This document shows, one piece after another, positions 1-64,000 of a stretch of DNA of 64,000 nucleotides. Numbering within the stretch: the first letter of the stretch is position 1; each line of letters starts with the position of its first letter. The notes under the pieces are model-generated. The model saw only the letters and a list, made by a program, of their open reading frames with translations, was not told the DNA's origin and ran no database searches. Origin of the DNA: an uncultured virus (IMG/VR IMGVR_UViG_3300036761_000818). Taxonomy: Duplodnaviria > Heunggongvirae > Uroviricota > Caudoviricetes. A program made the translations under genes and the position numbers. The stretch lies in IMG/VR virus record IMGVR_UViG_3300036761_000818, one strand, 5' to 3'.

Positions 1-1540
1 CAGAGTTGGCCGACGCCGAGGCTGCGGCTCCGATCGCGATGGAAAGAATGCCCCCCGCCGAGGCTGCGGCTCCTACCGCGCTGGAAGAGGTTCCTGTCGC
101 CTGTGCGTCTCTTCCGATCGCGGTGGCGTCGGTGGCGAGAGCATCGGCGCTGAAGCCGAGAGCGACCCCGTTCGTGACGCTTGCAGTCGAGTTCGCTCCG
201 ACCGCGACGCCCCCGGTGCCGTTCGCGACGGCGCTGGAGCCGACCGCCAAGGCGTCCACAGCGTTCGCGACGACGAGTTGCCCGAGAGCGGTCGCCCGGT
301 TCGCTTGTGCGCGAGAGTTATACCCGAACGCAGACCCTCCGAAGTTCACGTTCGCGAGCGCGTTCTGGCCGACCGCCGTGCAGTCCTCGGCGGCGTTTGT
401 CGTCTGCCCGATCGCGACGGCGTTCTGAGACGCCGCACTGGCGGCGAACCCGACCGCGACGGCGATGTTCCCTGCGTTGGCGGCGAAGCCTACTGCGACT
501 CCCTGAAGGCCGGAGGAGTTCGATCCCCCGCCAACCGCGACGCCTCCTCCTGCGAAGGTCGCTGTTGCACCCTGGCCGATCGCTACGTTGTTGGCTTGTG
601 AGGAGACGGAGTTCCCCCCGATCGCGATCGTAGTGACCCCCGTCGCTGCGGCGTTGGTGCCGATTGCGATCGAAGAGGCGGTGCTTGCGCTCGGGTTGAA
701 CCCGATGGCGACGGCCGAGGCGCCAGCCGCGTTCGCAGTATCACCGATCGCTACCGCTCTTGTTCCTGCGGCGTTGGAGGAGATTCCGAGAGCTACCGCT
801 GAAGAGGCCAACGCCATAGATGTGTTGCCGATCGCGACTGCGTTAGCCCCTCCGACTGTGGCGCTGACGCCGAGCGCTACCGATCCAGAGAATGGAGCGG
901 CGCTGCCGAATCCGATGGAGACGGCGCTCAGAGCCCCCACTGCCGCGATGGAGCCGAGTATCGCGACGCAAGTATTCGCCGCGGCGCTCACGCCGTCGCC
1001 AATCGCGACGCTCTGGAGCCCGGTGACGGAAGCGAGGTTGCCGACCGCGACCCCGCCGCTTACCGTGACCGCCGTTCCGAATCCAACCGCTACGGAGTTC
1101 GGTCCAGAGGCAACCGAAGTCGCGCCGACCGCGAGCGACGACACACCCGTCGCTTGCGTGCTTGCGCCGAATTGCTCCGACCCCGCCGGAGCGCCAGGAC
1201 CAGGACACGAGATCGAGCCGCCGAGATGGCCAACCGCCGCGTTGAGCTTGAAGAGCGGATCGACACCTGCCGCGGCCTGTGTGAACTCGACAGGGAAACC
1301 GGAATCGATGGCGATGAGCCGACCGCCGTGCGGCGTCGTCCCACCGACGTTCACAGAGTCGTAGGCGTCGTCGAGACTGCCGATGATTGCTGGACCGGCG
1401 ATCCCGATGGCCACGTACGGAGCGCCGTTCAGCGATATGAGCAGGTTCGACCCGTCGTAGTACATCCGTAGCGCATTCGCAGCGGACACGCCGGGGCTCG
1501 ATCGGGCGGTGAAATCAAGCAGTGCGCCTTGAACGTACAT
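1..1540 (-). CDS. Fibre/spike protein 4 with YadA-head-like beta-roll repeats (3' end outside window)
   Basis: Not in ORF track. ATG at 1540 after GGGAGA; reads MYVQGALLDFTARSSPGVSAANALRMYYDGSNLLISLNGAPYVAIG, then A-I/V-G repeats toward the window edge. Confidence 0.8.
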   Translation of the reverse strand, partial: MYVQGALLDFTARSSPGVSAANALRMYYDGSNLLISLNGAPYVAIGIAGPAIIGSLDDAYDSVNVGGTTPHGGRLIAIDSGFPVEFTQAAAGVDPLFKLNAAVGHLGGSISCPGPGAPAGSEQFGASTQATGVSSLAVGATSVASGPNSVAVGFGTAVTVSGGVAVGNLASVTGLQSVAIGDGVSAAANTCVAILGSIAAVGALSAVSIGFGSAAPFSGSVALGVSATVGGANAVAIGNTSMALASSAVALGISSNAAGTRAVAIGDTANAAGASAVAIGFNPSASTASSIAIGTNAAATGVTTIAIGGNSVSSQANNVAIGQGATATFAGGGVAVGGGSNSSGLQGVAVGFAANAGNIAVAVGFAASAASQNAVAIGQTTNAAEDCTAVGQNALANVNFGGSAFGYNSRAQANRATALGQLVVANAVDALAVGSSAVANGTGGVAVGANSTASVTNGVALGFSADALATDATAIGRDAQATGTSSSAVGAAASAGGILSIAIGAAASASANS

Positions 1541-1549
1541 TCCGTCTCC

Positions 1550-1618
1550 CTACATCGCCACGTAGGCGCCGCCGTTTTCCGACTTCTCGAAGACGTTCGT
1601 CATGCCGTTATACCTCAT
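1550..1618 (-). CDS. Possible 22-aa mini-ORF or fibre-anchor remnant (MRYNGMTNVFEKSENGGAYVAM)
   Basis: Fills the gap between two fibre genes and resembles their shared N-terminal motif. Confidence 0.3.
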   Translation of the reverse strand: MRYNGMTNVFEKSENGGAYVAM

Positions 1619-1638
1619 CCGCTGGCGCGACGGCCATG

Positions 1639-4284
1639 TCAGTTCAGTACGCGCATGGTTCGGAACCCGGCGCCACCGGAGTTCGCGGCCCCGACCTCGA
1701 CGCGCCGCTGGCCGATGCTCGGGATGTCGATCAGGATGTTCGAGTTGTCGATCGCAGGGACGATCGCGTCGATCTGAAGCTGCGTGACGTAGGTCAAACC
1801 TGATCCGACGCGAGCCGTGCGGACCCGGAAGTCGCCGCTCCGATCCGCAGCAGCGCCGCCGAGCCCCGGCTCGATCCACAAGTCCCACCCGTTGATCCCG
1901 GCTGCGTTGCCAGCCGAGGACCGCGTGCGGAAGATGTCGGGGGCACCGCTCGTCTCACCGCCGCCCCCTCGGAACGTGGTGATCGGGAAGAGGTTCGACC
2001 CCATGTTGCAGTTCGAGGCGATCGTGGAGGTCGCGCCGTTCCCGATCGCGATGGCGCCGAGCGCCGACGCCGAAGCGGACGAACCGATCGCGATGGCGCC
2101 CGTGCCGCCAGCCGCGCTCGCGAGACGCCCGAGCGCCACGCAAGCGGAGGCAGGACCGCCGCCAGCGACCGCCGCCTGTCCGACCGCGACGGACCCGAGG
2201 TCCGAGGTCGCGCTCTGGCCGATCGAGACGCCGTTCCCCGCGATCCCGCACGACGCCGCCTGTCCGACCGAGACGGAGAGCGAACCGCCGCAGCCCGAGG
2301 CGTGCCCGACCGCGACGCATTGGACCGCGCCGCTGAAGGTGATCGCGTTCCCGACCGCGACCATGCCGAAGTTCGCGGCGGGGGTGAGAACGATGCTGTG
2401 GCCGATCAGCGTGCAGTTCGTCTGGACGTTCGTGAGCGCCGTGGTCCCTGATCCGATGACGATCGGGAGGACCGCGAGAGCGGTAGCGGAGAGCGAGTTG
2501 CCGATGAGGATGCCGCTCGCCGCGAAACAGGAGATGGTGGAACCGATCACGACGACATCGGCGTCTCCGGCGAGCGATGCCTCTCCGATCACGACGGAGG
2601 TGAGCGAGGCCGCGCTCGCCGACGAGTTATTGCCGATGACGACGCTGCTCGTAGCGGCACTTGTGCTGCTCGCCCCGATGCAGATCGAGTCGATCCCCGA
2701 CGCCACCGAGAAGAAGCCGAACGCCATCGCGCGGAGCCCGCTCGCGGTCGCGAGGCGCGCGAGGGCGATCGTGAAGCCTCCGGTGCAGGACGCGCTCGTC
2801 CCGATCGCGATGCCGTCCTGGCTGGCGCCGGTGTTCACGTTCGCGCCGCTCCCGATCGCGATGGCGTTGTTCGTCACGCACGTCGCGAGGAGCCCGATTG
2901 CGATGGCGCTCGCTCCCGTCGCCGGGATGGTCGCGACGTTGCCGATCGCGATGCCGGAGTTGCCGAGGCACGTTCCGCCCTGGTGCGTGATGCAGATGCC
3001 GTACTGATCGGCGACGGAGTCCTTGCCGATCGCGGTGGCTTCCGTCATCCCCTGCGCCTTCGCGTTGTTGCCGATCGCGATCCCGACCGTCGTGGCCGAC
3101 GCCACGCTGTTCGGGCCGATCGCGATCGAACCGGCGCCTCCCGAGACGATCGCGTTGATCGCGACGGAGCCGGTCGAGCCAGCGATGACGTTTGGTCCGG
3201 TTCCGATCGCGACGGAGTCGATGGCGTTCGCGCCAGCGAAGAACCCGATCGCGACCGTCCTTGTGGCGGTGCAGGTAGCGGAGCCGATCGAGATACCGCT
3301 CGACGCCGCCGCCGTGACGGTTCCCCGGATGGCGATGGCGAGGTTCGCCCCGACCGGGATGCTGGAGTTGATCCCGACCGCTCCGGCTGCGGCGACCGTG
3401 AACCCGACACCGATCGCGACGGTCCCGTTCCCGGTCGCCATCGCGCTGTTGCCGATCGCGGTCGAGCCGACGGCGGCTGCGGTGGCATTCGCGTTCGTGC
3501 CGATCGCTGTCGAGAAGGCGCCGGTAGCTGTCGCCGCGCGCCCGAGCGCGACCGCATCGACGGCGAGCCCCGTGTTTGCGTCGCGGCCTATCGCGATCGA
3601 GAAGTCGCCGAGGACTCCGGTGGCGCGCCCGATCGCGATGCCGTCGATGCTCGTCGAGACGGAGAGGAACCCGATCGCGACGCCAGCGACCCCGTTCGCG
3701 ACCGCCGAGACGCCGAGAGCGGTGGCGCCGTTCGCGGAACACGTCGCCCCCGCGCCGAGCGAGGTTGCGTCGGTCACGCCCACACCCGTCGTGGCGCTGA
3801 ATCCGACGGCGGTGCTATTGGCGCCAGAGGCGGCAGCGAGGCTACCGAACGCCGCGCCTCCGTTCTGCGTTGCTTGCGCGCCGTTGCCCACCGCTGTCGC
3901 TTGCGCGGCTGGCGCCGCTGCGCCAGCGCCGAATTGTTCCGAGCCAACACCCCCTAAACACGAAACCTCGCCGCCCGTTACGAGCAGCGCGACGCCGCCA
4001 GCGCCGACAAGCGCGACGGGGAAGCCAGCCGCTACGTTGATGATCCGGCCAGCCGTCGGAGCGGCGCCGCCGACGGGCGTTGTGTTGTAGGCGTCGCCAA
4101 GGCCCCCTGCGCCAGTCCCGCCACCTACCGGGCCGTACGGCGAGCCGTTGAGCGAAACGAGGAGCGTCACCCCGTCGAACACCATCCGCGCTGTGTTCGG
4201 AGTGGACGGGAACGTCTCGGCCATGTTCTGCGCGGCGTACGCGAAGATCGGCGCTAAGATGATCTCGTTCGGCGTATCAAACAT
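1639..4284 (-). CDS. Fibre/spike protein 3, YadA-head-like repeats, 881 aa
   Basis: Dozens of ~14-aa xxA(I/V)Gxx(A/S)xA repeats; N-terminal RMVFDGVTLLVSLNGSPY motif; no signal peptide or beta-barrel anchor. Confidence 0.85.
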   Translation of the reverse strand: MFDTPNEIILAPIFAYAAQNMAETFPSTPNTARMVFDGVTLLVSLNGSPYGPVGGGTGAGGLGDAYNTTPVGGAAPTAGRIINVAAGFPVALVGAGGVALLVTGGEVSCLGGVGSEQFGAGAAAPAAQATAVGNGAQATQNGGAAFGSLAAASGANSTAVGFSATTGVGVTDATSLGAGATCSANGATALGVSAVANGVAGVAIGFLSVSTSIDGIAIGRATGVLGDFSIAIGRDANTGLAVDAVALGRAATATGAFSTAIGTNANATAAAVGSTAIGNSAMATGNGTVAIGVGFTVAAAGAVGINSSIPVGANLAIAIRGTVTAAASSGISIGSATCTATRTVAIGFFAGANAIDSVAIGTGPNVIAGSTGSVAINAIVSGGAGSIAIGPNSVASATTVGIAIGNNAKAQGMTEATAIGKDSVADQYGICITHQGGTCLGNSGIAIGNVATIPATGASAIAIGLLATCVTNNAIAIGSGANVNTGASQDGIAIGTSASCTGGFTIALARLATASGLRAMAFGFFSVASGIDSICIGASSTSAATSSVVIGNNSSASAASLTSVVIGEASLAGDADVVVIGSTISCFAASGILIGNSLSATALAVLPIVIGSGTTALTNVQTNCTLIGHSIVLTPAANFGMVAVGNAITFSGAVQCVAVGHASGCGGSLSVSVGQAASCGIAGNGVSIGQSATSDLGSVAVGQAAVAGGGPASACVALGRLASAAGGTGAIAIGSSASASALGAIAIGNGATSTIASNCNMGSNLFPITTFRGGGGETSGAPDIFRTRSSAGNAAGINGWDLWIEPGLGGAAADRSGDFRVRTARVGSGLTYVTQLQIDAIVPAIDNSNILIDIPSIGQRRVEVGAANSGGAGFRTMRVLN

Positions 4285-4311
4285 GGCTCAGTTCACCCCC
4301 AATTACCACGA

Positions 4312-5637
4312 TCACGGTGGAGCGATCGGCGTCACGGTGCCCGCCGCGCCCTTGAATGAGAGCCCGCCCGCCGGATCGACGAAGAAGATGCCAACGCCGG
4401 GCGTCGGACCGCCCGGCGGAACGAGGACGGCGGGCATCGAGACGACGACGCCGAGCGCACCGCCGTACATGCCCGACGCGGCGGTGCCGAAGGAAATCTG
4501 CGGCGTCCCATCGATCCGAAAGTCGTTGATGGGGAACCCCACGGAGCCGATCTTGCACTGCGCCGACGCCACGCAGATCGCACCGCGCCCGAGCGCGATC
4601 GAGCCCGTGAAGGCCGGAGGCCCGCTCGCTGCGCCTCGCCCGATGATCGTGTTGTTGCCGCCGATCGCGGACCCGCCTACGGTTACTGAATCCGCGCCGA
4701 TAGCCACGCCGCCGATTGCGATCCCATTCGTGCCAGCCGCGACGTTCCCGAACCCGATTGCGATGCTGCCCGGCCCTGGCGCCGTCGCGCTCGGTCCGAT
4801 CGCGATCGATGGCGCACCGGACGCAAGGGAACCGGGGCCAATCGCGATGCAGTTGAGAGCGGGGGCGGCTGCGCTGTGCCCGATGGCAACCGCTTCTGCG
4901 CCGAGCGTGGTCGCAGTTCGTCCCACGGCGACGCTGTTGCCTCCAGAGGCCGCAGCGGTGAACCCTACGGCGACATCGGCGAGCCCCGTGGCGGAAGAGA
5001 TGCCTCCCACGGCGACCGAGCCAGACCCACTCGCCGCCGCAGTGTTGCCGAGCGCCATGGAGTTCTGATTCGTCGATGACGTGAGGCTCCCGAGCGCGAT
5101 GGCGTCCTGCCCCGTGGCCGATGCTTGGTGCCCGACGGCGAGGCACCCGGACGCTCCGTCAGCGACCGCCTGATAGCCGAATGCGTTGCACGCGAACGTG
5201 GCGCTGACGAAGCCCGCGTTCGTCTGGAAGCCGAAAGCGTTGCTGGAGGCGCTCGCTCTCGCCCCCGAACCGAATGCGCACCCCTCGACGCCCGAGACGA
5301 TCGACGCCGCCCCGAAGTGCTCCGTGTTGGCGCCTCCGACCGGATCGGGGCTGGAGATCACGCCACTCGGGACGAGGAGCGCCGTCCCGAGCGCCGCATC
5401 GGAGATCGTGACGGGCACCCCGGGAAGGATCGCGATCGACTGACCGACGTTGTACGCCGCCTGAAGCGAGACAGCGCCGAGCGTCCCGATCGCGACGTAC
5501 GGAGCCCCGTTCAGCGAAGCGACGATAGTCGTGCCGTCGTAGATCATCCGCGCCGACCCGAGGACTGACGGACCCGCCTCGACGGCGGAAATGCCCGCAA
5601 GGCCGACTACCTCGAATCCTGCTCCAGCGTGCGCCAT
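4312..5637 (-). CDS. Fibre/spike protein 2, YadA-head-like repeats, 441 aa
   Basis: Same repeats; RMIYDGTTIVASLNGAPY motif; C-terminus GGLSFKGAAGTVTP shared with the next paralogue. Confidence 0.85.
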   Translation of the reverse strand: MAHAGAGFEVVGLAGISAVEAGPSVLGSARMIYDGTTIVASLNGAPYVAIGTLGAVSLQAAYNVGQSIAILPGVPVTISDAALGTALLVPSGVISSPDPVGGANTEHFGAASIVSGVEGCAFGSGARASASSNAFGFQTNAGFVSATFACNAFGYQAVADGASGCLAVGHQASATGQDAIALGSLTSSTNQNSMALGNTAAASGSGSVAVGGISSATGLADVAVGFTAAASGGNSVAVGRTATTLGAEAVAIGHSAAAPALNCIAIGPGSLASGAPSIAIGPSATAPGPGSIAIGFGNVAAGTNGIAIGGVAIGADSVTVGGSAIGGNNTIIGRGAASGPPAFTGSIALGRGAICVASAQCKIGSVGFPINDFRIDGTPQISFGTAASGMYGGALGVVVSMPAVLVPPGGPTPGVGIFFVDPAGGLSFKGAAGTVTPIAPP

Positions 5638-5649
5638 CTTCTCCCTTTC

Positions 5650-7983
5650 CTACGCCGGAGCGAGCGGCGTCACGGTGCCCGCCGCACCCTTGAACGAGAG
5701 CCCGCCAGCCGCATTCACGAAGATGATGCCGACGCCCGCCGTTGCGCCCGCTGGCGGTGCGGCGTTGCTCGGCATGGCGAGAACGACGCCAGTCGATCCG
5801 CCGTAGACGCCAGCCGCCGCCCCGAGGCCGACCTTGGGTGTCCCAACGAGCCGGAACTCGTTCACCGGATTCGCGCCCGACCCGATCACAAGCTGATTGA
5901 CGGCCGTCGTGACCGCCAACGCACCGATCGCGATCGAGGACGCGAAGGCGGCGTTGGCGGTGAAGCCGAGAGCGACCGCTGCGGGCGCCGCTGCTGGCGC
6001 GGTGGCGAGTCTTCCGAGCGCAACAGAGTTCAAGCCGCCGCACGCCGAGTTCACGCCGATCGCGATCCCACCGTCGCCGATGGAAGCGGACATGAACCCG
6101 ATCGCGATGCTGCCCAAGGCGGTAACGGCCGAGCTTACTCCGATGCAGATGGCATTGATTCCACCGGCGAGAACGTCGGCGTTACGACCGATGCCTATGC
6201 CAGAGTTCGCAAGGCAGAACCCGCCACCGATCTGCATCCCCGTGAGCGACGTGACGACCGAGGCTTGGCCGATCGCCAAGGAGTTCCCGAGGGCGCAACT
6301 GGCAGTCGATCCGATGACCGTGCAGTTACTCGCGACGGAAGACGCGGTGTTGCCGATGATTACGCAGTCAGACGCCGCGGCCCCCGCGGTAGCGGCGAGC
6401 CCGATCGCGATGCTACCGCTTGCCGCGCCACCCGTAGACGCTCCAGAGCCGATCACAACGGAAAAGGGGGCATTGGCCGCGGAAGAGTTCCCGACCGCGA
6501 TTCCATTCGCCGCCGCGACGGCAACCGTCGCGAGATTACCGCACGCGACGGAGAAAGCGGCGTTTGCGACGCTGAAGGGACCGACGGCCAATGCGGCGGT
6601 GGCGATTGCGTTTGCGGAGTTCCCGATGGCAACGCAGTTCGCTGCGCTCGCGAGCGTGGCGAACCCGATGCTGACGCCCTGCACTCCGGCGGGGGCGACG
6701 GTGGAGGTCAGGCCGACGGCGACGCCGTTGACGGATAGGGCCGAGCCGCCTCCGACCTGGACGGAACCGACTCCCGTCGCGATTGCGCTGGCACCGATCG
6801 CGGTCGCGTTCAGACCCGCTTGGGCGAGGTTCCCGACAGCCGTTGCCCCGAGGCCAATGATCGCGACAGCGTTCGAGCCGAGTGCTACGTTGCCAGCGAA
6901 CGTCGCCTGAGAGGACGGCCCGATCGCTACGGTGCCGAGGTTGGTCGCAGAAGCCAAGTTGCCGAGGGCGACAGCGGAGACGCCGGTTGCCGAAGCTGAT
7001 TGCCCGACCGACGTGGCGTTGGCTCCCGAGGCGACTGCACCGTTCCCGACCGCAGTGGCCGCTGCTCCACCAGCGCTGGCGAGATTGCCGAAATGCTCCG
7101 AGAGCACACCGCCCGCTCCCGGGCAAGAGATAAACCCGGTCGGGACGAAGATCGCTACCTGCGCAGCGGACCCCTGATCCACGACGAGCGCCGTGGCCCC
7201 TGCTGCGCCGTTCTGCGTCAGCGTGAGGAGCGCAGAGCCGAACGCGCCTACGTTCGTGAGCGCGACTGGACGAGCGTTCGCCGTGATGCCGATCGCGTTC
7301 CCGCCGACGTAGGCGCTCTGGAGCGTCGGCGGCGAGCCCGTGACGAGCGAGACGTAGGGCGCTCCGTTATAGCTCACCTGCAAGGCGGCAGGAACGCCGT
7401 TGCTGTAGCGCAGTCGGAACTCGCCCGGCGCGCTCACGGGCGCCGTTGCGCCGTTCGTCCCTTCGAGGATCGCGGTCTGCGTTCCGCCCAAGTTGTTCAG
7501 GCCCCGGAAGTTCGCGCCCGTAGCACCAAGGCTCGCCACGGTGGACGTGATAACGGGATCGGGGTTGAACGCGCCGGAGACAAGAGCGTTGATCGCGCCG
7601 CCCGTGCCGCCCGTCGAGGACGCGCCGAGAGCGAAACCTGGACCGCCGCCGGGGTGGACGAAGCTGACCATCGTGCTGCTGACGACAGGGTTGCCGTTGA
7701 CCGTCAATATCGATGATACGTTGGCGCCGGGGTTCGAGAGCGCGACTGGCCCCAAGCCGCCGATGCCGATCGTAGAGCCGCCGTTGTACGCCGACTGGAG
7801 GCTACCAGGGCCACCTACGGTCCCGATGCCCACGTACGCCGCGCCGTTGAGAGAGGCGAGGATCGTCGTTCCGTCGTAGTAGATGCGTGCCGAGCCAAGG
7901 ACCGAGACGGGAGGAAAGTCAGGGGGCGGCACACCCTGTAGCCCGTAGACGGTTGATGATACTGCGCTTTCTTGGACCGACAT
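5650..7983 (-). CDS. Fibre/spike protein 1, YadA-head-like repeats, 777 aa
   Basis: Start moved to MSVQES (ATG 7983, GAGGGAGG RBS); RIYYDGTTILASLNGAAY motif, a second copy LRYSNG..SYNGAPY, then repeats. Confidence 0.85.
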   Translation of the reverse strand: MSVQESAVSSTVYGLQGVPPPDFPPVSVLGSARIYYDGTTILASLNGAAYVGIGTVGGPGSLQSAYNGGSTIGIGGLGPVALSNPGANVSSILTVNGNPVVSSTMVSFVHPGGGPGFALGASSTGGTGGAINALVSGAFNPDPVITSTVASLGATGANFRGLNNLGGTQTAILEGTNGATAPVSAPGEFRLRYSNGVPAALQVSYNGAPYVSLVTGSPPTLQSAYVGGNAIGITANARPVALTNVGAFGSALLTLTQNGAAGATALVVDQGSAAQVAIFVPTGFISCPGAGGVLSEHFGNLASAGGAAATAVGNGAVASGANATSVGQSASATGVSAVALGNLASATNLGTVAIGPSSQATFAGNVALGSNAVAIIGLGATAVGNLAQAGLNATAIGASAIATGVGSVQVGGGSALSVNGVAVGLTSTVAPAGVQGVSIGFATLASAANCVAIGNSANAIATAALAVGPFSVANAAFSVACGNLATVAVAAANGIAVGNSSAANAPFSVVIGSGASTGGAASGSIAIGLAATAGAAASDCVIIGNTASSVASNCTVIGSTASCALGNSLAIGQASVVTSLTGMQIGGGFCLANSGIGIGRNADVLAGGINAICIGVSSAVTALGSIAIGFMSASIGDGGIAIGVNSACGGLNSVALGRLATAPAAAPAAVALGFTANAAFASSIAIGALAVTTAVNQLVIGSGANPVNEFRLVGTPKVGLGAAAGVYGGSTGVVLAMPSNAAPPAGATAGVGIIFVNAAGGLSFKGAAGTVTPLAPA

Positions 7984-7996
7984 CGACAGCCTCCCT

Positions 7997-8326
7997 CTAC
8001 TTGAGTCCCAAGATGATCTCTGGCGACTGAACGACGGCGCCGTTCGTGAAACGCCCGCGGACGTGCTCGCCAGTCCTCGGCACATTGATCGAGATGAAGC
8101 CAGCGGCGAGCAGCACGAACGAATCCGTGGTGACGTACGTTGACGAGGCGTTGAGCCGCTGAAGAACATCGAGCGTGCCGCCGCCGGAAGGCATCCTCAC
8201 GAAGATGCTGATCTCGTCCCACCCGTACGACGGCGCGTTCTGAGAATCGGCGATGCCGCCGACGGCGAGAGCGACGTTGGTCGCGTTGCGCCGGAAGAAC
8301 CGCATCGGTCGCCGAATCGTCTGCAT
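7997..8326 (-). CDS. Small beta-rich putative virion protein, 109 aa
   Basis: GGAGA RBS, tight operon spacing, alternating hydrophobic pattern. Confidence 0.7.
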   Translation of the reverse strand: MQTIRRPMRFFRRNATNVALAVGGIADSQNAPSYGWDEISIFVRMPSGGGTLDVLQRLNASSTYVTTDSFVLLAAGFISINVPRTGEHVRGRFTNGAVVQSPEIILGLK

Positions 8327-8335
8327 GGTCTTCTC

Positions 8336-8644
8336 CTACCCGCCCATTTCGGACGCCCGGCAGTAAGCCGTGCAGCGGATCGACGCGCTGTCGAGTGCTT
8401 GGCTCGACGTGACCGTCACGCCCTGCGCCGTTGCTACGACGGTGAGGACGCCCTGGTTCACTGGCGCGACGAAGTTCGCGATGCGCTCGACAACGACCAC
8501 CTGCGGCTCGTACTCCAACTCGTTCTGGACTGGAGACGCGCCGCCGGGAAGGTTCGTGTCGGGATCATTCCAGTTACCGACGCCAGCGCCCAAGGCCATG
8601 AACACCGTCACCTGCCCCGTCCTTAGCGTGCGAATCTGAGCCAT
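8336..8644 (-). CDS. Small beta-rich putative virion protein, 102 aa
   Basis: GGGAG RBS, operon position, beta-strand-like sequence. Confidence 0.7.
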   Translation of the reverse strand: MAQIRTLRTGQVTVFMALGAGVGNWNDPDTNLPGGASPVQNELEYEPQVVVVERIANFVAPVNQGVLTVVATAQGVTVTSSQALDSASIRCTAYCRASEMGG

Positions 8645-8656
8645 CTCATTCTCCCT

Positions 8657-9382
8657 CTACTTACAGGCGTTCAAGAGGTCGCCGAGCATCTCGCTGATCT
8701 TGTTCGTCTCGACGATGTAGCCGAGCATGAACGCCTCGATGAGATGCCACATCGACGGGTCTGTGCTCATCGACCGAATCTCGATCTGATGATCCTCTGG
8801 AACAAGGTACATGATTTCGTCTTGGAACGGCATCTCTGTCGTTCCATGGACGCCACGGAGCGCAGGAGAGATGATCGTCTTGCCGTCGGAAATGGTGAGC
8901 GAATGCTGAACGAACGGAGTAGGCGGCGTGAGAGCGTTGTTCAGGAAGTACCCGCCCTCGTCGCTGTCGGCCCCCCACTTCTTCAGGAACCCCATGTAGC
9001 CGCGTGGAACAGTGAAGAGGATGATGGTGGCGAAGCCGCCGACTTCACTGATCGGCGTGCCGAGCCCATCGGCAGACGCCGCCTCGACCGCGCCGACATC
9101 CACGAGCGGATCGAGCGATCCGTTCAAGATGACCCTGTTCTCGACGAACCACGGCTGCGCATGGAACGGGATGAAGTTCTGCGGAGGGAGCGTGACGACG
9201 GGACGGGCCTCGCGGATCGCACATGAGGCAGCGTAAAGGAACGCCTTCGTCTGCGGATCGACACACGGCACCGGCGGCATCTGCGAATCGCGATGTCGAT
9301 CGATGTACTCTGCCGAGATGGCTTGCTTGTAAAGCCCCCTCGGAAGCCCGCTGCCGTAAGCTCCTGATCCGAATCCCGACAT
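8657..9382 (-). CDS. Putative vertex/penton or minor capsid protein, 241 aa
   Basis: Beta-rich C-terminal domain (ILFTVPRGYMGFLKKWG...IEAFMLGY) next to the candidate capsid genes; function inferred. Confidence 0.5.
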   Translation of the reverse strand: MSGFGSGAYGSGLPRGLYKQAISAEYIDRHRDSQMPPVPCVDPQTKAFLYAASCAIREARPVVTLPPQNFIPFHAQPWFVENRVILNGSLDPLVDVGAVEAASADGLGTPISEVGGFATIILFTVPRGYMGFLKKWGADSDEGGYFLNNALTPPTPFVQHSLTISDGKTIISPALRGVHGTTEMPFQDEIMYLVPEDHQIEIRSMSTDPSMWHLIEAFMLGYIVETNKISEMLGDLLNACK

Positions 9383-9394
9383 GCGGCCTCTCCT

Positions 9395-10273
9395 TTACCC
9401 GACAGGCATACGCAGACGCCGACCGTGCATCGTGAAGAAGATGCGATTCGTACCGGCGTTGGCGAGATCGTTGATGAGGACGCGGACGGACCGACGCGGC
9501 TGCAAGAGCGGCGACCCGAGCGTGCGCGCAGGTAGCCCGCCCGGACCTGTGATCATCCGCGAATCCACGAACGCCGTCCCGCCAGCGCCGTACGTGAGCG
9601 GCTTGCCCGACTGGCCGTCGAAGATCGCGATCTCGAAGATGCCCGTGCTCTCGGCGAGGAGCGCTTCGGCGACGAAGTGCGACCCCGACGGAACCGTCAT
9701 GAAGAACTCGTTGTTGGTCGATCCCGATCCGATCACAGCGATCGTGGTGTCGAGCGTCAGCCAGAACGGGCGCGTCGGACGGTTCGCGAGGAACTGCGAC
9801 CGACGCTCTCGGACAGCGGGGCTCATCTCGTGGTTGAACCGACGGCCGACGAGCGCCATGCGAACAGAACTCGCCAGCGCGGCCGACAGGTTCGTGATCG
9901 CAACCTGGACGAACTTCCCCGCGAGGAAGAACGCCGTCTCGGCGAACACGACGGGGAGCCCGCCAAGGCCGAGGATCAGGTTGTGGTGGATCGGGGCGTT
10001 CATGAAGGCGTTGGCCTCGATCCCGACCTCGGAGAACTGAACGAGGAAAGGAGCCGTGCCGAAGCCTACAAGGCCAGCGGACTCGAAGTCGCCAGCGTGA
10101 CCGGCGTCCTCGGGGATGCTGAACCCCGAAGGCGACTGGAGCGCCGGTGGAACGACGAGCGGGTAGTTGTCGAGCCGGAGGACGAAGAAGTTCTCGCCGA
10201 GCTTCTCCTTATTGATGAAGCGCCGCCCGAACTTGTCGGCGACGACGAGCGGGGCGTCATATGTTTCCGGCAT
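9395..10273 (-). CDS. Putative capsid protein with two tandem homologous beta (jelly-roll-like) domains, 292 aa
   Basis: Halves align by eye: FFVLRLD/FWLTLD, LILGLGGLP/MITGPGGLP, VQVAITNL/VRVLINDL, MALVGRRF/FTMHGRRL. Confidence 0.6.
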   Translation of the reverse strand: MPETYDAPLVVADKFGRRFINKEKLGENFFVLRLDNYPLVVPPALQSPSGFSIPEDAGHAGDFESAGLVGFGTAPFLVQFSEVGIEANAFMNAPIHHNLILGLGGLPVVFAETAFFLAGKFVQVAITNLSAALASSVRMALVGRRFNHEMSPAVRERRSQFLANRPTRPFWLTLDTTIAVIGSGSTNNEFFMTVPSGSHFVAEALLAESTGIFEIAIFDGQSGKPLTYGAGGTAFVDSRMITGPGGLPARTLGSPLLQPRRSVRVLINDLANAGTNRIFFTMHGRRLRMPVG

Positions 10274-10301
10274 CTCGTTCCTCTCATCCTTGAAGGGACC
10301 G

Positions 10302-10333
10302 GAGGGAGGCCGGGCGCGTACCCGGCCTCCCTC
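10302..10333. other. 13-bp stem-loop downstream of candidate major capsid gene
   Basis: GAGGGAGGCCGGG-cgcgta-CCCGGCCTCCCTC; no clear U-tract. Confidence 0.7.
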
Positions 10334-10352
10334 TAACCTTCGGTTCCCTGGC

Positions 10353-11003
10353 TTACTGCCGGAGCGACTTCAGCCGGATGCCTTCGAGGCGCATGGTGAT
10401 GTGCGTCTCCAGGGCGAGCGTGAGCGTCTGCGGCGTGAAGTTCAGGTTGATGCGGAAGTCCTCCTGCTGATCGAGGACGTAGGGATCGCCCGCGATCGTG
10501 AGATCGAACATCCCCTCACCGGAGATGTCCAGCGTGAGGATGAACACCGCCGCCGAATCGACGAACGGCGTCCGCGGCGCGTGGACCGGCACGTCGCGGC
10601 CCTGGCAGCGGATGAACTCGTCGGCGCCGAGGTTGATCGCCACGTCGGCGATGCCCCACAGGCGGCGCCACTGGTCGAAGATGACCGCGCCCGCGGCCGA
10701 GTTGATGACCTGGTTTCCCGCGTCGATCTTCGCCGTGAGGCCGTAGGCGTAGAGGCGCTCGCCCTTCGCCATGCCGCCGTTGCGGCTCGTGATGTTCGTG
10801 TCGCGGCCGTAAATCTTCTGCGTGAGCACCGCGAGCACCTGACCGAACTGCGTCGAGTTCTGGAAGTACACCAACTGCGACGGGATGACCGCCGCCGTGT
10901 TGATGCCTTCCATGTCGTACGCCCCGACCTTGCGGGGAACTGCCTGATGCCGCTGGCCATCGATGTCGATGCCCTGCGGGAGATTGTAAGGGCCGGTTGC
11001 CAT
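10353..11003 (-). CDS. Putative major capsid protein, single jelly-roll-like, 216 aa
   Basis: AAGGAG RBS, flanked by hairpins, beta-rich (YD..LVYF..RDTN..G..LYAYGL..FRINLNF..ITMRLEG); fold inferred. Confidence 0.55.
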   Translation of the reverse strand: MATGPYNLPQGIDIDGQRHQAVPRKVGAYDMEGINTAAVIPSQLVYFQNSTQFGQVLAVLTQKIYGRDTNITSRNGGMAKGERLYAYGLTAKIDAGNQVINSAAGAVIFDQWRRLWGIADVAINLGADEFIRCQGRDVPVHAPRTPFVDSAAVFILTLDISGEGMFDLTIAGDPYVLDQQEDFRINLNFTPQTLTLALETHITMRLEGIRLKSLRQ

Positions 11004-11032
11004 GTGACGATCTCCTTCAACGAATCCCTTGA

Positions 11033-11059
11033 GGGGCGCCCGGACCTCCCGGGCGCCCC
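11033..11059. other. 11-bp stem-loop upstream of candidate major capsid gene
   Basis: GGGGCGCCCGG-acctc-CCGGGCGCCCC. Confidence 0.7.
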
Positions 11060-11074
11060 GTCATGAACTTCCCG

Positions 11075-12454
11075 CTACGGGAGCGGAGCACCCTTGAACG
11101 ACTCCCCGCCCGCCCTCATGCCGCCGCCGAGGCGACCGAGGCGACCGAGGCCCGCCATCGCGCGGTGGGGAGAGGCGACGCTCCGCGCACCGGGAGGCGG
11201 CTCCAGGTAGCCGCGGAGGTTGCCGACGCCCGTCACGCTGCCCGGCCCGCCGTAGGGCTCCAGGAAGCCCGCCATGGGAGCCGACCACCGGAGGGCGCGC
11301 GGGGCGAACTGCGCGACGAGCCGGAGGCCGACGACCACAACGCCACCCGCAGCGATCGGGACGGCGAGAGCGGGCATGAACATCGAGGCGACAGCCGCCC
11401 CGAGCGCCGCCGTGAGGAGCGAGAGCCCGACGCCCATCCAGCCGACGTTCCACGTCGGCAGGAGGGACGGCGCGCCGGTCGCGACGACCGCGCCCGCGAG
11501 GACCGCGAGGCCCTCCTGGACCGTCTTGAGGCTCGCGACGCTCTTGAAGTTGGCGAGGAGCCCCGAGAGCCCGACGTTCCGGCGGAAGTTCTTCTTGTGG
11601 CCCCGGTTGCCGTGCCAGCGCTTCCTGGCCATGGCGCGAGCGCGGGACGAAGAGAGCCCCTTGCCCTTCCGGCCCTTCTTGCGGTTGTACATGGTGTAGA
11701 AGGCGTTCTTCTTCGCCTTCTTCTTCTTCTTGCTGCTCTTCTGGCCCTTGGCGGCAGCGGAACGCGCCGCTTGCTTGGCCCGGATGGCAGCGGACTTCCG
11801 GTAGGACACGGAGGCGCGGGTCGTCACCGCGCTCTCCGGCCCCTTCGGCAGCGACGGGCGGAACCTCGCCCCGGACAGCGGGCGCCCGCTCTTGTTCCGG
11901 CGCGTGGACTTGTGGCCCTTCCGCCATGCAGCGCCGATCTGCTTCGCGCTCTGCCCTGCCTTCCTGCGAGACTTGAAGAATGCGCGGTACGCGCGCTGCT
12001 TCGCGGTTGTGGCCATCGACTTCCTTCCTCCCTTGGCTTTCGCGGTACGACCGCGGCTACGAGAACTCGCCGAAGCAACGCGCTTCGACTTTCGACGGTT
12101 CAGCGCCGTCGTGATCGTGTTCCGCTTGACAGACGACCGACGGTTCAGCGCCGTTGTGACGGCACCGAGCGCCGTCGTGACCGCATTGAATGCGGTCGTG
12201 ACGTTGCCCTTCGATCGCTTCCCGCCCTTGCGGTTGAGGGCCGTCGTGATGACGTTACGACTGCCCTTCTTCTTCTTCTTCCCCCGATTCAGCGCCGTCG
12301 AGACGCCGGGGTAGATCGGGACAACCTTCATCGCCTCGCTCCTTCCACGCACGTTGTTGGATGACGCGCCTTCAGGGAGCGTCACCGGCCGCATGGCCGG
12401 GACGTGCCGTGATCCCGCGTGCTTCGGGTTCTCCACGACGACGTAGCGCTTCAC
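11075..12454 (-). CDS. Highly basic putative DNA-condensing core protein with C-terminal membrane helices, 459 aa
   Basis: K/R-rich for ~290 aa, repeated TTALN motif, then about three hydrophobic segments. Confidence 0.7.
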   Translation of the reverse strand: MKRYVVVENPKHAGSRHVPAMRPVTLPEGASSNNVRGRSEAMKVVPIYPGVSTALNRGKKKKKGSRNVITTALNRKGGKRSKGNVTTAFNAVTTALGAVTTALNRRSSVKRNTITTALNRRKSKRVASASSRSRGRTAKAKGGRKSMATTAKQRAYRAFFKSRRKAGQSAKQIGAAWRKGHKSTRRNKSGRPLSGARFRPSLPKGPESAVTTRASVSYRKSAAIRAKQAARSAAAKGQKSSKKKKKAKKNAFYTMYNRKKGRKGKGLSSSRARAMARKRWHGNRGHKKNFRRNVGLSGLLANFKSVASLKTVQEGLAVLAGAVVATGAPSLLPTWNVGWMGVGLSLLTAALGAAVASMFMPALAVPIAAGGVVVVGLRLVAQFAPRALRWSAPMAGFLEPYGGPGSVTGVGNLRGYLEPPPGARSVASPHRAMAGLGRLGRLGGGMRAGGESFKGAPLP

Positions 12455-12457
12455 GGC

Positions 12458-13063
12458 CTATCTCCTGATCCAATCCCGGTGCTCATATGACCCGCCCAAC
12501 TGGCTCTGAACGCCGGTGTCCACATCCACCGCATGGATCGGAGGCTTGCCCCCGTCCTCTCGATGCGAGTGAATCCACTGCGTCCCTGCCTTGTTCGATC
12601 GGTCTTTTGACCCGACCGTGTAGACGGTTCCAATCTTGATCGGCTTGATCCTGACTTCGTTCCCCTTCGCGTCCTCAACGGTGTCGATCTCGATCTCTGC
12701 CGTGCCGACCTTGAACATGAGCCGCACATCGTCCAGGTCAAGTCCGTCATCATACTCGAAGACCCGCACACGCGAAGGGGGAGAACCATGAAACTCTGTG
12801 TACCTCTTGATGGCCTTCTCGATTCCGGGCACGTCGGACACTTCGTCGAGCGAAAGCGTGTACTCCTTGTAGCGCTTGCCGCGGTTCTTAGCGGCTGTCT
12901 TGCCTCCGGCAACCCGGCGCAGAAGCTCCTTTTTCCTCTCGGAAAGCTCATGCGAACCAGCGTTCCCGCACGGACTGTTCACGGCGCCGATCGTCATGAG
13001 GACGCCGTTGGTCGCAACGCGCCTCGGACGACCCTGCTTGTCAGCGACGAGAACAGTCCTCAC
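12458..13063 (-). CDS. Putative virion protein with YTEFHG and WIHSHRE motifs, 201 aa
   Basis: GTG start overlapping the upstream TGA (GTGA); globular-looking C-terminal half. Confidence 0.65.
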   Translation of the reverse strand: MRTVLVADKQGRPRRVATNGVLMTIGAVNSPCGNAGSHELSERKKELLRRVAGGKTAAKNRGKRYKEYTLSLDEVSDVPGIEKAIKRYTEFHGSPPSRVRVFEYDDGLDLDDVRLMFKVGTAEIEIDTVEDAKGNEVRIKPIKIGTVYTVGSKDRSNKAGTQWIHSHREDGGKPPIHAVDVDTGVQSQLGGSYEHRDWIRR

Positions 13064-14052
13064 TTGCTGCGACTCCTCCGGTTCTTCCGCCAGTTCTTCC
13101 CGACCGCGAGTGACGTGAGCTTCCCCGCTCCCTTCGCGAGCCCGAGGACGGGCGACAGGTACGTGTAGGCGACGAACCCGATGACGCCCACGCCAGCGAG
13201 CTTCGCCCACCACGGGATGAGGCTCCAGCCGAACGCCGCGATCTTGCCCGCGCCCTCCTTGACCTGTTCGCCCGCGTGGAGGCCCTTCGCGATGAGCGCT
13301 GCGTCGCCGCCGCCCGCTTCCGCCGCTGCCTGTTCGATCGCTTCGCGGTTGAACCCCGTCGCGCCAGCCGTGAACGCGCCGGTCGCGATGATTCCGGTCC
13401 CGACGCTGCTCATCGCGACGCGCTGGAAGAGCGACGGCTGATCGCGCGCGATCTCGGCCTCGATCTGTTTCTTGCGCGCCTCCGATGCCATCGCGTACTC
13501 GGACCACTGCGCTTCGTTCTTCCCGCCGTGCGTCAACTGGAACTGGCTCACGTCGCCGCTCATGACGTACCCGGCGAGCGTCCGCGCGAGCGCGACGTTA
13601 CGCTGCGCGCTCACAACGTCCTCGTCGGGGTACTCCTCTGCGTGTGCGAGGACCGCGAGGCTCTGCCTCGCGAACTCGTTGACGTAGGTGAGAAGGAAGT
13701 CTCGCGCGTCAGGATCAACGACGCGCCCGGCGAGCGCATTGGCGTCGGTGAAGTCGCCATCCCGCTTGTTCCCGGTGGCGAGGTCGATCTCCTGAAGCGA
13801 TGAGCGTGCCGCCGCCATCGCGGCGTCCTCGACGCCGCCGAGCGGTGCGCCGAGCATTCCGAGCCCGGAGAGCCGAAGCGCGTTCCGGCCGTACCCCCAC
13901 GGAGGGTAGTTCCAGCCGATCGTCGGTAGCTCGATGGTCGTCGTGTCGCGAGCGAGAAGCCCGAAGCCCTGCGGTTCGTTGCCGGGCATGTCGTAGCGCG
14001 ACAGGCTGAACCCTGGTGCTTGGCGACCGGCGAGTCCGAGGTATCCACCCAT
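13060..14052 (-). CDS. Putative virion membrane protein with C-terminal TM anchor, 330 aa
   Basis: IPWWAKLAGVGVIGFVAYTYL followed by a basic tail; LRLSGLGML motif. Confidence 0.75.
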   Translation of the reverse strand: MGGYLGLAGRQAPGFSLSRYDMPGNEPQGFGLLARDTTTIELPTIGWNYPPWGYGRNALRLSGLGMLGAPLGGVEDAAMAAARSSLQEIDLATGNKRDGDFTDANALAGRVVDPDARDFLLTYVNEFARQSLAVLAHAEEYPDEDVVSAQRNVALARTLAGYVMSGDVSQFQLTHGGKNEAQWSEYAMASEARKKQIEAEIARDQPSLFQRVAMSSVGTGIIATGAFTAGATGFNREAIEQAAAEAGGGDAALIAKGLHAGEQVKEGAGKIAAFGWSLIPWWAKLAGVGVIGFVAYTYLSPVLGLAKGAGKLTSLAVGKNWRKNRRSRSK

Positions 14053-14058
14053 CTCGGT

Positions 14059-14697
14059 CTATCTCCCCTTCGTCGCAAACCAGAGGAGGCCACCGCCGAC
14101 AGCGACTCCGGCGACAACCACCCACGGCTTCTTCCACCACGGCGTCATCTCCGCGATGGCCGCTTCGTTCCTTGCCGCGTCCTGCACGGCCTTCTGCGTG
14201 GCCGTCTGGAGCGTTGCCGCAGCCGCGTTCGGCTTCGTGCCGACGCCGAACGCCTGGAGCGTCGCGACGGCACCGCGGACGCCGCCGCCGCCAGCTTCGT
14301 ACGCCTGATAGGCGCCGGGGAGCTTCTCCACGATCGTCGGCACTTGCTGGAGCCCCGTCGAGAGCACGTCGAACCACTCCAGCCCGCGGGGCGCTTCCTG
14401 CGGTCGCGTCTGCGATTCGGGAGGGATCACGACCTCGGCGAGCATACCGAGCCCGGAGAGCCGAAGCGCCGTGTTGCGCGGCGGGGTGTCGAGCCACTCG
14501 CCCATCCCGTACATGCTGCCGTGGGGGCGCTTCGTGTCGAGCCACTCGCCCAACCCGTACAGGGTGCCGTGAGGGCGCCTCGTGTCGAGCCACTCGCCCA
14601 TTCCGTACATGCTGCCTGGGCGGCGGCGCGTGTCAAGCCACTCGCCCATTCCGTACAGCGTTGAAGGAAGGGTCGCTGCTGCTCCGTAGCCTCTCAT
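14059..14697 (-). CDS. Putative virion membrane protein with N-terminal 16-aa repeats and C-terminal TM anchor, 212 aa
   Basis: 4x YG(M/L)GEWLDT; ends PWWKKPWVVVAGVAVGGGLLWFATKGR. Confidence 0.8.
   Translation of the reverse strand: MRGYGAAATLPSTLYGMGEWLDTRRRPGSMYGMGEWLDTRRPHGTLYGLGEWLDTKRPHGSMYGMGEWLDTPPRNTALRLSGLGMLAEVVIPPESQTRPQEAPRGLEWFDVLSTGLQQVPTIVEKLPGAYQAYEAGGGGVRGAVATLQAFGVGTKPNAAAATLQTATQKAVQDAARNEAAIAEMTPWWKKPWVVVAGVAVGGGLLWFATKGR
14486..14657. repeat. Coding tandem repeat, 48-bp period, four copies of the core
   Basis: GTGTC(G/A)AGCCACTCGCCCA starts at 14486, 14534, 14582 and 14630. Confidence 0.9.
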
Positions 14698-14706
14698 CTC
14701 GCTCTC

Positions 14707-16509
14707 CTACGTCTTGACCATTGTTCGTGTCGTCAGTCGAGGCGCTACGACCGGCTTGCGAACGTAGTGGCGCACGAGCGGCTGATCCGGCGCTGGCGCC
14801 GTTTCCGCGAGGATGTCCACAATCTCCACGCAGCACGGAGCCAACCGTGCCGCCACAACGCTTCCTCCGAAGTTCAACACGTCGCTGATGGGAGGAGGTG
14901 ACGGCGCCGCGCCGGGCTCGATGAGGATTGCCTGGATTCCTGGGTCGAGGAAGCGGCGATCGAGGCTCCACGCACTCAGGTCCGCTCCGGTGAGTCCAAG
15001 AGCCTGTTCGACGGTCGCAACCTCGATCTCCGGCACGCCGCCAAGGTCCGCGATCTCCTTTCGGAGCGCTTCAAGCTCGACTTCGAGCGCGTGAAGTTCG
15101 ACGAGACGCCTCTGCTCTTCAACGGCTCGCCGCTCGGCCACCTGCCGCTCGACGATGCGTGTCGTCTCCCTCATCATCTGGAGTTGGAGTAGCGTCGTCG
15201 CCGCCGACATCGCGAGCTTCGCAGCCTCGATCGCTGCGACGATGATCGCCCCCGCGCCGAACGTGACGATCGTGATGACGACGGCCTGAACGACCTCGAA
15301 GACGGCGCGGGCGATGATGACCCATCCCGTGTTCGCGTACTTCGCCTGGATCATCGCGATCTCAAGCCGGAGCCCATCTCGCTTCTCGCGGGAGGTCTGC
15401 GCCTGGATCGTTAGCTCGGTGAGGGCGAGCGTCGGGAGCGTCTGGAAGATGTCGAGCTTGTTCATCGCCTTCACGGTTTCGCCGAGGAAGGCGTTAGTCT
15501 CGTCGGGGAACACGTAGGCGTAGAACGCAGGGCTCGTCGCCGCTCCCCATGCAAGGGACATGAACGCGCTGCCGTACGAAGCGATGAAGGCGTCCATCGC
15601 GGCGAGCACGATCGCGAGCGGCGGGAACACGAACGAAACGATCGCCACGAGAATCTCGATCGCAGCGACGCGCGCGATCCCGCGAGCCACCGTGTTGATC
15701 CACCATTCCTGGGAGCCGAGGTTGCGGCCCGTGCGGGCGATCTCGGCCTGTGCGCGGTTCCCGAACCGCTTGAGTTCTTCCCACACGTCGTTGAGGCTCA
15801 CGACCAGCGTCCAGCCGAGGGAGTAGCTGAGTACCTGCGCCGTGTCGCGATACCACTGCGGATCGGTGAGGTGGGCGACCGCTCGCTGCGCTTCAGCGGA
15901 CGAGCGCTGCATCGTCCGCTCGACCTCCGCAAACGTCCGGTCGAATCCTCGCTCGACTTCGCTGAACGCCGCCTGGAGCCTGTCCTGCCAGAACCCCGCG
16001 TCGGCGATATGATCGAACGTCCGCTCGATCTCGTCTCCAACTCGATTCCCTACGCGCTCGGCCTCGGTCCATGTGCGCTTCCAGGTGCGGATCGTCTCGT
16101 TGTAGATGGAATCCACAACGCGCCCGACCGTATCGTTCCACACGTTGCTGATGCCGCCGCCGACATCGCTGAAGAAGCTGCTCGCCCACGAACCGAGTCC
16201 AGGGCCTCGCCGGGCGAACCCGATGACCTCGCCGCTCTCGTTCAAGACGAGCGTCCGGTAGCCGCTGGCCGCGCTCCGGCGGTAGCCCGTCATCGATCCG
16301 AGTCCACGGACGGATGGCGCGAAGACCGGCCTGATGCCCATCTGGTTGAGGCGCTCCGACGGCCCGACCGCAGCCGCAATCGCCTGAATCTCGGGCGGCA
16401 TCGTCCGCATCATCGCCTCGAAGAGCGAGTAGCGAATGAGCGACCTGAACTCGCGCTCGGTGAAGCTCGCTTCGTCGATCTCGGGCAGGATGTCGGCCTG
16501 ATTGCTCAC
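14707..16509 (-). CDS. Large helical multi-TM putative virion/entry protein, 600 aa
   Basis: Amphipathic helical tract, several hydrophobic segments, C-terminal coiled coil. Confidence 0.75.
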   Translation of the reverse strand: MSNQADILPEIDEASFTEREFRSLIRYSLFEAMMRTMPPEIQAIAAAVGPSERLNQMGIRPVFAPSVRGLGSMTGYRRSAASGYRTLVLNESGEVIGFARRGPGLGSWASSFFSDVGGGISNVWNDTVGRVVDSIYNETIRTWKRTWTEAERVGNRVGDEIERTFDHIADAGFWQDRLQAAFSEVERGFDRTFAEVERTMQRSSAEAQRAVAHLTDPQWYRDTAQVLSYSLGWTLVVSLNDVWEELKRFGNRAQAEIARTGRNLGSQEWWINTVARGIARVAAIEILVAIVSFVFPPLAIVLAAMDAFIASYGSAFMSLAWGAATSPAFYAYVFPDETNAFLGETVKAMNKLDIFQTLPTLALTELTIQAQTSREKRDGLRLEIAMIQAKYANTGWVIIARAVFEVVQAVVITIVTFGAGAIIVAAIEAAKLAMSAATTLLQLQMMRETTRIVERQVAERRAVEEQRRLVELHALEVELEALRKEIADLGGVPEIEVATVEQALGLTGADLSAWSLDRRFLDPGIQAILIEPGAAPSPPPISDVLNFGGSVVAARLAPCCVEIVDILAETAPAPDQPLVRHYVRKPVVAPRLTTRTMVKT

Positions 16510-17078
16510 CGCTTCGTCAGCCCCGCAAGTCCGATTGGTCCGAGTGCCGCCTTCAACTGGTCACGCTGCGCGTGCGAGCGAGCCCTCTGGTCTTCGAGAT
16601 GCTTCTTCGCAGCTTCAAGCGCCGCGTACGCTCCCTGCTCGTCCTGGAACGCCTTGAGGGCGCTGTCTGCGCCCTGCTGAAGCTCCCGGGACATCGTGAT
16701 GACCTCGGTTTGCTTCTCGGCCGAGTTCGCGTCGGAAGCCTCGGCCATCTCCCTCATTCTCGTGGCGGCGCCCGCCTCCGTCTCGTCGCCCATGATCTGG
16801 TTCATGAGCCGGTTCTTTTCGTCGATCGCGATCTGAGGATTCGTGAAACACTGCCTCTGGTACGACACGTTCTCGCAGCGATCCGTGGTGGTGCATGTGA
16901 ACGACCGCTGCGCCTCGGCGATCTCGGCACGCCTCAAGCCGATGCAGTGCTGCGACACGAGCGGAATCGCGCCCATCCCGCCCGGCCTCGGAACGGCCAG
17001 ATGTTCTCCGACGCTCGCGCGACCGTAGCCGGTCGGCGGCTTCATGGTGTCGGCCATCTGGTCGCTGATGAACGCCAC
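16506..17078 (-). CDS. Hypothetical coiled-coil putative virion protein, 190 aa
   Basis: GTG overlapping the upstream TAG; four Cys then coiled coil. Confidence 0.65.
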   Translation of the reverse strand: MAFISDQMADTMKPPTGYGRASVGEHLAVPRPGGMGAIPLVSQHCIGLRRAEIAEAQRSFTCTTTDRCENVSYQRQCFTNPQIAIDEKNRLMNQIMGDETEAGAATRMREMAEASDANSAEKQTEVITMSRELQQGADSALKAFQDEQGAYAALEAAKKHLEDQRARSHAQRDQLKAALGPIGLAGLTKR

Positions 17079-17476
17079 TACCGGCGCCGCCTCCCCTTGA
17101 AGAACCACAGGAGCCCGCCGCCGACGCCGAGCGCGCCGAGCGCGACGCCCCACATCGGCAGACCGAAGTACCCGCTTGGCGCGACGACCGGGAGTGAGCC
17201 AGGGGCCGCTCCTCCCGTCGGATCGACCCGCTGCGTCGCGAGGAGCGCGATCCGCGCCCTCTCGGCCTCGGCGGCGGCTCTCACCTGGGCGATCTCGGCC
17301 TCGATCCGCCGCTTCTCGTTGTCGAGTTGGTCCTTGCGGTCGTTCATCTGCTCGAAGCCCTGGTAGGCGTTCCAGCCCGCCGAGCCCGCCTGGACAGCGG
17401 TGTTGATGACCGCGAGCGCCGCGTCGAGTTGACCGAGGCGTCCGATGAGGCCCGAGAACCCTGCGTATCCTGACAT
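17078..17476 (-). CDS. Putative virion membrane protein with C-terminal TM anchor, 132 aa
   Basis: Ends MWGVALGALGVGGGLLWFFKGRRRR, similar to the tail of 14059-14697. Confidence 0.8.
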   Translation of the reverse strand: MSGYAGFSGLIGRLGQLDAALAVINTAVQAGSAGWNAYQGFEQMNDRKDQLDNEKRRIEAEIAQVRAAAEAERARIALLATQRVDPTGGAAPGSLPVVAPSGYFGLPMWGVALGALGVGGGLLWFFKGRRRR

Positions 17477-17477
17477 C

Positions 17478-18413
17478 TTACGCCTCCCCCTTCTTGCTCT
17501 TCTTCATGGCGCGGCCGATGAGGAGGCCGACGACGAATCCCGCGGCGAGCTTGATCCAGTCCTCCCTCGACTTCGGCGTGATGAGGTCGAGGAGCCCGCC
17601 TCCCGTCTCGGTGACATCGAACTCCGACGGACCGGCGTAGCCGTACGTCGGGCCGAGCCCGTCGGGGCCTCCTGCGCTTCCGCCCTGCGGCGCGAGCGCC
17701 GAAGCGCCGGGCGAACCGATCTGAACGATGCTCTGACCGCCGTAGGCGACGGCGCTCGACCCTCCAGGGGGTGGGTACGTCTGCATCTTCATCTCCTCGG
17801 GGCAGCAGATGCGCACCGGCAAGCAGCACGGCACTCCGTCTGGCGGCTCACGCGGCGGCTCACGCGGCGGCTCCTGCGGAGGCAACCACGGCGGCTTCAT
17901 GACGGGCGGCTTGCCGTTGGGCGGCAGCTTGGGCGGGTACTTGGGAGGGAACAGCGGAGGGAACAGCGTGACCTCTGGAACCTTGAACTCCGGCGGGTTC
18001 TCATCCCACTTCGGCGGCAACCTGCTCGGAGGGTACTTCGGGAAGAGCGGCTCCAGGGGTAGTTCGAGCCTGATCCCCGCTTGCTTCTCGGCCTCGTACT
18101 TCCGCGTCGGGACGAGAGACGACGCCTCAACCTTGGCGACGAGTTCCGGGTCGATGTAGGGCAGCGCCATGTCGCCGCGCTGCGCATCGTCCTTCTGGAC
18201 GGTGTACTCGGGAGCCTCGTTCTGGTACTCCTCGGAGGGCTCGAACCGGAAGCGGAAGAGGAACTCTTCCTTCGTGAAAAGCTCTCCGCTACCCTCGGGG
18301 TCGCGGTAGATCGCGAGGTCGGAACCGAGCCCCTGCATGGGGCCGATGGCCACCGGCCCCGTCAGGTCGCGCGTCAAGATGATCGGTTGAAAGCGTTGAT
18401 ACTGGCGGGCCAC
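17478..18413 (-). CDS. Pro-rich putative virion membrane protein, 311 aa
   Basis: PLFPKYPP/PLFPPKYPP and EPPR repeats; C-terminal TM plus basic tail; GAGGA RBS before GTG. Confidence 0.75.
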   Translation of the reverse strand: MARQYQRFQPIILTRDLTGPVAIGPMQGLGSDLAIYRDPEGSGELFTKEEFLFRFRFEPSEEYQNEAPEYTVQKDDAQRGDMALPYIDPELVAKVEASSLVPTRKYEAEKQAGIRLELPLEPLFPKYPPSRLPPKWDENPPEFKVPEVTLFPPLFPPKYPPKLPPNGKPPVMKPPWLPPQEPPREPPREPPDGVPCCLPVRICCPEEMKMQTYPPPGGSSAVAYGGQSIVQIGSPGASALAPQGGSAGGPDGLGPTYGYAGPSEFDVTETGGGLLDLITPKSREDWIKLAAGFVVGLLIGRAMKKSKKGEA

Positions 18414-18486
18414 GCAATCCTCGCTTTCCCGTCCGCGTCACACGCATCTTCATGCGCATCGACCGCAACTTACAGGGACGCAAGAG

Positions 18487-18515
18487 ATTGTATAGTTCTG
18501 TGGAGCAGCATTATG
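18487..18515 (-). promoter_or_regulatory. Candidate late promoter (-10 TACAAT, no consensus -35)
   Basis: TACAAT at 18487-18492 in the AT-richer gap ahead of the structural operon. Confidence 0.35.
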
Positions 18516-18552
18516 GAACAGGGAGTGCTTGTTTCGTCGGTTCGGAGTGGCG

Positions 18553-18855
18553 TTACGAGCCGAAGAGTTTGTCCATAAGTTCTTGCGGGCGCTTCTTCAA
18601 GAAGTAAACCTTGTACCCCTTCGCATCGAACTGAGATTCTATCTTGATGTCTGATTCTCGCAGCACCGCGACGAGCGCATACACGGCACGACGAGAGAGG
18701 TCAAGCTCCTCGCACATCTCCTTCACCGTGAGCCCGGGGAACGACGGAAGGATTGCGATCAGCTTGAGCGCCGAGCGCAAGCGGTTCTTGTGCCACTCGG
18801 AACTGCCGTTCCCAATGTTCTCGTTCGGCTTCTTGACCATCTTCTCGGGCGACAT
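18553..18855 (-). CDS. Winged HTH DNA-binding protein, 100 aa
   Basis: LTVKEMCEELDLSRRAVYALVAVLRESDIKIE matches an HTH_11-type pattern. Confidence 0.75.
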   Translation of the reverse strand: MSPEKMVKKPNENIGNGSSEWHKNRLRSALKLIAILPSFPGLTVKEMCEELDLSRRAVYALVAVLRESDIKIESQFDAKGYKVYFLKKRPQELMDKLFGS

Positions 18856-18857
18856 CT

Positions 18858-19460
18858 TCAGATTGGCCAGTCCTGCCGCGTCGCCACGCTGCGATGCTCC
18901 CATCCGAGTCCCTCCTCGTAGCTCGGGTCGGCCGAGAGCCAGCCCTTTCCAGGGATGTTGATGACGAGGTATACGTGCTCGAACTGATCGGGGTGCGCAG
19001 CGTCGGTGCCCGCCGTTCGGAACGCGATCTCGGCGCCGAGGCTCATGAGGACAGCCGCCATCGCCGTCGATAGGCTCGCGCACTCGCCCGTGCGAACGGG
19101 CGCATCGAAGAGCGTCTCGCTCGGCGTCTGGAGCCGTTGGAGCCCGTCGGGGTGCCACGGGAGCCTCGTGTACCGGAACGAGTCCTGGAACCACCGAAGG
19201 ACCGTCGCCGCTTCTCCCTCGTAGTCGCGTCGCGGAAGTTGGATCGTGATCTCGCGAGCGAGCCGGTTGATGCGCTCATCCTTGTACGCAGCGAGCACGA
19301 GCTTGCGCATCTCGTCGATGATCTCGGACGTGCCCTGGTAGCCGTCGGGGATTCCACGGATCGCAGCGAGCGGCCCGGCGCCGAGCGCACCGAGGCCGGT
19401 CGTCACCTTGCCGGAGCGCTCTTCCGGCGTGGGGTATCGTGGCGGCTGCGGACCGTACAT
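18858..19460 (-). CDS. Transglutaminase-like Cys-His-Asp enzyme (putative maturation protease), 200 aa
   Basis: TGECASLS (Cys), FEHVY (His), WLSADPS (Asp), preceded by WFQDSFRY. Confidence 0.85.
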   Translation of the reverse strand: MYGPQPPRYPTPEERSGKVTTGLGALGAGPLAAIRGIPDGYQGTSEIIDEMRKLVLAAYKDERINRLAREITIQLPRRDYEGEAATVLRWFQDSFRYTRLPWHPDGLQRLQTPSETLFDAPVRTGECASLSTAMAAVLMSLGAEIAFRTAGTDAAHPDQFEHVYLVINIPGKGWLSADPSYEEGLGWEHRSVATRQDWPI

Positions 19461-19628
19461 CTATCGCTCCTCGCGCTCCTCGCGCTTGTGGTCTTCGGCC
19501 TCCCCGTTGAGCCTTCGCAGGAAGGTATTGTAGCGCTCTTCGAGCGTCTTCGCGTCACCGCAAGACTTACTACCACATCGCGGGCACCGCCGCCGAAAGT
19601 AGAGCCTGATCCAGTCGATGATCTTCAC
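19461..19628 (-). CDS. Small hypothetical protein, 55 aa, CPRC motif
   Basis: Read by hand: GTG AAG ATC ATC GAC TGG...CGA TAG; fills the gap exactly. Confidence 0.55.
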   Translation of the reverse strand: MKIIDWIRLYFRRRCPRCGSKSCGDAKTLEERYNTFLRRLNGEAEDHKREEREER

Positions 19629-19819
19629 TTTCTCGCTCTGCGTTCGGCGAGCTTGAGCTTGACGCCCTCGCGGAGCATGATGATCGAAAGCGCGACGTAG
19701 TGCGCCGCCGTCCAGAAAACCGGCGCCTCCACCCTGCCGTCAACGATCCGCGTCGCCGCGATGATTCTGACGACGCGGATCACGAAGAAGATCAAGATGA
19801 CGGCGAGGACGTAGTTCAT
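19625..19819 (-). CDS. Small two-TM membrane protein, 64 aa
   Basis: Two hydrophobic helices; ATGA-type overlap. Confidence 0.65.
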   Translation of the reverse strand: MNYVLAVILIFFVIRVVRIIAATRIVDGRVEAPVFWTAAHYVALSIIMLREGVKLKLAERRARK

Positions 19820-20085
19820 CTGCCGTTGCGCTCGCGATCGTAGAAGGTCTGAGCCTCGCGCGCCTTCTCGATCACCTTGCCGATGAGGCTTAGGAGCGTG
19901 CCGCCGGGCACACCTGCTTGCGCCGCATCTTGCAGCGCAAGCAGGATCAGTTGCCCAAGCTCAAGTAGCTCGGAGATGTTTCTGTCGAGGGTGTCGAGGC
20001 GTTCCATGAACTCCTTCCACCGCGCAGCGGCTTCAGGATCGCTCGGCATCGGTTCCTCGAACCGTCTCTGTTGCTGCTTCGCCAC
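19816..20085 (-). CDS. Hypothetical helical protein, 89 aa
   Basis: GGAGG RBS, operon spacing. Confidence 0.65.
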   Translation of the reverse strand: MAKQQQRRFEEPMPSDPEAAARWKEFMERLDTLDRNISELLELGQLILLALQDAAQAGVPGGTLLSLIGKVIEKAREAQTFYDRERNGR

Positions 20086-20093
20086 GACGCCTC

Positions 20094-20510
20094 CTACTTG
20101 ACCTCATCGACGCCGTTTTCGCTGCTGTCGTCGTCGTCCTGCTGCCACTGCTCCAGGCCGAAGAACTTCTCGCGCACCTTGGCGAGCGGAACCCTGAATG
20201 CCTTGGCGAACCCCTTGCACGCGCCCTCGACCTGTGCGGCGAACTGCACGGCCTGTTCCTCCGGCGTCGCGGGCTTGTACCGCGGGTACGCGCCGCCCTC
20301 TTCCTTCCGGTCGGCGATGTTCTTCCGCGCCTTCTCCGTGACCCCGACGAGATGCTTCGCCATGTCATCGATCGTAATGAAGGCGTTGACTTCGCCCTGG
20401 TACTCGACGATGTAGCCGTTGTCGAGCACGCTCACGATCACGGCCCGCGGCGCCTGACCGCCAACAGGCCCGAGGAACCCCCCTATGCCCGTGTCTCCGA
20501 GGATTGGCAT
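20094..20510 (-). CDS. Hypothetical protein, 138 aa
   Basis: GGGAG RBS, operon spacing. Confidence 0.65.
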   Translation of the reverse strand: MPILGDTGIGGFLGPVGGQAPRAVIVSVLDNGYIVEYQGEVNAFITIDDMAKHLVGVTEKARKNIADRKEEGGAYPRYKPATPEEQAVQFAAQVEGACKGFAKAFRVPLAKVREKFFGLEQWQQDDDDSSENGVDEVK

Positions 20511-20968
20511 GGTTGCGCTTCTCCCTTTCTGGCTCTTCGCCTGAGAACCTCTGCTCTGCCGCGTGGCGTGAGCATGAAGAGGCTTCTCGGCGGGTTGATT
20601 TTCTGGCCGTGGTTGAGCTTGATGTTCGTCGGAACCGTGAAGTTATAGTAGCTGAAGAGCCCCTTCTTCACGAGCTTCGCACCGAGAACCGACACGCGCT
20701 CGGAAAGCTCGACAACGCGCGCCTGATCTCCTGCGGCGAGCGTCCTGATACGCGCGTCTATGGGAAACCCGCAGAGCTTGAGCGCCAGCCAGTCGCTCTC
20801 GATTCCTGTCTCGGCAACCTGCCCGTCGCTCGGCGCGGCTTCGGCGAAGAGGTCGAAGAGCGAATCGCGCAGCATCCGCTCCTTGAACCACTCCAACAAG
20901 AACCATCGCGCGCCAGCGATCGACAGGAACGAAACCAAGACCGACGTGGCGACAAGCTCTGCGCTCAC
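20483..20968 (-). CDS. Hypothetical protein with N-terminal TM and possible winged-helix C-terminus, 161 aa
   Basis: Hydrophobic N-terminus; LVKKGL...FMLTPRG. Confidence 0.55.
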   Translation of the reverse strand: MSAELVATSVLVSFLSIAGARWFLLEWFKERMLRDSLFDLFAEAAPSDGQVAETGIESDWLALKLCGFPIDARIRTLAAGDQARVVELSERVSVLGAKLVKKGLFSYYNFTVPTNIKLNHGQKINPPRSLFMLTPRGRAEVLRRRARKGEAQPCQSSETRA

Positions 20969-20972
20969 GCTC

Positions 20973-21296
20973 CTACACCCCCGCTACGACGGTGGTGGGC
21001 TCGGCCTTCACCGGGCGGAAGTCCTGAAGACGAACGGGCTCCTCGCGCGGCTCCTCGGCCTTCGGTGCGTACTTGTCGGCGAACCGCTCGAAGCACGTCG
21101 CGATCCGATCGTACGCATCCGCGAGAGCGCTGTCCCTCTGCCGGAACTTGAGGAGGATGTGACCACGACCCGTCTTGCGCACCTTCGGAGCGAACTCCAT
21201 GAGTCGCTCCGCGAGCTTCGGCCCGCGAGCCGCCTTCTTCTTCGGCGTCGCTCTCCCCTTGTTGTACTTCCCCCGGCTGTACACCCCTCGTGGCAT
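20973..21296 (-). CDS. Basic hypothetical protein, 107 aa
   Basis: MPRGVY start, GGAG RBS. Confidence 0.6.
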   Translation of the reverse strand: MPRGVYSRGKYNKGRATPKKKAARGPKLAERLMEFAPKVRKTGRGHILLKFRQRDSALADAYDRIATCFERFADKYAPKAEEPREEPVRLQDFRPVKAEPTTVVAGV

Positions 21297-21318
21297 CTTC
21301 TTCTCCTTCTCCGTGCTG

Positions 21319-23304
21319 CTACTTCGCCGTCACGGGCCTTCCGTGAACAGCCGCCAAGAAGCCCTCGGCCCACGGACGGGCCGAGCCTACGATTCGACCC
21401 GCCACATCGGCGATGACGGCCGCATGATGGCCGAACTGAGGCGTCGCCGCGATCACCATGAGTTCCTGCGCCATCTGCTCCGGCGTCCCGTACGCCTTCA
21501 ACTGCGGCGCGATCATCGGATACGCCTGTTGAATCCCCTCCCACGACATCTTCGGAGGCAGGTTCCGCTCGATCGAGGCGCTGATCTCGGCGATGACCTC
21601 GCCCACGCCCTTCACGATCATCGCCTCCATGGCGGGGTCTGGAGGCGTCGGTCCCGCCGACGGCTGCTCCATGGGCTCTTGCGGCCTCGGCCTCGGCGCG
21701 GCCTTCGGCTGCGGCTGCGGCTGCGGCTGCGGCTGCTGCTGCGCCGCCTTCGTCGCTGGCCTCGGCGCCTGTGGCTGCGTCACGCCGATCTGGCGTGGCG
21801 GCTGGAAGCCGAGTTGACCGGCTTGCTGCGACTCCGCGAGCATGTCGCGGAACCGCTGCTGGAGCACCGGCTCGAACGTCGGCCACGCCTTCGAGATTCC
21901 ATCCGCAGCCTTCTCGAAGAGCTTCTCCACGATGCTCTTCGGCTTCTCGCTCTCATCGGCGCCGGGCGCGGCCGGGTTGATGATTTCTCCGACCTCGCGC
22001 ACCGTCGTCAGGAGGCCCATGAAGTTCTCCAGCGGGTTCTGCTTCTCCTTCATCATCGCCATGACCATCTCGTGCGCCTTCTCCAGCTTCTCCTCGGAGA
22101 GCTTGGTCGCGGCTTCGAGCCGCTCCTCGGCGATCTGTCGATCCTGCGCGAGCCGCTTGTTCTCGGACTCCATGCGAGCTTCGAGCGCCGCCTTGTCGGC
22201 CGCGAGTCGCGCCTCGGCCGACTTCCGGTCTTCGGCGATCCGCGCCTTCTCGGCCTCGAACCGCTTCTCGGCCTGTTCGACCTCGTGCTTCCGGGAGGCT
22301 TCGGCCTTCTCGGCTTCGTGCTTCCGATTGGCCTCGGCGTCCTTCCGATCAGCATCGAGCTTCTCGCGGAGGTACAAAAGCTCCTGCACCTTCGCAGCCT
22401 TGTCGTCGGAGAGCCGCTGGCGCTCCATCTCCATGAACTTCGTCATGGAGTCGTCGCCCTTCGGAGCGGCGACTACGGCGGCGAGAGCGGTGATAGCCCT
22501 CGCCATGTCCTCGCTCTGCTTCGCCATCGCATCGAGGCGCGCCTGAAGCAAGGGGTCGATCGTCTGCGCCTTGTCCCTGTCTTCGTACATGCGCATCCGC
22601 TCGTTCTGCTCGATCTCCTTCTTTCGCCGCTTGATGTACCCGCCGAGCCGCGAGTCGTACGTCGTGATCCACTCCTCGTCCTCGGCCTCCTTCCCGAGCA
22701 TCGTCGCCACGCGGAAGTCGGCGGGAACGCCGTCGTCTTCCTCGTTGTCCTCGGACGCGCCGATGTTGAACCGGGGGGCGCCGAGCACCTTGTACGGGCC
22801 GAACCACGTCGCCCTCGCGCTCGTGGCGTCGTCGAGCGTGACCTGATACTCGCCGCCACCGAGAAGCTGCTTGATGATGGGGATCGTTACCGGCCCCGCG
22901 CACTCCTGGTCTGCGAAGATGCCGAGAGGGACGCGACGACCGCGCCACTCGTGCGGACCGATCCTCTTGATCGTCCAGTGAACCGTCTCGGCGAGCCGCG
23001 AGAGGTAGCGCTCCTGCTCCTCGCGATTGAGGCTCTGAATCTCCTCCCAAGCCGTCTGCTTCGGCTCTGCCTTCGCCTTCGGGCGCTCCTTCACGAACTG
23101 GAGTCCGACGTTGATCGTGCTCGGGTCGGCGCCATCGGCGGTGCTCGGGAGCACGATGCGGCGCGGAGGACGACCGCGGCGCGGAGGCGCGCTCGACGGC
23201 TCGCCTCCGTTCGAGCCGCTCTCGTCATCGGCGACGGCAGACGCGACCCCGGCGGGATCGGCGGTGGTCAACTCCTCGGGGGCTTCGTTGTTCTCGTCTG
23301 GCAT
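21319..23304 (-). CDS. Large coiled-coil protein, 661 aa
   Basis: E/K/R/A-rich helical core, QP repeat, GAGGA RBS. Confidence 0.8.
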   Translation of the reverse strand: MPDENNEAPEELTTADPAGVASAVADDESGSNGGEPSSAPPRRGRPPRRIVLPSTADGADPSTINVGLQFVKERPKAKAEPKQTAWEEIQSLNREEQERYLSRLAETVHWTIKRIGPHEWRGRRVPLGIFADQECAGPVTIPIIKQLLGGGEYQVTLDDATSARATWFGPYKVLGAPRFNIGASEDNEEDDGVPADFRVATMLGKEAEDEEWITTYDSRLGGYIKRRKKEIEQNERMRMYEDRDKAQTIDPLLQARLDAMAKQSEDMARAITALAAVVAAPKGDDSMTKFMEMERQRLSDDKAAKVQELLYLREKLDADRKDAEANRKHEAEKAEASRKHEVEQAEKRFEAEKARIAEDRKSAEARLAADKAALEARMESENKRLAQDRQIAEERLEAATKLSEEKLEKAHEMVMAMMKEKQNPLENFMGLLTTVREVGEIINPAAPGADESEKPKSIVEKLFEKAADGISKAWPTFEPVLQQRFRDMLAESQQAGQLGFQPPRQIGVTQPQAPRPATKAAQQQPQPQPQPQPKAAPRPRPQEPMEQPSAGPTPPDPAMEAMIVKGVGEVIAEISASIERNLPPKMSWEGIQQAYPMIAPQLKAYGTPEQMAQELMVIAATPQFGHHAAVIADVAGRIVGSARPWAEGFLAAVHGRPVTAK

Positions 23305-23311
23305 CGAATCC

Positions 23312-23632
23312 TCACAGAATCAAGGCGTTGGGGTTCAACTCGTATATTTCCTTCTTCGTCAGGCCGCGGACCTTCTTCCAGCCCTCGCCAGCCATGAAAA
23401 GCATCAGCTTGCACTGCGGAAGCGGGCACTTGACGAATCGCGCCTTCGGCCCCTGCATGATCGTCAGGTACGCGGGCGCGTGGACGAGCGTCGAGCCGGG
23501 GCACGCGAGGTAGGCGTCGTCGGCTGGCTTGGCGGGAACCCGCAACGCCCGCCCGCGCCTCGGCGCCTTTATATTGATAGACACGCCGCCAGCGCTGCCG
23601 CGGGGCGCTCTCGCCTCGCCTTCGGCCATCAC
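23312..23632 (-). CDS. Hypothetical protein with possible Zn site, 106 aa
   Basis: ACPG..H and KCPLPQC. Confidence 0.55.
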   Translation of the reverse strand: MMAEGEARAPRGSAGGVSINIKAPRRGRALRVPAKPADDAYLACPGSTLVHAPAYLTIMQGPKARFVKCPLPQCKLMLFMAGEGWKKVRGLTKKEIYELNPNALIL

Positions 23633-23916
23633 TGCCCCCTCTGTTTCACCGTGAGAGGCTGCGACACGAACGTCGCAGGTCGAATGATCTGAATGAGTTC
23701 GGATTGCTGTCCGATCGGAGCCCCGTCAGCCGTGACAAGGTGAGGCTTCCCCGCGATGTCGATCACGAACAGGTACGAAGCGCCAACGGGGCAAAGCTGG
23801 CAGAGCCGAGCGCAGAGCGACGCGATCTCGGCTTGGTTCTCGGCGAGCAACGTCATCGCGTGCTTCCCGACGTTGGAGATGCGGTCCACGCTGCCGCCGC
23901 CGTTGTCCTGCGCCAT
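23629..23916 (-). CDS. Hypothetical protein, 95 aa
   Basis: Start MAQDNG after AAGGAG. Confidence 0.6.
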   Translation of the reverse strand: MAQDNGGGSVDRISNVGKHAMTLLAENQAEIASLCARLCQLCPVGASYLFVIDIAGKPHLVTADGAPIGQQSELIQIIRPATFVSQPLTVKQRGQ

Positions 23917-23920
23917 CGGG

Positions 23921-24379
23921 CTACTCCTTCCCGTCGGCGTCAGCGCTCTCGCTGTCGCCCTCGCCCTTGCTCTCGTCCACTCCCTCATCGTCACCCTCCT
24001 CCTCGTCGTCGCTCTCGCCGTCGTACACCTGGACGTGCGCGATCTCGATGGCCTCGGTGAACTGCCCGTCGGCCCACAGGAGCGTCTCGTTGTCCTTGCG
24101 GGCCTTCTGGACGAGCCGCGAAAGCTCCCTCGGCTCCATCCGGGCGAACGTCTCGAACGTGAACCCGTTCTTGAGCATCACGCGGTACGGCACGGCGGGA
24201 GGCGTCTTGCCCGTGCCTCCGCACGCGAAGCACGGGATCATCTCCTCTTCGAGCGCAGCTTGCAACTGATCTGCGGCCGACGCCTCGGAGAGCTTGGCCA
24301 TCGTCTTCTCGGAGACGGGCACGCTCGCCTTCGTTGAAGCGAGCTTGGCTACGAGCCCTTCGACTGCGGGATCGGTCAT
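23921..24379 (-). CDS. Hypothetical protein with CFACGGTG motif and acidic tail, 152 aa
   Basis: Start MTDPAV overlapping the upstream stop. Confidence 0.6.
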   Translation of the reverse strand: MTDPAVEGLVAKLASTKASVPVSEKTMAKLSEASAADQLQAALEEEMIPCFACGGTGKTPPAVPYRVMLKNGFTFETFARMEPRELSRLVQKARKDNETLLWADGQFTEAIEIAHVQVYDGESDDEEEGDDEGVDESKGEGDSESADADGKE

Positions 24380-24828
24380 GGTTGCTTCCCCTCTTCCTCG
24401 TTGACGGGCGTTCCACCGCAGACGAAGTTCCACGGGATCGAGCCCTCGATCTTGTCGGGATCGCGCTTGAGCTTCTCAGCGAGCCATAGCCGCGCGTCCT
24501 TGTGGATGGCCGACAGGCTCGGGATGAGGATGCAAATCTGTCGCGCTTCGCTCGCCAGCATGTATTCGGTGGCGAAGAGCGCGTGCGGGTCTACGGGGAG
24601 TCCCTTGCTGATCGCCTGTTGCGCCACGTCGGCAAGCGCGAACGGATGGTCGCCGTTGACGATGATTCCGCGGATCGCGGCGCAGAGGCGCTTGTAGTGC
24701 GCGACCTGATCGGCGTGCCGCACGTTCTTGTTCGCGGCGTTGTACTGAGCCGTGATAACCGAGGGATGGAGATGCTGCGAAGCCTTCTCCCACTGCGGGT
24801 CGGGGTTCGTGCTGATCCTGCCGGGCAT
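24376..24828 (-). CDS. Hypothetical protein, 150 aa, first gene of the leftward arm
   Basis: AAGGAGGGA RBS. Confidence 0.7.
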   Translation of the reverse strand: MPGRISTNPDPQWEKASQHLHPSVITAQYNAANKNVRHADQVAHYKRLCAAIRGIIVNGDHPFALADVAQQAISKGLPVDPHALFATEYMLASEARQICILIPSLSAIHKDARLWLAEKLKRDPDKIEGSIPWNFVCGGTPVNEEEGKQP

Positions 24829-24856
24829 CGTCCCTCCTTCGTGTTGAACGACGCAC

Positions 24857-24884
24857 TTTGTAACTGGCGCTCGACTTATGTCAA
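24857..24884 (-). promoter_or_regulatory. Sigma70-like leftward promoter
   Basis: TTGACA-N16-TACAAA in the AT-richer divergent gap. Confidence 0.45.
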
Positions 24885-25272
24885 GAGGCTTTATATGGAT
24901 TTACCATAATCCTCTTGCTGCGTATCGACTTGCGGCAACGACAGCTACGTTCTTGACACTGGAAGACCCCGGCTGTTACATCGACGGCCGCGATCCGCCG
25001 CTCCTCGTGCGCGTCGGGACGTGCGAAGATGGCGACCTCCAGGCGGCGAGGCGGCGAGGCGCCGACGGTTGCGAGGGAAGGCGCCGCTCGACGATAGATG
25101 TAGGTGCTGCCGGAAGACAGATGTCGCAACGTACGGGACCACAAGGTACACGAAGATTTTCGCTTTTTCTACTCGTTGCAAGACATGGACTTGCGTGATT
25201 CACCTGTCAAAAACCAATGAAGATGTCGGTCCGGTAGAGTACAATCTACGCGGCACCGAGGAATGAGGAAGT

Positions 25273-25458
25273 GTGGAAGGAGAAGAAGTAGTTCGGCTCC
25301 ACCAACCTACGGTGCCGCGCCGAGTCCACCGAGTTCTGCGCGTTCTGGCCTTTGAGCGAGGTCTGTCGCTTCACGCGCTCGCAGCGGATTTGCTTGCAAC
25401 GCATCCCGCTGTCCGTGAGCGGATTGCGCCCCCGGCGAGGCCGAGAGGCGCTATGTAG
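25273..25458 (+). CDS. Small ribbon-helix-helix-like regulator, 61 aa
   Basis: TVPRRVHRVLRVLAFERGLSLHALAADLL; GAGGA RBS; TACAAT at 25240-25245. Confidence 0.6.
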   Translation: MEGEEVVRLHQPTVPRRVHRVLRVLAFERGLSLHALAADLLATHPAVRERIAPPARPRGAM

Positions 25459-25468
25459 GAGAATCGTC

Positions 25469-25966
25469 ATGGCTGGCAAGGATGAAGAACTGCTCAACCC
25501 GGTGCTGTCCTTCGAGGGGGCAGACCCGAACCAGGGGAACTTCCGATTCGATCGCGACCTCCCGCCAGGGTGGTACACGGCGGTCGTGAAAAAGGTCAAG
25601 GTGAAGTCCTCGAAGGCCGGGAACCCCATGATCGTCCTCCTACTCTGCGTGGAGGGCGGTCCCGAGGGCGCGGTCGCGATCATGCACTACATCCCGGTGA
25701 AGCCGTGCGGGTTCAGGACGACGCTCTTCGAGGCGTTGGGCTACCTCCGTGCGGACACGTCGAAGGAGCAGGTGGACGTGCGGGAGTGGGTCGGCCTGGA
25801 GTGCCAGATCAAGTCCAAGTACGAGGACGACCTCGACGGCAAGGCCCGGCCGAAGATCGCCGACATGAAGCCCGTGAAGGGGCCGAACGAGCAGTCCCGC
25901 CGCCATCCCGCCAAGGGCGGGCCGCGGGAGGAGTACGACACGAAGGACGTGGAGTTCGGCGAGTAG
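25469..25966 (+). CDS. DUF669-like putative ssDNA-binding protein
   Basis: LPPGWYTAVVKKVKVKSSKAGNPMI motif; acidic tail DVEFGE. Confidence 0.75.
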   Translation: MAGKDEELLNPVLSFEGADPNQGNFRFDRDLPPGWYTAVVKKVKVKSSKAGNPMIVLLLCVEGGPEGAVAIMHYIPVKPCGFRTTLFEALGYLRADTSKEQVDVREWVGLECQIKSKYEDDLDGKARPKIADMKPVKGPNEQSRRHPAKGGPREEYDTKDVEFGE

Positions 25967-26052
25967 TAGGGCCGCGAGAGCCCCCGTGTGGTCCCGAGCG
26001 GAAGTCGTCGGGACATCTCACCCCACCACCCCTTCACAGGAGACAAACCGCC

Positions 26053-27132
26053 ATGAGTAGCGTCGTCGAGAAGAAGGAGGAGGGGATTCGCTCCCTCTCG
26101 CCAGAGCGGCCAGAAGAGTGGATGGACAGGCCGCTGACGAGCAACGATCTCCCCGAACAGTGGCGCGGCTGGACGTACAAGACGCTCGCGCAGGACGCGG
26201 CGGGGCGTGACGCGATCCTCGCGTCACGAGCGAAGGACGGCGACCCGTTCGCCATCAAGGTGCTCTCCATGTTCGCCGCAGCCGCGCAGGTGGCCACCGA
26301 GGCGCCGTTCGTCGAGGTTCCGTTTGAGAGCGCCGCCCCCGAGCCGCAGCCGCCGATCGCGGCAACGCCAGAGCCGCCGAAGGCAGAGGCGCCCGCGCCC
26401 GCGCCCGCGCAGAGCGACGACGGCAAGATCAAGTTCAAGGCGCGGAGCAAGGTGCAAGTCACCGTCGCCGAGAACGACCTCGCCGCCGCCGAACGCGCCG
26501 TCAACGAGCACAACTTCCTCACCGCCATCGAATCGGCGGAAGAGGTCGAGGACGACACGTTCATGAAACTCGCCAGGGACGGCGAGGACGTTATGGTCGC
26601 GCAGTCGAAGGCGAGGATGGCGCGCGAGGACATCGTTCGTTCGCTCGTCGAAAACCTCCGTGTGGACACGCCTCACACCGCGTCGTACGCCGTGCGGCTC
26701 ATTCTCGGAGCCGAAGACGACCTGGAGAAGTTCAAGCGCGAGATGAACGCGCTCCTCTACCGCTACGAGCGGCGCCTCAAGATTCGCGACTACGTGCTCC
26801 GGCCGAAGATCGAGGAGTGGGCGCAGAAGGCCGACAGAACGTCGGCGAAGGGCATCCGCCTTCCGAACACGACGCAGCGCATCACGTTCAAGTGGACCGA
26901 GCCTGGGTACGACGTGCGGGACGAGAAGGAGGCGAAGAAAGCCGCCGAGCAGAAGCTCGGCCTCGACGGCGCGATCGTCGAGGGCGTCATCAAGGTCAAG
27001 GAAGAGCTTTCGAGGAGCGGGCTTTCCGAGTGGCTCGACAGGTCGAAGTACGTCGAGAAGTCTGAAGGCGAGGACTTCCCCGGGACGGCGTTCGTCGCGG
27101 GGCACGACGAGATGGTCCTGTACCGCAAGTAG
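26053..27132 (+). CDS. Mu Gam-like DNA end-protection protein with N-terminal extension
   Basis: Coiled coil followed by IEEWA...KGIRLP...ITFK pattern; recombination context. Confidence 0.5.
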   Translation: MSSVVEKKEEGIRSLSPERPEEWMDRPLTSNDLPEQWRGWTYKTLAQDAAGRDAILASRAKDGDPFAIKVLSMFAAAAQVATEAPFVEVPFESAAPEPQPPIAATPEPPKAEAPAPAPAQSDDGKIKFKARSKVQVTVAENDLAAAERAVNEHNFLTAIESAEEVEDDTFMKLARDGEDVMVAQSKARMAREDIVRSLVENLRVDTPHTASYAVRLILGAEDDLEKFKREMNALLYRYERRLKIRDYVLRPKIEEWAQKADRTSAKGIRLPNTTQRITFKWTEPGYDVRDEKEAKKAAEQKLGLDGAIVEGVIKVKEELSRSGLSEWLDRSKYVEKSEGEDFPGTAFVAGHDEMVLYRK

Positions 27133-27147
27133 GAGACGGAACGCGAA

Positions 27148-27339
27148 GTGAGCGGGAACAACGGCCACAAGTTCAGGTGGAACACGGACCTATCGGGGCG
27201 AGGCGTCTGCAAGCTCTGTGACCTCAAGACGAAGATCGCCATCCGCGGAGGACCGAAGGGCGGCGCGATTCAGGTGTTCAAGTCGCGTCTGCACAACGAG
27301 TGGATGAAGAAGGCCCCGAAGTGCCCGGGATCGACGTGA
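27148..27339 (+). CDS. Small Cys/His protein, 63 aa
   Basis: GGAG RBS; H..CKLC..C. Confidence 0.55.
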   Translation: MSGNNGHKFRWNTDLSGRGVCKLCDLKTKIAIRGGPKGGAIQVFKSRLHNEWMKKAPKCPGST

Positions 27340-27414
27340 CGCTGAGAAGCGGTCCTGCGCGAAGTTAGAGGGTTGAAGGTGTGTAGGGCTTCAGATAAAC
27401 CGGAGGAGAAACCC

Positions 27415-28770
<1,356 letters not shown>

Positions 28771-28779
28771 GAGGGGATC

Positions 28780-29208
28780 ATGGCCGACACCTGGATTGCG
28801 TCCACCGACGAAGAGCGCTGGACGTGCTACGAGGAGTACGGGACGCGCGAGGAGGCGATCGAGCACGCTTCGGAAGAACTGGACCTCGAACCGGGGCAGA
28901 CGTTCTACACGGCGCGGAAGGTCGTGCAGAGAACCGACAACCTCGTCCGCTCCGGGCTCGCCGGGTTCTTCGCCGAGAAGCTCGCCGAGGATGTATGCGA
29001 GGACATCGATGAGGAGTTCTGCCCGGACTGGCTCAACATCAACGCGGAGGAGAAGAAGAAGCTCGCGGCACTCCTCTCCCGCGCGTTCGAGGACTTCATC
29101 GAGCAGCATCCGCGCCACAAGCCGACGTGGTTCATGCCGGAGAACGTGAAGGAGCACAACGCTCCCGAGCTTGCCAAGGCCGAGGAGGTTCCCCATGCCC
29201 AAGCGTAA
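28780..29208 (+). CDS. Phage hypothetical protein, 142 aa
   Basis: DEERW...YGTREEAI; GGAGG RBS. Confidence 0.7.
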   Translation: MADTWIASTDEERWTCYEEYGTREEAIEHASEELDLEPGQTFYTARKVVQRTDNLVRSGLAGFFAEKLAEDVCEDIDEEFCPDWLNINAEEKKKLAALLSRAFEDFIEQHPRHKPTWFMPENVKEHNAPELAKAEEVPHAQA

Positions 29209-29809
29209 GCACACCGGAGGGACGCGCGCCGAGCGGCTCATGGCCGCTTGGCTGGAACGCATCGGCTACGAGGTCGAGCGAAGGAAGGGGAAGACGGGGC
29301 TCTTCAAGATGCGCGACCGGAAGGGCTCCCTCGTCCGGGACAAGGCCGGGAACCCTCTGGTCGTCTCAACATCGCAGGATGTGTTTCGCTGCCTCGACAT
29401 CCTGGCGATGCGCGACGACAACCCGCCGAAGATCGTGCCCTGGAAGGCGCCGCTCCTCTTCCTCCAGATCACGACCGCGAACGAGCGCTTCGCCCGCAAG
29501 AAGAAGATCGAGTGGCACCGCTGGCCGTCGAGGCTCGTCGAGGCGGGGCTCCTCCTCATCGCCGTCGCGACGCACGAGACGACTCAGAATCCGACGGACC
29601 GGAGGAGTACACTCGATTTCTGGCGACTCGACGCCTATGCTCCGAGCGGTAAGGGCGGCGAGTGGGAGTGGCAGACGCCGATCTCCGTTGAGTTCTCGAT
29701 CAAGGAACTCGTTCGCAAGGAGACGACGGTCAGCGACGAAGAAGCTGCCGATATCGACCGGAAGGTGAAAGAGAAGCGAGCGAAGGCCAAGACGGAGGCG
29801 ACAGCATGA
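29195..29809 (+). CDS. PD-(D/E)XK Holliday-junction-resolvase-like nuclease
   Basis: GTRAERLMAAWLERIGYEV...DVFRCLDILA...FLQIT. Confidence 0.7.
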   Translation: MPKRKHTGGTRAERLMAAWLERIGYEVERRKGKTGLFKMRDRKGSLVRDKAGNPLVVSTSQDVFRCLDILAMRDDNPPKIVPWKAPLLFLQITTANERFARKKKIEWHRWPSRLVEAGLLLIAVATHETTQNPTDRRSTLDFWRLDAYAPSGKGGEWEWQTPISVEFSIKELVRKETTVSDEEAADIDRKVKEKRAKAKTEATA

Positions 29810-31470
29810 AGTCCGAGTTCCCCTCCCGGCCGTACCAGACGGCGGCGATGGAGAAGTGGATCGCCTCCATCGCCGCCGGGCTCACGCGCGGGCTCATCTC
29901 CCTCCCGACAGGCACGGGCAAGACGGTGCTCGGACTCATGTCCGCAGCAAAAATCGGGAGAACGCTCTGGATCGCACACCGCGACGAACTGATCGAACAG
30001 CCGATAGCGACAGCGCGAGCGCTGCTCGACTCGTGCGATATCGGCGTCGTCAAGGCCGATCGGAACGAGGTCCACGCTCGCGACATCGTGTTCGCGAGCA
30101 TCCAGACGATCAGCCGTAAGAACAGGCTGGAGGCGTTCATAGAGGCGGCGAAGAAGGGACCGCCCATCAAGCAGATCGTCGTCGATGAGGCTCACCACGC
30201 GGCGGCGGCGAGCTACCTCCGCGTCCTCGACCACGAGTATTTCATCGAAACCCCGACGCTCGGCCTCACGGCGACTCCAGAGCGCAGCGACGAGAAGGGG
30301 CTCGCGAAGGTGTGGGGCGCGAAGCCGCTCTACAAGCTCGGGCTGCACGAGGCGATCGAGCAAGGCTGGCTCGCCCCGTTCCAGGCGGCGCGCATCTACT
30401 GCAAGGGGCTCAACCTCGCTGGCGTTCCGACAGACGCAGAAGGCGACTACGACCTCACCGAACTGGACAAGGAGATGGTCCGGGCCAACGTCGCGCACGC
30501 CGTCGCAGAGTCGATCCGCGACATGCTTGAGGTGGAAAACCGCAAGACGATCGTGTTCACCGTCTCGGTGAACCAAGCGCAGCGCGTCACGACGCTGCTG
30601 AAAGGGCTTGGCGTATCGGCCGACTGCGTGTGGGGCGACATGGACTCGATCACCCGGAAGGGCGTCCTCCTCTCCCACAAGAAGGGCATCGTCAAGGTGC
30701 TCTGCAACTGCTCGCTCCTAACTGAAGGATACGACGACACTTCGATCTCGTGTGTCGTCATGGCCAGACCCACGAAAAGCCCGCCGTTCTACAGGCAGTG
30801 CGTCGGGAGGGGATTCCGCCTCCACCCCGGGAAGGCCGACTGCCTGATCCTCGATCTCGTCGGCGCCGACAACGCGCACGGCTCGATCACGGCTGACATG
30901 CTCGACGACGACGACAGCGACGACGCGATCGGCGCACCGAAGCCAAAGAAGCAGGACGCTCTCAGGCTCATCGGGTCGAAGGATGGCGAGTTCGGGCTCA
31001 TCAAGGGCTTCATCCGCGCCGCGACGTACGGGATTGAAGGCGTCGAGGGGAAGCGCCGGGCGCGCGTCCGCTGGCTGGAGGTCACGCCAGACGTGTTCGC
31101 TCTCTCGGCGGGCGACCACGGCGCGCTCCTCATGATCCGCGAGGGCGGTCCCGAGACGTGGCGCGGCTACAGGCTCCCAAAGGATGCATGGGGCGCCGAC
31201 GAGATCATCCCGATCATGCGCCGCCCCGCGCCGCAGGAGCTTTCGTGCGGCGTCATCGAGGATCGGGCTCGGAAGCTCGGCGTCTTCGGGCTCAACAACG
31301 AGGCGGCGCGCTGGCGCGACGGCGTGCCGAGCGACGACCAGCGGAAGATGTTCTCGCGGCTCTACCCGAGGAAGGAAGAGAAGGACATCCCCGACACGAA
31401 GGGAGAGCTTTCCGACGCGATCTCGACCGCGAAGCTGCGGAAGTTCTTCACGGTCGTAGGCTCGACATGA
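29806..31470 (+). CDS. SF2 DExH helicase, 554 aa
   Basis: PTGTGKT, VDEAHH, TATP, LTEGYD, QCVGRGFR. Confidence 0.93.
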   Translation: MKSEFPSRPYQTAAMEKWIASIAAGLTRGLISLPTGTGKTVLGLMSAAKIGRTLWIAHRDELIEQPIATARALLDSCDIGVVKADRNEVHARDIVFASIQTISRKNRLEAFIEAAKKGPPIKQIVVDEAHHAAAASYLRVLDHEYFIETPTLGLTATPERSDEKGLAKVWGAKPLYKLGLHEAIEQGWLAPFQAARIYCKGLNLAGVPTDAEGDYDLTELDKEMVRANVAHAVAESIRDMLEVENRKTIVFTVSVNQAQRVTTLLKGLGVSADCVWGDMDSITRKGVLLSHKKGIVKVLCNCSLLTEGYDDTSISCVVMARPTKSPPFYRQCVGRGFRLHPGKADCLILDLVGADNAHGSITADMLDDDDSDDAIGAPKPKKQDALRLIGSKDGEFGLIKGFIRAATYGIEGVEGKRRARVRWLEVTPDVFALSAGDHGALLMIREGGPETWRGYRLPKDAWGADEIIPIMRRPAPQELSCGVIEDRARKLGVFGLNNEAARWRDGVPSDDQRKMFSRLYPRKEEKDIPDTKGELSDAISTAKLRKFFTVVGST

Positions 31471-31691
31471 AGACGTGCCGAGGGTGGCGGTGCATCGAGT
31501 GCCAAACGATCGTCCTGGATCGCCGTCGTAAGCCGCCACCCTTCTGCCCCTTCTGCAAGGAGGAGTACAAGGGGCAGTTCGACGAGGAACCGCTGACGGT
31601 AGCGCGTCTCGACAAGCACGACTTCCCTCCGAAGATCGTCGAGAATCCAGGCCAACAGAAGCTCCCATTCCAAGAGCAAGGACTCTTCTGA
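31467..31691 (+). CDS. Zn-ribbon protein, 74 aa
   Basis: CIEC...CPFC; ends EQGLF. Confidence 0.65.
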   Translation: MKTCRGWRCIECQTIVLDRRRKPPPFCPFCKEEYKGQFDEEPLTVARLDKHDFPPKIVENPGQQKLPFQEQGLF

Positions 31692-32707
31692 TGTTCCTCA
31701 CCGACTTCCACAGAGAGTGCTTGAAGCTCGCGCGAGCAGACGACCGATGGATGTACGGAGAGGCCGACACTTGCGGCGTCTGCAAGCGCAACACGGCGTA
31801 CATCGGCCCGTCGGGAGAGGCGTGCTGCCCGTGGTGCTGGAACTGGAAGGGCGACGAGGAGGCCGAGCAGAAGCCGAAGCTCGACCCCACGCCGCTCCCC
31901 GTTCCAGACCTCGCACGGATGCAGTGCTTGAACTTGGCCCACTGCGGCTCGCTCGACGTGCCGAAGCTGGAGTGGAGATGGGCAGGAGGGAAGAAACGAA
32001 GAGCGATCACGCTCGGCGCGTTCTGCAAGGGATGCTCGCGTTGGATCAGATGGTGCGACCGAAGCGCGTTCGCGGTCTACGCGCCGCCGCTCCCGATCGA
32101 CACGAAGGGCTCGAAGGCCATGACCCTCTTCGGAGCCGAGGACGAAGCGGCGCCGCCGATGTCCGAGAAGGAGAGGCTCAACGCGCGCGACTCGTCGCTC
32201 GGGATCAAGACGCCGCGGTACACGCCGCCGCCGCCGCCGGAGGACGGCAAGCCCATCACGATCATGGAGCTATCCCGCCTCGAAGGAGAGCTATGGTACT
32301 CAGGAGGTCGGCTCTACCTGAACGAGAAGGCCGAGGTCTGCTGCACGCAAGCGTGGGGGCTCGTCAACCCACAGATCGTGAACGCGATCGTCGCGTGCGC
32401 GGCGAAGATCAGGGAGCAGATGGCGCAAGACATCGAGTGGCAGTTGAGCGCATCAATGTACACGCCGCACATCATCCGCTTCCACACCGAGAAGGCGGCG
32501 CTCCAGAAGGAGATGGTCGAGGCGTGGCGCGAGGCAGAGAAGGGAGGCTGGACGATGCAGAACTGGCAGAGCGGACAGCCGTGCGGGGATGCGGTCAAGT
32601 GCATCGTCTGCACACGGGCGACGAACTGCATCGACCAGCTTGGGAATCGGCGGCATCCATGGTGCAAGCTCGCTGATACTGTGACGAAATTGAGGTCGTT
32701 GTTCTAA
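31691..32707 (+). CDS. Multi-Zn-finger hypothetical protein, 338 aa
   Basis: Several CxxC pairs; TGATG overlap. Confidence 0.7.
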   Translation: MFLTDFHRECLKLARADDRWMYGEADTCGVCKRNTAYIGPSGEACCPWCWNWKGDEEAEQKPKLDPTPLPVPDLARMQCLNLAHCGSLDVPKLEWRWAGGKKRRAITLGAFCKGCSRWIRWCDRSAFAVYAPPLPIDTKGSKAMTLFGAEDEAAPPMSEKERLNARDSSLGIKTPRYTPPPPPEDGKPITIMELSRLEGELWYSGGRLYLNEKAEVCCTQAWGLVNPQIVNAIVACAAKIREQMAQDIEWQLSASMYTPHIIRFHTEKAALQKEMVEAWREAEKGGWTMQNWQSGQPCGDAVKCIVCTRATNCIDQLGNRRHPWCKLADTVTKLRSLF

Positions 32708-32763
32708 GTCCTTGATCCCGTAGATATGCTCCGTCGTCGATTCCACAAAATGGTTTGGGGGCA

Positions 32764-32792
32764 TTGACCTTCACGCGACCGCCGAGTAGAGT
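32764..32792 (+). promoter_or_regulatory. Sigma70-like promoter for the primase gene
   Basis: TTGACC-N17-TAGAGT. Confidence 0.6.
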
Positions 32793-32808
32793 GCGCGGTT
32801 GCCCGAAG

Positions 32809-32853
32809 TAAAAAAGAAGCGAGCCCCGGAGCGTTGAACGCGCTCCGGGGCTC
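32809..32853 (-). terminator. Intrinsic terminator on the minus strand
   Basis: 13-bp stem GAGCCCCGGAGCG/CGCTCCGGGGCTC followed on the minus strand by GCTTCTTTTTT. Confidence 0.65.
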
Positions 32854-32931
32854 ATATGCTCTCGCGGCGGGCGGCCCGAGCGCTGGAGAACAGAAACAGA
32901 GGCGTTACGAGTGCGTACTGAACTGTCCTCG
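32810..32931 (-). ncRNA. Candidate ~120-nt antisense RNA within the primase leader
   Basis: Minus-strand promoter TTGCGC-N16-TAGGAT (32965-32938) upstream and terminator downstream. Confidence 0.45.
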
Positions 32932-33118
32932 TCCCAAATCCTACCTCGGCTTGCGAAAAGCGCAAGCCCCTGGCACGCCGATTTCTTGATCGTCGGGCCA
33001 GAACTACTCAAACCACAACCAGACAATGACTTGAGTCGCAAGTGCGAGAGCGCGGCGCCGTTGGTTTCTCGCCGTCCTGTCCAGCGATCGGTCAGCGAGA
33101 ACCCGTAACGGAGGCTCT

Positions 33119-35938
33119 ATGCCCTTCGACGTTCGTCCCATCACGCCCGACCGCTGGAAGAACTACATCGGTCAGCCCAAGATCGATGAGTGCCGGGCGG
33201 CGAGAGCGAGTCGGACAGAGGCCAACCCACGACACCTCGCCAAGAACAAATGTCAGTGCTGGAGCGAGACGTGCGCCGAGTGCATGAAGCACGTCAAGTG
33301 CAAGGCGAACCGTCACCTGATGCGGATGGTGCTGGACGGCTACGACCAAGGCTTCATGCCGGTCGCCGTCCAGAAGGACAAGGTTCCGTTCGCGGGCTAC
33401 CTCTTCAGCGACCTCTACTACCGCGAGTTCAGGCTCACGCGCAAGGAAGTCGAGGGGCGGTTCGCCGCGCTCCTCATGCACAATCCAGGCCCCATCGGGT
33501 ACGCCATCCTCCTCGGCGACGCTTGCAACCTGTGCTGCATCGACTGCGACACGCCCGAGGCGTTCGCGGCGCTCAAGGCCGAGTACCCCGACTACAAGTG
33601 GTTCCAGGAGACGAGCCGCGGGAAGGGGCACTTCTTCTTCCGCGTGCCCGACGGAATCGACCCGCTCCACATCCGGCAGCGCATCAAGCAGACGATCACG
33701 CTCAAGAGCGGAGCCGTCGCTGATGGCGTGGACATCAAGTGCGGCGGCGGCTACGCCGTCGGACCCGGCTCGTGGCACGAGAAGGTCCAGGGGCCGTACA
33801 AGGCGCCGTTCTGGCCCTGGTGGGACCATCCGGTACTCGACCTTCCGATCGACGACCTCCTCGTCTCGCAGAAGGAATGGACGAACGCCGCCGAGAGCGT
33901 CTACGGAGCACAGGCGCCGAAGACGCTCCGGCAGATCATCGCCGAACACGGGACCATCAAGGAGAGGCGTCGGAAGGAGGACGCAGAGATCGCGAGCGGA
34001 GTGCGTCCGTCGCGCGAATCCCGCCTCCCCCGCATCGGCTCCGACGAGTACGAGAAGGGCTACGACCGCGCCAAGAAGTATATGGAGAAGGTGCCCGGCG
34101 CGTCCACGGGAAGCCGGAACAACGACTGCTATGTCCACAGTAACAAGCTCTTGTCCTACTTCGCGCTCGACCGCGCTCACACCGACGCGCTCGCGCTCAT
34201 CCTGGAGTGGGCGTCGCGCTGCTCGCCGCCGCTCTCCGACCGCGAGGCGACGGCCGTCTTCGAGAGCGCCCGCGAGCACGGCGGGCGCGACGACTACGGC
34301 GAGTGGGTCAACTGGAAGCCGAAGGCCGGGAACGGCGTCGAACTGAACATCCTCCCCGAGAGCGAGTACGCCGAGCACGACCGGAAGAAGGCCGCGGAGG
34401 AAGCTCAGAAGAAGGTCGATCAGGCCACGGCTGCACGAGCCGAGATCGACGCCGAGAACGAAGAGCGCAGCCGCAAGAAGGAAGAGGAAGAGGACGGCGA
34501 CGAGGACGAAGAGGAGGATGAGGAGGACGTACCGAGCTTCGTGACGGAAGACCTCGGCTCGCCACTCCCCGACGGCGAGGGCGCGGGTTGCGACTGCGGG
34601 CACGATCACGAGCCCGACCTCGACCTCGGCGACGTAGAGGAGCCAGCGCCAGCGGTTGCGCCAGCGGTTGCGCGCGGTAAGAACGAGAAGAAGGATGCGC
34701 AAAAAAAGTACGAATGGCCGCGGATAGACTTCACGACGGTCCGCTACATGCGGTCGTGGCTAATGAAGGACGCCACAAGACTTGCGATCGAGAGCGCGTA
34801 CACAACCGGCAAAGAGAGCGGAATATACACGCCGGAAGAACTTGAAAAACTACTCGCCAGGAGCAAGCGGGCTCGCCGGAACCTGAAGAAGCTCCTCGCG
34901 TGCCTCGACGGACGATGGAAGCACGAGCGCCACTGCCCTACTCACGGAGGCGTCTACAAGCGCAGGTACTACTGCCGCCTCGGCGCGCTCTGCCGATGGT
35001 GCTCCCAAAACGAGGCCGGGCTCGCGTCGCCGTGGTGCAAGGAGAAGTGGAAGGCAAGCCTCGGCGGGATCGTCACCTTCTTCTCGCTCGCGTTCAAGGA
35101 GCCGGGCGATGTCGCGACGCGCGCAGAGATCAAGGACAAGCGCGCGAAGATCGTGCATCTCCTCAAGCGCCGCACAGACCTCGCGCATCACTGGATCGAG
35201 TCGCAACGCGAGATCGTAGTCCTCGGCGACCCGGGGCTCCACGACGCGATCCGCGGCCTCTTCGCGAAGGACAAGAACCCGACGCTCGTCGGGAACCTCG
35301 AAGAGTTCTTCAACGGCGACATCAGGGTCCAGTTCATCCACATGGAAACCGAGAAGGCCATCGACAAGTTCTTCGAGGCATTCCAGGCTCCTTCCGTGAA
35401 GCTCTGGACGATGATGCGGAAGCTCGGGAAGTTCATCCAATCCCGCGACGCAGTGAACGCCAACAGGCTCATGCAGGAGATCGCCGACTTCCCCTTCGTG
35501 AGCGCGTACCACGAACAGCGCCACGCGGCGAACAAGGCGGGCCGCGAGTCGCTCAAGTACCCCAAGGCCAAAGAGATCGCAAACCTCGCTCTGGCGAGAG
35601 CCGCCGAGAAGAACCCCGACATCTTGAAGGTCGAGCCAGGGCGCTGCTGCGAGCGCGACAAGGTGTCAGGGATCATCTGCGGTAAGAAGCTCCCCAACGG
35701 TCACGCCTCGTACGCAGGGCGGCACGTCTACAAGTTTCCAGACGACGCCGACGCGCGCACCCTCTCAAGGTCGTTCGATGGCGTCGTCATGACGTGTACG
35801 GCGCTGCTCGGGAAGGGCGTCAAGCCCGACGCTCTCAGCACAGCGTACGAGAACTTCCTGAGCCCCACCATCAAGGGTGAGTCCCTCGTCTCCTTCGCTC
35901 CGAAGGGCGGCGAGGTCGAGTTCCACCCACGCCTCTGA
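33119..35938 (+). CDS. Bifunctional primase-polymerase plus PriCT, fused to a Cys-rich Rep-like C-terminal domain, 939 aa
   Basis: IDCD, ETSRGKGHFFF, DIKCGGGYAVGPGS; GSRNN...CSPPLSDRE; acidic linker; CPTH...CRLGALCRWC. Confidence 0.88.
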   Translation: MPFDVRPITPDRWKNYIGQPKIDECRAARASRTEANPRHLAKNKCQCWSETCAECMKHVKCKANRHLMRMVLDGYDQGFMPVAVQKDKVPFAGYLFSDLYYREFRLTRKEVEGRFAALLMHNPGPIGYAILLGDACNLCCIDCDTPEAFAALKAEYPDYKWFQETSRGKGHFFFRVPDGIDPLHIRQRIKQTITLKSGAVADGVDIKCGGGYAVGPGSWHEKVQGPYKAPFWPWWDHPVLDLPIDDLLVSQKEWTNAAESVYGAQAPKTLRQIIAEHGTIKERRRKEDAEIASGVRPSRESRLPRIGSDEYEKGYDRAKKYMEKVPGASTGSRNNDCYVHSNKLLSYFALDRAHTDALALILEWASRCSPPLSDREATAVFESAREHGGRDDYGEWVNWKPKAGNGVELNILPESEYAEHDRKKAAEEAQKKVDQATAARAEIDAENEERSRKKEEEEDGDEDEEEDEEDVPSFVTEDLGSPLPDGEGAGCDCGHDHEPDLDLGDVEEPAPAVAPAVARGKNEKKDAQKKYEWPRIDFTTVRYMRSWLMKDATRLAIESAYTTGKESGIYTPEELEKLLARSKRARRNLKKLLACLDGRWKHERHCPTHGGVYKRRYYCRLGALCRWCSQNEAGLASPWCKEKWKASLGGIVTFFSLAFKEPGDVATRAEIKDKRAKIVHLLKRRTDLAHHWIESQREIVVLGDPGLHDAIRGLFAKDKNPTLVGNLEEFFNGDIRVQFIHMETEKAIDKFFEAFQAPSVKLWTMMRKLGKFIQSRDAVNANRLMQEIADFPFVSAYHEQRHAANKAGRESLKYPKAKEIANLALARAAEKNPDILKVEPGRCCERDKVSGIICGKKLPNGHASYAGRHVYKFPDDADARTLSRSFDGVVMTCTALLGKGVKPDALSTAYENFLSPTIKGESLVSFAPKGGEVEFHPRL

Positions 35939-36050
35939 CGGTCCAAGCCGGGTAATGCCCGGAAGGGAGTCGGGACCACGGCGACGAGCCGGGGAGGGGG
36001 AGGGTCTGCCCCGCGCCAGCCCCCACCGCCCCCGATCGCCCTTGAAGACC

Positions 36051-36113
36051 GTTCTCGAAATCTGAGAACAACTTCATCGTCATCATGAGCGCATCTTATA
36101 GATGACGATGAAG
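36051..36113. repeat. Two adjacent inverted repeats after the primase gene (origin candidate)
   Basis: GTTCTC/GAGAAC and 13-bp CTTCATCGTCATC/GATGACGATGAAG. Confidence 0.6.
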
Positions 36114-36182
36114 ATGAACCATCGACGATGGCTACCTGGATGCGCGCGACGCGGCGACGCGGTAAAATGCAGGTCGAGGACA

Positions 36183-36374
36183 GTGAGCTACCGCGACCCC
36201 AACTCCTGTGCGATCTGCCGGAGCAATATGATTCCGCACGAGTCGCTCATCTGTAGGAATTGCCGGATGAAGGTCGGTAAGAGCCACGTCCTTGCGGTCA
36301 CAGGCTTCGCGCGCTCGCGGCGCACGAAGGCGACCGATCCGGGACCGCCCCCTCCAGCCAATCCACCGCCATGA
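36183..36374 (+). CDS. Small Zn-finger protein, 63 aa
   Basis: GAGGA RBS then GTG; CAIC...CRNC. Confidence 0.5.
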   Translation: MSYRDPNSCAICRSNMIPHESLICRNCRMKVGKSHVLAVTGFARSRRTKATDPGPPPPANPPP

Positions 36375-36381
36375 GAACTGG

Positions 36382-37230
36382 TCAGAACTGAGGGAGTCCT
36401 GGGCGGTCGTCCTTCCAGGCGTCGCGGAGGAGGTTCTCCAAGAGCCTGAAGTCCATGGCGATGGACTTCTTGTCGCGCTCGGCGACGGAGGGACGGAAGG
36501 CGGGCGATCGGTAGGGGTTCTGCCCGGCGCACGACTGGTTCCAGCGGAAGACGTGGTGCTGGCAGAGAGCGCTCGCAGGTGGGTCGCCTTCGTCGCACGC
36601 TGGATTCGTGCAGGACCGGACGAGGCATGTGCCTTCCTGGACGTGGCGCGTGCGGCGGGAAGCCTCATCGCGGTCGTCCGATGCTACGCTCTTAGCTTCC
36701 CGGAGGATGGCCGCGTCTGTCGCTCGGTCAAGCGCCTCCTGATGCTCTCGGACGATCCTCTCGCGTTCGGCACGGTCACGATAGGACTTCTCCTCGGCAG
36801 CTTGCTTCGCGATGCTCTCGGCGCGAAGAACGTCTCGACGACGGACCTCTTCGACGCGGAGGGCTTCGATGCCCTTGTTCCTCCAGTATTTCACGCGCTC
36901 TCTCGCGGCGATCTCGGTGCTCCTGCGAGCGTACATGGCGCGATAGTTCGAGTTCGCTCGCTCTCTATGTTTTCGCTTCTTGCCGCGCGAGGCGTAGTAG
37001 CAGACGGAGCAGAGCTTCGCCGTCGCCATCCTGTTGGCGCTCGACCCGCACTTGAGGCACCCTCGCTCCTTGAGCCGCTTTTTGCGTTCGTCGTTGGACC
37101 TCTTGGGATCGAACTTCCCCTCGGCGATGAGTTTCTTGCGGTAACAGGCGGGGCACGTCGAGGTCTTGACGAAGACCGTCTTGCGGAGGCTGCAAGACGT
37201 GCAAGTACCAGTTGATTTTGTCCATCCCAT
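36382..37230 (-). CDS. Cys-rich basic hypothetical protein, 282 aa
   Basis: Repeated CxxC pairs and coiled coil; TAGAAT 10 nt before the ATG suggests a near-leaderless transcript. Confidence 0.65.
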   Translation of the reverse strand: MGWTKSTGTCTSCSLRKTVFVKTSTCPACYRKKLIAEGKFDPKRSNDERKKRLKERGCLKCGSSANRMATAKLCSVCYYASRGKKRKHRERANSNYRAMYARRSTEIAARERVKYWRNKGIEALRVEEVRRRDVLRAESIAKQAAEEKSYRDRAERERIVREHQEALDRATDAAILREAKSVASDDRDEASRRTRHVQEGTCLVRSCTNPACDEGDPPASALCQHHVFRWNQSCAGQNPYRSPAFRPSVAERDKKSIAMDFRLLENLLRDAWKDDRPGLPQF

Positions 37231-37313
37231 GGCGTTGATGATTCTACATCAAGCGCGATCGTCGTGCGATAATTCACTTGTTTTTTCGCAAGCTACCTGC
37301 GACAATTACGTTC

Positions 37314-38084
37314 GTGAAATGCCACTGCGGAGGCGAGGCGGCTGCTGGCGGTCGATATCCAGATGGACTCTGCGTCGTCCACGCCGAGGCGTGGCTCGTA
37401 ACCTGCATCAAGCAGGGCAGGGAGCTATTGCCGGAGACGGTGCTCAACGCAATCAGGAAGCACGGCGACTCGTGCCAGTGCTTCACATGCTTCAACGCGA
37501 GGAGAGTGGGACTCATGCCAAACAGGACGTTGGAGGTCGCGATGGAACCCGCTGTCGCGCAGTCGTTGAGCGACGACGCGGCGCTGCGCTCACTACAGGA
37601 GGCGCTACGCGAGTCGCGCTCCGAAGTCGGCCGACTGGAGCAGCACATCCGAAGGATCGAGGACTCCGACACGGAGTCGGAGATTCGGCTCAAGGCGATG
37701 CTCAAGGCGCAGGAGCCGAAGGGACCGATGGATGCGCTGGCGAGGAAGATCGGCGCGCTCGTCGAGGAGAAGCACGAGAAGTACGGCAGGAGCTACGAGA
37801 AGACGCCCCTCATCATGAGGATTCTCTACCCCGAGGGGATTCAGGTCGATGCGTTCCCGAACGCGCTCGGCATCGTCAGGACGCTCGACAAGCTCTGTCG
37901 GATCGCGAGCGGGAACGACGGCGCGTACGGGGAGAGCGCGTGGGACGACGTGATGGGGTACGGCGCGCTCGGAGCGGCGCTCTCGAAGGGCCTCATCGGC
38001 GTCGAGAAGTTCCTCGCCGATGCAGGGATCAAGATCGGCGGCGGCGGGCACGAGGAGCGGTTCAGCGGAGCGCCGAAGCCGTGA
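37314..38084 (+). CDS. Protein with C-terminal DUF1599/nucleotide-modification-associated-like helical domain
   Basis: EEKHEKYG...RTLDKLCRI...ESAWDDVMGYG. Confidence 0.65.
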   Translation: MKCHCGGEAAAGGRYPDGLCVVHAEAWLVTCIKQGRELLPETVLNAIRKHGDSCQCFTCFNARRVGLMPNRTLEVAMEPAVAQSLSDDAALRSLQEALRESRSEVGRLEQHIRRIEDSDTESEIRLKAMLKAQEPKGPMDALARKIGALVEEKHEKYGRSYEKTPLIMRILYPEGIQVDAFPNALGIVRTLDKLCRIASGNDGAYGESAWDDVMGYGALGAALSKGLIGVEKFLADAGIKIGGGGHEERFSGAPKP

Positions 38085-38236
38085 ACTTCAAGCGCAAGCG
38101 GTGTAAGCGGTGCGTCAGGTGCAGCATGTGTACACCGCACAAGTGGAAGGGAAACAGCCGCGAGCGCTTGAAGCGAGGCGACATGCCGCGCGATGATATG
38201 CGTGGGCGGAAGGATGAAGATCATGGACGTTCTTGA
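38081..38236 (+). CDS. Small basic Cys protein, 51 aa
   Basis: GTGA overlap; CSMCTPHKWKGNS. Confidence 0.45.
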   Translation: MNFKRKRCKRCVRCSMCTPHKWKGNSRERLKRGDMPRDDMRGRKDEDHGRS

Positions 38237-38903
38237 AGGCAAGTTCGGCGTGATCCTCGCTGACCCTCCTTGGCCGTACACGCAGTACCGGAAGGCCGCG
38301 AACGGCGCCGCCGCGAGCGCCTACGAGTGCATGGACATCGAGGCTATCAAGAAGATGCCCGTTGCTTCATGGGCTTCGGAGGACTGTGTACTCGCGCTCT
38401 GGACGACCGGCCCCATGATCGCGCAGGGAACGATGTCGGCGGTGCTCGCGGCGTGGGGGTTCACGGGGAAGACGATGATCCCGTGGCTCAAGAACTCGCC
38501 AAAGGGCGAGGACTTCGCGACGGGCGTCGGCATCTGGTTCATGGCGAACGCCGAATACGTCGTCTTCGCGACGCGGGGAAAGGTGGGCGGGTTCTTCGAG
38601 AAGAAGGAGGGGGAGGCGAAGCCGAGACGGCTCCGAGGCGGGAACCTCGGGATCGCAGTGGGCGAGCGCGACGACCCCGAGTTCTGGCAGCGCGCATCCG
38701 AGCGCGCGATCCTCGCTCCGAAGGATCGGCTGCACTCGAAGAAGCCGACGACGCTCCACACGTATCTGGAGAGCTTTGTCGGCCCGCGTCTTGAACTCTT
38801 CGCTCGCCGCGAGCACGGCGACTGGATGGTCGTCGGTCGCGAGATGGGGTGGGAGCTTGGCGCGTTCGGCGCGCGGAAGCTGTCGTCGGTGGGGCTCTTC
38901 TGA
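38214..38903 (+). CDS. MT-A70-family adenine methyltransferase
   Basis: VILADPPW, LALWTT, HSKKP, RLELFAR. Confidence 0.92.
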   Translation: MKIMDVLEGKFGVILADPPWPYTQYRKAANGAAASAYECMDIEAIKKMPVASWASEDCVLALWTTGPMIAQGTMSAVLAAWGFTGKTMIPWLKNSPKGEDFATGVGIWFMANAEYVVFATRGKVGGFFEKKEGEAKPRRLRGGNLGIAVGERDDPEFWQRASERAILAPKDRLHSKKPTTLHTYLESFVGPRLELFARREHGDWMVVGREMGWELGAFGARKLSSVGLF

Positions 38904-38949
38904 TGCCGATCGGCGGAAGGTCGGCCATGGGCCGAATTGAGAGGGAAAG

Positions 38950-39207
38950 ATGACGACACCTGCGGACATGGAGGTCTTGCTCAAGTCGATAGGATGCTGG
39001 TTGCCGACGTGCCACATCTGCCAGAAGTTCATCGGCGAGCGCGAGGAGTTGGCGTTTGTCCCGAGCGGCGTCTGGATCGGCGAGAACAAGGCGAACCCGC
39101 TCTTCGCGGGCGTCCACGCGACGTGCGAGGGGAAGGGCGCTCCGTCGAAGCCGCCCGAGCCGACACGCGGCCACGGATGCTTCCTGACGGCTGCTGATCT
39201 GCCGTGA
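38950..39207 (+). CDS. Hypothetical protein, 85 aa
   Basis: GAGGG RBS; CHIC...HATC. Confidence 0.55.
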   Translation: MTTPADMEVLLKSIGCWLPTCHICQKFIGEREELAFVPSGVWIGENKANPLFAGVHATCEGKGAPSKPPEPTRGHGCFLTAADLP

Positions 39208-39506
39208 CGCTCTCGATGAAGGAAGAGGTCGAGGGATCGAAGGAAGACCTCTCGCGTGGGATCGCCTTCTTCGGGATGGGGATTCCCGGCTGGAACGAGG
39301 CGAGCGAGCGAGCCCGAGCGGACCCGCGGTGGGGGAAGCCGAACGAGACGTTCGGCGTTGATCGGTGCGTCATCTGCCGCATCTGCTTGACCTCGTGGCT
39401 GGACCCCGAAAGCAAGCCCGCGCATCCATTCTGTTACTACAACCGCGCGACGGTCGAGGAGCTTCGCGGCATGGCGAGGAAGAAGAGAGCGGAGGCGAAG
39501 AAATGA
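39204..39506 (+). CDS. Hypothetical protein, 100 aa
   Basis: CVIC...HPFC; overlaps neighbours. Confidence 0.55.
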   Translation: MTLSMKEEVEGSKEDLSRGIAFFGMGIPGWNEASERARADPRWGKPNETFGVDRCVICRICLTSWLDPESKPAHPFCYYNRATVEELRGMARKKRAEAKK

Positions 39507-39886
39507 ACGGCGACGCCCAAGACAAGCACCAGAACGACGCTGGAGGGCCGCAGAAGCCCAAGGCGAGGCCGAAAGGCCGAAAGGTGGGCCAGGAGGCCGA
39601 GAAGGCACGGAAGGGCCAGGAGGCCGTCCTGGCGCGTCTTCTGGATGGGCTGTTCGGGGGTGGCAAGGGGCTCGACGCGGCGCAGTGCGCGACGATCTTG
39701 GGGATCGTGGCCGGAGGGCTCGCGGCGATCTCGTCGCCGGAGACGGCAAGGAGGGCGCTTCAGAAGGTTATGTCCGATGAACGGGTCTGGCAGGTGATCG
39801 CGAGGACGCCGATCATCATGGACCTCTTCATCAAGGAGCAGGGCGGCTTAGACGCGCTCGTAGAGAGAGTGGCGAAGGGTGGTTGA
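39503..39886 (+). CDS. Hypothetical protein, 127 aa
   Basis: ATGA overlap, GGAGG RBS. Confidence 0.55.
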   Translation: MNGDAQDKHQNDAGGPQKPKARPKGRKVGQEAEKARKGQEAVLARLLDGLFGGGKGLDAAQCATILGIVAGGLAAISSPETARRALQKVMSDERVWQVIARTPIIMDLFIKEQGGLDALVERVAKGG

Positions 39887-40223
39887 CCCGCAGGAGAGAA
39901 GGGCCTTCACCGACGCGCTCGACCGATTCGACGAGGCGTACGTTGACCTCGTGCAGTCGGCGCGACGCATCCTCTTGATCCTTGACGATGAGCAAGAAGG
40001 GGGCGGCGGGGTCGTCGCGAAGATCGCGCCGAAGCCTCCAGCGCCAGCAACGGGAGCGACGCCAGCGTATCCATCGCCGACACAAGCGGCGGCAGCAAGG
40101 ATGAGGGCGCAGGTTAGCGGGTTCCTCGGCGACCCATGCGGGCAGTGCGGTCTTCTCATGTTGGTCCGCATCGGGACGTGCGTGCGTTGCAACTCTTGCG
40201 GGTGGGATTCAGGGTGTGGGTGA
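39879..40223 (+). CDS. Small protein ending in an NrdJ-like C-terminal Cys-rich tail, 114 aa
   Basis: GFLGDPCGQCGLLMLVRIGTCVRCNSCGWDSGCG. Confidence 0.65.
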   Translation: MVDPQERRAFTDALDRFDEAYVDLVQSARRILLILDDEQEGGGGVVAKIAPKPPAPATGATPAYPSPTQAAAARMRAQVSGFLGDPCGQCGLLMLVRIGTCVRCNSCGWDSGCG

Positions 40224-40226
40224 GGG

Positions 40227-40263
40227 GGGAAGGCGCGAGGTACGCCGCGCCTTCCCTTTCTCT
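40227..40263 (+). terminator. Intrinsic terminator at the convergence of two arms
   Basis: GGGAAGGCGCG-N8-CGCGCCTTCCC-TTTCTCT. Confidence 0.7.
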
Positions 40264-40273
40264 ATGTGGACGA

Positions 40274-40522
40274 TCAGAACGACCGGAGCACGTCCTTGTG
40301 GTCCCACAGGGCGCAGCACTGCCGGAACGTGACGGGGAGCATGATCTGCGGATGGATGCAGAGCGACGCGATATCGCTCGGCTTCTCGTAGAACTTGCAG
40401 TTCCGGCAGTTCGTCCCGTCCACGGAGATCGGGAGCGTGATGAGGTCCACCTTCTTCGCCGTCGCGCGCTCGGATGCCGTCGTGTACGTGTAGCCGTGGG
40501 CCTCGTCGGGCTTCGCGCTCAT
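40274..40522 (-). CDS. Small Cys protein with HiPIP-like spacing, 82 aa
   Basis: NCRNCKFY...LC...CCALW. Confidence 0.55.
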   Translation of the reverse strand: MSAKPDEAHGYTYTTASERATAKKVDLITLPISVDGTNCRNCKFYEKPSDIASLCIHPQIMLPVTFRQCCALWDHKDVLRSF

Positions 40523-41052
40523 GATCGAGCCTCGACGTGCTTCAGCGTCATGGGCGAGCCGAAGACCTTCCCGCCCTTGTAGAACTCGTACCAGACCTCG
40601 TTCTGACGGAGCCCCTCGGCGAGCCCGTTGATCGCTTCCTGGAATCTGCCGATGAACTCCTTCTCGGGGAGCCCCTCGCTGTTCTCGATCGAGACGCGCA
40701 TCGAGACTTCCGGCTCGCTCTTGTACCAACCGAGTTGCAGGACCGCCGATCCGCCGTCGGGGAACGACTTGATGACGCGCTTTTGCACGACTTCCGGCTT
40801 GAACTTCTGCTTCTTCCCGAACCCGGAGTTGAGCCCGATCGTGAAGGCGCCTACGATCGGCGCCTTCGCCTTCGAGGCCGTCTTCCGCTGCTGCGGCTCG
40901 AAGGGGTTCTCCTTGGCGCGGACTTCCGCGCCTCCCCACGTCATGTACGACGGGCGGTACTTCGGTCGGAAGTTGCCACGCGAGAGGTTCGCAGGGTTCG
41001 TCGCCAGCTTGATGAGCGGCGCTGACATCTGAAGCGGGATGCCCATGGTCAC
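40519..41052 (-). CDS. Hypothetical protein, ~177 aa
   Basis: GGGAGGG RBS, overlaps. Confidence 0.65.
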   Translation of the reverse strand: MTMGIPLQMSAPLIKLATNPANLSRGNFRPKYRPSYMTWGGAEVRAKENPFEPQQRKTASKAKAPIVGAFTIGLNSGFGKKQKFKPEVVQKRVIKSFPDGGSAVLQLGWYKSEPEVSMRVSIENSEGLPEKEFIGRFQEAINGLAEGLRQNEVWYEFYKGGKVFGSPMTLKHVEARS

Positions 41053-41669
41053 TTCCCTCCCTTCGGCTTCTCAAGCAACCACTGCCTGTCGCTTTCGAGG
41101 ATGTTCCTGAACGTCAATTCCTTCACCGCCATGACGATCGCGGCCTCGATCTGTCCTGGTGTCCACAGCGGGTCGTCCATGTGCTCAAGCGCGATGCTGT
41201 CAACGACATCCCACCACGGTTGTCCGCGCTTCGCAACCAAGAAGTGGGTCTTCGCGAGCCACGTCGCGTACAGGTCTGACGGGACGGAGAGCGTGCTGCC
41301 CTCGTAGTCGATCTGCTTTTCGCGACTCAGGAGCGCGCCCATCTCGGAGACGCGCGCGGCCATCTGCACGGGCTTCCGCTTCAGCGGTGCGAGCCCACCG
41401 GCGATGAGCGCGGGATCGCTCGTCTTGATGGCGCGGAGGTCCACTTGAAGCTCTTTCGAGAACGGCCAGAGCGGCGTTTCGTTCCACCATCCGAACAAGT
41501 AGCCCTCGCCGTTTGGTCCGAGCCCGGGAGACTTGATGGCCTCCTGCACGATGTAGATGGCGGCTTGCCACGCCGCGTCGCCAGGAGTCGGCTCCGGGAA
41601 GCCTACGAATCCGAGCGCTCCGATCATGTCGTAGAGCTTGCTGATCCGCTCGATATCCTCTGCCGTCAT
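41049..41669 (-). CDS. Hypothetical protein, 206 aa
   Basis: Start MTAEDI after GGAGG. Confidence 0.65.
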   Translation of the reverse strand: MTAEDIERISKLYDMIGALGFVGFPEPTPGDAAWQAAIYIVQEAIKSPGLGPNGEGYLFGWWNETPLWPFSKELQVDLRAIKTSDPALIAGGLAPLKRKPVQMAARVSEMGALLSREKQIDYEGSTLSVPSDLYATWLAKTHFLVAKRGQPWWDVVDSIALEHMDDPLWTPGQIEAAIVMAVKELTFRNILESDRQWLLEKPKGGK

Positions 41670-41670
41670 G

Positions 41671-42216
41671 TCAATCCTCCGGGTTGAAGTTGTCGGCAAT
41701 CAGGTCGGCGAGACGGCGCGCCCTCGCCGTGTCCGTGTCGAACCGCTTGAACTTCTTCTTCCCAATGCTGCTGATGTCGTCCTTGTGCGCCCGGTTCCGA
41801 AGCTGCTGGAGGATGTCCGACACCATCCGCGACGCAACGGCGTTGGCGTCGTGAAAGCACATGATGTCGATGGATCGGAGGAGCACGTACCGGGCGAGGT
41901 TACGCACCGAGTCGGTCGTCTCGAACATCGAGATCGGCGGCTCGAATCCTTGCCCCTCCTGCCGCGCCGGATCGTAGCCGAGGAAGCACTGGATGGCGCG
42001 GAGCGCGAAGTCCTGCCGAGATGACGACTTCTCGCGCGACGGCTTTGCGGGGAGCGTAGCGAGGTCGTGGACGAAGAGCGCGGCCGACGTGACCTCGGCG
42101 CGTGTCGCGTCGGGGTAGCGCTGCTGCGTGATCTCCGTCGCCTTCACGCGGAGGCACTCGATCCCTTGGGCTCCGATCGCCTCGCCAGCGAGGATGGCGT
42201 CAAGAAGTGGCGGCAT
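41671..42216 (-). CDS. Hypothetical protein, 181 aa
   Basis: GGAGG RBS, operon spacing. Confidence 0.6.
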   Translation of the reverse strand: MPPLLDAILAGEAIGAQGIECLRVKATEITQQRYPDATRAEVTSAALFVHDLATLPAKPSREKSSSRQDFALRAIQCFLGYDPARQEGQGFEPPISMFETTDSVRNLARYVLLRSIDIMCFHDANAVASRMVSDILQQLRNRAHKDDISSIGKKKFKRFDTDTARARRLADLIADNFNPED

Positions 42217-42862
42217 TCTGTCCTCCGGGCGGCGGTGCCGCCGTTTCGAGCTTCGCTGTCGTTTCGAGCTTCGACGCCTTCGCGGCGGCTTTCGCCTCGT
42301 TCTTCTTCTTCTCTGCCTCCTCGCGATCCTGCTTCTTCTTCGCTACGCGGGCGCTGTCGATCGCCGCGACTTCTTCCGATACGAACGACTCCTTCTCGGA
42401 ATCGAGGCCGTCGCAGCCGTCTTCGGCGAAGTGCTCGACGAATCCATCCTCCTCGGCAAAGAGCTTCTCGCACGAGGGGCACTCGATCGCCTGGACGCGC
42501 GCAGCATCCTTGATGACGACCTTCGCGGCTTCCTCGATCACGTCGTCCGAGAAGCACTCGCCGATGTGGTCTTCGAGAGCGCTTCCGTCGCCACCGCCGC
42601 TATCGATGTTCTCTCCGCAGCGGTCGCAGTGGTAGACCTCGATCGCTTCAACCGGACCCTCGCCGCACTCGCTGCACGAGCAGTCCTCGACCTTCTTCCT
42701 GTTCTTGTTGCAGTCCTCGCAGCGCCTACCGTCTTCTCCGCTCCCCTTGCTCTCGCAGGAACCGCACTGGTAAAGCGGCTCGTCGCTCGTCTCCTCCGAG
42801 ATCGCCTCGCACGCCTCGCAGCGGAAGGCGTCGATGATCTGGAGTTCTTCGCTGATCGCCAC
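42200..42862 (-). CDS. Multi-CxxC acidic Zn-finger protein, 220 aa
   Basis: GTG after AGGAGGAG; six CxxC pairs. Confidence 0.65.
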   Translation of the reverse strand: MAISEELQIIDAFRCEACEAISEETSDEPLYQCGSCESKGSGEDGRRCEDCNKNRKKVEDCSCSECGEGPVEAIEVYHCDRCGENIDSGGGDGSALEDHIGECFSDDVIEEAAKVVIKDAARVQAIECPSCEKLFAEEDGFVEHFAEDGCDGLDSEKESFVSEEVAAIDSARVAKKKQDREEAEKKKNEAKAAAKASKLETTAKLETAAPPPGGQNAATS

Positions 42863-42878
42863 TGGCTGGCTCCTCCTG

Positions 42879-42913
42879 AAAAGGAGCGAGCCGGGCACAA
42901 AGGCCCGGCTCGC
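42879..42913 (-). terminator. Intrinsic terminator/attenuator
   Basis: 11-bp stem GCGAGCCGGGC/GCCCGGCTCGC then TCCTTTT on the minus strand. Confidence 0.6.
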
Positions 42914-43029
42914 ATGTTGTTGGGAAGAAGGCGTCCCGGGCTTTTGGATTCCGTCGCGTCGCCCCTATGCGGCGTCGGACCCGGTTCGGGGGTTCTTTGC
43001 CTTGGCTCTCGCCTACGCCTTCGTATTCG

Positions 43030-43584
43030 TCAGAAGCTCTTGCCGCCCTTGCCCTTGCCGAACGCCTCGGTCGGCTTCGGGGGATCGACCTTCGCGGGCT
43101 CGGGCTTCGGGATCGGCGTGGGCTTCGCCTCGGCCTTCGCCTCGGCCTTCGCCTCGGCCTGGGGCGGCTCGGGAGCCGCGGGAGTAGCGGGAGCCGCGGG
43201 TGCGACCGGATCGGGCATCTCGGCCGCTTCGTTCGCCGCCGCGATCTGCTTCGCGCGGGCGACCTTCTCGGCGACCATGAGCGCGTCGCGGCCCGCCGTG
43301 GCGGCGATGTCGGCGGCGATGCGAGCCTTTGCCGTCACCTGCCGCGCGATAGCCACGTCATCGACGGCCTCGGGCTCGTCGTTGTACCGGAGCGACGAGA
43401 GGTCGATGCGCGAGTCGCTCGCTTGGGCCTGGGAGTAGGCGTCGGAAGGGTCTTCCGCCATGACCGTCGCGATGACCTTCTCGTTCGCGGTCGGGCGCCC
43501 CGTCTGCTGGCGGGGGTGGACGGCGCTGATGGCCCCGTCGCGGTTCTTGAGGATCATGAACTTGAACTTCTGGAGTGGCGCCAC
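43030..43584 (-). CDS. Ala/Pro-rich hypothetical protein, 184 aa
   Basis: GTG after GAGGAGGAG; extended -10 TGGTAGAAT at 43623-43631. Confidence 0.65.
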   Translation of the reverse strand: MAPLQKFKFMILKNRDGAISAVHPRQQTGRPTANEKVIATVMAEDPSDAYSQAQASDSRIDLSSLRYNDEPEAVDDVAIARQVTAKARIAADIAATAGRDALMVAEKVARAKQIAAANEAAEMPDPVAPAAPATPAAPEPPQAEAKAEAKAEAKPTPIPKPEPAKVDPPKPTEAFGKGKGGKSF

Positions 43585-43671
43585 GTTTTCTCCTCCTCTG
43601 CGGTGTTCCGGTCCGGGCTGGCATTCTACCATGCCACGCCGACAAGATGCGATATTTTACGGTGAATCCCG

Positions 43672-44274
43672 CTACTTGGCAACGGCTGGCACGTCTTCCG
43701 CGTCTTCCACGTCTCCCGCCTTCATGGCGATGACCACGGCGTTGCGGAGGTTGAACGTCCACCGCCCCTCGATTTCGACGAGGCTCTTCTCGATCGCTGC
43801 CTTCTGCTTCTTGAGGGCGATGTAGCCCTCAAGCGTCTCTGATGGCGTGAGGACGTTGAACACGGCGCGCCCGTAGTGCTTGTCCTGATCCGGCTCTTGC
43901 TTGCGCGTGTAGTTGCAGTCGCTCGTGATGGTGACGTTGTTCGTCCCGCCGTGGATGCCCGTCGCTACGCCCCTGGAGAACGTCGGTCCCATGCGCTCAA
44001 CGCGGCTCCCGTCAACGATCTCAGTCCAGTGAAGATCGTTCTCGTACGAGAGGTACTTGATCTCCACCTTGACGGACTTCGAGCGCGTTTCGGCCATGAT
44101 CCGCTTGCGGAGCGCCTCCATCGAGTCGGCGAAAATGTACTTCGGCACCCCATCCTCGTCCTCCAGACCGATTGGGGATCGGAAGTGCCCGCTGCCGTCC
44201 ACGTACACGTCGAACTCCTTCCCGCGGACGTTGGTCGAGCCGATCTTCGTTCCTGGATTTACGGTCGCCATCAC
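43672..44274 (-). CDS. Hypothetical protein, 200 aa
   Basis: GGAGG RBS, protein-like composition. Confidence 0.65.
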   Translation of the reverse strand: MMATVNPGTKIGSTNVRGKEFDVYVDGSGHFRSPIGLEDEDGVPKYIFADSMEALRKRIMAETRSKSVKVEIKYLSYENDLHWTEIVDGSRVERMGPTFSRGVATGIHGGTNNVTITSDCNYTRKQEPDQDKHYGRAVFNVLTPSETLEGYIALKKQKAAIEKSLVEIEGRWTFNLRNAVVIAMKAGDVEDAEDVPAVAK

Positions 44275-44630
44275 TGCCTCCTGTGTTTCTGCAAGTCCTC
44301 GCGCGCCTGTGCTTCGGCGGCGAGGAGTTCCGTGATCGTGGCGCGGAGCGCTTCAAGGCCCAGTGGGTCGCCATGCCTGTACCATTCGACGGCCGCGTCT
44401 ACGACGACCGTCCTGAACGCGAGGAGCTTGTAGTGCCAGAACTCGCCGCGCGTCATCCCGAGGACGGAACAGCACTTGTCGATCATCCCCTCCGAGATGA
44501 CCTCCTCTGGCTCGGTAGAGGAGCCCCTCTTCTTCTGCCTCGACGTGACGCAGCGCTCGCAGAGGACGCTCTGCTCTTGATCCCCTGCGATTGTTTTCGC
44601 GCCGCACCACCTGCAATTCTTCTCGATCAC
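44271..44630 (-). CDS. Zn-ribbon hypothetical protein, 119 aa
   Basis: GTGA overlap; CRWC...CERC. Confidence 0.55.
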   Translation of the reverse strand: MIEKNCRWCGAKTIAGDQEQSVLCERCVTSRQKKRGSSTEPEEVISEGMIDKCCSVLGMTRGEFWHYKLLAFRTVVVDAAVEWYRHGDPLGLEALRATITELLAAEAQAREDLQKHRRQ

Positions 44631-46174
44631 GCTCGCCCTCCGCAGACTGCGAGGCGCTTCCGCTTGGGGTCGAAGTCTTCCGTGCTCCACGCCCCCTGCC
44701 GGATCGACCGGAAGAGGTCCACGTCGTAGAGCGCGAGGCACGCGAGTCGCGCCCCCACGTCGCAGCACGCCTCGTGGAACTCGCGGGCGAGATGGTCGCC
44801 CGCGTACTCGTGCGCGAACTCGTGGACGAGAAGATCGAGGAGCGCTCGGAGCGAGAACTTCCCCTCAAACCACATCCGTCCGAGCCGCCCCACGTTGAAC
44901 GAGAGGACGCGCCTCTCGCCCTTCCCGTAGCTCGCGCTGTACGGTACGGTCGGCTCGGAGACGAAGACGACATCCAGCGGCACGCCGAGAAGGGTCGTCG
45001 CGAGCTTCTTCGAGAACTCCGCGACCTCGGCCATGTTGCCGTTCAGGGCCGTGATGACCCTCGGCGGCTTGCCGCCGGGCGAGAAGATGCGCTCGCTGTC
45101 GCCCGGCGTGAAGTGGCCCGCGGGCTGGATGAGCCCGTGGCCCTTCGCCTGTGCCCACTGCTCCTTCGAGAGCGACCCGCCCCACACCACCTTCCCGCCC
45201 GCCGCGATGAACTTCTTCTCGCCCTCGGGGTCGCTCGGGTCGTGCGCGGCGAACTTCTCGCCGAACTTCTGGACGAGGACACGCTCGACGGCGCCGCTCG
45301 ACGCCCGCACGTCGCCAGTCGCCTCGCTGATCCACGCCGCGCTCGACGCCTCCTCGCCCTTGATCTCCTTGTGCAAGGCGTTGAGGACGGCGACGCGGAG
45401 TGCCTTCACGACGGAGGGCTGAACGGAGTCGCGCTCGAACGAGAGCGGAACCTTCTGCATCACATCGACGTGCCACGGATCGCCCGCGTCGTCGGGGAAC
45501 GGCATGACGGGGATTCCCATCTCGTAGATCGACGGCACTTCGTCGGGGAGCGGCTCGAAGACGCGGATGACGGTCGCTCGGTTCGACCGACGGATGACGC
45601 CATCCGCGTCTGCGATCTCCGTCGCGAGCGTGATCCGCGCGACGGCCTTCGGCTCGCCGCGCCACGCGATCTGTTCGCCGTTCATCCTGACTTCTACGCC
45701 AGCGGGGATGATGAGCCAGCGGGACGCCATGACGACTTCATCGATCTGCGGTCGGGTGAGCCGCACCGAAGCCGTGAACGTGGAGCCGCGGTCCGTCTTC
45801 CGCCGGATCGCGTGTCGGCCGTCGGCGCCGAACCGGATGCCGCCCGTCGTCGTGACGATCTCGGCCTCGTCGCAGAGCGCGAGGACGAGCTTCTCGCCGA
45901 GGTTCCACCGGCCGCGCTTCTCGGCCTCGGTCTTCTTGTAGCTGTCGGCGAAGAGCGTCCAAGCGTCCGAGAGCTTCCTGAACCCGCCGGGCGCGTCGTC
46001 GATGACTTCGAGGAGCGCGGTCCCGCGCTCCCCGGTGGGCGTGAGGTTCATGTCGATCTTCGTCACGCCATCTTCGTCTACGGCGTTCTGGTACAACTCG
46101 TAGATGAGCCAGCCGAGCCCGCGGCGCTCAAGGAGCTTCCGAAGGCCCTGCTTGTCGATGTCGAACCAGTTCAT
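44627..46174 (-). CDS. GHKL-type ATPase fused to a C-terminal HExxH domain, 515 aa
   Basis: ELYQNAVDE, VIDDAPGG, RGRWNLGEK, RGST; LVHEFAH...H. Confidence 0.85.
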   Translation of the reverse strand: MNWFDIDKQGLRKLLERRGLGWLIYELYQNAVDEDGVTKIDMNLTPTGERGTALLEVIDDAPGGFRKLSDAWTLFADSYKKTEAEKRGRWNLGEKLVLALCDEAEIVTTTGGIRFGADGRHAIRRKTDRGSTFTASVRLTRPQIDEVVMASRWLIIPAGVEVRMNGEQIAWRGEPKAVARITLATEIADADGVIRRSNRATVIRVFEPLPDEVPSIYEMGIPVMPFPDDAGDPWHVDVMQKVPLSFERDSVQPSVVKALRVAVLNALHKEIKGEEASSAAWISEATGDVRASSGAVERVLVQKFGEKFAAHDPSDPEGEKKFIAAGGKVVWGGSLSKEQWAQAKGHGLIQPAGHFTPGDSERIFSPGGKPPRVITALNGNMAEVAEFSKKLATTLLGVPLDVVFVSEPTVPYSASYGKGERRVLSFNVGRLGRMWFEGKFSLRALLDLLVHEFAHEYAGDHLAREFHEACCDVGARLACLALYDVDLFRSIRQGAWSTEDFDPKRKRLAVCGGRA

Positions 46175-46188
46175 GGCTTCTCCTTCGG

Positions 46189-46443
46189 CTATTCGCCGCG
46201 TTGACCCTTTGTCCAGATGCGGACCCACCGGAAGGGGAACGGCGAGAGGTACTCGACCATGACGGCCGACGCCGGGACGAGCTTCCGGTGCCCGCCGAAC
46301 CCGCCTCCGACAAGCACCCTCCTCCAGAGCCGATCGTAGAGCCGCATGGTTTTCACGCCGTTTTCCCACCGGCTCGCCTCCCAACGGATGCCCGCCGCGC
46401 CGTCGGGAACGTAGACCTCGCGGTAGCGCTTGCTAACCGACAT
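46189..46443 (-). CDS. Hypothetical protein, 84 aa
   Basis: Operon spacing. Confidence 0.5.
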   Translation of the reverse strand: MSVSKRYREVYVPDGAAGIRWEASRWENGVKTMRLYDRLWRRVLVGGGFGGHRKLVPASAVMVEYLSPFPFRWVRIWTKGQRGE

Positions 46444-46633
46444 CGACGTACCTCATGATGACCCCGAGAGCCGCATGGTAGCTCTGGCTGCTGAAGACGA
46501 GCCCTCGCATCTCCGTGGCCTTCTCCTCCTGGCCCGCCTTTCGGAGAGCCTTCGATGCAGCACCAACGACGCTGAAGATGTTGCCGTCCCTACCAAGGAG
46601 CTTGACCTTCGGCTTCTTCTCGTTCTTCGTCAC
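46433..46633 (-). CDS. Phage small hypothetical protein, 66 aa
   Basis: VKLLGRDGNIFSVVG...SYHAAL motif familiar from phage early genes. Confidence 0.7.
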   Translation of the reverse strand: MTKNEKKPKVKLLGRDGNIFSVVGAASKALRKAGQEEKATEMRGLVFSSQSYHAALGVIMRYVDVG

Positions 46634-47015
46634 TTTCGGCCTCCTTCTTCACTTCCTTGCTGCCGCGGAGCCAGCGCAGGATGGTCTGCGCGGCCTCCAT
46701 CTCACTCCCGATATCGAACGTGTTGTCGCTGCTCCTCTCTTCGCCGAAGGTGCCCCACAGGCTGTCGGTCGGCATGTGCGACTGGCCGTCGAACTGGTGG
46801 GCATCTCCGACGATGACCCGAATCCCGTCGCTGTTCCTGCGCTCCGCGATGACGGCAGCGCGACCGTTCGCGGAGACGTGGTAGCCCTGCTCTCGGCAGT
46901 TCGACCATGCGCCGACGCTGACCAAGACGTTATCGTCGTCGTCGGACTGGAGAAGCTGCATGTACGAGAGCACGATCCCCGCATGGATCATGCTGTTTCG
47001 GAACTCGACGCGCAT
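46590..47015 (-). CDS. Phage hypothetical protein, 141 aa
   Basis: NCREQGY...AERRNSD; GGAGG RBS. Confidence 0.65.
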   Translation of the reverse strand: MRVEFRNSMIHAGIVLSYMQLLQSDDDDNVLVSVGAWSNCREQGYHVSANGRAAVIAERRNSDGIRVIVGDAHQFDGQSHMPTDSLWGTFGEERSSDNTFDIGSEMEAAQTILRWLRGSKEVKKEAESDEEREEAEGQAPW

Positions 47016-47164
47016 CGTTTCCTCCTGTCTCTGATCGCCAACCCCTCGCGCTCGGCGGCATCGACATCCAGCCGCCCTACGGTGACGTGTGCGTGCTCCA
47101 TGGGCTCGCTGCTCGTCGCTGCGACCCACCGGGCGCAGTAGACGCAACGTCGCTCTGCTTTCAT
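46988..47164 (-). CDS. Small hypothetical protein, 58 aa
   Basis: GGGAG RBS; CVYC. Confidence 0.4.
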   Translation of the reverse strand: MKAERRCVYCARWVAATSSEPMEHAHVTVGRLDVDAAEREGLAIRDRRKRCASSSETA

Positions 47165-47358
47165 GCGTGCTCCCTTGTGAGGGTGGGGGTGCCCGCTCCG
47201 AAGTGGACAGCAGCGGCTCCACATCGAGGGTGTCAACGGCTCGCGCTTTCGTACCCGTCGTCTCGGCTGGCATACGATCCAGCCTCACCGGGTTCCTACT
47301 CGCGTTTCGCCTCTTCCCGCGACGATTCTCAGCCTCCTTCGGCTACGGGCGTGAAGTG

Positions 47359-47769
47359 CTACTGCTCGGAGAGCGCGTGCGTGCGCCAGAACACGAAGCT
47401 CGCCGCCGCATCTTCTGCGGTGCGGATGTCCGCGTCGCCCGGCTCGCGCGGAGCGAGCGGCCCGCCGTACGCGGTGTAGAGCACGCACGGCTCGTCGCCG
47501 CTCGGACCAGCGATGACCGTGACGATGCTGCTCTTGCGCGGCGGGAGCGCGCACAGGCGCGTCCAGGTCTTGCGACCGGCGCGCTGCCGGTAGAAGACCA
47601 AGTGCTCCGGCACGGAGTCGAGGAGCGCGCAGGACACGGGGGGCTCGTCCTCCGGGATGTTGAACGAGTCGATGAAGAACGCCTTCCGGTCGGCGTACTT
47701 CTCGGCGATGAGCGCCACGAGCCGAGCCGAGAGCCCGTGATCGAGGTGCGACTTGTCGGTGATCTTCAT
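47359..47769 (-). CDS. Phage hypothetical protein, 136 aa
   Basis: MKITDKSHLDHG...LYTAYGGPLAPREPGD...FWRTHAL. Confidence 0.7.
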   Translation of the reverse strand: MKITDKSHLDHGLSARLVALIAEKYADRKAFFIDSFNIPEDEPPVSCALLDSVPEHLVFYRQRAGRKTWTRLCALPPRKSSIVTVIAGPSGDEPCVLYTAYGGPLAPREPGDADIRTAEDAAASFVFWRTHALSEQ

Positions 47770-47791
47770 GGTTCTGACCCTCCTGCTCAGA

Positions 47792-47819
47792 TGACGCGAC
47801 GGACCGTCCGTGTTTGACA
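47792..47819. promoter_or_regulatory. 28-bp intergenic motif, copy 1
   Basis: TGACGCGAC-N4-CGTC-N-G-N-GTTTGACA, 22/28 identical to copy 2. Confidence 0.55.
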
Positions 47820-47987
47820 GAGAAAGAAGGTGCGGCATCAAGCCCGCTGCCGCTGCGTTCCGGTCGCTCCTCAGAGCCGTGTCGCCGCCGGATCGCGCCG
47901 CGCTGTCAAGCCGCGCAGCCTCGCCGCTCGCCCTGGCGGGCAAGCATCCCACTTCAACCCCGGGCGTCGTTCGCTCTACGAACGAAC

Positions 47988-48194
47988 TCATCGATGCGCC
48001 CGCACGCGCCGCTTGGCGGTCGTTTCTCGACCCGCGTCACGCGCGCCTCTACAGGTTTCATTGACAAACGCGAGCCCTTCCTGATATGTCTTGCAGTCGC
48101 AGAGAAGGTATGCCTGTCGTACGATCTCTTGCTCGGTCTTCCCTGCGAGCGCTCTACCGAGACGATCGGCGAGCGCGAAGAAGTCGCCGCTCAC
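47988..48194 (-). CDS. Small hypothetical protein, 68 aa
   Basis: GTGA overlap. Confidence 0.45.
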   Translation of the reverse strand: MSGDFFALADRLGRALAGKTEQEIVRQAYLLCDCKTYQEGLAFVNETCRGARDAGRETTAKRRVRAHR

Positions 48195-48460
48195 GGCGTA
48201 CCCCGCTGCTCGCCGCGCTCGCGCTTCACGGCGCACCCCTCGTGGACGATGCCGGGCAACCCGAGCGCGAGGATGCCGATGTCGCCCGGCCCGACCTTTT
48301 TGCCGCAGAGCGGGCACGACGGGAGCCGCCGCTCGCAGAACTTGCAGAAACCGGACGGGTAGATGCCGAGCGAGCCGCATCCGTCGCACACGTCGGCGGC
48401 GTCCTCGTTCGCTTCGTTGAGGAGCCGATGCGAGCCGTAATCGTAGTCGCTGATGGGCAT
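48191..48460 (-). CDS. Zn-finger hypothetical protein, 89 aa
   Basis: Three CxxC plus HxxC; AAGGAG RBS. Confidence 0.6.
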   Translation of the reverse strand: MPISDYDYGSHRLLNEANEDAADVCDGCGSLGIYPSGFCKFCERRLPSCPLCGKKVGPGDIGILALGLPGIVHEGCAVKRERGEQRGTP

Positions 48461-48538
48461 GGTCTGCTCCTTCCTCTTCCAGAATGGGGCGGGCGTAGCT
48501 CGCTGGCCACGCCCACCCTGCCCGCTCACGACTGCCGC

Positions 48539-49747
48539 TCAGTTCAGCGCGAGGTCGCGGACGTAGACGTACTGCATCGCCGCCTGTTCGACCGCCTGGG
48601 ACTGCCACGGCGACGCCCACGGCGACTCGTGCGCTGCTCGCGTCAGCGCGTTCACGAGGCTCGTCCTCGTGTAGCCCGGCTCCTTTTGCCACGCGCTGTA
48701 GACGCGGTTGAAGACCGACTGCTTGTCAACGCCCGCGATCTTCAGGTGCCCGCGGTCCACGAACCGCTGGAGCTTCACGCGCGCGTCTTCGTCGCCGTCG
48801 AAAATCTTGTCCTTCGCGGCCTCGATCCACGCATCCACGAACGGCGCGATCTTGGCGTGCGCCTCCTGGATGAGCGTCTCGATGCTCTCCTTGTTGAACT
48901 GGTTGCCGCGGTGGATGCGCGAGCCCACGTCCTGCTCGCTCTTGTCGATGATTCCGAAGTTGCGGCAGAGCCCGCGCTCGATGAGCGCCCACACGCGGAG
49001 CCGCTCGCTCGCGTCGTCGGCGGTGCTGATCCGCACCCCGGCGTGGAACAACTCGCCAGTCCCGACGAGCCGCGGGTCTTCGATCGGCGTGACCCACGAG
49101 AGGTCGAAGACGGCGCGGTAGCCGTCGTACGTGACCTCGGCCTTCGCCTCGGCCTTGAGCGACTCCGCGAGGAGAGCGGCGACCTGATCCACGTCGAACC
49201 GGCCGTAGGTCGGGCTCGTGACGGCCCACAGCTTGCGGTCGGCGCCGCCGTTCCTGACGCGGAGCTTGACGCGCGCCTCCTTGTCGATCATCGCCGCGCC
49301 GAGCGTATTGTCGTACCCTCCCTCCTGCCAGAAGGCGTTGGCGTTCGTCGCGCGGAGCGCGGGCTCGCACGCGGGCAGGAAGCTCGACGCTCCGGGCGGG
49401 AGCGTGAAGGTAGCGAGCCGCTTGAAGGCGTCCGACTCGGGGAGGATGAGCCCGGCGTCCGTCGAGATGTAGCCCGTCGGGAGCATCCGCAAGCTCTTCA
49501 CCGTGACATCGTGATCCTCGCGGTGCTCCTTCCTGATGCGCTCGCGGAAGTTCTCCAGCGCGAGCGGAGCGTCCGTCCGCTTCGCGATCTCCTCACGCTT
49601 GCGGGAGAACTGGTTGGACTCGTAGAGCGCCGTTCCCGACGCGAAGATGTCTGGCGCGAGCGCGAAGCCCTGCTCGCGGGCGACCACCTTGACGCGCTCG
49701 TTGCGCGTCGCGGCCTCCGGGATGATCGGGTTTGCGGTTGCGGTCAT
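48539..49747 (-). CDS. DUF932-like protein, 402 aa
   Basis: WAVTSPTYGRFD...GVRIST...RGLCRN...H...LVNALTRAAH. Confidence 0.65.
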   Translation of the reverse strand: MTATANPIIPEAATRNERVKVVAREQGFALAPDIFASGTALYESNQFSRKREEIAKRTDAPLALENFRERIRKEHREDHDVTVKSLRMLPTGYISTDAGLILPESDAFKRLATFTLPPGASSFLPACEPALRATNANAFWQEGGYDNTLGAAMIDKEARVKLRVRNGGADRKLWAVTSPTYGRFDVDQVAALLAESLKAEAKAEVTYDGYRAVFDLSWVTPIEDPRLVGTGELFHAGVRISTADDASERLRVWALIERGLCRNFGIIDKSEQDVGSRIHRGNQFNKESIETLIQEAHAKIAPFVDAWIEAAKDKIFDGDEDARVKLQRFVDRGHLKIAGVDKQSVFNRVYSAWQKEPGYTRTSLVNALTRAAHESPWASPWQSQAVEQAAMQYVYVRDLALN

Positions 49748-49790
49748 GGCAGTTTTCTCCTTGGTTGATTCCGTTGGTTGACTTTCATCT

Positions 49791-49818
49791 TGACGCGACT
49801 TGTCGTCAGCGTTTGACA
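49791..49818. promoter_or_regulatory. 28-bp intergenic motif, copy 2
   Basis: See copy 1; TTGGTTGA direct repeat at 49761 and 49774 nearby. Confidence 0.55.
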
Positions 49819-49827
49819 AGAATCTTC

Positions 49828-50058
49828 TCAGTCGTCGTATATCGGAAGCTCGGCCTCGTCGCACGCTTCGTACGCATCCGGCCTGATCGGGAGCGGCGCG
49901 AGCCCCGCCGCTACGCGCTGCACGTTCGCGGTCGTCATGCAGTCCTCGCATATGGGCTGCTTGACGCCGCGGACGCGGATCGACGGGACGGCGATCGGGT
50001 TGTACGAGAACGCCCTGCCGCAACAGGCGCAGGGCGAGATGCAGGTCGCGTATCCCAT
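49828..50058 (-). CDS. Small Zn-binding phage protein, 76 aa
   Basis: CACCGRAFSYNP...PICEDC; GAGGAGG RBS. Confidence 0.7.
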   Translation of the reverse strand: MGYATCISPCACCGRAFSYNPIAVPSIRVRGVKQPICEDCMTTANVQRVAAGLAPLPIRPDAYEACDEAELPIYDD

Positions 50059-50068
50059 GTGGCCTCCT

Positions 50069-50419
50069 CTATCTATCCAGCCCCTTCTCCAGCCCCTTGC
50101 CGAAGAGCGGATCGCGGAGCTTCTCCAAGATGCCGGGCGTCGCGTAGATGAAGACCGGCGTCACGAGGAACTTGTTGCTGTCGCTCCCGAGCTTCGGCGG
50201 ATCGATGTAGACGATGGCGGCGGTCGGGTCGCCGTCGTGCAGCACCGCCATGAGCGCGAACCCCTTGTAGCGGTTCTCGCCGGGCGACTCGAAGCGGGTG
50301 TCGCCGCTCGTGAGCGCGTCGAACGCTTTCCGAGCCTCGTCGGACACTGGAGGGGCCTTGAACGCGCCCCCGTCGGGCACTATAAGCTCGCGCGTGAACT
50401 TCGTGCTACGCTTCGCCAT
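50069..50419 (-). CDS. Hypothetical protein, 116 aa
   Basis: GAGGAG RBS. Confidence 0.6.
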   Translation of the reverse strand: MAKRSTKFTRELIVPDGGAFKAPPVSDEARKAFDALTSGDTRFESPGENRYKGFALMAVLHDGDPTAAIVYIDPPKLGSDSNKFLVTPVFIYATPGILEKLRDPLFGKGLEKGLDR

Positions 50420-50777
50420 CGTCGTTCTCCTCGTGCTTCGCCTTGATCTCGTAGAACTGCCGCCACTCGGCGATGATCGCGCTGTTCCCCTTGAGTCCCA
50501 AGCGGTCAGCGTCGTGCGCCTCTACGGCTTCCTGCACGTACGCCAGCCCTTCGCTCGTGAGCGCGTTCTCCAGGAAGACGCCGCAGTCGCCGCAGTGCTG
50601 CGGGCTGTCGGCCTCCCCTCCACCATCGGGGAACGGACCCTTCGGGTAGTCGTCGCTGTCGTACGTGTCCTCGTTCGACGGATCGGCGGGCGCTTCGCCG
50701 TTGTCGGTCATCTCCTCCTGCGTCTTCGCGCCGCACTCCTCGCAGAACAGATCGCCGCCGAAAATGAACACGTCCAT
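50406..50777 (-). CDS. Acidic Zn-binding phage protein, 123 aa
   Basis: CEECG...YPKGP...PQHCGDCGVFLENALT. Confidence 0.7.
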   Translation of the reverse strand: MDVFIFGGDLFCEECGAKTQEEMTDNGEAPADPSNEDTYDSDDYPKGPFPDGGGEADSPQHCGDCGVFLENALTSEGLAYVQEAVEAHDADRLGLKGNSAIIAEWRQFYEIKAKHEENDDGEA

Positions 50778-50780
50778 GGG

Positions 50781-51212
50781 CTACCCCTCCTCGTCAAACC
50801 CCTGCGCTGCCGCCTCGCTCTCCTTCCACGCGATGGCGACGCCGTGCTCTTCGAGCGCGCTCCAGATGCGCTCTGAGAGGAACCGCTGCACGACCTCCGC
50901 GGCCGTGTTGTTCTCGCCGTTGACCCGGGCGACCTCCCTCACGTCGCAGTCGGGCGGCTCGTCGCGGTTGAACGAGTAGACCGTCTCGGCGACGGAGATG
51001 ACGTACGCCCGCTGCCGAGGGTCCGTCCAGCCCTGTTCGGTGGCCGTGTCGTCGTCCCATACCTCGAAGGCGTCGAAGAGGACGGCCCCGCTCTCCTTGT
51101 CGATCTTCGCACGCTCGGTGAGCCCCATGGCCTTCGCCGCCACGTCGATAAGCTCGACGAGGATCGCGCGCTGCTTCGGTCCGATCGAAGCCTTCCCGTC
51201 CTTGTCAGGCAT
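50781..51212 (-). CDS. Hypothetical protein, 143 aa
   Basis: Start MPDKDG after GGAGGAG. Confidence 0.6.
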   Translation of the reverse strand: MPDKDGKASIGPKQRAILVELIDVAAKAMGLTERAKIDKESGAVLFDAFEVWDDDTATEQGWTDPRQRAYVISVAETVYSFNRDEPPDCDVREVARVNGENNTAAEVVQRFLSERIWSALEEHGVAIAWKESEAAAQGFDEEG

Positions 51213-51678
51213 CTTTCTCCTCCCATACCGGAACTTCGATGACCGCCTCTTGCGAAGCGTAGTCGAAGTGGTAGCGGGCATCCTTGCCCGCCTTGTCGAG
51301 CCGCTTGTTCAGTCGGCGCGTCGCTCCATCGGTGAGCTTGAGGCTCATGCCCTGCCCGCCCATGCGCAGCGCGACCCGGAATCTGGCGACCTCCTTCATG
51401 CCGATCGCGAACTTGAAGCGAGCGATGTCGGTGATGACCTCGCTGCGCTCTCCGTACTGCCAGCCGGGCTTCTGCGTCGGGAAGCGGATGTGTGCGATCT
51501 CGGGGCACTCCGCGGTGAGCGGCTTGTCCTCCTCGCGCAGCGCGGGCGTGAAGCACGGCCCGGTTAGGTTTGAGAGGTTGATGCACGGCCAGACGGCCAC
51601 GCCGCCGCGCTGCGCGATCCAGCCCGCGAACTTCTCTCGGGCGCCCTCGACCGTCATCTCGTAGATCGTCGGGCTCAT
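51205..51678 (-). CDS. Phage hypothetical protein, 157 aa
   Basis: WIAQRGGVAVW...INLS...KLTDGA. Confidence 0.65.
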   Translation of the reverse strand: MSPTIYEMTVEGAREKFAGWIAQRGGVAVWPCINLSNLTGPCFTPALREEDKPLTAECPEIAHIRFPTQKPGWQYGERSEVITDIARFKFAIGMKEVARFRVALRMGGQGMSLKLTDGATRRLNKRLDKAGKDARYHFDYASQEAVIEVPVWEEKDA

Positions 51679-51679
51679 C

Positions 51680-51967
51680 TTACGCACCGCCCTTCTTGGT
51701 CAACGCCGCGTCGTGGAGCACCGCGACGATGAAGCCGTGGCACTCGTCATCAGCGCCCCCCACGTCGAGGAGCGCGTCATCGAGCTTCAAGACGATCGCC
51801 TGGAGCGCCGGGATGCCGAAGTCTTCGGGCGTGAAGGGCCGAGCCTTGCCCGCCATGTGCGCGGCCTCGCTGCTGATCGCGGCCAGCGCTTCGGTCTTCA
51901 CGCGCAGCATCTCGTGGAGCGCTTCGAGTATCTGGTCCGCTTCCGCTTCGCCGATTTCGATCTTCAC
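51680..51967 (-). CDS. Hypothetical protein, 95 aa
   Basis: GTGA overlap. Confidence 0.55.
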   Translation of the reverse strand: MKIEIGEAEADQILEALHEMLRVKTEALAAISSEAAHMAGKARPFTPEDFGIPALQAIVLKLDDALLDVGGADDECHGFIVAVLHDAALTKKGGA

Positions 51968-52167
51968 GTCTTCGCCCTCGCCTTCTTGTTGAGAAGCTCC
52001 CCCTTGGCCTCTGCTTCGGCACGGCAGTACCCGGCGTAGAAGTCGCCGTGCTGCTTCTCTTCTTCATTCGCGTCGCGGAGCGTCATCGGCGGCTCCGTCG
52101 TTCCGTCCCAATCGGAATCGACCCACGCCTTCTTCGACGGGCTCCATACCACCCAACGATGCTTCAT
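51964..52167 (-). CDS. Hypothetical protein, 67 aa
   Basis: Start MKHRWV after GGAGG. Confidence 0.55.
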   Translation of the reverse strand: MKHRWVVWSPSKKAWVDSDWDGTTEPPMTLRDANEEEKQHGDFYAGYCRAEAEAKGELLNKKARAKT

Positions 52168-52169
52168 GC

Positions 52170-52559
52170 TTAGTCCTCCCCAAAGCGGACCGCGACCTCG
52201 CACGAGAGCGCTTCGGCGTGCTCGCGCGTGAACTGAAGCTGTCGTTCGGTGTACTTCTCGAAGTAATCGGCATCCGTGTCGCCCTTCTTGAGCGTCAAAA
52301 AGCCCATGAGCGCACGGATGCAGCCGTCGCCATCGATAGAGTCGAGCGGCGAGCATCCGAAGTCGGCGCCCTCGAAGAGCACGGCGGGCTTCGCGCCCGG
52401 CGTCCGCTCGGTGAGGGCGTAGCGGATGCGGTGCTGCGGCCCGCCGCGGTAGTAGCCGCCGCCGTCCCATGTGTCGAGAACGAACCGCGGCCCCTTGCCC
52501 CGCAGGTACGGCGTGAAGATGACGCGCCGCAGGAAGTTGGGGTCGCTGTGCGCTCTCAT
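52170..52559 (-). CDS. Phage hypothetical protein, 129 aa
   Basis: LFEGADFGCSP...FLTLKKGDTDADYF. Confidence 0.7.
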   Translation of the reverse strand: MRAHSDPNFLRRVIFTPYLRGKGPRFVLDTWDGGGYYRGGPQHRIRYALTERTPGAKPAVLFEGADFGCSPLDSIDGDGCIRALMGFLTLKKGDTDADYFEKYTERQLQFTREHAEALSCEVAVRFGED

Positions 52560-52825
52560 GTGGCTCCCTCCGTGACAAGTTGCCGAATCCGATCTTCTGC
52601 TCTCGAAACGACGAGGAACTTGCAGCCCTTCGTCTCGATGTACGCCGTGCCGCTGTTTGAGTAGCAGCAAACGTAGACGCGGCGCCATCGGCTGTCCTGA
52701 CGAGTCCGCACCAAGTATTCCGTCGGAATCTTGCGCCCGTATCCGTCCGCGCTCCGACCGTATGCGGGCGTCTTCGTGACGCGCGCGGCGGTCACGTCTT
52801 CAGGGGCGAGATAGGTCACGCTCAT
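52556..52825 (-). CDS. Phage hypothetical protein, 89 aa
   Basis: GYGRKIPT...RWRRVYVCCYSNSGTAYI. Confidence 0.7.
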   Translation of the reverse strand: MSVTYLAPEDVTAARVTKTPAYGRSADGYGRKIPTEYLVRTRQDSRWRRVYVCCYSNSGTAYIETKGCKFLVVSRAEDRIRQLVTEGAT

Positions 52826-53142
52826 GCGAGCCCCCATAGGCTGCGGTACGTCCGTAGAGCCGCCTCGCGGCAGTCGGCCGGGAGGTTGCAGAACTCCACC
52901 TTGCTACCGATGTGCGCGTGCCGCGGCCGGTCGATCGGGTGCGGATGCTCGAAGCTCATGCAGACCCCTTGCGGGTGGGACGGAGAAGGCACGCCGCTCA
53001 TGCCGAGCCCGCGCGTCCAGCCGTCCTTCTGCTGCGTGAAGATGACCGTGTAGCGGTCGGCCGTGCTGCCGCCGTTGTCGTAGCACCGGACGTACCTCGG
53101 GACGCCGCCCGGCAGGAGCCGGGCGGCACGATCGGCCCTCAC
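52822..53142 (-). CDS. Phage hypothetical protein, 106 aa
   Basis: CYDNGGSTADRYTV...HPQG; GTGA overlap. Confidence 0.65.
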   Translation of the reverse strand: MRADRAARLLPGGVPRYVRCYDNGGSTADRYTVIFTQQKDGWTRGLGMSGVPSPSHPQGVCMSFEHPHPIDRPRHAHIGSKVEFCNLPADCREAALRTYRSLWGLA

Positions 53143-53735
53143 GACTTCACCGCCTTCTTCGCGGGGAAGTTGCTCCGCAGGTTCGCGAGAGTCCACCCCG
53201 CGCGCTTGATCGAGACGCGCGCGGCGCACTTCGCGCCAGCCAGAATCCAGCGGTCGCGGGGCGAGTCGCCCCGCCCCGCCATGCGCGGGAGCCCCGCGAA
53301 GTGGAGCGGCGGAACGTAGCCCAGGAGCATGAACGCTTCGCAAATCTCCCACGAGAGGTCCATGCCGCCGCCGGTGAGCGCGAGCCCCCACTTCCCGGAG
53401 AGCGGGCCGTTGTCGCCGCCAGTCATCTCGATGAGCGCGAGCGGGAGGTTGACGAGCGCCTCCGCGGCATCCTGCACGCTCCGCGGCTCCGCGGGGAGCG
53501 GGTAGAAGTAGTTCATCATCGGGCCGCTCGCCTCCCCGACGTAGCCGTCGCAAGCGCTCTCGGTGTCGAGCGCGCTGTGCGTCTCGCCGCCGAGCCCGGC
53601 AACGGCCTTCCCGCACTTCTGGCACGCCGTAGCCTCGTGCGACTCCCACGTCTCGCCGTAGCCCGTGCGCCAGTCGTAGTTGATCGGCTCCGCGTCGATC
53701 GCGTCGCCCGAGAGGTTCTTGATCGCCGTGCGCAT
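53139..53735 (-). CDS. Phage hypothetical protein, 198 aa
   Basis: PMMNYFYPL...LALTGGGMDLSWEI. Confidence 0.7.
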   Translation of the reverse strand: MRTAIKNLSGDAIDAEPINYDWRTGYGETWESHEATACQKCGKAVAGLGGETHSALDTESACDGYVGEASGPMMNYFYPLPAEPRSVQDAAEALVNLPLALIEMTGGDNGPLSGKWGLALTGGGMDLSWEICEAFMLLGYVPPLHFAGLPRMAGRGDSPRDRWILAGAKCAARVSIKRAGWTLANLRSNFPAKKAVKS

Positions 53736-53738
53736 GAT

Positions 53739-53945
53739 CTACCTCGCCTTCTTGCTGTTGAGCTTGACGTGCCCGGACTGGATGAGCCGCTGCGCCGTCC
53801 GTCCGTAGTGCCCCTGGAGTATCCAGGCATGGCCGTTGTCAACAAGTAGCTGGAAGAGCACCACAACGTCATCCTCGTCAAGCTCTCCGTTCTCGTACGC
53901 GAGGATCAGCCCGAACTCGTCGGGCGCTTCCGTCTGTCCGCTCAT
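53739..53945 (-). CDS. Phage small hypothetical protein, 68 aa
   Basis: AYENGEL...LFQLLVDNGHAWILQGHYGR. Confidence 0.7.
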   Translation of the reverse strand: MSGQTEAPDEFGLILAYENGELDEDDVVVLFQLLVDNGHAWILQGHYGRTAQRLIQSGHVKLNSKKAR

Positions 53946-54676
53946 CGAACGTCCTCCTCTGTGATTGCGTTCTCGCTGCGAGCCGAGAGGAACGACGGGA
54001 ACGGCTCCGGGAGGTACTTCTCGACGTTCCCGAGCGCCGCGGCGAGAACGCGCGGGTCGATCGCTCGCACGTTTCCGCTTTCGTCCACGATCGTCGGATC
54101 GCCCTTCGTCTCTTCCACGAGCCCCGCGAGGAGGCGCTTCCGCTCGGTCGTGAACCGAGCGAGGATCGCCTTCAGCGCGTCGTCGAGCACGAGCACGCGA
54201 GCGGCCTTGTCCGCTCGCTCTGCGAGCACGCGAGCGATGTGCCGTGCCTCGCGCAGCCGATCGTCGGCTGCGTTTTCGTTGGCCTGACGCTGCTCGCTGG
54301 CGTCGATCGCCGCGTCGATCTTGGCGACGATCACATCCGCGCCGCCGAAGAGCGACAACGCATCGTCCTCGCTCACGGTGTTGCTCGGCCGCAACGAGAA
54401 GACGCGCAGCCCGATGTTCACGTTCCCGGCGTACTGCGCGCTGACGACCTCGATGAAGCCGCCGCCCTGGAGGAAGTTCGACGCGGCGATGGTGGAGGGG
54501 AGCGGGACGAGCATCATGCGCAGCGCCTTCTCGGAGTCGTAGCGGAAGAACGCGATCGGCTTCCGCGCGTCCATGAGCGAAACCGTGAAGCGCAGGACGC
54601 GCGCGTAGCGCCGCTTCTTCCTGTCGTCCATCACGTCAGAGCGGATGAACTTGGTGGTATGGGTGGTCGCGGTCAT
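53942..54676 (-). CDS. Hypothetical protein, 244 aa
   Basis: Preceded by the recurrent hairpin and a purine-rich RBS. Confidence 0.65.
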   Translation of the reverse strand: MTATTHTTKFIRSDVMDDRKKRRYARVLRFTVSLMDARKPIAFFRYDSEKALRMMLVPLPSTIAASNFLQGGGFIEVVSAQYAGNVNIGLRVFSLRPSNTVSEDDALSLFGGADVIVAKIDAAIDASEQRQANENAADDRLREARHIARVLAERADKAARVLVLDDALKAILARFTTERKRLLAGLVEETKGDPTIVDESGNVRAIDPRVLAAALGNVEKYLPEPFPSFLSARSENAITEEDVR

Positions 54677-54726
54677 GGTCGTCTCTTCCCGGCCTTCAGG
54701 CCGATCGGCGGTTGGCGTTGGTTGCC

Positions 54727-55332
54727 CTACTCCGCGAGGATAGCGATGGCGGCGTTCATCCTGTCGAGGACGGCTTGCGCGGCGGTCAGGTGCGGCGTCT
54801 CGTAGTCCTCCATGTCGAGGGCGTTCTCCACGAAGCTGTCGAGCGCCTGTCGAACCGCCTCGAACTCCTTCACGTCAAGGAGCGCGAAGGTGAGGATGGC
54901 GCGCTTGGCCCGCGCCATGGCGAGGAGTGCTTCGTTGCCACGCGGGGCGAACTGGTAGGTAGCGCCGGTCGTGGCCGCGTCGATCGCCCGCCCGCGCGCA
55001 TCCGCCTCGCTCGCCGCCTTGGCCTTCGCATCCAATGCGGCGAAGGCGTCTCCGAAGATCGCCCTCTCTGCCTCGCTCGCCGCCACGCTCACGCCGAGCG
55101 TGCGCGCTCGCGCCTCGCTCGCCGCCTTGGCCTTCGCCGCGGTCGCCGCGTCGATCGCCCGCCCGCGCGCGGCATCCGCCTCGCCCGCCTCGACTTGACG
55201 GGCGAGCGTAGCGTCGTCCTTCGGGAAGCGAGCGCCAACACCGCCCCACACCGTCACGCTCACGCCAAGCGTGCGCGCTCGCGCTTCGAGCGCCCTTCGC
55301 TCCGCGGCCTGTGCTGCCGTTCGCCTCGCCAT
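54727..55332 (-). CDS. Ala-rich protein with internal duplications, 201 aa
   Basis: EARARTLGVSV, RGRAIDAAT and AKAKAASEA each occur twice. Confidence 0.65.
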   Translation of the reverse strand: MARRTAAQAAERRALEARARTLGVSVTVWGGVGARFPKDDATLARQVEAGEADAARGRAIDAATAAKAKAASEARARTLGVSVAASEAERAIFGDAFAALDAKAKAASEADARGRAIDAATTGATYQFAPRGNEALLAMARAKRAILTFALLDVKEFEAVRQALDSFVENALDMEDYETPHLTAAQAVLDRMNAAIAILAE

Positions 55333-55366
55333 CTTCAGCCCCTTCCGGCCTTCCGGCCTTTCTGCC

Positions 55367-55606
55367 TCACTGTCCGATGAACGGCCCGCCGTCGTCCATC
55401 TTGACGAGCTTCGCTTCTTTTTCCGCGTCGGCCTTGAGGGCGTAGACATCCGCTCCCATCGGCCACGAGAACGTACCGTCGGAGAGCTTCGCGTGCGCGA
55501 CGAAGCCCGCGCCGTGGAGGTCGCCGTCTACCGGCTCCACGTAGAGGACCACGGTCCCGACCATCTTGAGCGGCCCGATGAACCTTGTTCGCTGCTTCCG
55601 TCTCAT
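55367..55606 (-). CDS. Hypothetical protein, 79 aa
   Basis: GAGGAGG RBS. Confidence 0.55.
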   Translation of the reverse strand: MRRKQRTRFIGPLKMVGTVVLYVEPVDGDLHGAGFVAHAKLSDGTFSWPMGADVYALKADAEKEAKLVKMDDGGPFIGQ

Positions 55607-55620
55607 GGCGTCGCCCCTCC

Positions 55621-55917
55621 TCACTCCGTCATCCCGTCGCGAGCGATGTCCGAGTAGGACGCGCGCTCGCTGCTCCGGTCCTCTTCGACCTCGACCACGT
55701 AGAACGCTCCGCAGCCCCCGGACAACTCGCTGCACTCGACGCCCGCGCCGTTCTCGTCGCGCGGGTCGCCGTACAGGTCGCCCGTCTCGGTGATGCTCTC
55801 GCCGCAGTCTTCGCACTGCTCGTCAAGCGTGTCGGGCTCCCGGTGGAAGTTGCCCTCGTTCGCGGCCTCCACGTCGAGGTTGAAGCGCGCTCCGTTGACC
55901 CTGATGAAGTAGCGCAT
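55621..55917 (-). CDS. Acidic Zn-ribbon protein, 98 aa
   Basis: CEDCG...C..GGCG; GGAGG RBS. Confidence 0.6.
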   Translation of the reverse strand: MRYFIRVNGARFNLDVEAANEGNFHREPDTLDEQCEDCGESITETGDLYGDPRDENGAGVECSELSGGCGAFYVVEVEEDRSSERASYSDIARDGMTE

Positions 55918-55971
55918 CCGTCTACCCTCCCCCTTGCTCCTTCGCCCGCTCTCTCGCGATGAGAGCGCGGA

Positions 55972-56490
55972 TCATCGGAAGCCGTGCTTCCGGTCGAACT
56001 CGCGCGACGCGACCTCATCGAGCGCCGAGACGTAGCCGTGCGCGAGCTTCACGTCGGCCTTGGTCAGCTTCCCGCTGTCGATGAACGCGGCGAGGATGGC
56101 CGGGAGGACATACCCGCTGATTCCCTCGAAGTGCAGGAACTCGCCCACTGTCGGCTCGATCTTCACGAGCTTCGGGAGGATCGCCGCGAGCACCTTGTCG
56201 TACGACCCGTCGATCGCGCCCTCGTGCGGGAAGTAGAGGCCATCGCTGTCGTAGGAGCGCTCTCCTACGGCGTGCAGGACGTTGCGCCTGACCTCCGGGC
56301 GCCCGTCCTCGCCGCCCCTGACGACCTTGCTGTGGACGGAGAAGCGGACGCCCTTCGGCCACTTCCCGAAGTGGCTCCAGCCGTGGCGGCGGCTGTTCGG
56401 ATGCGGGTTCTCGACCTCTTCGGTTAGCTCGTAGTAGCCTTGCGTGAGGGCGAGATGTTCCGGGGCGATACGCTTGACGAGCTTCGTCAT
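55972..56490 (-). CDS. Hypothetical protein, 172 aa
   Basis: Start MTKLVK after GGGAGA. Confidence 0.6.
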   Translation of the reverse strand: MTKLVKRIAPEHLALTQGYYELTEEVENPHPNSRRHGWSHFGKWPKGVRFSVHSKVVRGGEDGRPEVRRNVLHAVGERSYDSDGLYFPHEGAIDGSYDKVLAAILPKLVKIEPTVGEFLHFEGISGYVLPAILAAFIDSGKLTKADVKLAHGYVSALDEVASREFDRKHGFR

Positions 56491-56501
56491 GGCGGCTCTC
56501 C

Positions 56502-56960
56502 TTAGTAGTTGGGGTCGTTGTAGGTCTGCCGCAGCCCGAGGAGCACGCGCGGCCCGTTGACGATCTTCCACTCGCCCGCGCGCGTCATGGTGGCCTTCTG
56601 CTCCGGCGCCGACTCGTCGCGCTCGTAGGTGTAGCTCTGCGCCTCGCTCTGCCCGTTCTTGTCCGTGCGGGTCGAGCGGTCCTCCCGCAGCCAGATGGTC
56701 TTCCCCGAGGGGGAAACGCGGACGACCGTCGCCGCGTCGCGGTCGGAGTAGTGACACAGTGTTGCGCCCATCCCGACGATGGCCGCGGGCTGCTTCGACG
56801 ACTCCATCATGCGGTTGGTCAGGCTTCCGTAGAGCTTCATGACGGCACCCCCATTTTGACACTTGGAGCACATCCCTCCGGGGAAGCGCGCCCCCGCAAA
56901 GAGGGGGATCGCTCCGCAGCGGGAGCACTTGTCGTCGGTCTGTTCCTTACGAGGCGGCAT
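56502..56960 (-). CDS. Phage hypothetical protein (possible second start at 56840)
   Basis: VGMGATLCHYSDRDAATVVRV...YNDPNY. Confidence 0.7.
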   Translation of the reverse strand: MPPRKEQTDDKCSRCGAIPLFAGARFPGGMCSKCQNGGAVMKLYGSLTNRMMESSKQPAAIVGMGATLCHYSDRDAATVVRVSPSGKTIWLREDRSTRTDKNGQSEAQSYTYERDESAPEQKATMTRAGEWKIVNGPRVLLGLRQTYNDPNY

Positions 56961-57321
56961 CTTTGTCTCCTCCCACGATCCGCAGGTGCGATAGGAAGAA
57001 CTCCTTGACCTCGCCGTCGTGCGCCGTGACGGCGACCTTCACCGTGCCGTCGTCGGTCCAGGCGGCGATGATCCGCCCCGGCTTCATGTCTCCGTTCTCG
57101 TAGAGCCCGGCCTTGAGGATGTAGAGCTTCCCTCCGTCCGAAGCGATGACGAACGCGGCGGGAACGCGCACGTATCCCTGCGATTCGCCCTCGGCAACGA
57201 ACGAGGGCGAAAGCTCCGCGACGCCGAACCATCCCGCGGTCATGAACGACCGCGGGAGCACCTGCAACCCGAGCACCGCGTTGCTCAGACCGCCCTTTGC
57301 CCCGCCCTTTGCCTTGGCCAT
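56947..57321 (-). CDS. Hypothetical protein, 124 aa
   Basis: Start MAKAKG after GGGAGGG. Confidence 0.6.
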   Translation of the reverse strand: MAKAKGGAKGGLSNAVLGLQVLPRSFMTAGWFGVAELSPSFVAEGESQGYVRVPAAFVIASDGGKLYILKAGLYENGDMKPGRIIAAWTDDGTVKVAVTAHDGEVKEFFLSHLRIVGGDKDAAS

Positions 57322-57322
57322 C

Positions 57323-57538
57323 TCAGTTCCCTCCCACGTTGACGACGACGTTGCGGCTCGCGGCCCGCGCGAGGCGGCGGCGCGTCCGCGCGCCCCATCC
57401 GCCCGTCCTGGCGCGCCCGTCCTCGAAACCCTCCAGGGCGAGAGCGACCGCCACCGGCGCGTTGCGAGCGCGCGACCACGCCGCCCATGCGGCGGGGTTC
57501 TTGCGGCCAAGCGAATCAACCGCGGTCAGAGCGTCCAT
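57323..57538 (-). CDS. Hypothetical protein, 71 aa
   Basis: Preceded by the recurrent hairpin and AAGGA. Confidence 0.5.
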   Translation of the reverse strand: MDALTAVDSLGRKNPAAWAAWSRARNAPVAVALALEGFEDGRARTGGWGARTRRRLARAASRNVVVNVGGN

Positions 57539-57594
57539 CTTGGAGTCCTTTTCTCGGCCTCTCGGCCGTAGCGGGTTGAACCGGGACCGGACCG

Positions 57595-57846
57595 TTAGAG
57601 GATATGCTGCGTGCCGAAGAACGAGCCATCCGCCGAGAAGAGCGCTCGGAGGTTGCGCGTCGCGAACGTCGCGATGAAGCGGGTGCGGAGCGGCTCCGCG
57701 TCGCGACGCAGCCGCGACGTGATGAGCGTGCTGTCGATCGACCGGCCGTCTTCGAGTACGAGGACGATCGGAGCGAGGAACCGATCGCCGCGCTTCACGA
57801 CCGGACCGGAGGGAACGACGTTGACGACCTTGACTTCGCTCGACAT
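57595..57846 (-). CDS. Hypothetical protein, 83 aa
   Basis: Preceded by the recurrent hairpin and GGGAGA. Confidence 0.6.
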   Translation of the reverse strand: MSSEVKVVNVVPSGPVVKRGDRFLAPIVLVLEDGRSIDSTLITSRLRRDAEPLRTRFIATFATRNLRALFSADGSFFGTQHIL

Positions 57847-57882
57847 CTTCTCTCTCCCGGCCTCTCGGCCGTTCGGATTCTT

Positions 57883-57912
57883 GACGCGCCCCGCACCGGC
57901 GCGGGGCGCGTC
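57883..57912. other. Perfect 12-bp intergenic stem-loop
   Basis: GACGCGCCCCGC-accggc-GCGGGGCGCGTC. Confidence 0.7.
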
Positions 57913-57920
57913 GTCAGAGG

Positions 57921-58226
57921 TCAGAACGTGCAGCACCCGCAGCACGGCGCATCCTCGCACCTGCCGCGCGCGTTCTGCGTGAACGTCCCGCCGCTCGTGC
58001 GGACCTCGATCGGGCCGTTCGTGCGGCGGTAGCCGCCGCGCTTCTTCTCCTCGATCGCGGCGAGGTGGAGCGTGCCGCCGTCGTCGCTCCAGATGACGCG
58101 CGCGACGACGACCGTCGTCGCGGAGCCGTCCTTCTTGACGACGTTGACGCTCGACCCGTCAGCGGGGCGAGTGCCCTCGACGCGGATGCCCCACGCGCCC
58201 GAGCGGAGCTTCGTGAATGACGCCAT
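57921..58226 (-). CDS. First gene of early arm, ends RCEDAPCCGCC, 101 aa
   Basis: MASFTKLRSGAWGIRV; GAGGA RBS. Confidence 0.7.
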   Translation of the reverse strand: MASFTKLRSGAWGIRVEGTRPADGSSVNVVKKDGSATTVVVARVIWSDDGGTLHLAAIEEKKRGGYRRTNGPIEVRTSGGTFTQNARGRCEDAPCCGCCTF

Positions 58227-58242
58227 CGTGCTTCCTCTTTCC

Positions 58243-59030
58243 CGGCCTCTCGGCCGTGTTGAATCTTGCGAAGCGAACACGCTTCGTGCTCCTCTTGCGA
58301 GGGGCGCGAAGCGTAGCCGCTTCAGCTACGTGCAGAGCCGTGCAGCGTGCCGCGGCGAAGTGCGGCCTTGCGGCCGTCAGTTCGTTGCGCGGACCGCTGC
58401 TCGGCCCCGCCTGTCGCTTCACCCCCACCGTTCTTCGGCCTTCCGTACGTTTTCGCGCTCGCTTCTCCGTTCCGCCGCTCCTGCAACATCCAGGGGTAGC
58501 TCGGCGCTCCGACTCATACCCGTTCGGTTTTCTCTTCCGAACGGACCCCATCGGGCGTTTTCTCTCCGCTACCGGCGAGCGTTCCCTCGTGCGGTTCTGT
58601 TTCTGCGCAGGGGTTCGTCGCTCCAGTTCCCCGTACTGCCTTCGCAGCTTCGCCGGGGCGATCTAAGCTCGCCTACCCACGCACCGTCATCGTGCGGCCC
58701 GCGCACGCGCGGGGTTCGGTAGGGTCGTCGCCGATCCTATGTGGCCGCGCTACGTTCTTCCAGGCTCGCGCGTCCTTCAGCCGTTGCCGCTCTCGCTACT
58801 CGCTTGCGTGCCCGTGTTGGCGCAGGGAAGCGGATCGCTTTCGGCCAGATTGTAAAAGATCGGTCGCCGCCGTTGTTGCGGTCGCTTGCGGGGTACGTTT
58901 CGGGGGGTCGCAGGGGTTGGCCGGAGCCGCTTCACCCGTTGTCCGCTCCCGAGCGCCATGCCCGTTCGCGTTCCGCAGCACCATGCTGCGCGTCGTTCGT
59001 TCCGCCTCTTGCTGCGCGTCACTCACAACG
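58243..59030 (-). ncRNA. Candidate ~800-nt structured non-coding RNA or 5' leader
   Basis: No credible ORF; many short hairpins, several with GNRA loops on the minus strand; follows a strong promoter. Confidence 0.45.
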
Positions 59031-59036
59031 AACGTA

Positions 59037-59090
59037 ATCATAATCGAAGAAGATAGAATTGCAATAAGAAAAATGCGAAAATTATTATTC
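59037..59090 (-). promoter_or_regulatory. Strong sigma70-like early promoter with AT-rich UP element
   Basis: TTGCAA (59064-59059)-N16-TATGAT (59042-59037), upstream TAATAATTTTCGCATTTTTCTTA. Confidence 0.65.
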
Positions 59091-59198
59091 CTTATGCTGT
59101 CACGACTTACGACGTTGATCCGACAGTCTGCATCCGCACGCATCATCTACTTCTCTCCGCGCATACCTTCTCGATCAGCCAGCACGTAGTCGATGCGG

Positions 59199-59261
59199 CC
59201 ATCCGAACGCCGGTCGGATGGGAAAGGGGCCTCATCCCGCGCTCGCGAGATGAAGCCCCTT
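59199..59261. other. Two adjacent stem-loops downstream of the 59295-60067 unit
   Basis: CCATCCGA/TCGGATGG and AAGGGGC..TCATC/GATGA..GCCCCTT. Confidence 0.5.
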
Positions 59262-59294
59262 GAGAGATGAGGCCACTTGAGAGGGGAGAGGACT

Positions 59295-59579
59295 CTACCG
59301 GAGGGGCGAGAAGGCGAGCCTTGCGAGGATGAAGAGGATCATCGAGAGGAGCACGGAGCCGAGAGCGATGAGGACTCGCGTCTCCGTCACGTAGAGCGCA
59401 GGACGGCGCTCGCTACTCGGGCGCAGAGGCGTCGGCTGGCGTCGCGTCGGCTGCGGGAGCGGCACGTAGAAGCCATACGCCTTCGGCTTGTACGAGCACC
59501 GCTTCCCGATGCTCCCCCTCGTGCGCGGGTGCTGCGAGCGACGCCTCGGCGGCGAAGGCTCGGCGCTTGAAGGCGTCAC
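59295..59579 (-). CDS. Small protein with C-terminal TM, 94 aa
   Basis: GTGA overlap; VLIALGSVLLSMILFILARLAF. Confidence 0.45.
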   Translation of the reverse strand: MTPSSAEPSPPRRRSQHPRTRGSIGKRCSYKPKAYGFYVPLPQPTRRQPTPLRPSSERRPALYVTETRVLIALGSVLLSMILFILARLAFSPLR

Positions 59580-60067
59580 GATCGGCCCCCTCCCCTGTCG
59601 TACGTCATGAAGAGCCTCGCCGTGGCCTCGACCGACGTGTTCAGGTGCGCGCGGAGCGTCGATGGGTCCATACCGCCTTGGACCGCGTTCCGAGCGAACG
59701 TGCGGCGCAGTACGTCGGGCGTGACCTTCGTCTTGATCCCGGCTCGTCCAGCGATCATCTGGAGCCTGTACTCGGCGGCTCGGTTGCGGAGCGGCATCCG
59801 CGACTCGCCGTTCCCGAAGCGCGCGGCGAGGAGTCGCTTCGTCCTCGCCGTGAGCGCGAGCGTTCGCGCTCCTACCTTGAGGAAGGCGTCTTGCAAGTTC
59901 TTCGGCCTGATCTCCGACCACTCGGGCAGTCGGAGGCCGGTGTCCAGAAGCACGAGCACGAGGAGGCGATCGGTGTCATCGTCGCACGCGGCGATGATCG
60001 ACGCCTGATCCTTCTCGGGAAGCGGTTGCTTCTTGGCGACGTAGGTCATCGTTTCCCCTTGCTGCAT
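59576..60067 (-). CDS. Tyrosine-recombinase catalytic-domain homologue with degenerate active site, 163 aa
   Basis: LLDTGLRLPE retained; HxxR reads DVLR; no LGH; no Tyr at the usual position. Confidence 0.75.
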   Translation of the reverse strand: MQQGETMTYVAKKQPLPEKDQASIIAACDDDTDRLLVLVLLDTGLRLPEWSEIRPKNLQDAFLKVGARTLALTARTKRLLAARFGNGESRMPLRNRAAEYRLQMIAGRAGIKTKVTPDVLRRTFARNAVQGGMDPSTLRAHLNTSVEATARLFMTYDRGGGRS

Positions 60068-60304
60068 GGATTCTCCTCGTTTATCGCATAGGATACAAGA
60101 CCTGTCTGGCAACGCAAGAAGGACTGCGTACAGGTCAGCTTACCACGAAAACGGCAAGCGCGGTCGCTATATTTGCTGGCGGTCGTGGACTCGCTCGCTG
60201 GAAACCAGCGCTGCGATTAGGCGCCATGAAAAGCGTGCGATTTTTTTCTTCCAGGTGTCTGACCCATGCGGTATGATCCAGCGCGACGCAGGACAGGAGG
60301 GGGC

Positions 60305-60529
60305 ATGAGTCACGACTACGATTCTCCGCAGCCGTTGACCGACGAAGAGATCGTCGATCGCCTCAAGGCTCTCGACGGCGAGGGCGTGCTTACGAAGTGG
60401 GAGCATGGGCTCATCGAGAGCGTCTCGACGAGGAGCCGCTGGCCGCTCTCGGAGAAGCAGCGCGGGGCGGTGATCGAGATCATCGAGCGGTTGGAGCCGC
60501 TCGTGAGGTCGCTCAACAAGGAGGACTGA
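60305..60529 (+). CDS. Phage small hypothetical protein, 74 aa
   Basis: LTKWEHGLIES...LSEKQ; GGAGG RBS; TTCCAG-N17-TATGAT upstream. Confidence 0.7.
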   Translation: MSHDYDSPQPLTDEEIVDRLKALDGEGVLTKWEHGLIESVSTRSRWPLSEKQRGAVIEIIERLEPLVRSLNKED

Positions 60530-60533
60530 AGGA

Positions 60534-61790
60534 ATGAACCTCTGCGACTACCTCAACGAGCGGCACGCGACGGACGGCGCCGACGCGATCAGCGCTGCGT
60601 TCCGCGAGGAGTTCGGCGTCAAGGTCCGTTGCGAGCCTGGAGTCGGCGGCGGCGGGCTCTTCCAGTTCAAGTACGAGCAGCTTGAGGCGAAGTGGTCGCG
60701 CCCCCTCACGCACGAGTGCCGCGGTGCGATCCTGCGGCGGAACCCGGCGACGGGGATGTTCTCGTTCGTCGCGCGTCCGTTCAACAAGTTCTTCGCGCTC
60801 CACGAGGGATATTGCGCGCTGTTCGAGAAGGGAGAGCTTGAGCGCGCCCTCCCTCGGCTCGCCGCACGAGAGAAGGTGGATGGAACGTGCATCCAGGTGT
60901 GGTGGGACGAGGCGCGCGGCGGAGGCGCGTGGCGCACGTCCACGCTCGCGACGATCGAGCCGATGGGCGTCATGGACCTCCCCGACCTCCTCTTCTCGGA
61001 GCTTTTCTGGCGCGTCGCCGGGCCGAACGTGACCGCCTACTTCGACAAGGGCTTCACGTACGTCTTCGAGATCGCGGCGCCGGAGAACCGCGTAGTCACG
61101 AAGTACGTGAAGCCTCGGGCGTGCCTCCTCGCGGCGCGCTCGCTCAAGACCGGAGTGTACCTCCAGCTTGAGGAGCTTGACGACATCGTGCAGCGGCTCC
61201 ACGAGAAGCAGGGTGGCACGGAGAACATCGACGTGCCGTTCGTCACGTACCTCTGCGAGATCGGGATCAAGACGCGCGACGACCTTCTCGCGTGGGTCGA
61301 GGATGAGCACGTCAACCCGAAGTACGGCGAGCAACCGGAGGGCTGCGTACTCTACGACGGCCCGAAGCCTCTCGTGAAGTGCAAGCGGGCGAGCTACATC
61401 TCGGCTCACTCGCTCATCACGAACGGGATGGCGCACGCGAGGAACGTCATCGCAGCGGCCATGTTTGAGGACCGGCTCGACGACATCCTGGCGATCCTCG
61501 ACGAGCGTGGGCTCGTGATCGTCGAGGAGATCAAGGCGAAGATCGACCACGAGACGCTCCTCGTGCAGACGGCGTGGGACGAGGTTGCGAAGACGAAGCC
61601 CGCGACGCGGAAGGACTTCGCCATGGCGGTAAAGAAGATCGCGCCGCGGAACGCTTCTGGCTTCTTCTTCCTCAACAACAAGGAGGGCGAGCCCGTCGTC
61701 GTCCACAACGTCGCGCCCGCGTTCCGCGACTGGCTCAAGGACAACTACAGGCGGCGCGAGGACTTGTGGAAGGAGGAAGCGGCGACGTGA
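60534..61790 (+). CDS. T4 Rnl1-like RNA ligase, 418 aa
   Basis: ECRGAIL, RPFNKFF, EKVDGT (motif I), FEI, EGCVL, VKCK. Confidence 0.88.
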   Translation: MNLCDYLNERHATDGADAISAAFREEFGVKVRCEPGVGGGGLFQFKYEQLEAKWSRPLTHECRGAILRRNPATGMFSFVARPFNKFFALHEGYCALFEKGELERALPRLAAREKVDGTCIQVWWDEARGGGAWRTSTLATIEPMGVMDLPDLLFSELFWRVAGPNVTAYFDKGFTYVFEIAAPENRVVTKYVKPRACLLAARSLKTGVYLQLEELDDIVQRLHEKQGGTENIDVPFVTYLCEIGIKTRDDLLAWVEDEHVNPKYGEQPEGCVLYDGPKPLVKCKRASYISAHSLITNGMAHARNVIAAAMFEDRLDDILAILDERGLVIVEEIKAKIDHETLLVQTAWDEVAKTKPATRKDFAMAVKKIAPRNASGFFFLNNKEGEPVVVHNVAPAFRDWLKDNYRRREDLWKEEAAT

Positions 61791-63196
61791 TGCGCGATTT
61801 CGACATGGACGGCAACGCGATGCCCGGTTTTGACATGGAGCACGAGGAGGAGGAGGAGGAGGAGGAGGAGGAGGAGGAGGAGGAGGAGGAGGAGGAGGAG
61901 CCCGAGCCGCCGCCGGTCGCGCTTTCGTCCGAGCAGCGCGCCGCCATCGCAGCGCTCGATTGTGGCGAGAACGTGTTCCTGACCGGCGTCGCCGGGACCG
62001 GGAAGACGTTCGTCCTGAACTACTGGCTCAACGGGCTTCCTCCCGAGGTACGCCGTCGCGTCGCCGTGACGGCCTCGACCGGCATCGCCGCGCTCCACAT
62101 CGGAGGGCAGACGATCCACTCGTGGACGGGGTACGGGATCGGCGCGCAGAAGGTCGGAGAGCTTGTCACCGAGCCTCGTTGGAACGACTACGCGGCGCCG
62201 AGGATTCAGGAGGCCGAAAAGCTCGTGATCGACGAGATTTCGATGATCTCGGCGCGAACGCTCAACGCCTTCGACCTCCTCTGCCGTCACGCTCGGCTCT
62301 GCGACGATTCGTTCGGAGGATTGCAGGTCATCGTCATCGGCGACCTCGGCCAGCTTCCTCCCGTGAGCAGGGGCGATGGGCCTCCAGAAGCGTTCGCGTT
62401 CCGCGCTGCGGCGTGGCGGGAGGGGCGCTTCAAGGTCTTCGAGCTTCGTGAGGTCCGTCGGCAGAGCGATCGGGCGTTCGTCGATGCGCTCATGGAGGCG
62501 CGCGAGGGAAAGCTCGGTGACGCGAGCTTCAAGCTCTTCAACGGGCGCGTGAAGGCGTACGACCCAGACGCGGCGCCCGCTGCCGTCCGCGTCATGACGC
62601 ACAACGCGCAGGTGGACAGCATCAATCAGGCGAAGCTCGTCGCGCTCCCTGGCAAGCCTCGCGAGTTCGAGGCTCGCGAGTTCGGGAATCCTAAGCTACT
62701 CGCCAAGATCGACAAGGATTGCCTCTCGCCGCGCATCCTCTCGCTCAAGCCCGGCGCTCGCGTCATGTTCACTCGGAACGATCCGGCCGGGCGGTTCTGC
62801 AACGGGACGCTCGGGACGGTCAATGGCTACAGAGATGAGGACGATCTCGGGTTTGCGAAGGAGACGATTACCGTCACGACGGATGCTGGCGTCGCGATCA
62901 GCACCGAGCGCTGCGCGTGGGAGATCAAGCAGGGCGACAGCGTGATCGCGTCGAGGCGTCAGTATCCGCTCCGGCTCGCGTGGGGGATCACCGTCCACAA
63001 GAGCCAAGGGATGTCGATCGAGCGTGTGAGCATCAACCTGGAGCGGGTCTTCGAGGACGGGCAGGGCTACGTCGCCGTGTCGAGGGCGCGTACGCTCGAA
63101 GGACTCAACATCGAAGCGTGGCGTGGGCGCCAGACGTTCACGGCGCACCCAGAGATCAAGGTCTTCAAGGAGCGGTTCCAGAAGGAGAGCGCGTGA
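61790..63196 (+). CDS. Pif1/RecD-like SF1B helicase with N-terminal poly-Glu
   Basis: GVAGTGKT, IDEISM, GDLGQLPPV, TVHKSQG, YVAVSR. Confidence 0.93.
   Translation: MRDFDMDGNAMPGFDMEHEEEEEEEEEEEEEEEEEEEPEPPPVALSSEQRAAIAALDCGENVFLTGVAGTGKTFVLNYWLNGLPPEVRRRVAVTASTGIAALHIGGQTIHSWTGYGIGAQKVGELVTEPRWNDYAAPRIQEAEKLVIDEISMISARTLNAFDLLCRHARLCDDSFGGLQVIVIGDLGQLPPVSRGDGPPEAFAFRAAAWREGRFKVFELREVRRQSDRAFVDALMEAREGKLGDASFKLFNGRVKAYDPDAAPAAVRVMTHNAQVDSINQAKLVALPGKPREFEAREFGNPKLLAKIDKDCLSPRILSLKPGARVMFTRNDPAGRFCNGTLGTVNGYRDEDDLGFAKETITVTTDAGVAISTERCAWEIKQGDSVIASRRQYPLRLAWGITVHKSQGMSIERVSINLERVFEDGQGYVAVSRARTLEGLNIEAWRGRQTFTAHPEIKVFKERFQKESA
61844..61900 (+). repeat. Perfect (GAG)19 microsatellite
   Basis: 57 nt of uninterrupted GAG encoding 19 Glu. 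Confidence 0.95.
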
Positions 63197-63336
63197 AGGA
63201 GGCTCTATCGCAAGCGAAGCTCAAGGCCGCGCGCAAGCGCATCGCCGAGCTTGAGCAGAAGGTCGCCGATCTCGAAGACCTCCTGGAGAAGTACCAGTTG
63301 GACCTCAACACCGAGAGGTCGAGGAACGATTCATGA
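63193..63336 (+). CDS. Small coiled-coil protein, 47 aa
   Basis: GTGA overlap; RIAELEQKVADLEDLL. Confidence 0.55.
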   Translation: MKEALSQAKLKAARKRIAELEQKVADLEDLLEKYQLDLNTERSRNDS

Positions 63337-63549
63337 GCGAGGCCGACCAGTTCAATCGCGCCGAGGGCTACCGCGAGACGCTGCGCGAGATCGAGATGGC
63401 GCTCGGGCTCTGGCAGCACGAGGGGAACGAGTTCGGGTTCGCCAACATCCCGAAGTGGATCAAGGCCAACTTCAAGGAGGACCAAAGACCTCCTGGAGAA
63501 GTACCAGTTGGACCTCAACACCGAGAGGTCGAGGAACGATTCATGAGCG
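63275..63549 (+). repeat. Perfect 65-bp direct repeat (63275-63339 and 63485-63549)
   Basis: AAGACCTCCTGGAGAAG...GATTCATGAGCG occurs twice, 210 bp apart. Confidence 0.92.
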
Positions 63550-63872
63550 CCGCCGAGCAAGCCCCGCATCGCTTCGACCCGTTGCTGGCCCATGGGCTCC
63601 TTCAGCTTTTCGGGCCGTTCCGGGCCGTCGCCATGATCGCGAACCATCTCGGTGAGGGATCGACCGGCGTCGTCCTCTGGTTCTACGACCCGCGGAACCG
63701 CGTCTTCTCGCCTCGCTTCAGCCCCCACGCGACGACGGCCGAGGGCATCGCCGCTGCGGTCATCCGGCTTCTCGACAAGCAGGACGTGACGGCAGAGCTA
63801 CGCGAGACTCTGAAGCTCGTCGAGACGTGGGTCCAGGAGGCGAAGGAGAGGAAGGAGGGGAAGAAGGCGTGA
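63333..63872 (+). CDS. Hypothetical protein, 179 aa, with an in-frame second start at 63543
   Basis: Both starts carry the same duplicated GAGGA RBS and ATG. Confidence 0.6.
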   Translation: MSEADQFNRAEGYRETLREIEMALGLWQHEGNEFGFANIPKWIKANFKEDQRPPGEVPVGPQHREVEERFMSAAEQAPHRFDPLLAHGLLQLFGPFRAVAMIANHLGEGSTGVVLWFYDPRNRVFSPRFSPHATTAEGIAAAVIRLLDKQDVTAELRETLKLVETWVQEAKERKEGKKA

Positions 63873-64000
63873 TCGTCGCGTACATCCGCGTCAGCACCGA
63901 GGAACAGGCGAAGAGCGGCCTCGGCCTCGACGATCAACAGAAGACCGTTGGCGAGACGGCCGCGAGGATCGGCATCGCCGTGCGCGCAACCGTGATCGAT
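63869..64000 (+). CDS. Serine recombinase (resolvase/integrase), 5' end only
   Basis: Read by hand: VIVAYIRVSTEEQAKSGLGLDDQ, the YxRVS catalytic motif. Confidence 0.85.
   Translation, partial: MIVAYIRVSTEEQAKSGLGLDDQQKTVGETAARIGIAVRATVID

Follow-up and report, generated by a model that had tools for sequence, protein, structure and literature searches.

The first 24,828 nucleotides of the DNA analyzed here most likely hold the virion-assembly genes of an uncultured bacterial dsDNA virus that is tailless and icosahedral, with a membrane beneath a jelly-roll shell. The window, as the whole 64-kb stretch is called below, is part of a source contig of 89,641 bp, and the genome is most likely at least 89.6 kb long, at least twice that of any cultured phage built in this way. 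The cultured tailless membrane-containing jelly-roll phages listed in Table 1 of PMC6260650 have genomes of 9–44 kb, SSIP-1 being the largest. A sequence-only reading had proposed an unusually large virus of this kind; the proposal is supported by the predicted folds, by links to SSIP-1, and by the lack of any tailed-phage hallmark in the window and in a complete distant relative, G001.

Organization of the Late Gene Block

Positions 1–24,828, on the minus strand, form a single late block of at least 24.8 kb that runs past the left edge of the window. In transcription order, a transglutaminase-like protein is followed by tail-anchored and multi-pass membrane proteins and a very basic protein with three transmembrane (TM) helices, then by two beta proteins of 216 and 292 aa, next by three small proteins, and finally by four fibres with YadA repeats. 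The sequence-only reading had described an operon of ~18 kb; its gene order and strand are borne out, while its length turned out to be too short. The features are given below, with homologues in three short metagenome contigs (L001, L002, and L003) where these support the call.

19625..24828, minus strand: ten ORFs in the upstream stretch of the block, no family match
18858..19460, minus strand: 200-aa transglutaminase-like protein (papain fold); Pfam Transglut_core at 26.2 bits (cut-off 23); homologue in G001
18553..18855, minus strand: small helix-turn-helix protein, ~100 aa; HTH_11 24.3 bits, slightly below the cut-off of 25
17478..18413, minus strand: Pro-rich protein, 311 aa; C-terminal hydrophobic anchor and basic tail
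17078..17476, minus strand: tail-anchored membrane protein, 132 aa; C-terminal TM 108–126, then RRRR
16506..17153, minus strand: probable gene, 215 aa, from the ORF listing; no family match (Pfam, NCBIfam)
14707..16509, minus strand: multi-pass membrane protein of 600 aa, coiled coil in part; five hydrophobic segments; L002 homologue 34% identical
14059..14697, minus strand: tail-anchored membrane protein, 212 aa; four Y-G-[ML]-G-E-W-L-D-T repeats
13060..14052, minus strand: tail-anchored membrane protein, 330 aa; C-terminal TM 285–303, then basic tail; L003 homologue
12458..13063, minus strand: conserved soluble protein, 201 aa; homologues in L002 and L003 41–43% identical
11075..12454, minus strand: basic protein, 459 aa, from sequence and hydropathy; homologues at the matching place in L002 and L003
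11033..11059, minus strand: perfect 11-bp GC hairpin, ending 29 nt ahead of the 216-aa gene start
10353..11003, minus strand: single jelly-roll capsid protein (AlphaFold2 model), 216 aa; predicted penton or second shell protein
10302..10333, minus strand: perfect 13-bp GC hairpin, ending 28 nt ahead of the 292-aa gene start
9395..10273, minus strand: predicted double jelly-roll capsid protein, 292 aa (AlphaFold2 model)
8657..9382, minus strand: 241-aa protein, candidate vertex or spike-base protein; L001 homologue 32% identical, after the double-jelly-roll gene
8336..8644, minus strand: small protein, 102 aa, conserved beside the capsid genes; L001 homologue in the same place, 42% identical
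7997..8326, minus strand: small protein, 109 aa, candidate minor capsid or vertex protein; ORF with high GC3, no family match
5650..7983, minus strand: fibre 4, starting with the ATG at 7983, 777 aa; YadA_head E 7.2e-07
4312..5637, minus strand: fibre 3, 441 aa; YadA_head E 3.1e-19
1639..4284, minus strand: fibre 2, 881 aa; YadA_head E 4.2e-22
2..1540, minus strand: fibre 1, >513 aa, start at 1540, C-terminus off the window; YadA_head E 2.5e-31

The upstream part encodes a 661-aa coiled-coil protein (21319–23304). The gene of the conserved soluble protein has a GTG start preceded by GGAGGAG. At least four fibres had been expected, and four ORFs do carry YadA_head repeats in Pfam. All four share an N-terminal domain of ~100 aa with 35–42% identity, and the C-terminal ~30 aa are alike in fibres 3 and 4. 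The initial 62 codons of the ORF 5650–8169 are probably noncoding; the real start of fibre 4 is placed at 7983 because a ribosome-binding site lies there and because the alignment with the other fibres supports it. For the 241-aa protein, the ESM Atlas provides a model with a pTM of 0.63 and, as neighbours, viral proteins without names (score 0.95).

The module neighbouring the late block is phage-like and encodes Erf, PrimPol, a Dda/Pif1 helicase, and MT-A70. The window also encodes an RnlA-type ligase, named "tail fiber attachment catalyst" in PHROGs. No tRNA genes were found in it.

Relatives in Metagenomes and a Complete Distant Relative

The metagenome scan yielded only the three short contigs mentioned above. 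The gene order is kept in two of them and partly in the third; in L003, unrelated genes follow the single-jelly-roll gene. Contigs of close relatives span 61.7–119.6 kb, one of 102 kb being among them. Clustered at 50% identity, the family of the 292-aa protein forms 421 clusters in metagenomes. Most ESM Atlas relatives of known phylum carry the label Uroviricota, i.e., tailed phages.

The distant relative G001 has 81,790 bp, a terminal repeat of 123 bp, and a CheckV completeness of 100%. It shares only four genes with the window. Its corresponding module contains seven tail-anchored proteins, a basic 3-TM protein, a single and then a double jelly roll, and a fibre rich in Gly, as well as a gene for a transglutaminase-like protein. 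The basic protein (430 aa, 25% K+R, 3 TM), encoded before the single-jelly-roll gene, is analogous to the 459-aa protein of the window, and the 570-aa protein that heads the late block of G001 is comparable to the 661-aa coiled-coil protein.

Other collections gave little. Six of the seven IMG/VR scans for relatives were empty and one relative was found; none was found in GTDB genomes. A megablast search of GenBank phages with positions 8000–20000 gave no match, and tblastn of the 292-aa protein, P0097, and P0077 against GenBank phage records revealed no relative.

Predicted Folds of the Two Jelly-Roll Proteins

The AlphaFold2 model of the 292-aa protein is beta-rich and contains two jelly rolls. 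In an all-against-all comparison (VIA), it aligns with the MCPs of STIV, PRD1, and PM2 over 213–243 residues, that is, over both barrels, whereas the alignment with P23-77 VP17 covers 116 residues only, one barrel. These two-barrel matches emerged from the VIA comparison and not from Foldseek against the PDB, where TM-scores were low (0.13–0.38) and PNGase F, PHM, and the STIV MCP were among the matches. By its predicted fold, the 292-aa protein belongs to the vertical double jelly rolls known from STIV, PRD1, and PM2, with the two barrels side by side as in the MCPs of double-jelly-roll viruses. The 216-aa protein is modelled by AlphaFold2 as a beta-rich single jelly roll.

Viruses of the sphaerolipovirus type (P23-77 with VP16/VP17, HHIV-2, and HCIV-1) have two vertical single-barrel MCPs. 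The two barrels of P23-77 VP17 are described as stacked atop each other in PMC4958249. The 292-aa model has no second barrel stacked on top, the arrangement that marks the large MCP of Helvetiavirae. Since its alignment with VP17 spans only 116 residues, the protein is not the large partner of a sphaerolipovirus-type pair. The sequence-only reading had seen three adjacent beta-rich proteins and had pointed to the two adjacent capsid proteins used by sphaerolipoviruses. The jelly-roll folds hold for the 216-aa and 292-aa proteins, the best matches of which are capsid proteins of membrane-containing tailless viruses; the three single barrels become one single and one double.

By sequence, both proteins stand apart. 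A PDB sequence search with profiles of the two gave nothing at E ≤ 10, and none of 137 members of the 292-aa family has a Pfam match; on both counts there is no sequence link to the MCPs of known prokaryotic double-jelly-roll viruses. Any PHROGs match was obtained for 3 of 135 members. P0182 and P0187 match "virion structural protein" and "tail fiber" families, but through N-terminal extensions that are not part of the jelly rolls, and the match of P0145 is weak (E 3.2e-4) and to a 65-aa family of unknown function; all three were set aside. Cellular two-sandwich enzymes, namely DUF2961-type glycoside hydrolases and PNGase F, are proteins of 310–540 aa with no sequence or Pfam link to the 292-aa protein, and its gene, unlike theirs, lies within a virion gene block.

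Links to the Salisaeta Phage SSIP-1

SSIP-1 is a membrane-containing Salisaeta phage with T=49 and a genome of 43,788 bp, whereas the virus studied here has at least 89,641 bp and is known from its genes alone. Both have many membrane proteins, long spikes or fibres, and an adjacent pair of structural proteins, the small one followed by the large one. On sequence comparison, the transglutaminase-like protein is a homologue of the SSIP-1 structural protein gp34 (BLASTP: 29% identity over 147 aa, 66 bits, pairwise E 1e-17). In tblastn against SSIP-1, this match (E 2.3e-14) was printed only under a loose E-value limit; the empty tblastn search of GenBank phages with the same protein, although SSIP-1 was present among them, is thus a false negative of the settings.

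The top BFVD match of the 292-aa model is I1ZBI0 (256 aa; TM 0.60/0.67), and I1ZBH9 (211 aa) is the sole BFVD match of the 216-aa model at E ≤ 0.001. Judging from their lengths and consecutive accessions, these two would be gp47 and gp46 of SSIP-1, which are adjacent and, like gp34, annotated as structural proteins. Homologues of SSIP-1 structural proteins are thus found in the block, gp34 by sequence and gp46/gp47, as identified above, by predicted structure only. BLASTP showed no sequence link of the 216-aa and 292-aa proteins to gp46 and gp47, and the hhalign probabilities were 5.7% and 1.8%. The remaining 54 of 57 SSIP-1 proteins have no BLASTP match in the window below E 1e-3. Among them is gp40, a P-loop structural protein (AAA_25), for which neither the window nor G001 yielded a homologue.

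SSIP-1 has been described as having two MCP types (PMC6356626, PMC5332951, PMC4958249, and a table in PMC6260650). This literature places it among the two-MCP single-barrel viruses, in contrast to the side-by-side double barrel predicted for the large protein of the window.

Proposed Composition of the Shell

We infer that trimers of the 292-aa protein form pseudo-hexagonal capsomers and that the 216-aa protein forms the fivefold vertices. The four fibres may plug into these vertices via their common N-terminal domain, like the spikes of adenovirus or PRD1. There is an appreciable, if minor, chance that the 216-aa protein is instead a second abundant shell protein and not a vertex protein; it is about as conserved as the 292-aa protein.

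The same degree of conservation fits a hybrid shell, in which the 216-aa protein is abundant, perhaps the main component, and the double jelly roll fills part of the lattice or special sites. Such a capsid would be an intermediate between the two-MCP single-barrel and the double-barrel viruses. It would agree with the two MCP types of SSIP-1, since the top matches of the 216-aa and 292-aa proteins fit two adjacent structural proteins of that phage. The hairpins also bear on this. The window contains ten perfect hairpins with a stem of at least 10 bp; only two of them lie in the 25-kb late block, and these bracket the 216-aa gene (z −3.56 for 11033..11059 and −4.44 for 10302..10333; neither value was reached in 200 shuffles). 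Strong hairpins flank the counterpart of this gene in L003 and G001, whereas L001 and L002 have no significant ones. However, the 292-aa gene has the second hairpin equally near its start, at 28 nt, and both genes may thus be marked for high expression. Neither hairpin has a U-tract, and there is therefore no sign that transcription stops there. Probably, these GC hairpins, located 28–29 nt upstream of the jelly-roll genes, set the stability or amount of their mRNAs. To our knowledge, all solved double-jelly-roll viruses build their facets from MCP trimers and have a distinct single-barrel penton protein, the gene of which often adjoins that of the MCP. On balance, we consider a hybrid shell unlikely and prefer facets built of the double jelly roll.

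Membrane Proteins and the Basic Protein

Hydropathy reveals at least six TM proteins in the late block, four of them tail-anchored. The C-terminal anchors at 13060–14052, 14059–14697, and 17078–17476 were found by the hydropathy scan; that at 17478–18413 was called by eye, the segment being below the scan threshold. The motif G[LM]G, defined after viewing the sequences, occurs 11 times in the membrane proteins of the late block as compared to 2.7 ± 1.6 times in shuffles (0 of 2000 reach this count), and 11 times in the remaining proteins of the window vs. 10.6 in shuffles. The 459-aa protein consists of a Lys/Arg-rich N-terminal part of ~300 aa, three TM helices (three hydrophobic segments within residues 315–374), and a Gly-rich tail.

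In the proposed virion, a lipid vesicle beneath the shell would hold the tail-anchored proteins, with their N-terminal parts rich in G-[LM]-G facing the shell and their short basic tails facing the DNA. As the number of TM helices in the 459-aa protein is odd, its long protamine-like N-terminal domain would face the DNA and its Gly-rich tail the shell. In this position, the protein may tie the genome to the membrane. The transglutaminase-like protein may be a virion enzyme for maturation or cell-wall entry.

Tailed-Phage Hallmarks and the Packaging ATPase

Searches of the window with Pfam and PHROGs (92 ORFs each) and with NCBIfam (63 ORFs) matched none of the terminase, portal, HK97 capsid, or tail families. 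The same families gave no match in G001 (Pfam, 88 ORFs; PHROGs, 72 ORFs), and six-frame searches of G001 with PF03237, PF05065, and PF04860 returned nothing at E ≤ 1. The features that define Caudoviricetes, i.e., an HK97-fold MCP, a portal, and a large terminase, were therefore not detected in the 64 kb seen or in the complete G001, as the sequence-only reading had noted for the window; 25.6 kb of the contig are unseen.

These 25.6 kb, or strong divergence, might conceal the HK97 head, portal, terminase, and tail genes of a tailed phage, the jelly-roll proteins of which would be fibre-associated, decoration, or carbohydrate-binding proteins. The Uroviricota labels of the Atlas relatives point in this direction, as do the two-sandwich proteins of tailed phages among the low-TM BFVD matches of the 292-aa model; YadA-like fibres and RnlA-type ligases, too, occur in tailed phages. 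Against this, the module is also present in the complete G001, where no tailed-phage hallmark was detected, and the full-length two-barrel alignments are to capsid proteins and not to fibre domains. Tail-anchored membrane proteins are numerous in the block, one structural protein of SSIP-1 has a homologue there, and the 24.8 kb of late genes, fibres included, already make up a full virion module. We thus regard a tailed phage as very unlikely.

It is more improbable still that the block belongs to a plasmid-like element as an island for surface structures or secretion, encoding adhesin fibres along with membrane proteins and a two-sandwich enzyme resembling DUF2961 or PNGase: the fibres show no match to an autotransporter anchor, the neighbouring module is phage-like, G001 is a complete virus record with terminal repeats, SSIP-1 gp34, gp46, and gp47 are annotated as structural, and, with no Pfam match in any of the 137 family members, no glycosidase family is matched.

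The FtsK/HerA (A32-like) packaging ATPase is a hallmark of the double-jelly-roll virus lineage. None was found in the window with Pfam, PHROGs, NCBIfam, and P-loop scans, nor in the complete G001, which counts against the reading preferred here; an ATPase in the unseen 25.6 kb, or a very divergent one, could have escaped detection. A true absence would set the virus apart from the prokaryotic double-jelly-roll viruses. The lack of such an enzyme had been recorded as a caveat for the window, and the caveat stands and now extends to G001. Three candidates were rejected. The 170-aa ORF at 23921–24433 has a GTGKT motif, but the context is Cys-rich and the protein small; the 585-aa ORF at 44627–46384 is a lookalike of GHKL-type ATPases in the early region; and an 826-aa ORF of G001 has one GxxxxGKS and no further P-loop features.

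Significance

Known prokaryotic double-jelly-roll viruses, namely PRD1 (Tectiviridae), PM2 (Corticoviridae), STIV (Turriviridae), and FLiP and phiCjT23 (Finnlakeviridae), have genomes of 9–18 kb according to a table in PMC6260650, as compared to 80–120 kb here. The literature searches returned no description of viruses such as the one proposed, and a published account may exist. Tentatively, these viruses might represent an undescribed and widespread lineage at the level of an order or class, with genomes of 80–120 kb and a shell of double and single jelly rolls over a membrane, that has neither terminase nor FtsK/HerA ATPase and packages its DNA in a third way. The genome would be condensed on the membrane-embedded protamine-like protein, and the vesicle and shell would assemble around it. 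Scaled from SSIP-1, the capsid of such a lineage would have roughly T~80.

Since the family comprises 421 clusters but has no Pfam match in 137 members, no relative found in GenBank phages, and one in IMG/VR, virus-finding pipelines would miss a sizeable group. The apparent absence of a packaging ATPase would leave the filling of such capsids to be explained. The link to SSIP-1 suggests that the large capsid protein of this phage may also be a double barrel, which, if true, bears on the relationship between single- and double-barrel capsids. Among prokaryotic dsDNA viruses, large genomes are regarded as a trait of tailed phages alone. If the reading is true, a lineage of jelly-roll viruses of 80–120 kb would change this monopoly and would provide prokaryotic counterparts to the size expansion of the eukaryotic double-jelly-roll viruses.

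Late gene block of the virus

The window (64 kb, 65% G+C, no tRNA genes) has its proteins assigned in the protein database to a source contig of 89,641 bases, 25.6 kb of which lie outside it. Frame-specific GC3 and the ORF listing define a minus-strand block that runs from 24,828 to past the left edge; the sequence-only reading had given its gene content and order correctly but had made it too short, at about 18 kb.

Genes of the late block in order of transcription
minus, transcribed first: ten ORFs without assigned function, including a 661-aa coiled-coil protein
minus: transglutaminase-like protein, 200 aa (Transglut_core)
minus: small helix-turn-helix protein
minus: tail-anchored proteins, 311 and 132 aa
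minus: 215-aa ORF
minus: multi-pass membrane protein, 600 aa
minus: tail-anchored proteins, 212 and 330 aa
minus: conserved 201-aa protein
11075..12454, minus: 459-aa basic protein, N-terminal ~300 aa Lys/Arg-rich, three TM helices
10353..11003, minus: 216-aa protein
9395..10273, minus: 292-aa protein
minus: proteins of 241, 102 and 109 aa, in that order
minus, transcribed last: four fibres with YadA_head repeats (Pfam E 2.5e-31 to 7.2e-07)

The four fibres have one N-terminal domain in common (35–42% identity). Most likely the block encodes the virion of a tailless virus with a jelly-roll shell, as the sequence-only reading had proposed.

A plus-strand replication module (25–40 kb) encodes Erf, an SF2 helicase, PrimPol and an MT-A70 methylase, and small ORFs without assigned function occupy 40–59 kb. 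Among the latter, a 585-aa protein (44627–46384, minus) carries a GHKL-type ATP-binding N-box (E-L-Y-Q-N-A-V-D-E) and weakly matches a sacsin-like ATP-binding domain (NCBIfam E 0.0013). At the right end, a short XerA/integrase-like tyrosine recombinase (59576–60112, minus, 178 aa, catalytic domain only) adjoins a stretch of low coding signal at 58.5–59.5 kb; it could serve a circular genome as a minimal resolvase, or it could be a remnant. A T4 RnlA-type RNA ligase (PHROG 'tail fiber attachment catalyst', E 2.3e-36) and then a Dda/Pif1 helicase occupy 60534–63196 (plus).

Double and single jelly-roll proteins

The 292-aa protein has 23 homologues (48–72% identity), all unnamed. The AlphaFold2 model built with them (pLDDT 81.9, pTM 0.80) consists of two beta barrels connected by a helix, and its matches include PRD1 P3 (10.0, 243 residues) and PM2 P2 (9.1, 213 residues), followed by the capsid proteins of phiCjT23, PBCV-1, FLiP and EhV-201 (8.0–8.2). 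All of these alignments cover both barrels, whereas the HHIV-2 and HCIV-1 single-barrel proteins and P23-77 VP16 and VP17 each align to one half (101–120 residues). According to a passage in PMC4958249, the two barrels of VP17 are stacked. These alignments and the stacking in VP17 indicate that the 292-aa protein, as modelled, has its two jelly rolls side by side and is not of the VP17 type. The jelly-roll architecture proposed from sequence is thus supported by the capsid-protein folds, with PRD1 and PM2 rather than P23-77 as the fitting comparison for this protein.

Searched against 1.84 billion cluster representatives (50% identity), the family profile of the 292-aa protein reaches 421 clusters at E<=0.001, of which 172 pass E<=1e-10. 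None of 137 members has a Pfam match, and 3 of 135 have a PHROG match of whatever kind. In members P0182 and P0187 the matches do not cover the jelly rolls, and the single match of P0145 is weak and to a family of unknown function.

Comparison with Salisaeta phage SSIP-1

Among predicted viral structures, the 292-aa model fits I1ZBI0 best (256 aa, TM 0.60/0.67, E 2e-7), and the 216-aa model has one match at E<=0.001, to I1ZBH9 (211 aa). Judging by lengths and consecutive accessions, these probably correspond to gp47 and gp46 of SSIP-1, adjacent structural proteins of 256 and 211 aa (L004, the SSIP-1 record, 35324–36813; circular, 43,788 bp). Sequence profiles gave no link between the window's capsid proteins and those of SSIP-1. 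By sequence, and independently of the structural matches, the transglutaminase-like protein is a homologue of SSIP-1 structural protein gp34 (29% identity along 147 aa, 66 bits, pairwise E 1e-17); both contain Transglut_core. In a tblastn search of the phage collection, the gp34 match (E 2.3e-14) was printed at an E limit of 10 and not at 0.01 or 0.001, so that 'No match' in protein-mode searches of this collection can be a false negative.

No bacterial virus in Table 1 of PMC6260650 is larger than SSIP-1 (100 nm, T=49, internal membrane, 44-kb genome), which is filed with the two-MCP single-barrel viruses in passages of PMC6356626, PMC5332951 and PMC4958249. Despite this, its large capsid protein may be a double barrel, since the window's single and double jelly-roll models find their best viral matches in the structures that fit gp46 and gp47.

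Metagenome relatives and a complete genome

The 216-aa gene was found on three short metagenome contigs. The local order is kept in L001 (216, 292, 241, 102) and L002 (600, 201, basic, 216, 292). L003 runs 330, 201, basic and 216, then continues into unrelated genes of lower G+C; at 3731–6553, past the single-jelly-roll gene, glycosyltransferase-like, HNH/endonuclease-VII-like and methyltransferase-like ORFs replace the double-jelly-roll gene. Either the assembly of this contig is chimeric or the genome is a variant.

One 292-aa subfamily led to G001, an IMG/VR record of 81,790 bp with a terminal repeat of 123 bp and a completeness rating of 100%. By phmmer it shares only four genes with the window: the double jelly roll (E 1.1e-18), the single jelly roll (E 1.5e-11), the transglutaminase-like gene (E 1.9e-13) and, best conserved, the Pif1/Dda helicase (39% identity). 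The design of its late block is nevertheless equal to that of the window.

Late block of G001
long coiled-coil protein
29250–30890 (9250–10890 in L008, a piece of G001): transglutaminase-like gene, split by an intein-like insert
seven tail-anchored proteins with basic tails
430-aa protein, 25% Lys+Arg, three TM helices, immediately ahead of the single jelly-roll gene, which the double one follows
beta-rich proteins and a Gly-rich fibre

The intein-like insert sits directly past the presumed catalytic Cys (Pfam Intein_splicing E 6e-5), and both of its flanks match the window transglutaminase-like protein and gp34.

No terminase, portal, HK97 capsid or tail match was found in G001 with Pfam (88 ORFs) or PHROGs (72 ORFs), and its six-frame translation had no match at E<=1 to Terminase_6N, Phage_capsid or Phage_portal. 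The lack of a tailed-phage module, noticed earlier in the window, thus extends to a complete relative; nothing speaks more strongly against the view that the design was added to a tailed phage.

Proposed virion

In the proposed build, the double jelly roll would form trimeric capsomers and the single jelly roll the pentons, with the common N-terminal domain of the fibres fixing them to the vertices. The tail-anchored and basic proteins point to a lipid vesicle beneath the shell. The motif G-[LM]-G, defined after the sequences were looked at so that its enrichment serves as a lead, occurs 11 times in the membrane proteins of the window (2.7±1.6 in shuffles; 0 of 2000 reach 11) and 15 times in those of G001 (3.0±1.7; 0 of 2000 reach 15), against 11 in the remaining window proteins (10.6 in shuffles). 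The four- to fivefold enrichment covers 11075–18413 of the window and 36241–41317 and 53596–54888 of G001. An aromatic residue often follows, and 14059–14697 contains four Y-G-[ML]-G-E-W-L-D-T repeats. The motifs lie outside the TM anchors and also in the tail of the basic protein, past its three TM helices. This placement suggests that the G-[LM]-G segments face the shell, with the basic tails and the protamine-like domain toward the DNA. Scaling DNA volume from SSIP-1 (89.6 vs. 43.8 kb) roughly gives a 1.27 times larger diameter, and the particle might measure about 125–130 nm, with T near 80.

A hybrid shell, with the 216-aa product possibly above its neighbours, is a less likely alternative to pentons, kept in play by two observations. 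First, passages in the literature ascribe 'two MCP types' to SSIP-1. Second, hairpins bracket the 216-aa gene: 11033–11059 ends 29 nt upstream of its start (z -3.56, 0/200 shuffles) and 10302–10333 ends 28 nt upstream of the 292-aa gene start (z -4.44, 0/200). Of the 10 perfect hairpins with stems of at least 10 bp in the window, these are the only two within the 25-kb late block. Neither has a U-tract, and no terminator was called at either place by the terminator scan. In L003 and G001, too, the single-jelly-roll gene is flanked by strong hairpins; the hairpin is weak in L001, and none is significant in L002. The hairpins may act on the stability or processing of both capsid-gene mRNAs, or lift the 216-aa product above its neighbours.

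Packaging ATPase and significance

No A32/FtsK-type packaging ATPase was found in the window, in agreement with the sequence-only reading, or in G001, where six-frame searches with Pox_A32 and FtsK_SpoIIIE gave nothing at E<=1 and canonical P-loops belong to helicases only. SSIP-1 gp40 is a P-loop structural protein (AAA_25), and neither the window nor G001 has a homologue of it. A very divergent ATPase could be present or, for the window, one in the remaining 25.6 kb of the contig.

Our literature searches turned up no description of such large jelly-roll viruses; the new DJR families reported in passages of the ANME-1 virome paper are all of about 10 kb. Besides lacking a detectable packaging ATPase, these viruses have an unannotated capsid family, and they would combine a membrane-type virion of double jelly rolls with a genome that exceeds those of the cultured prokaryotic members two- to tenfold.
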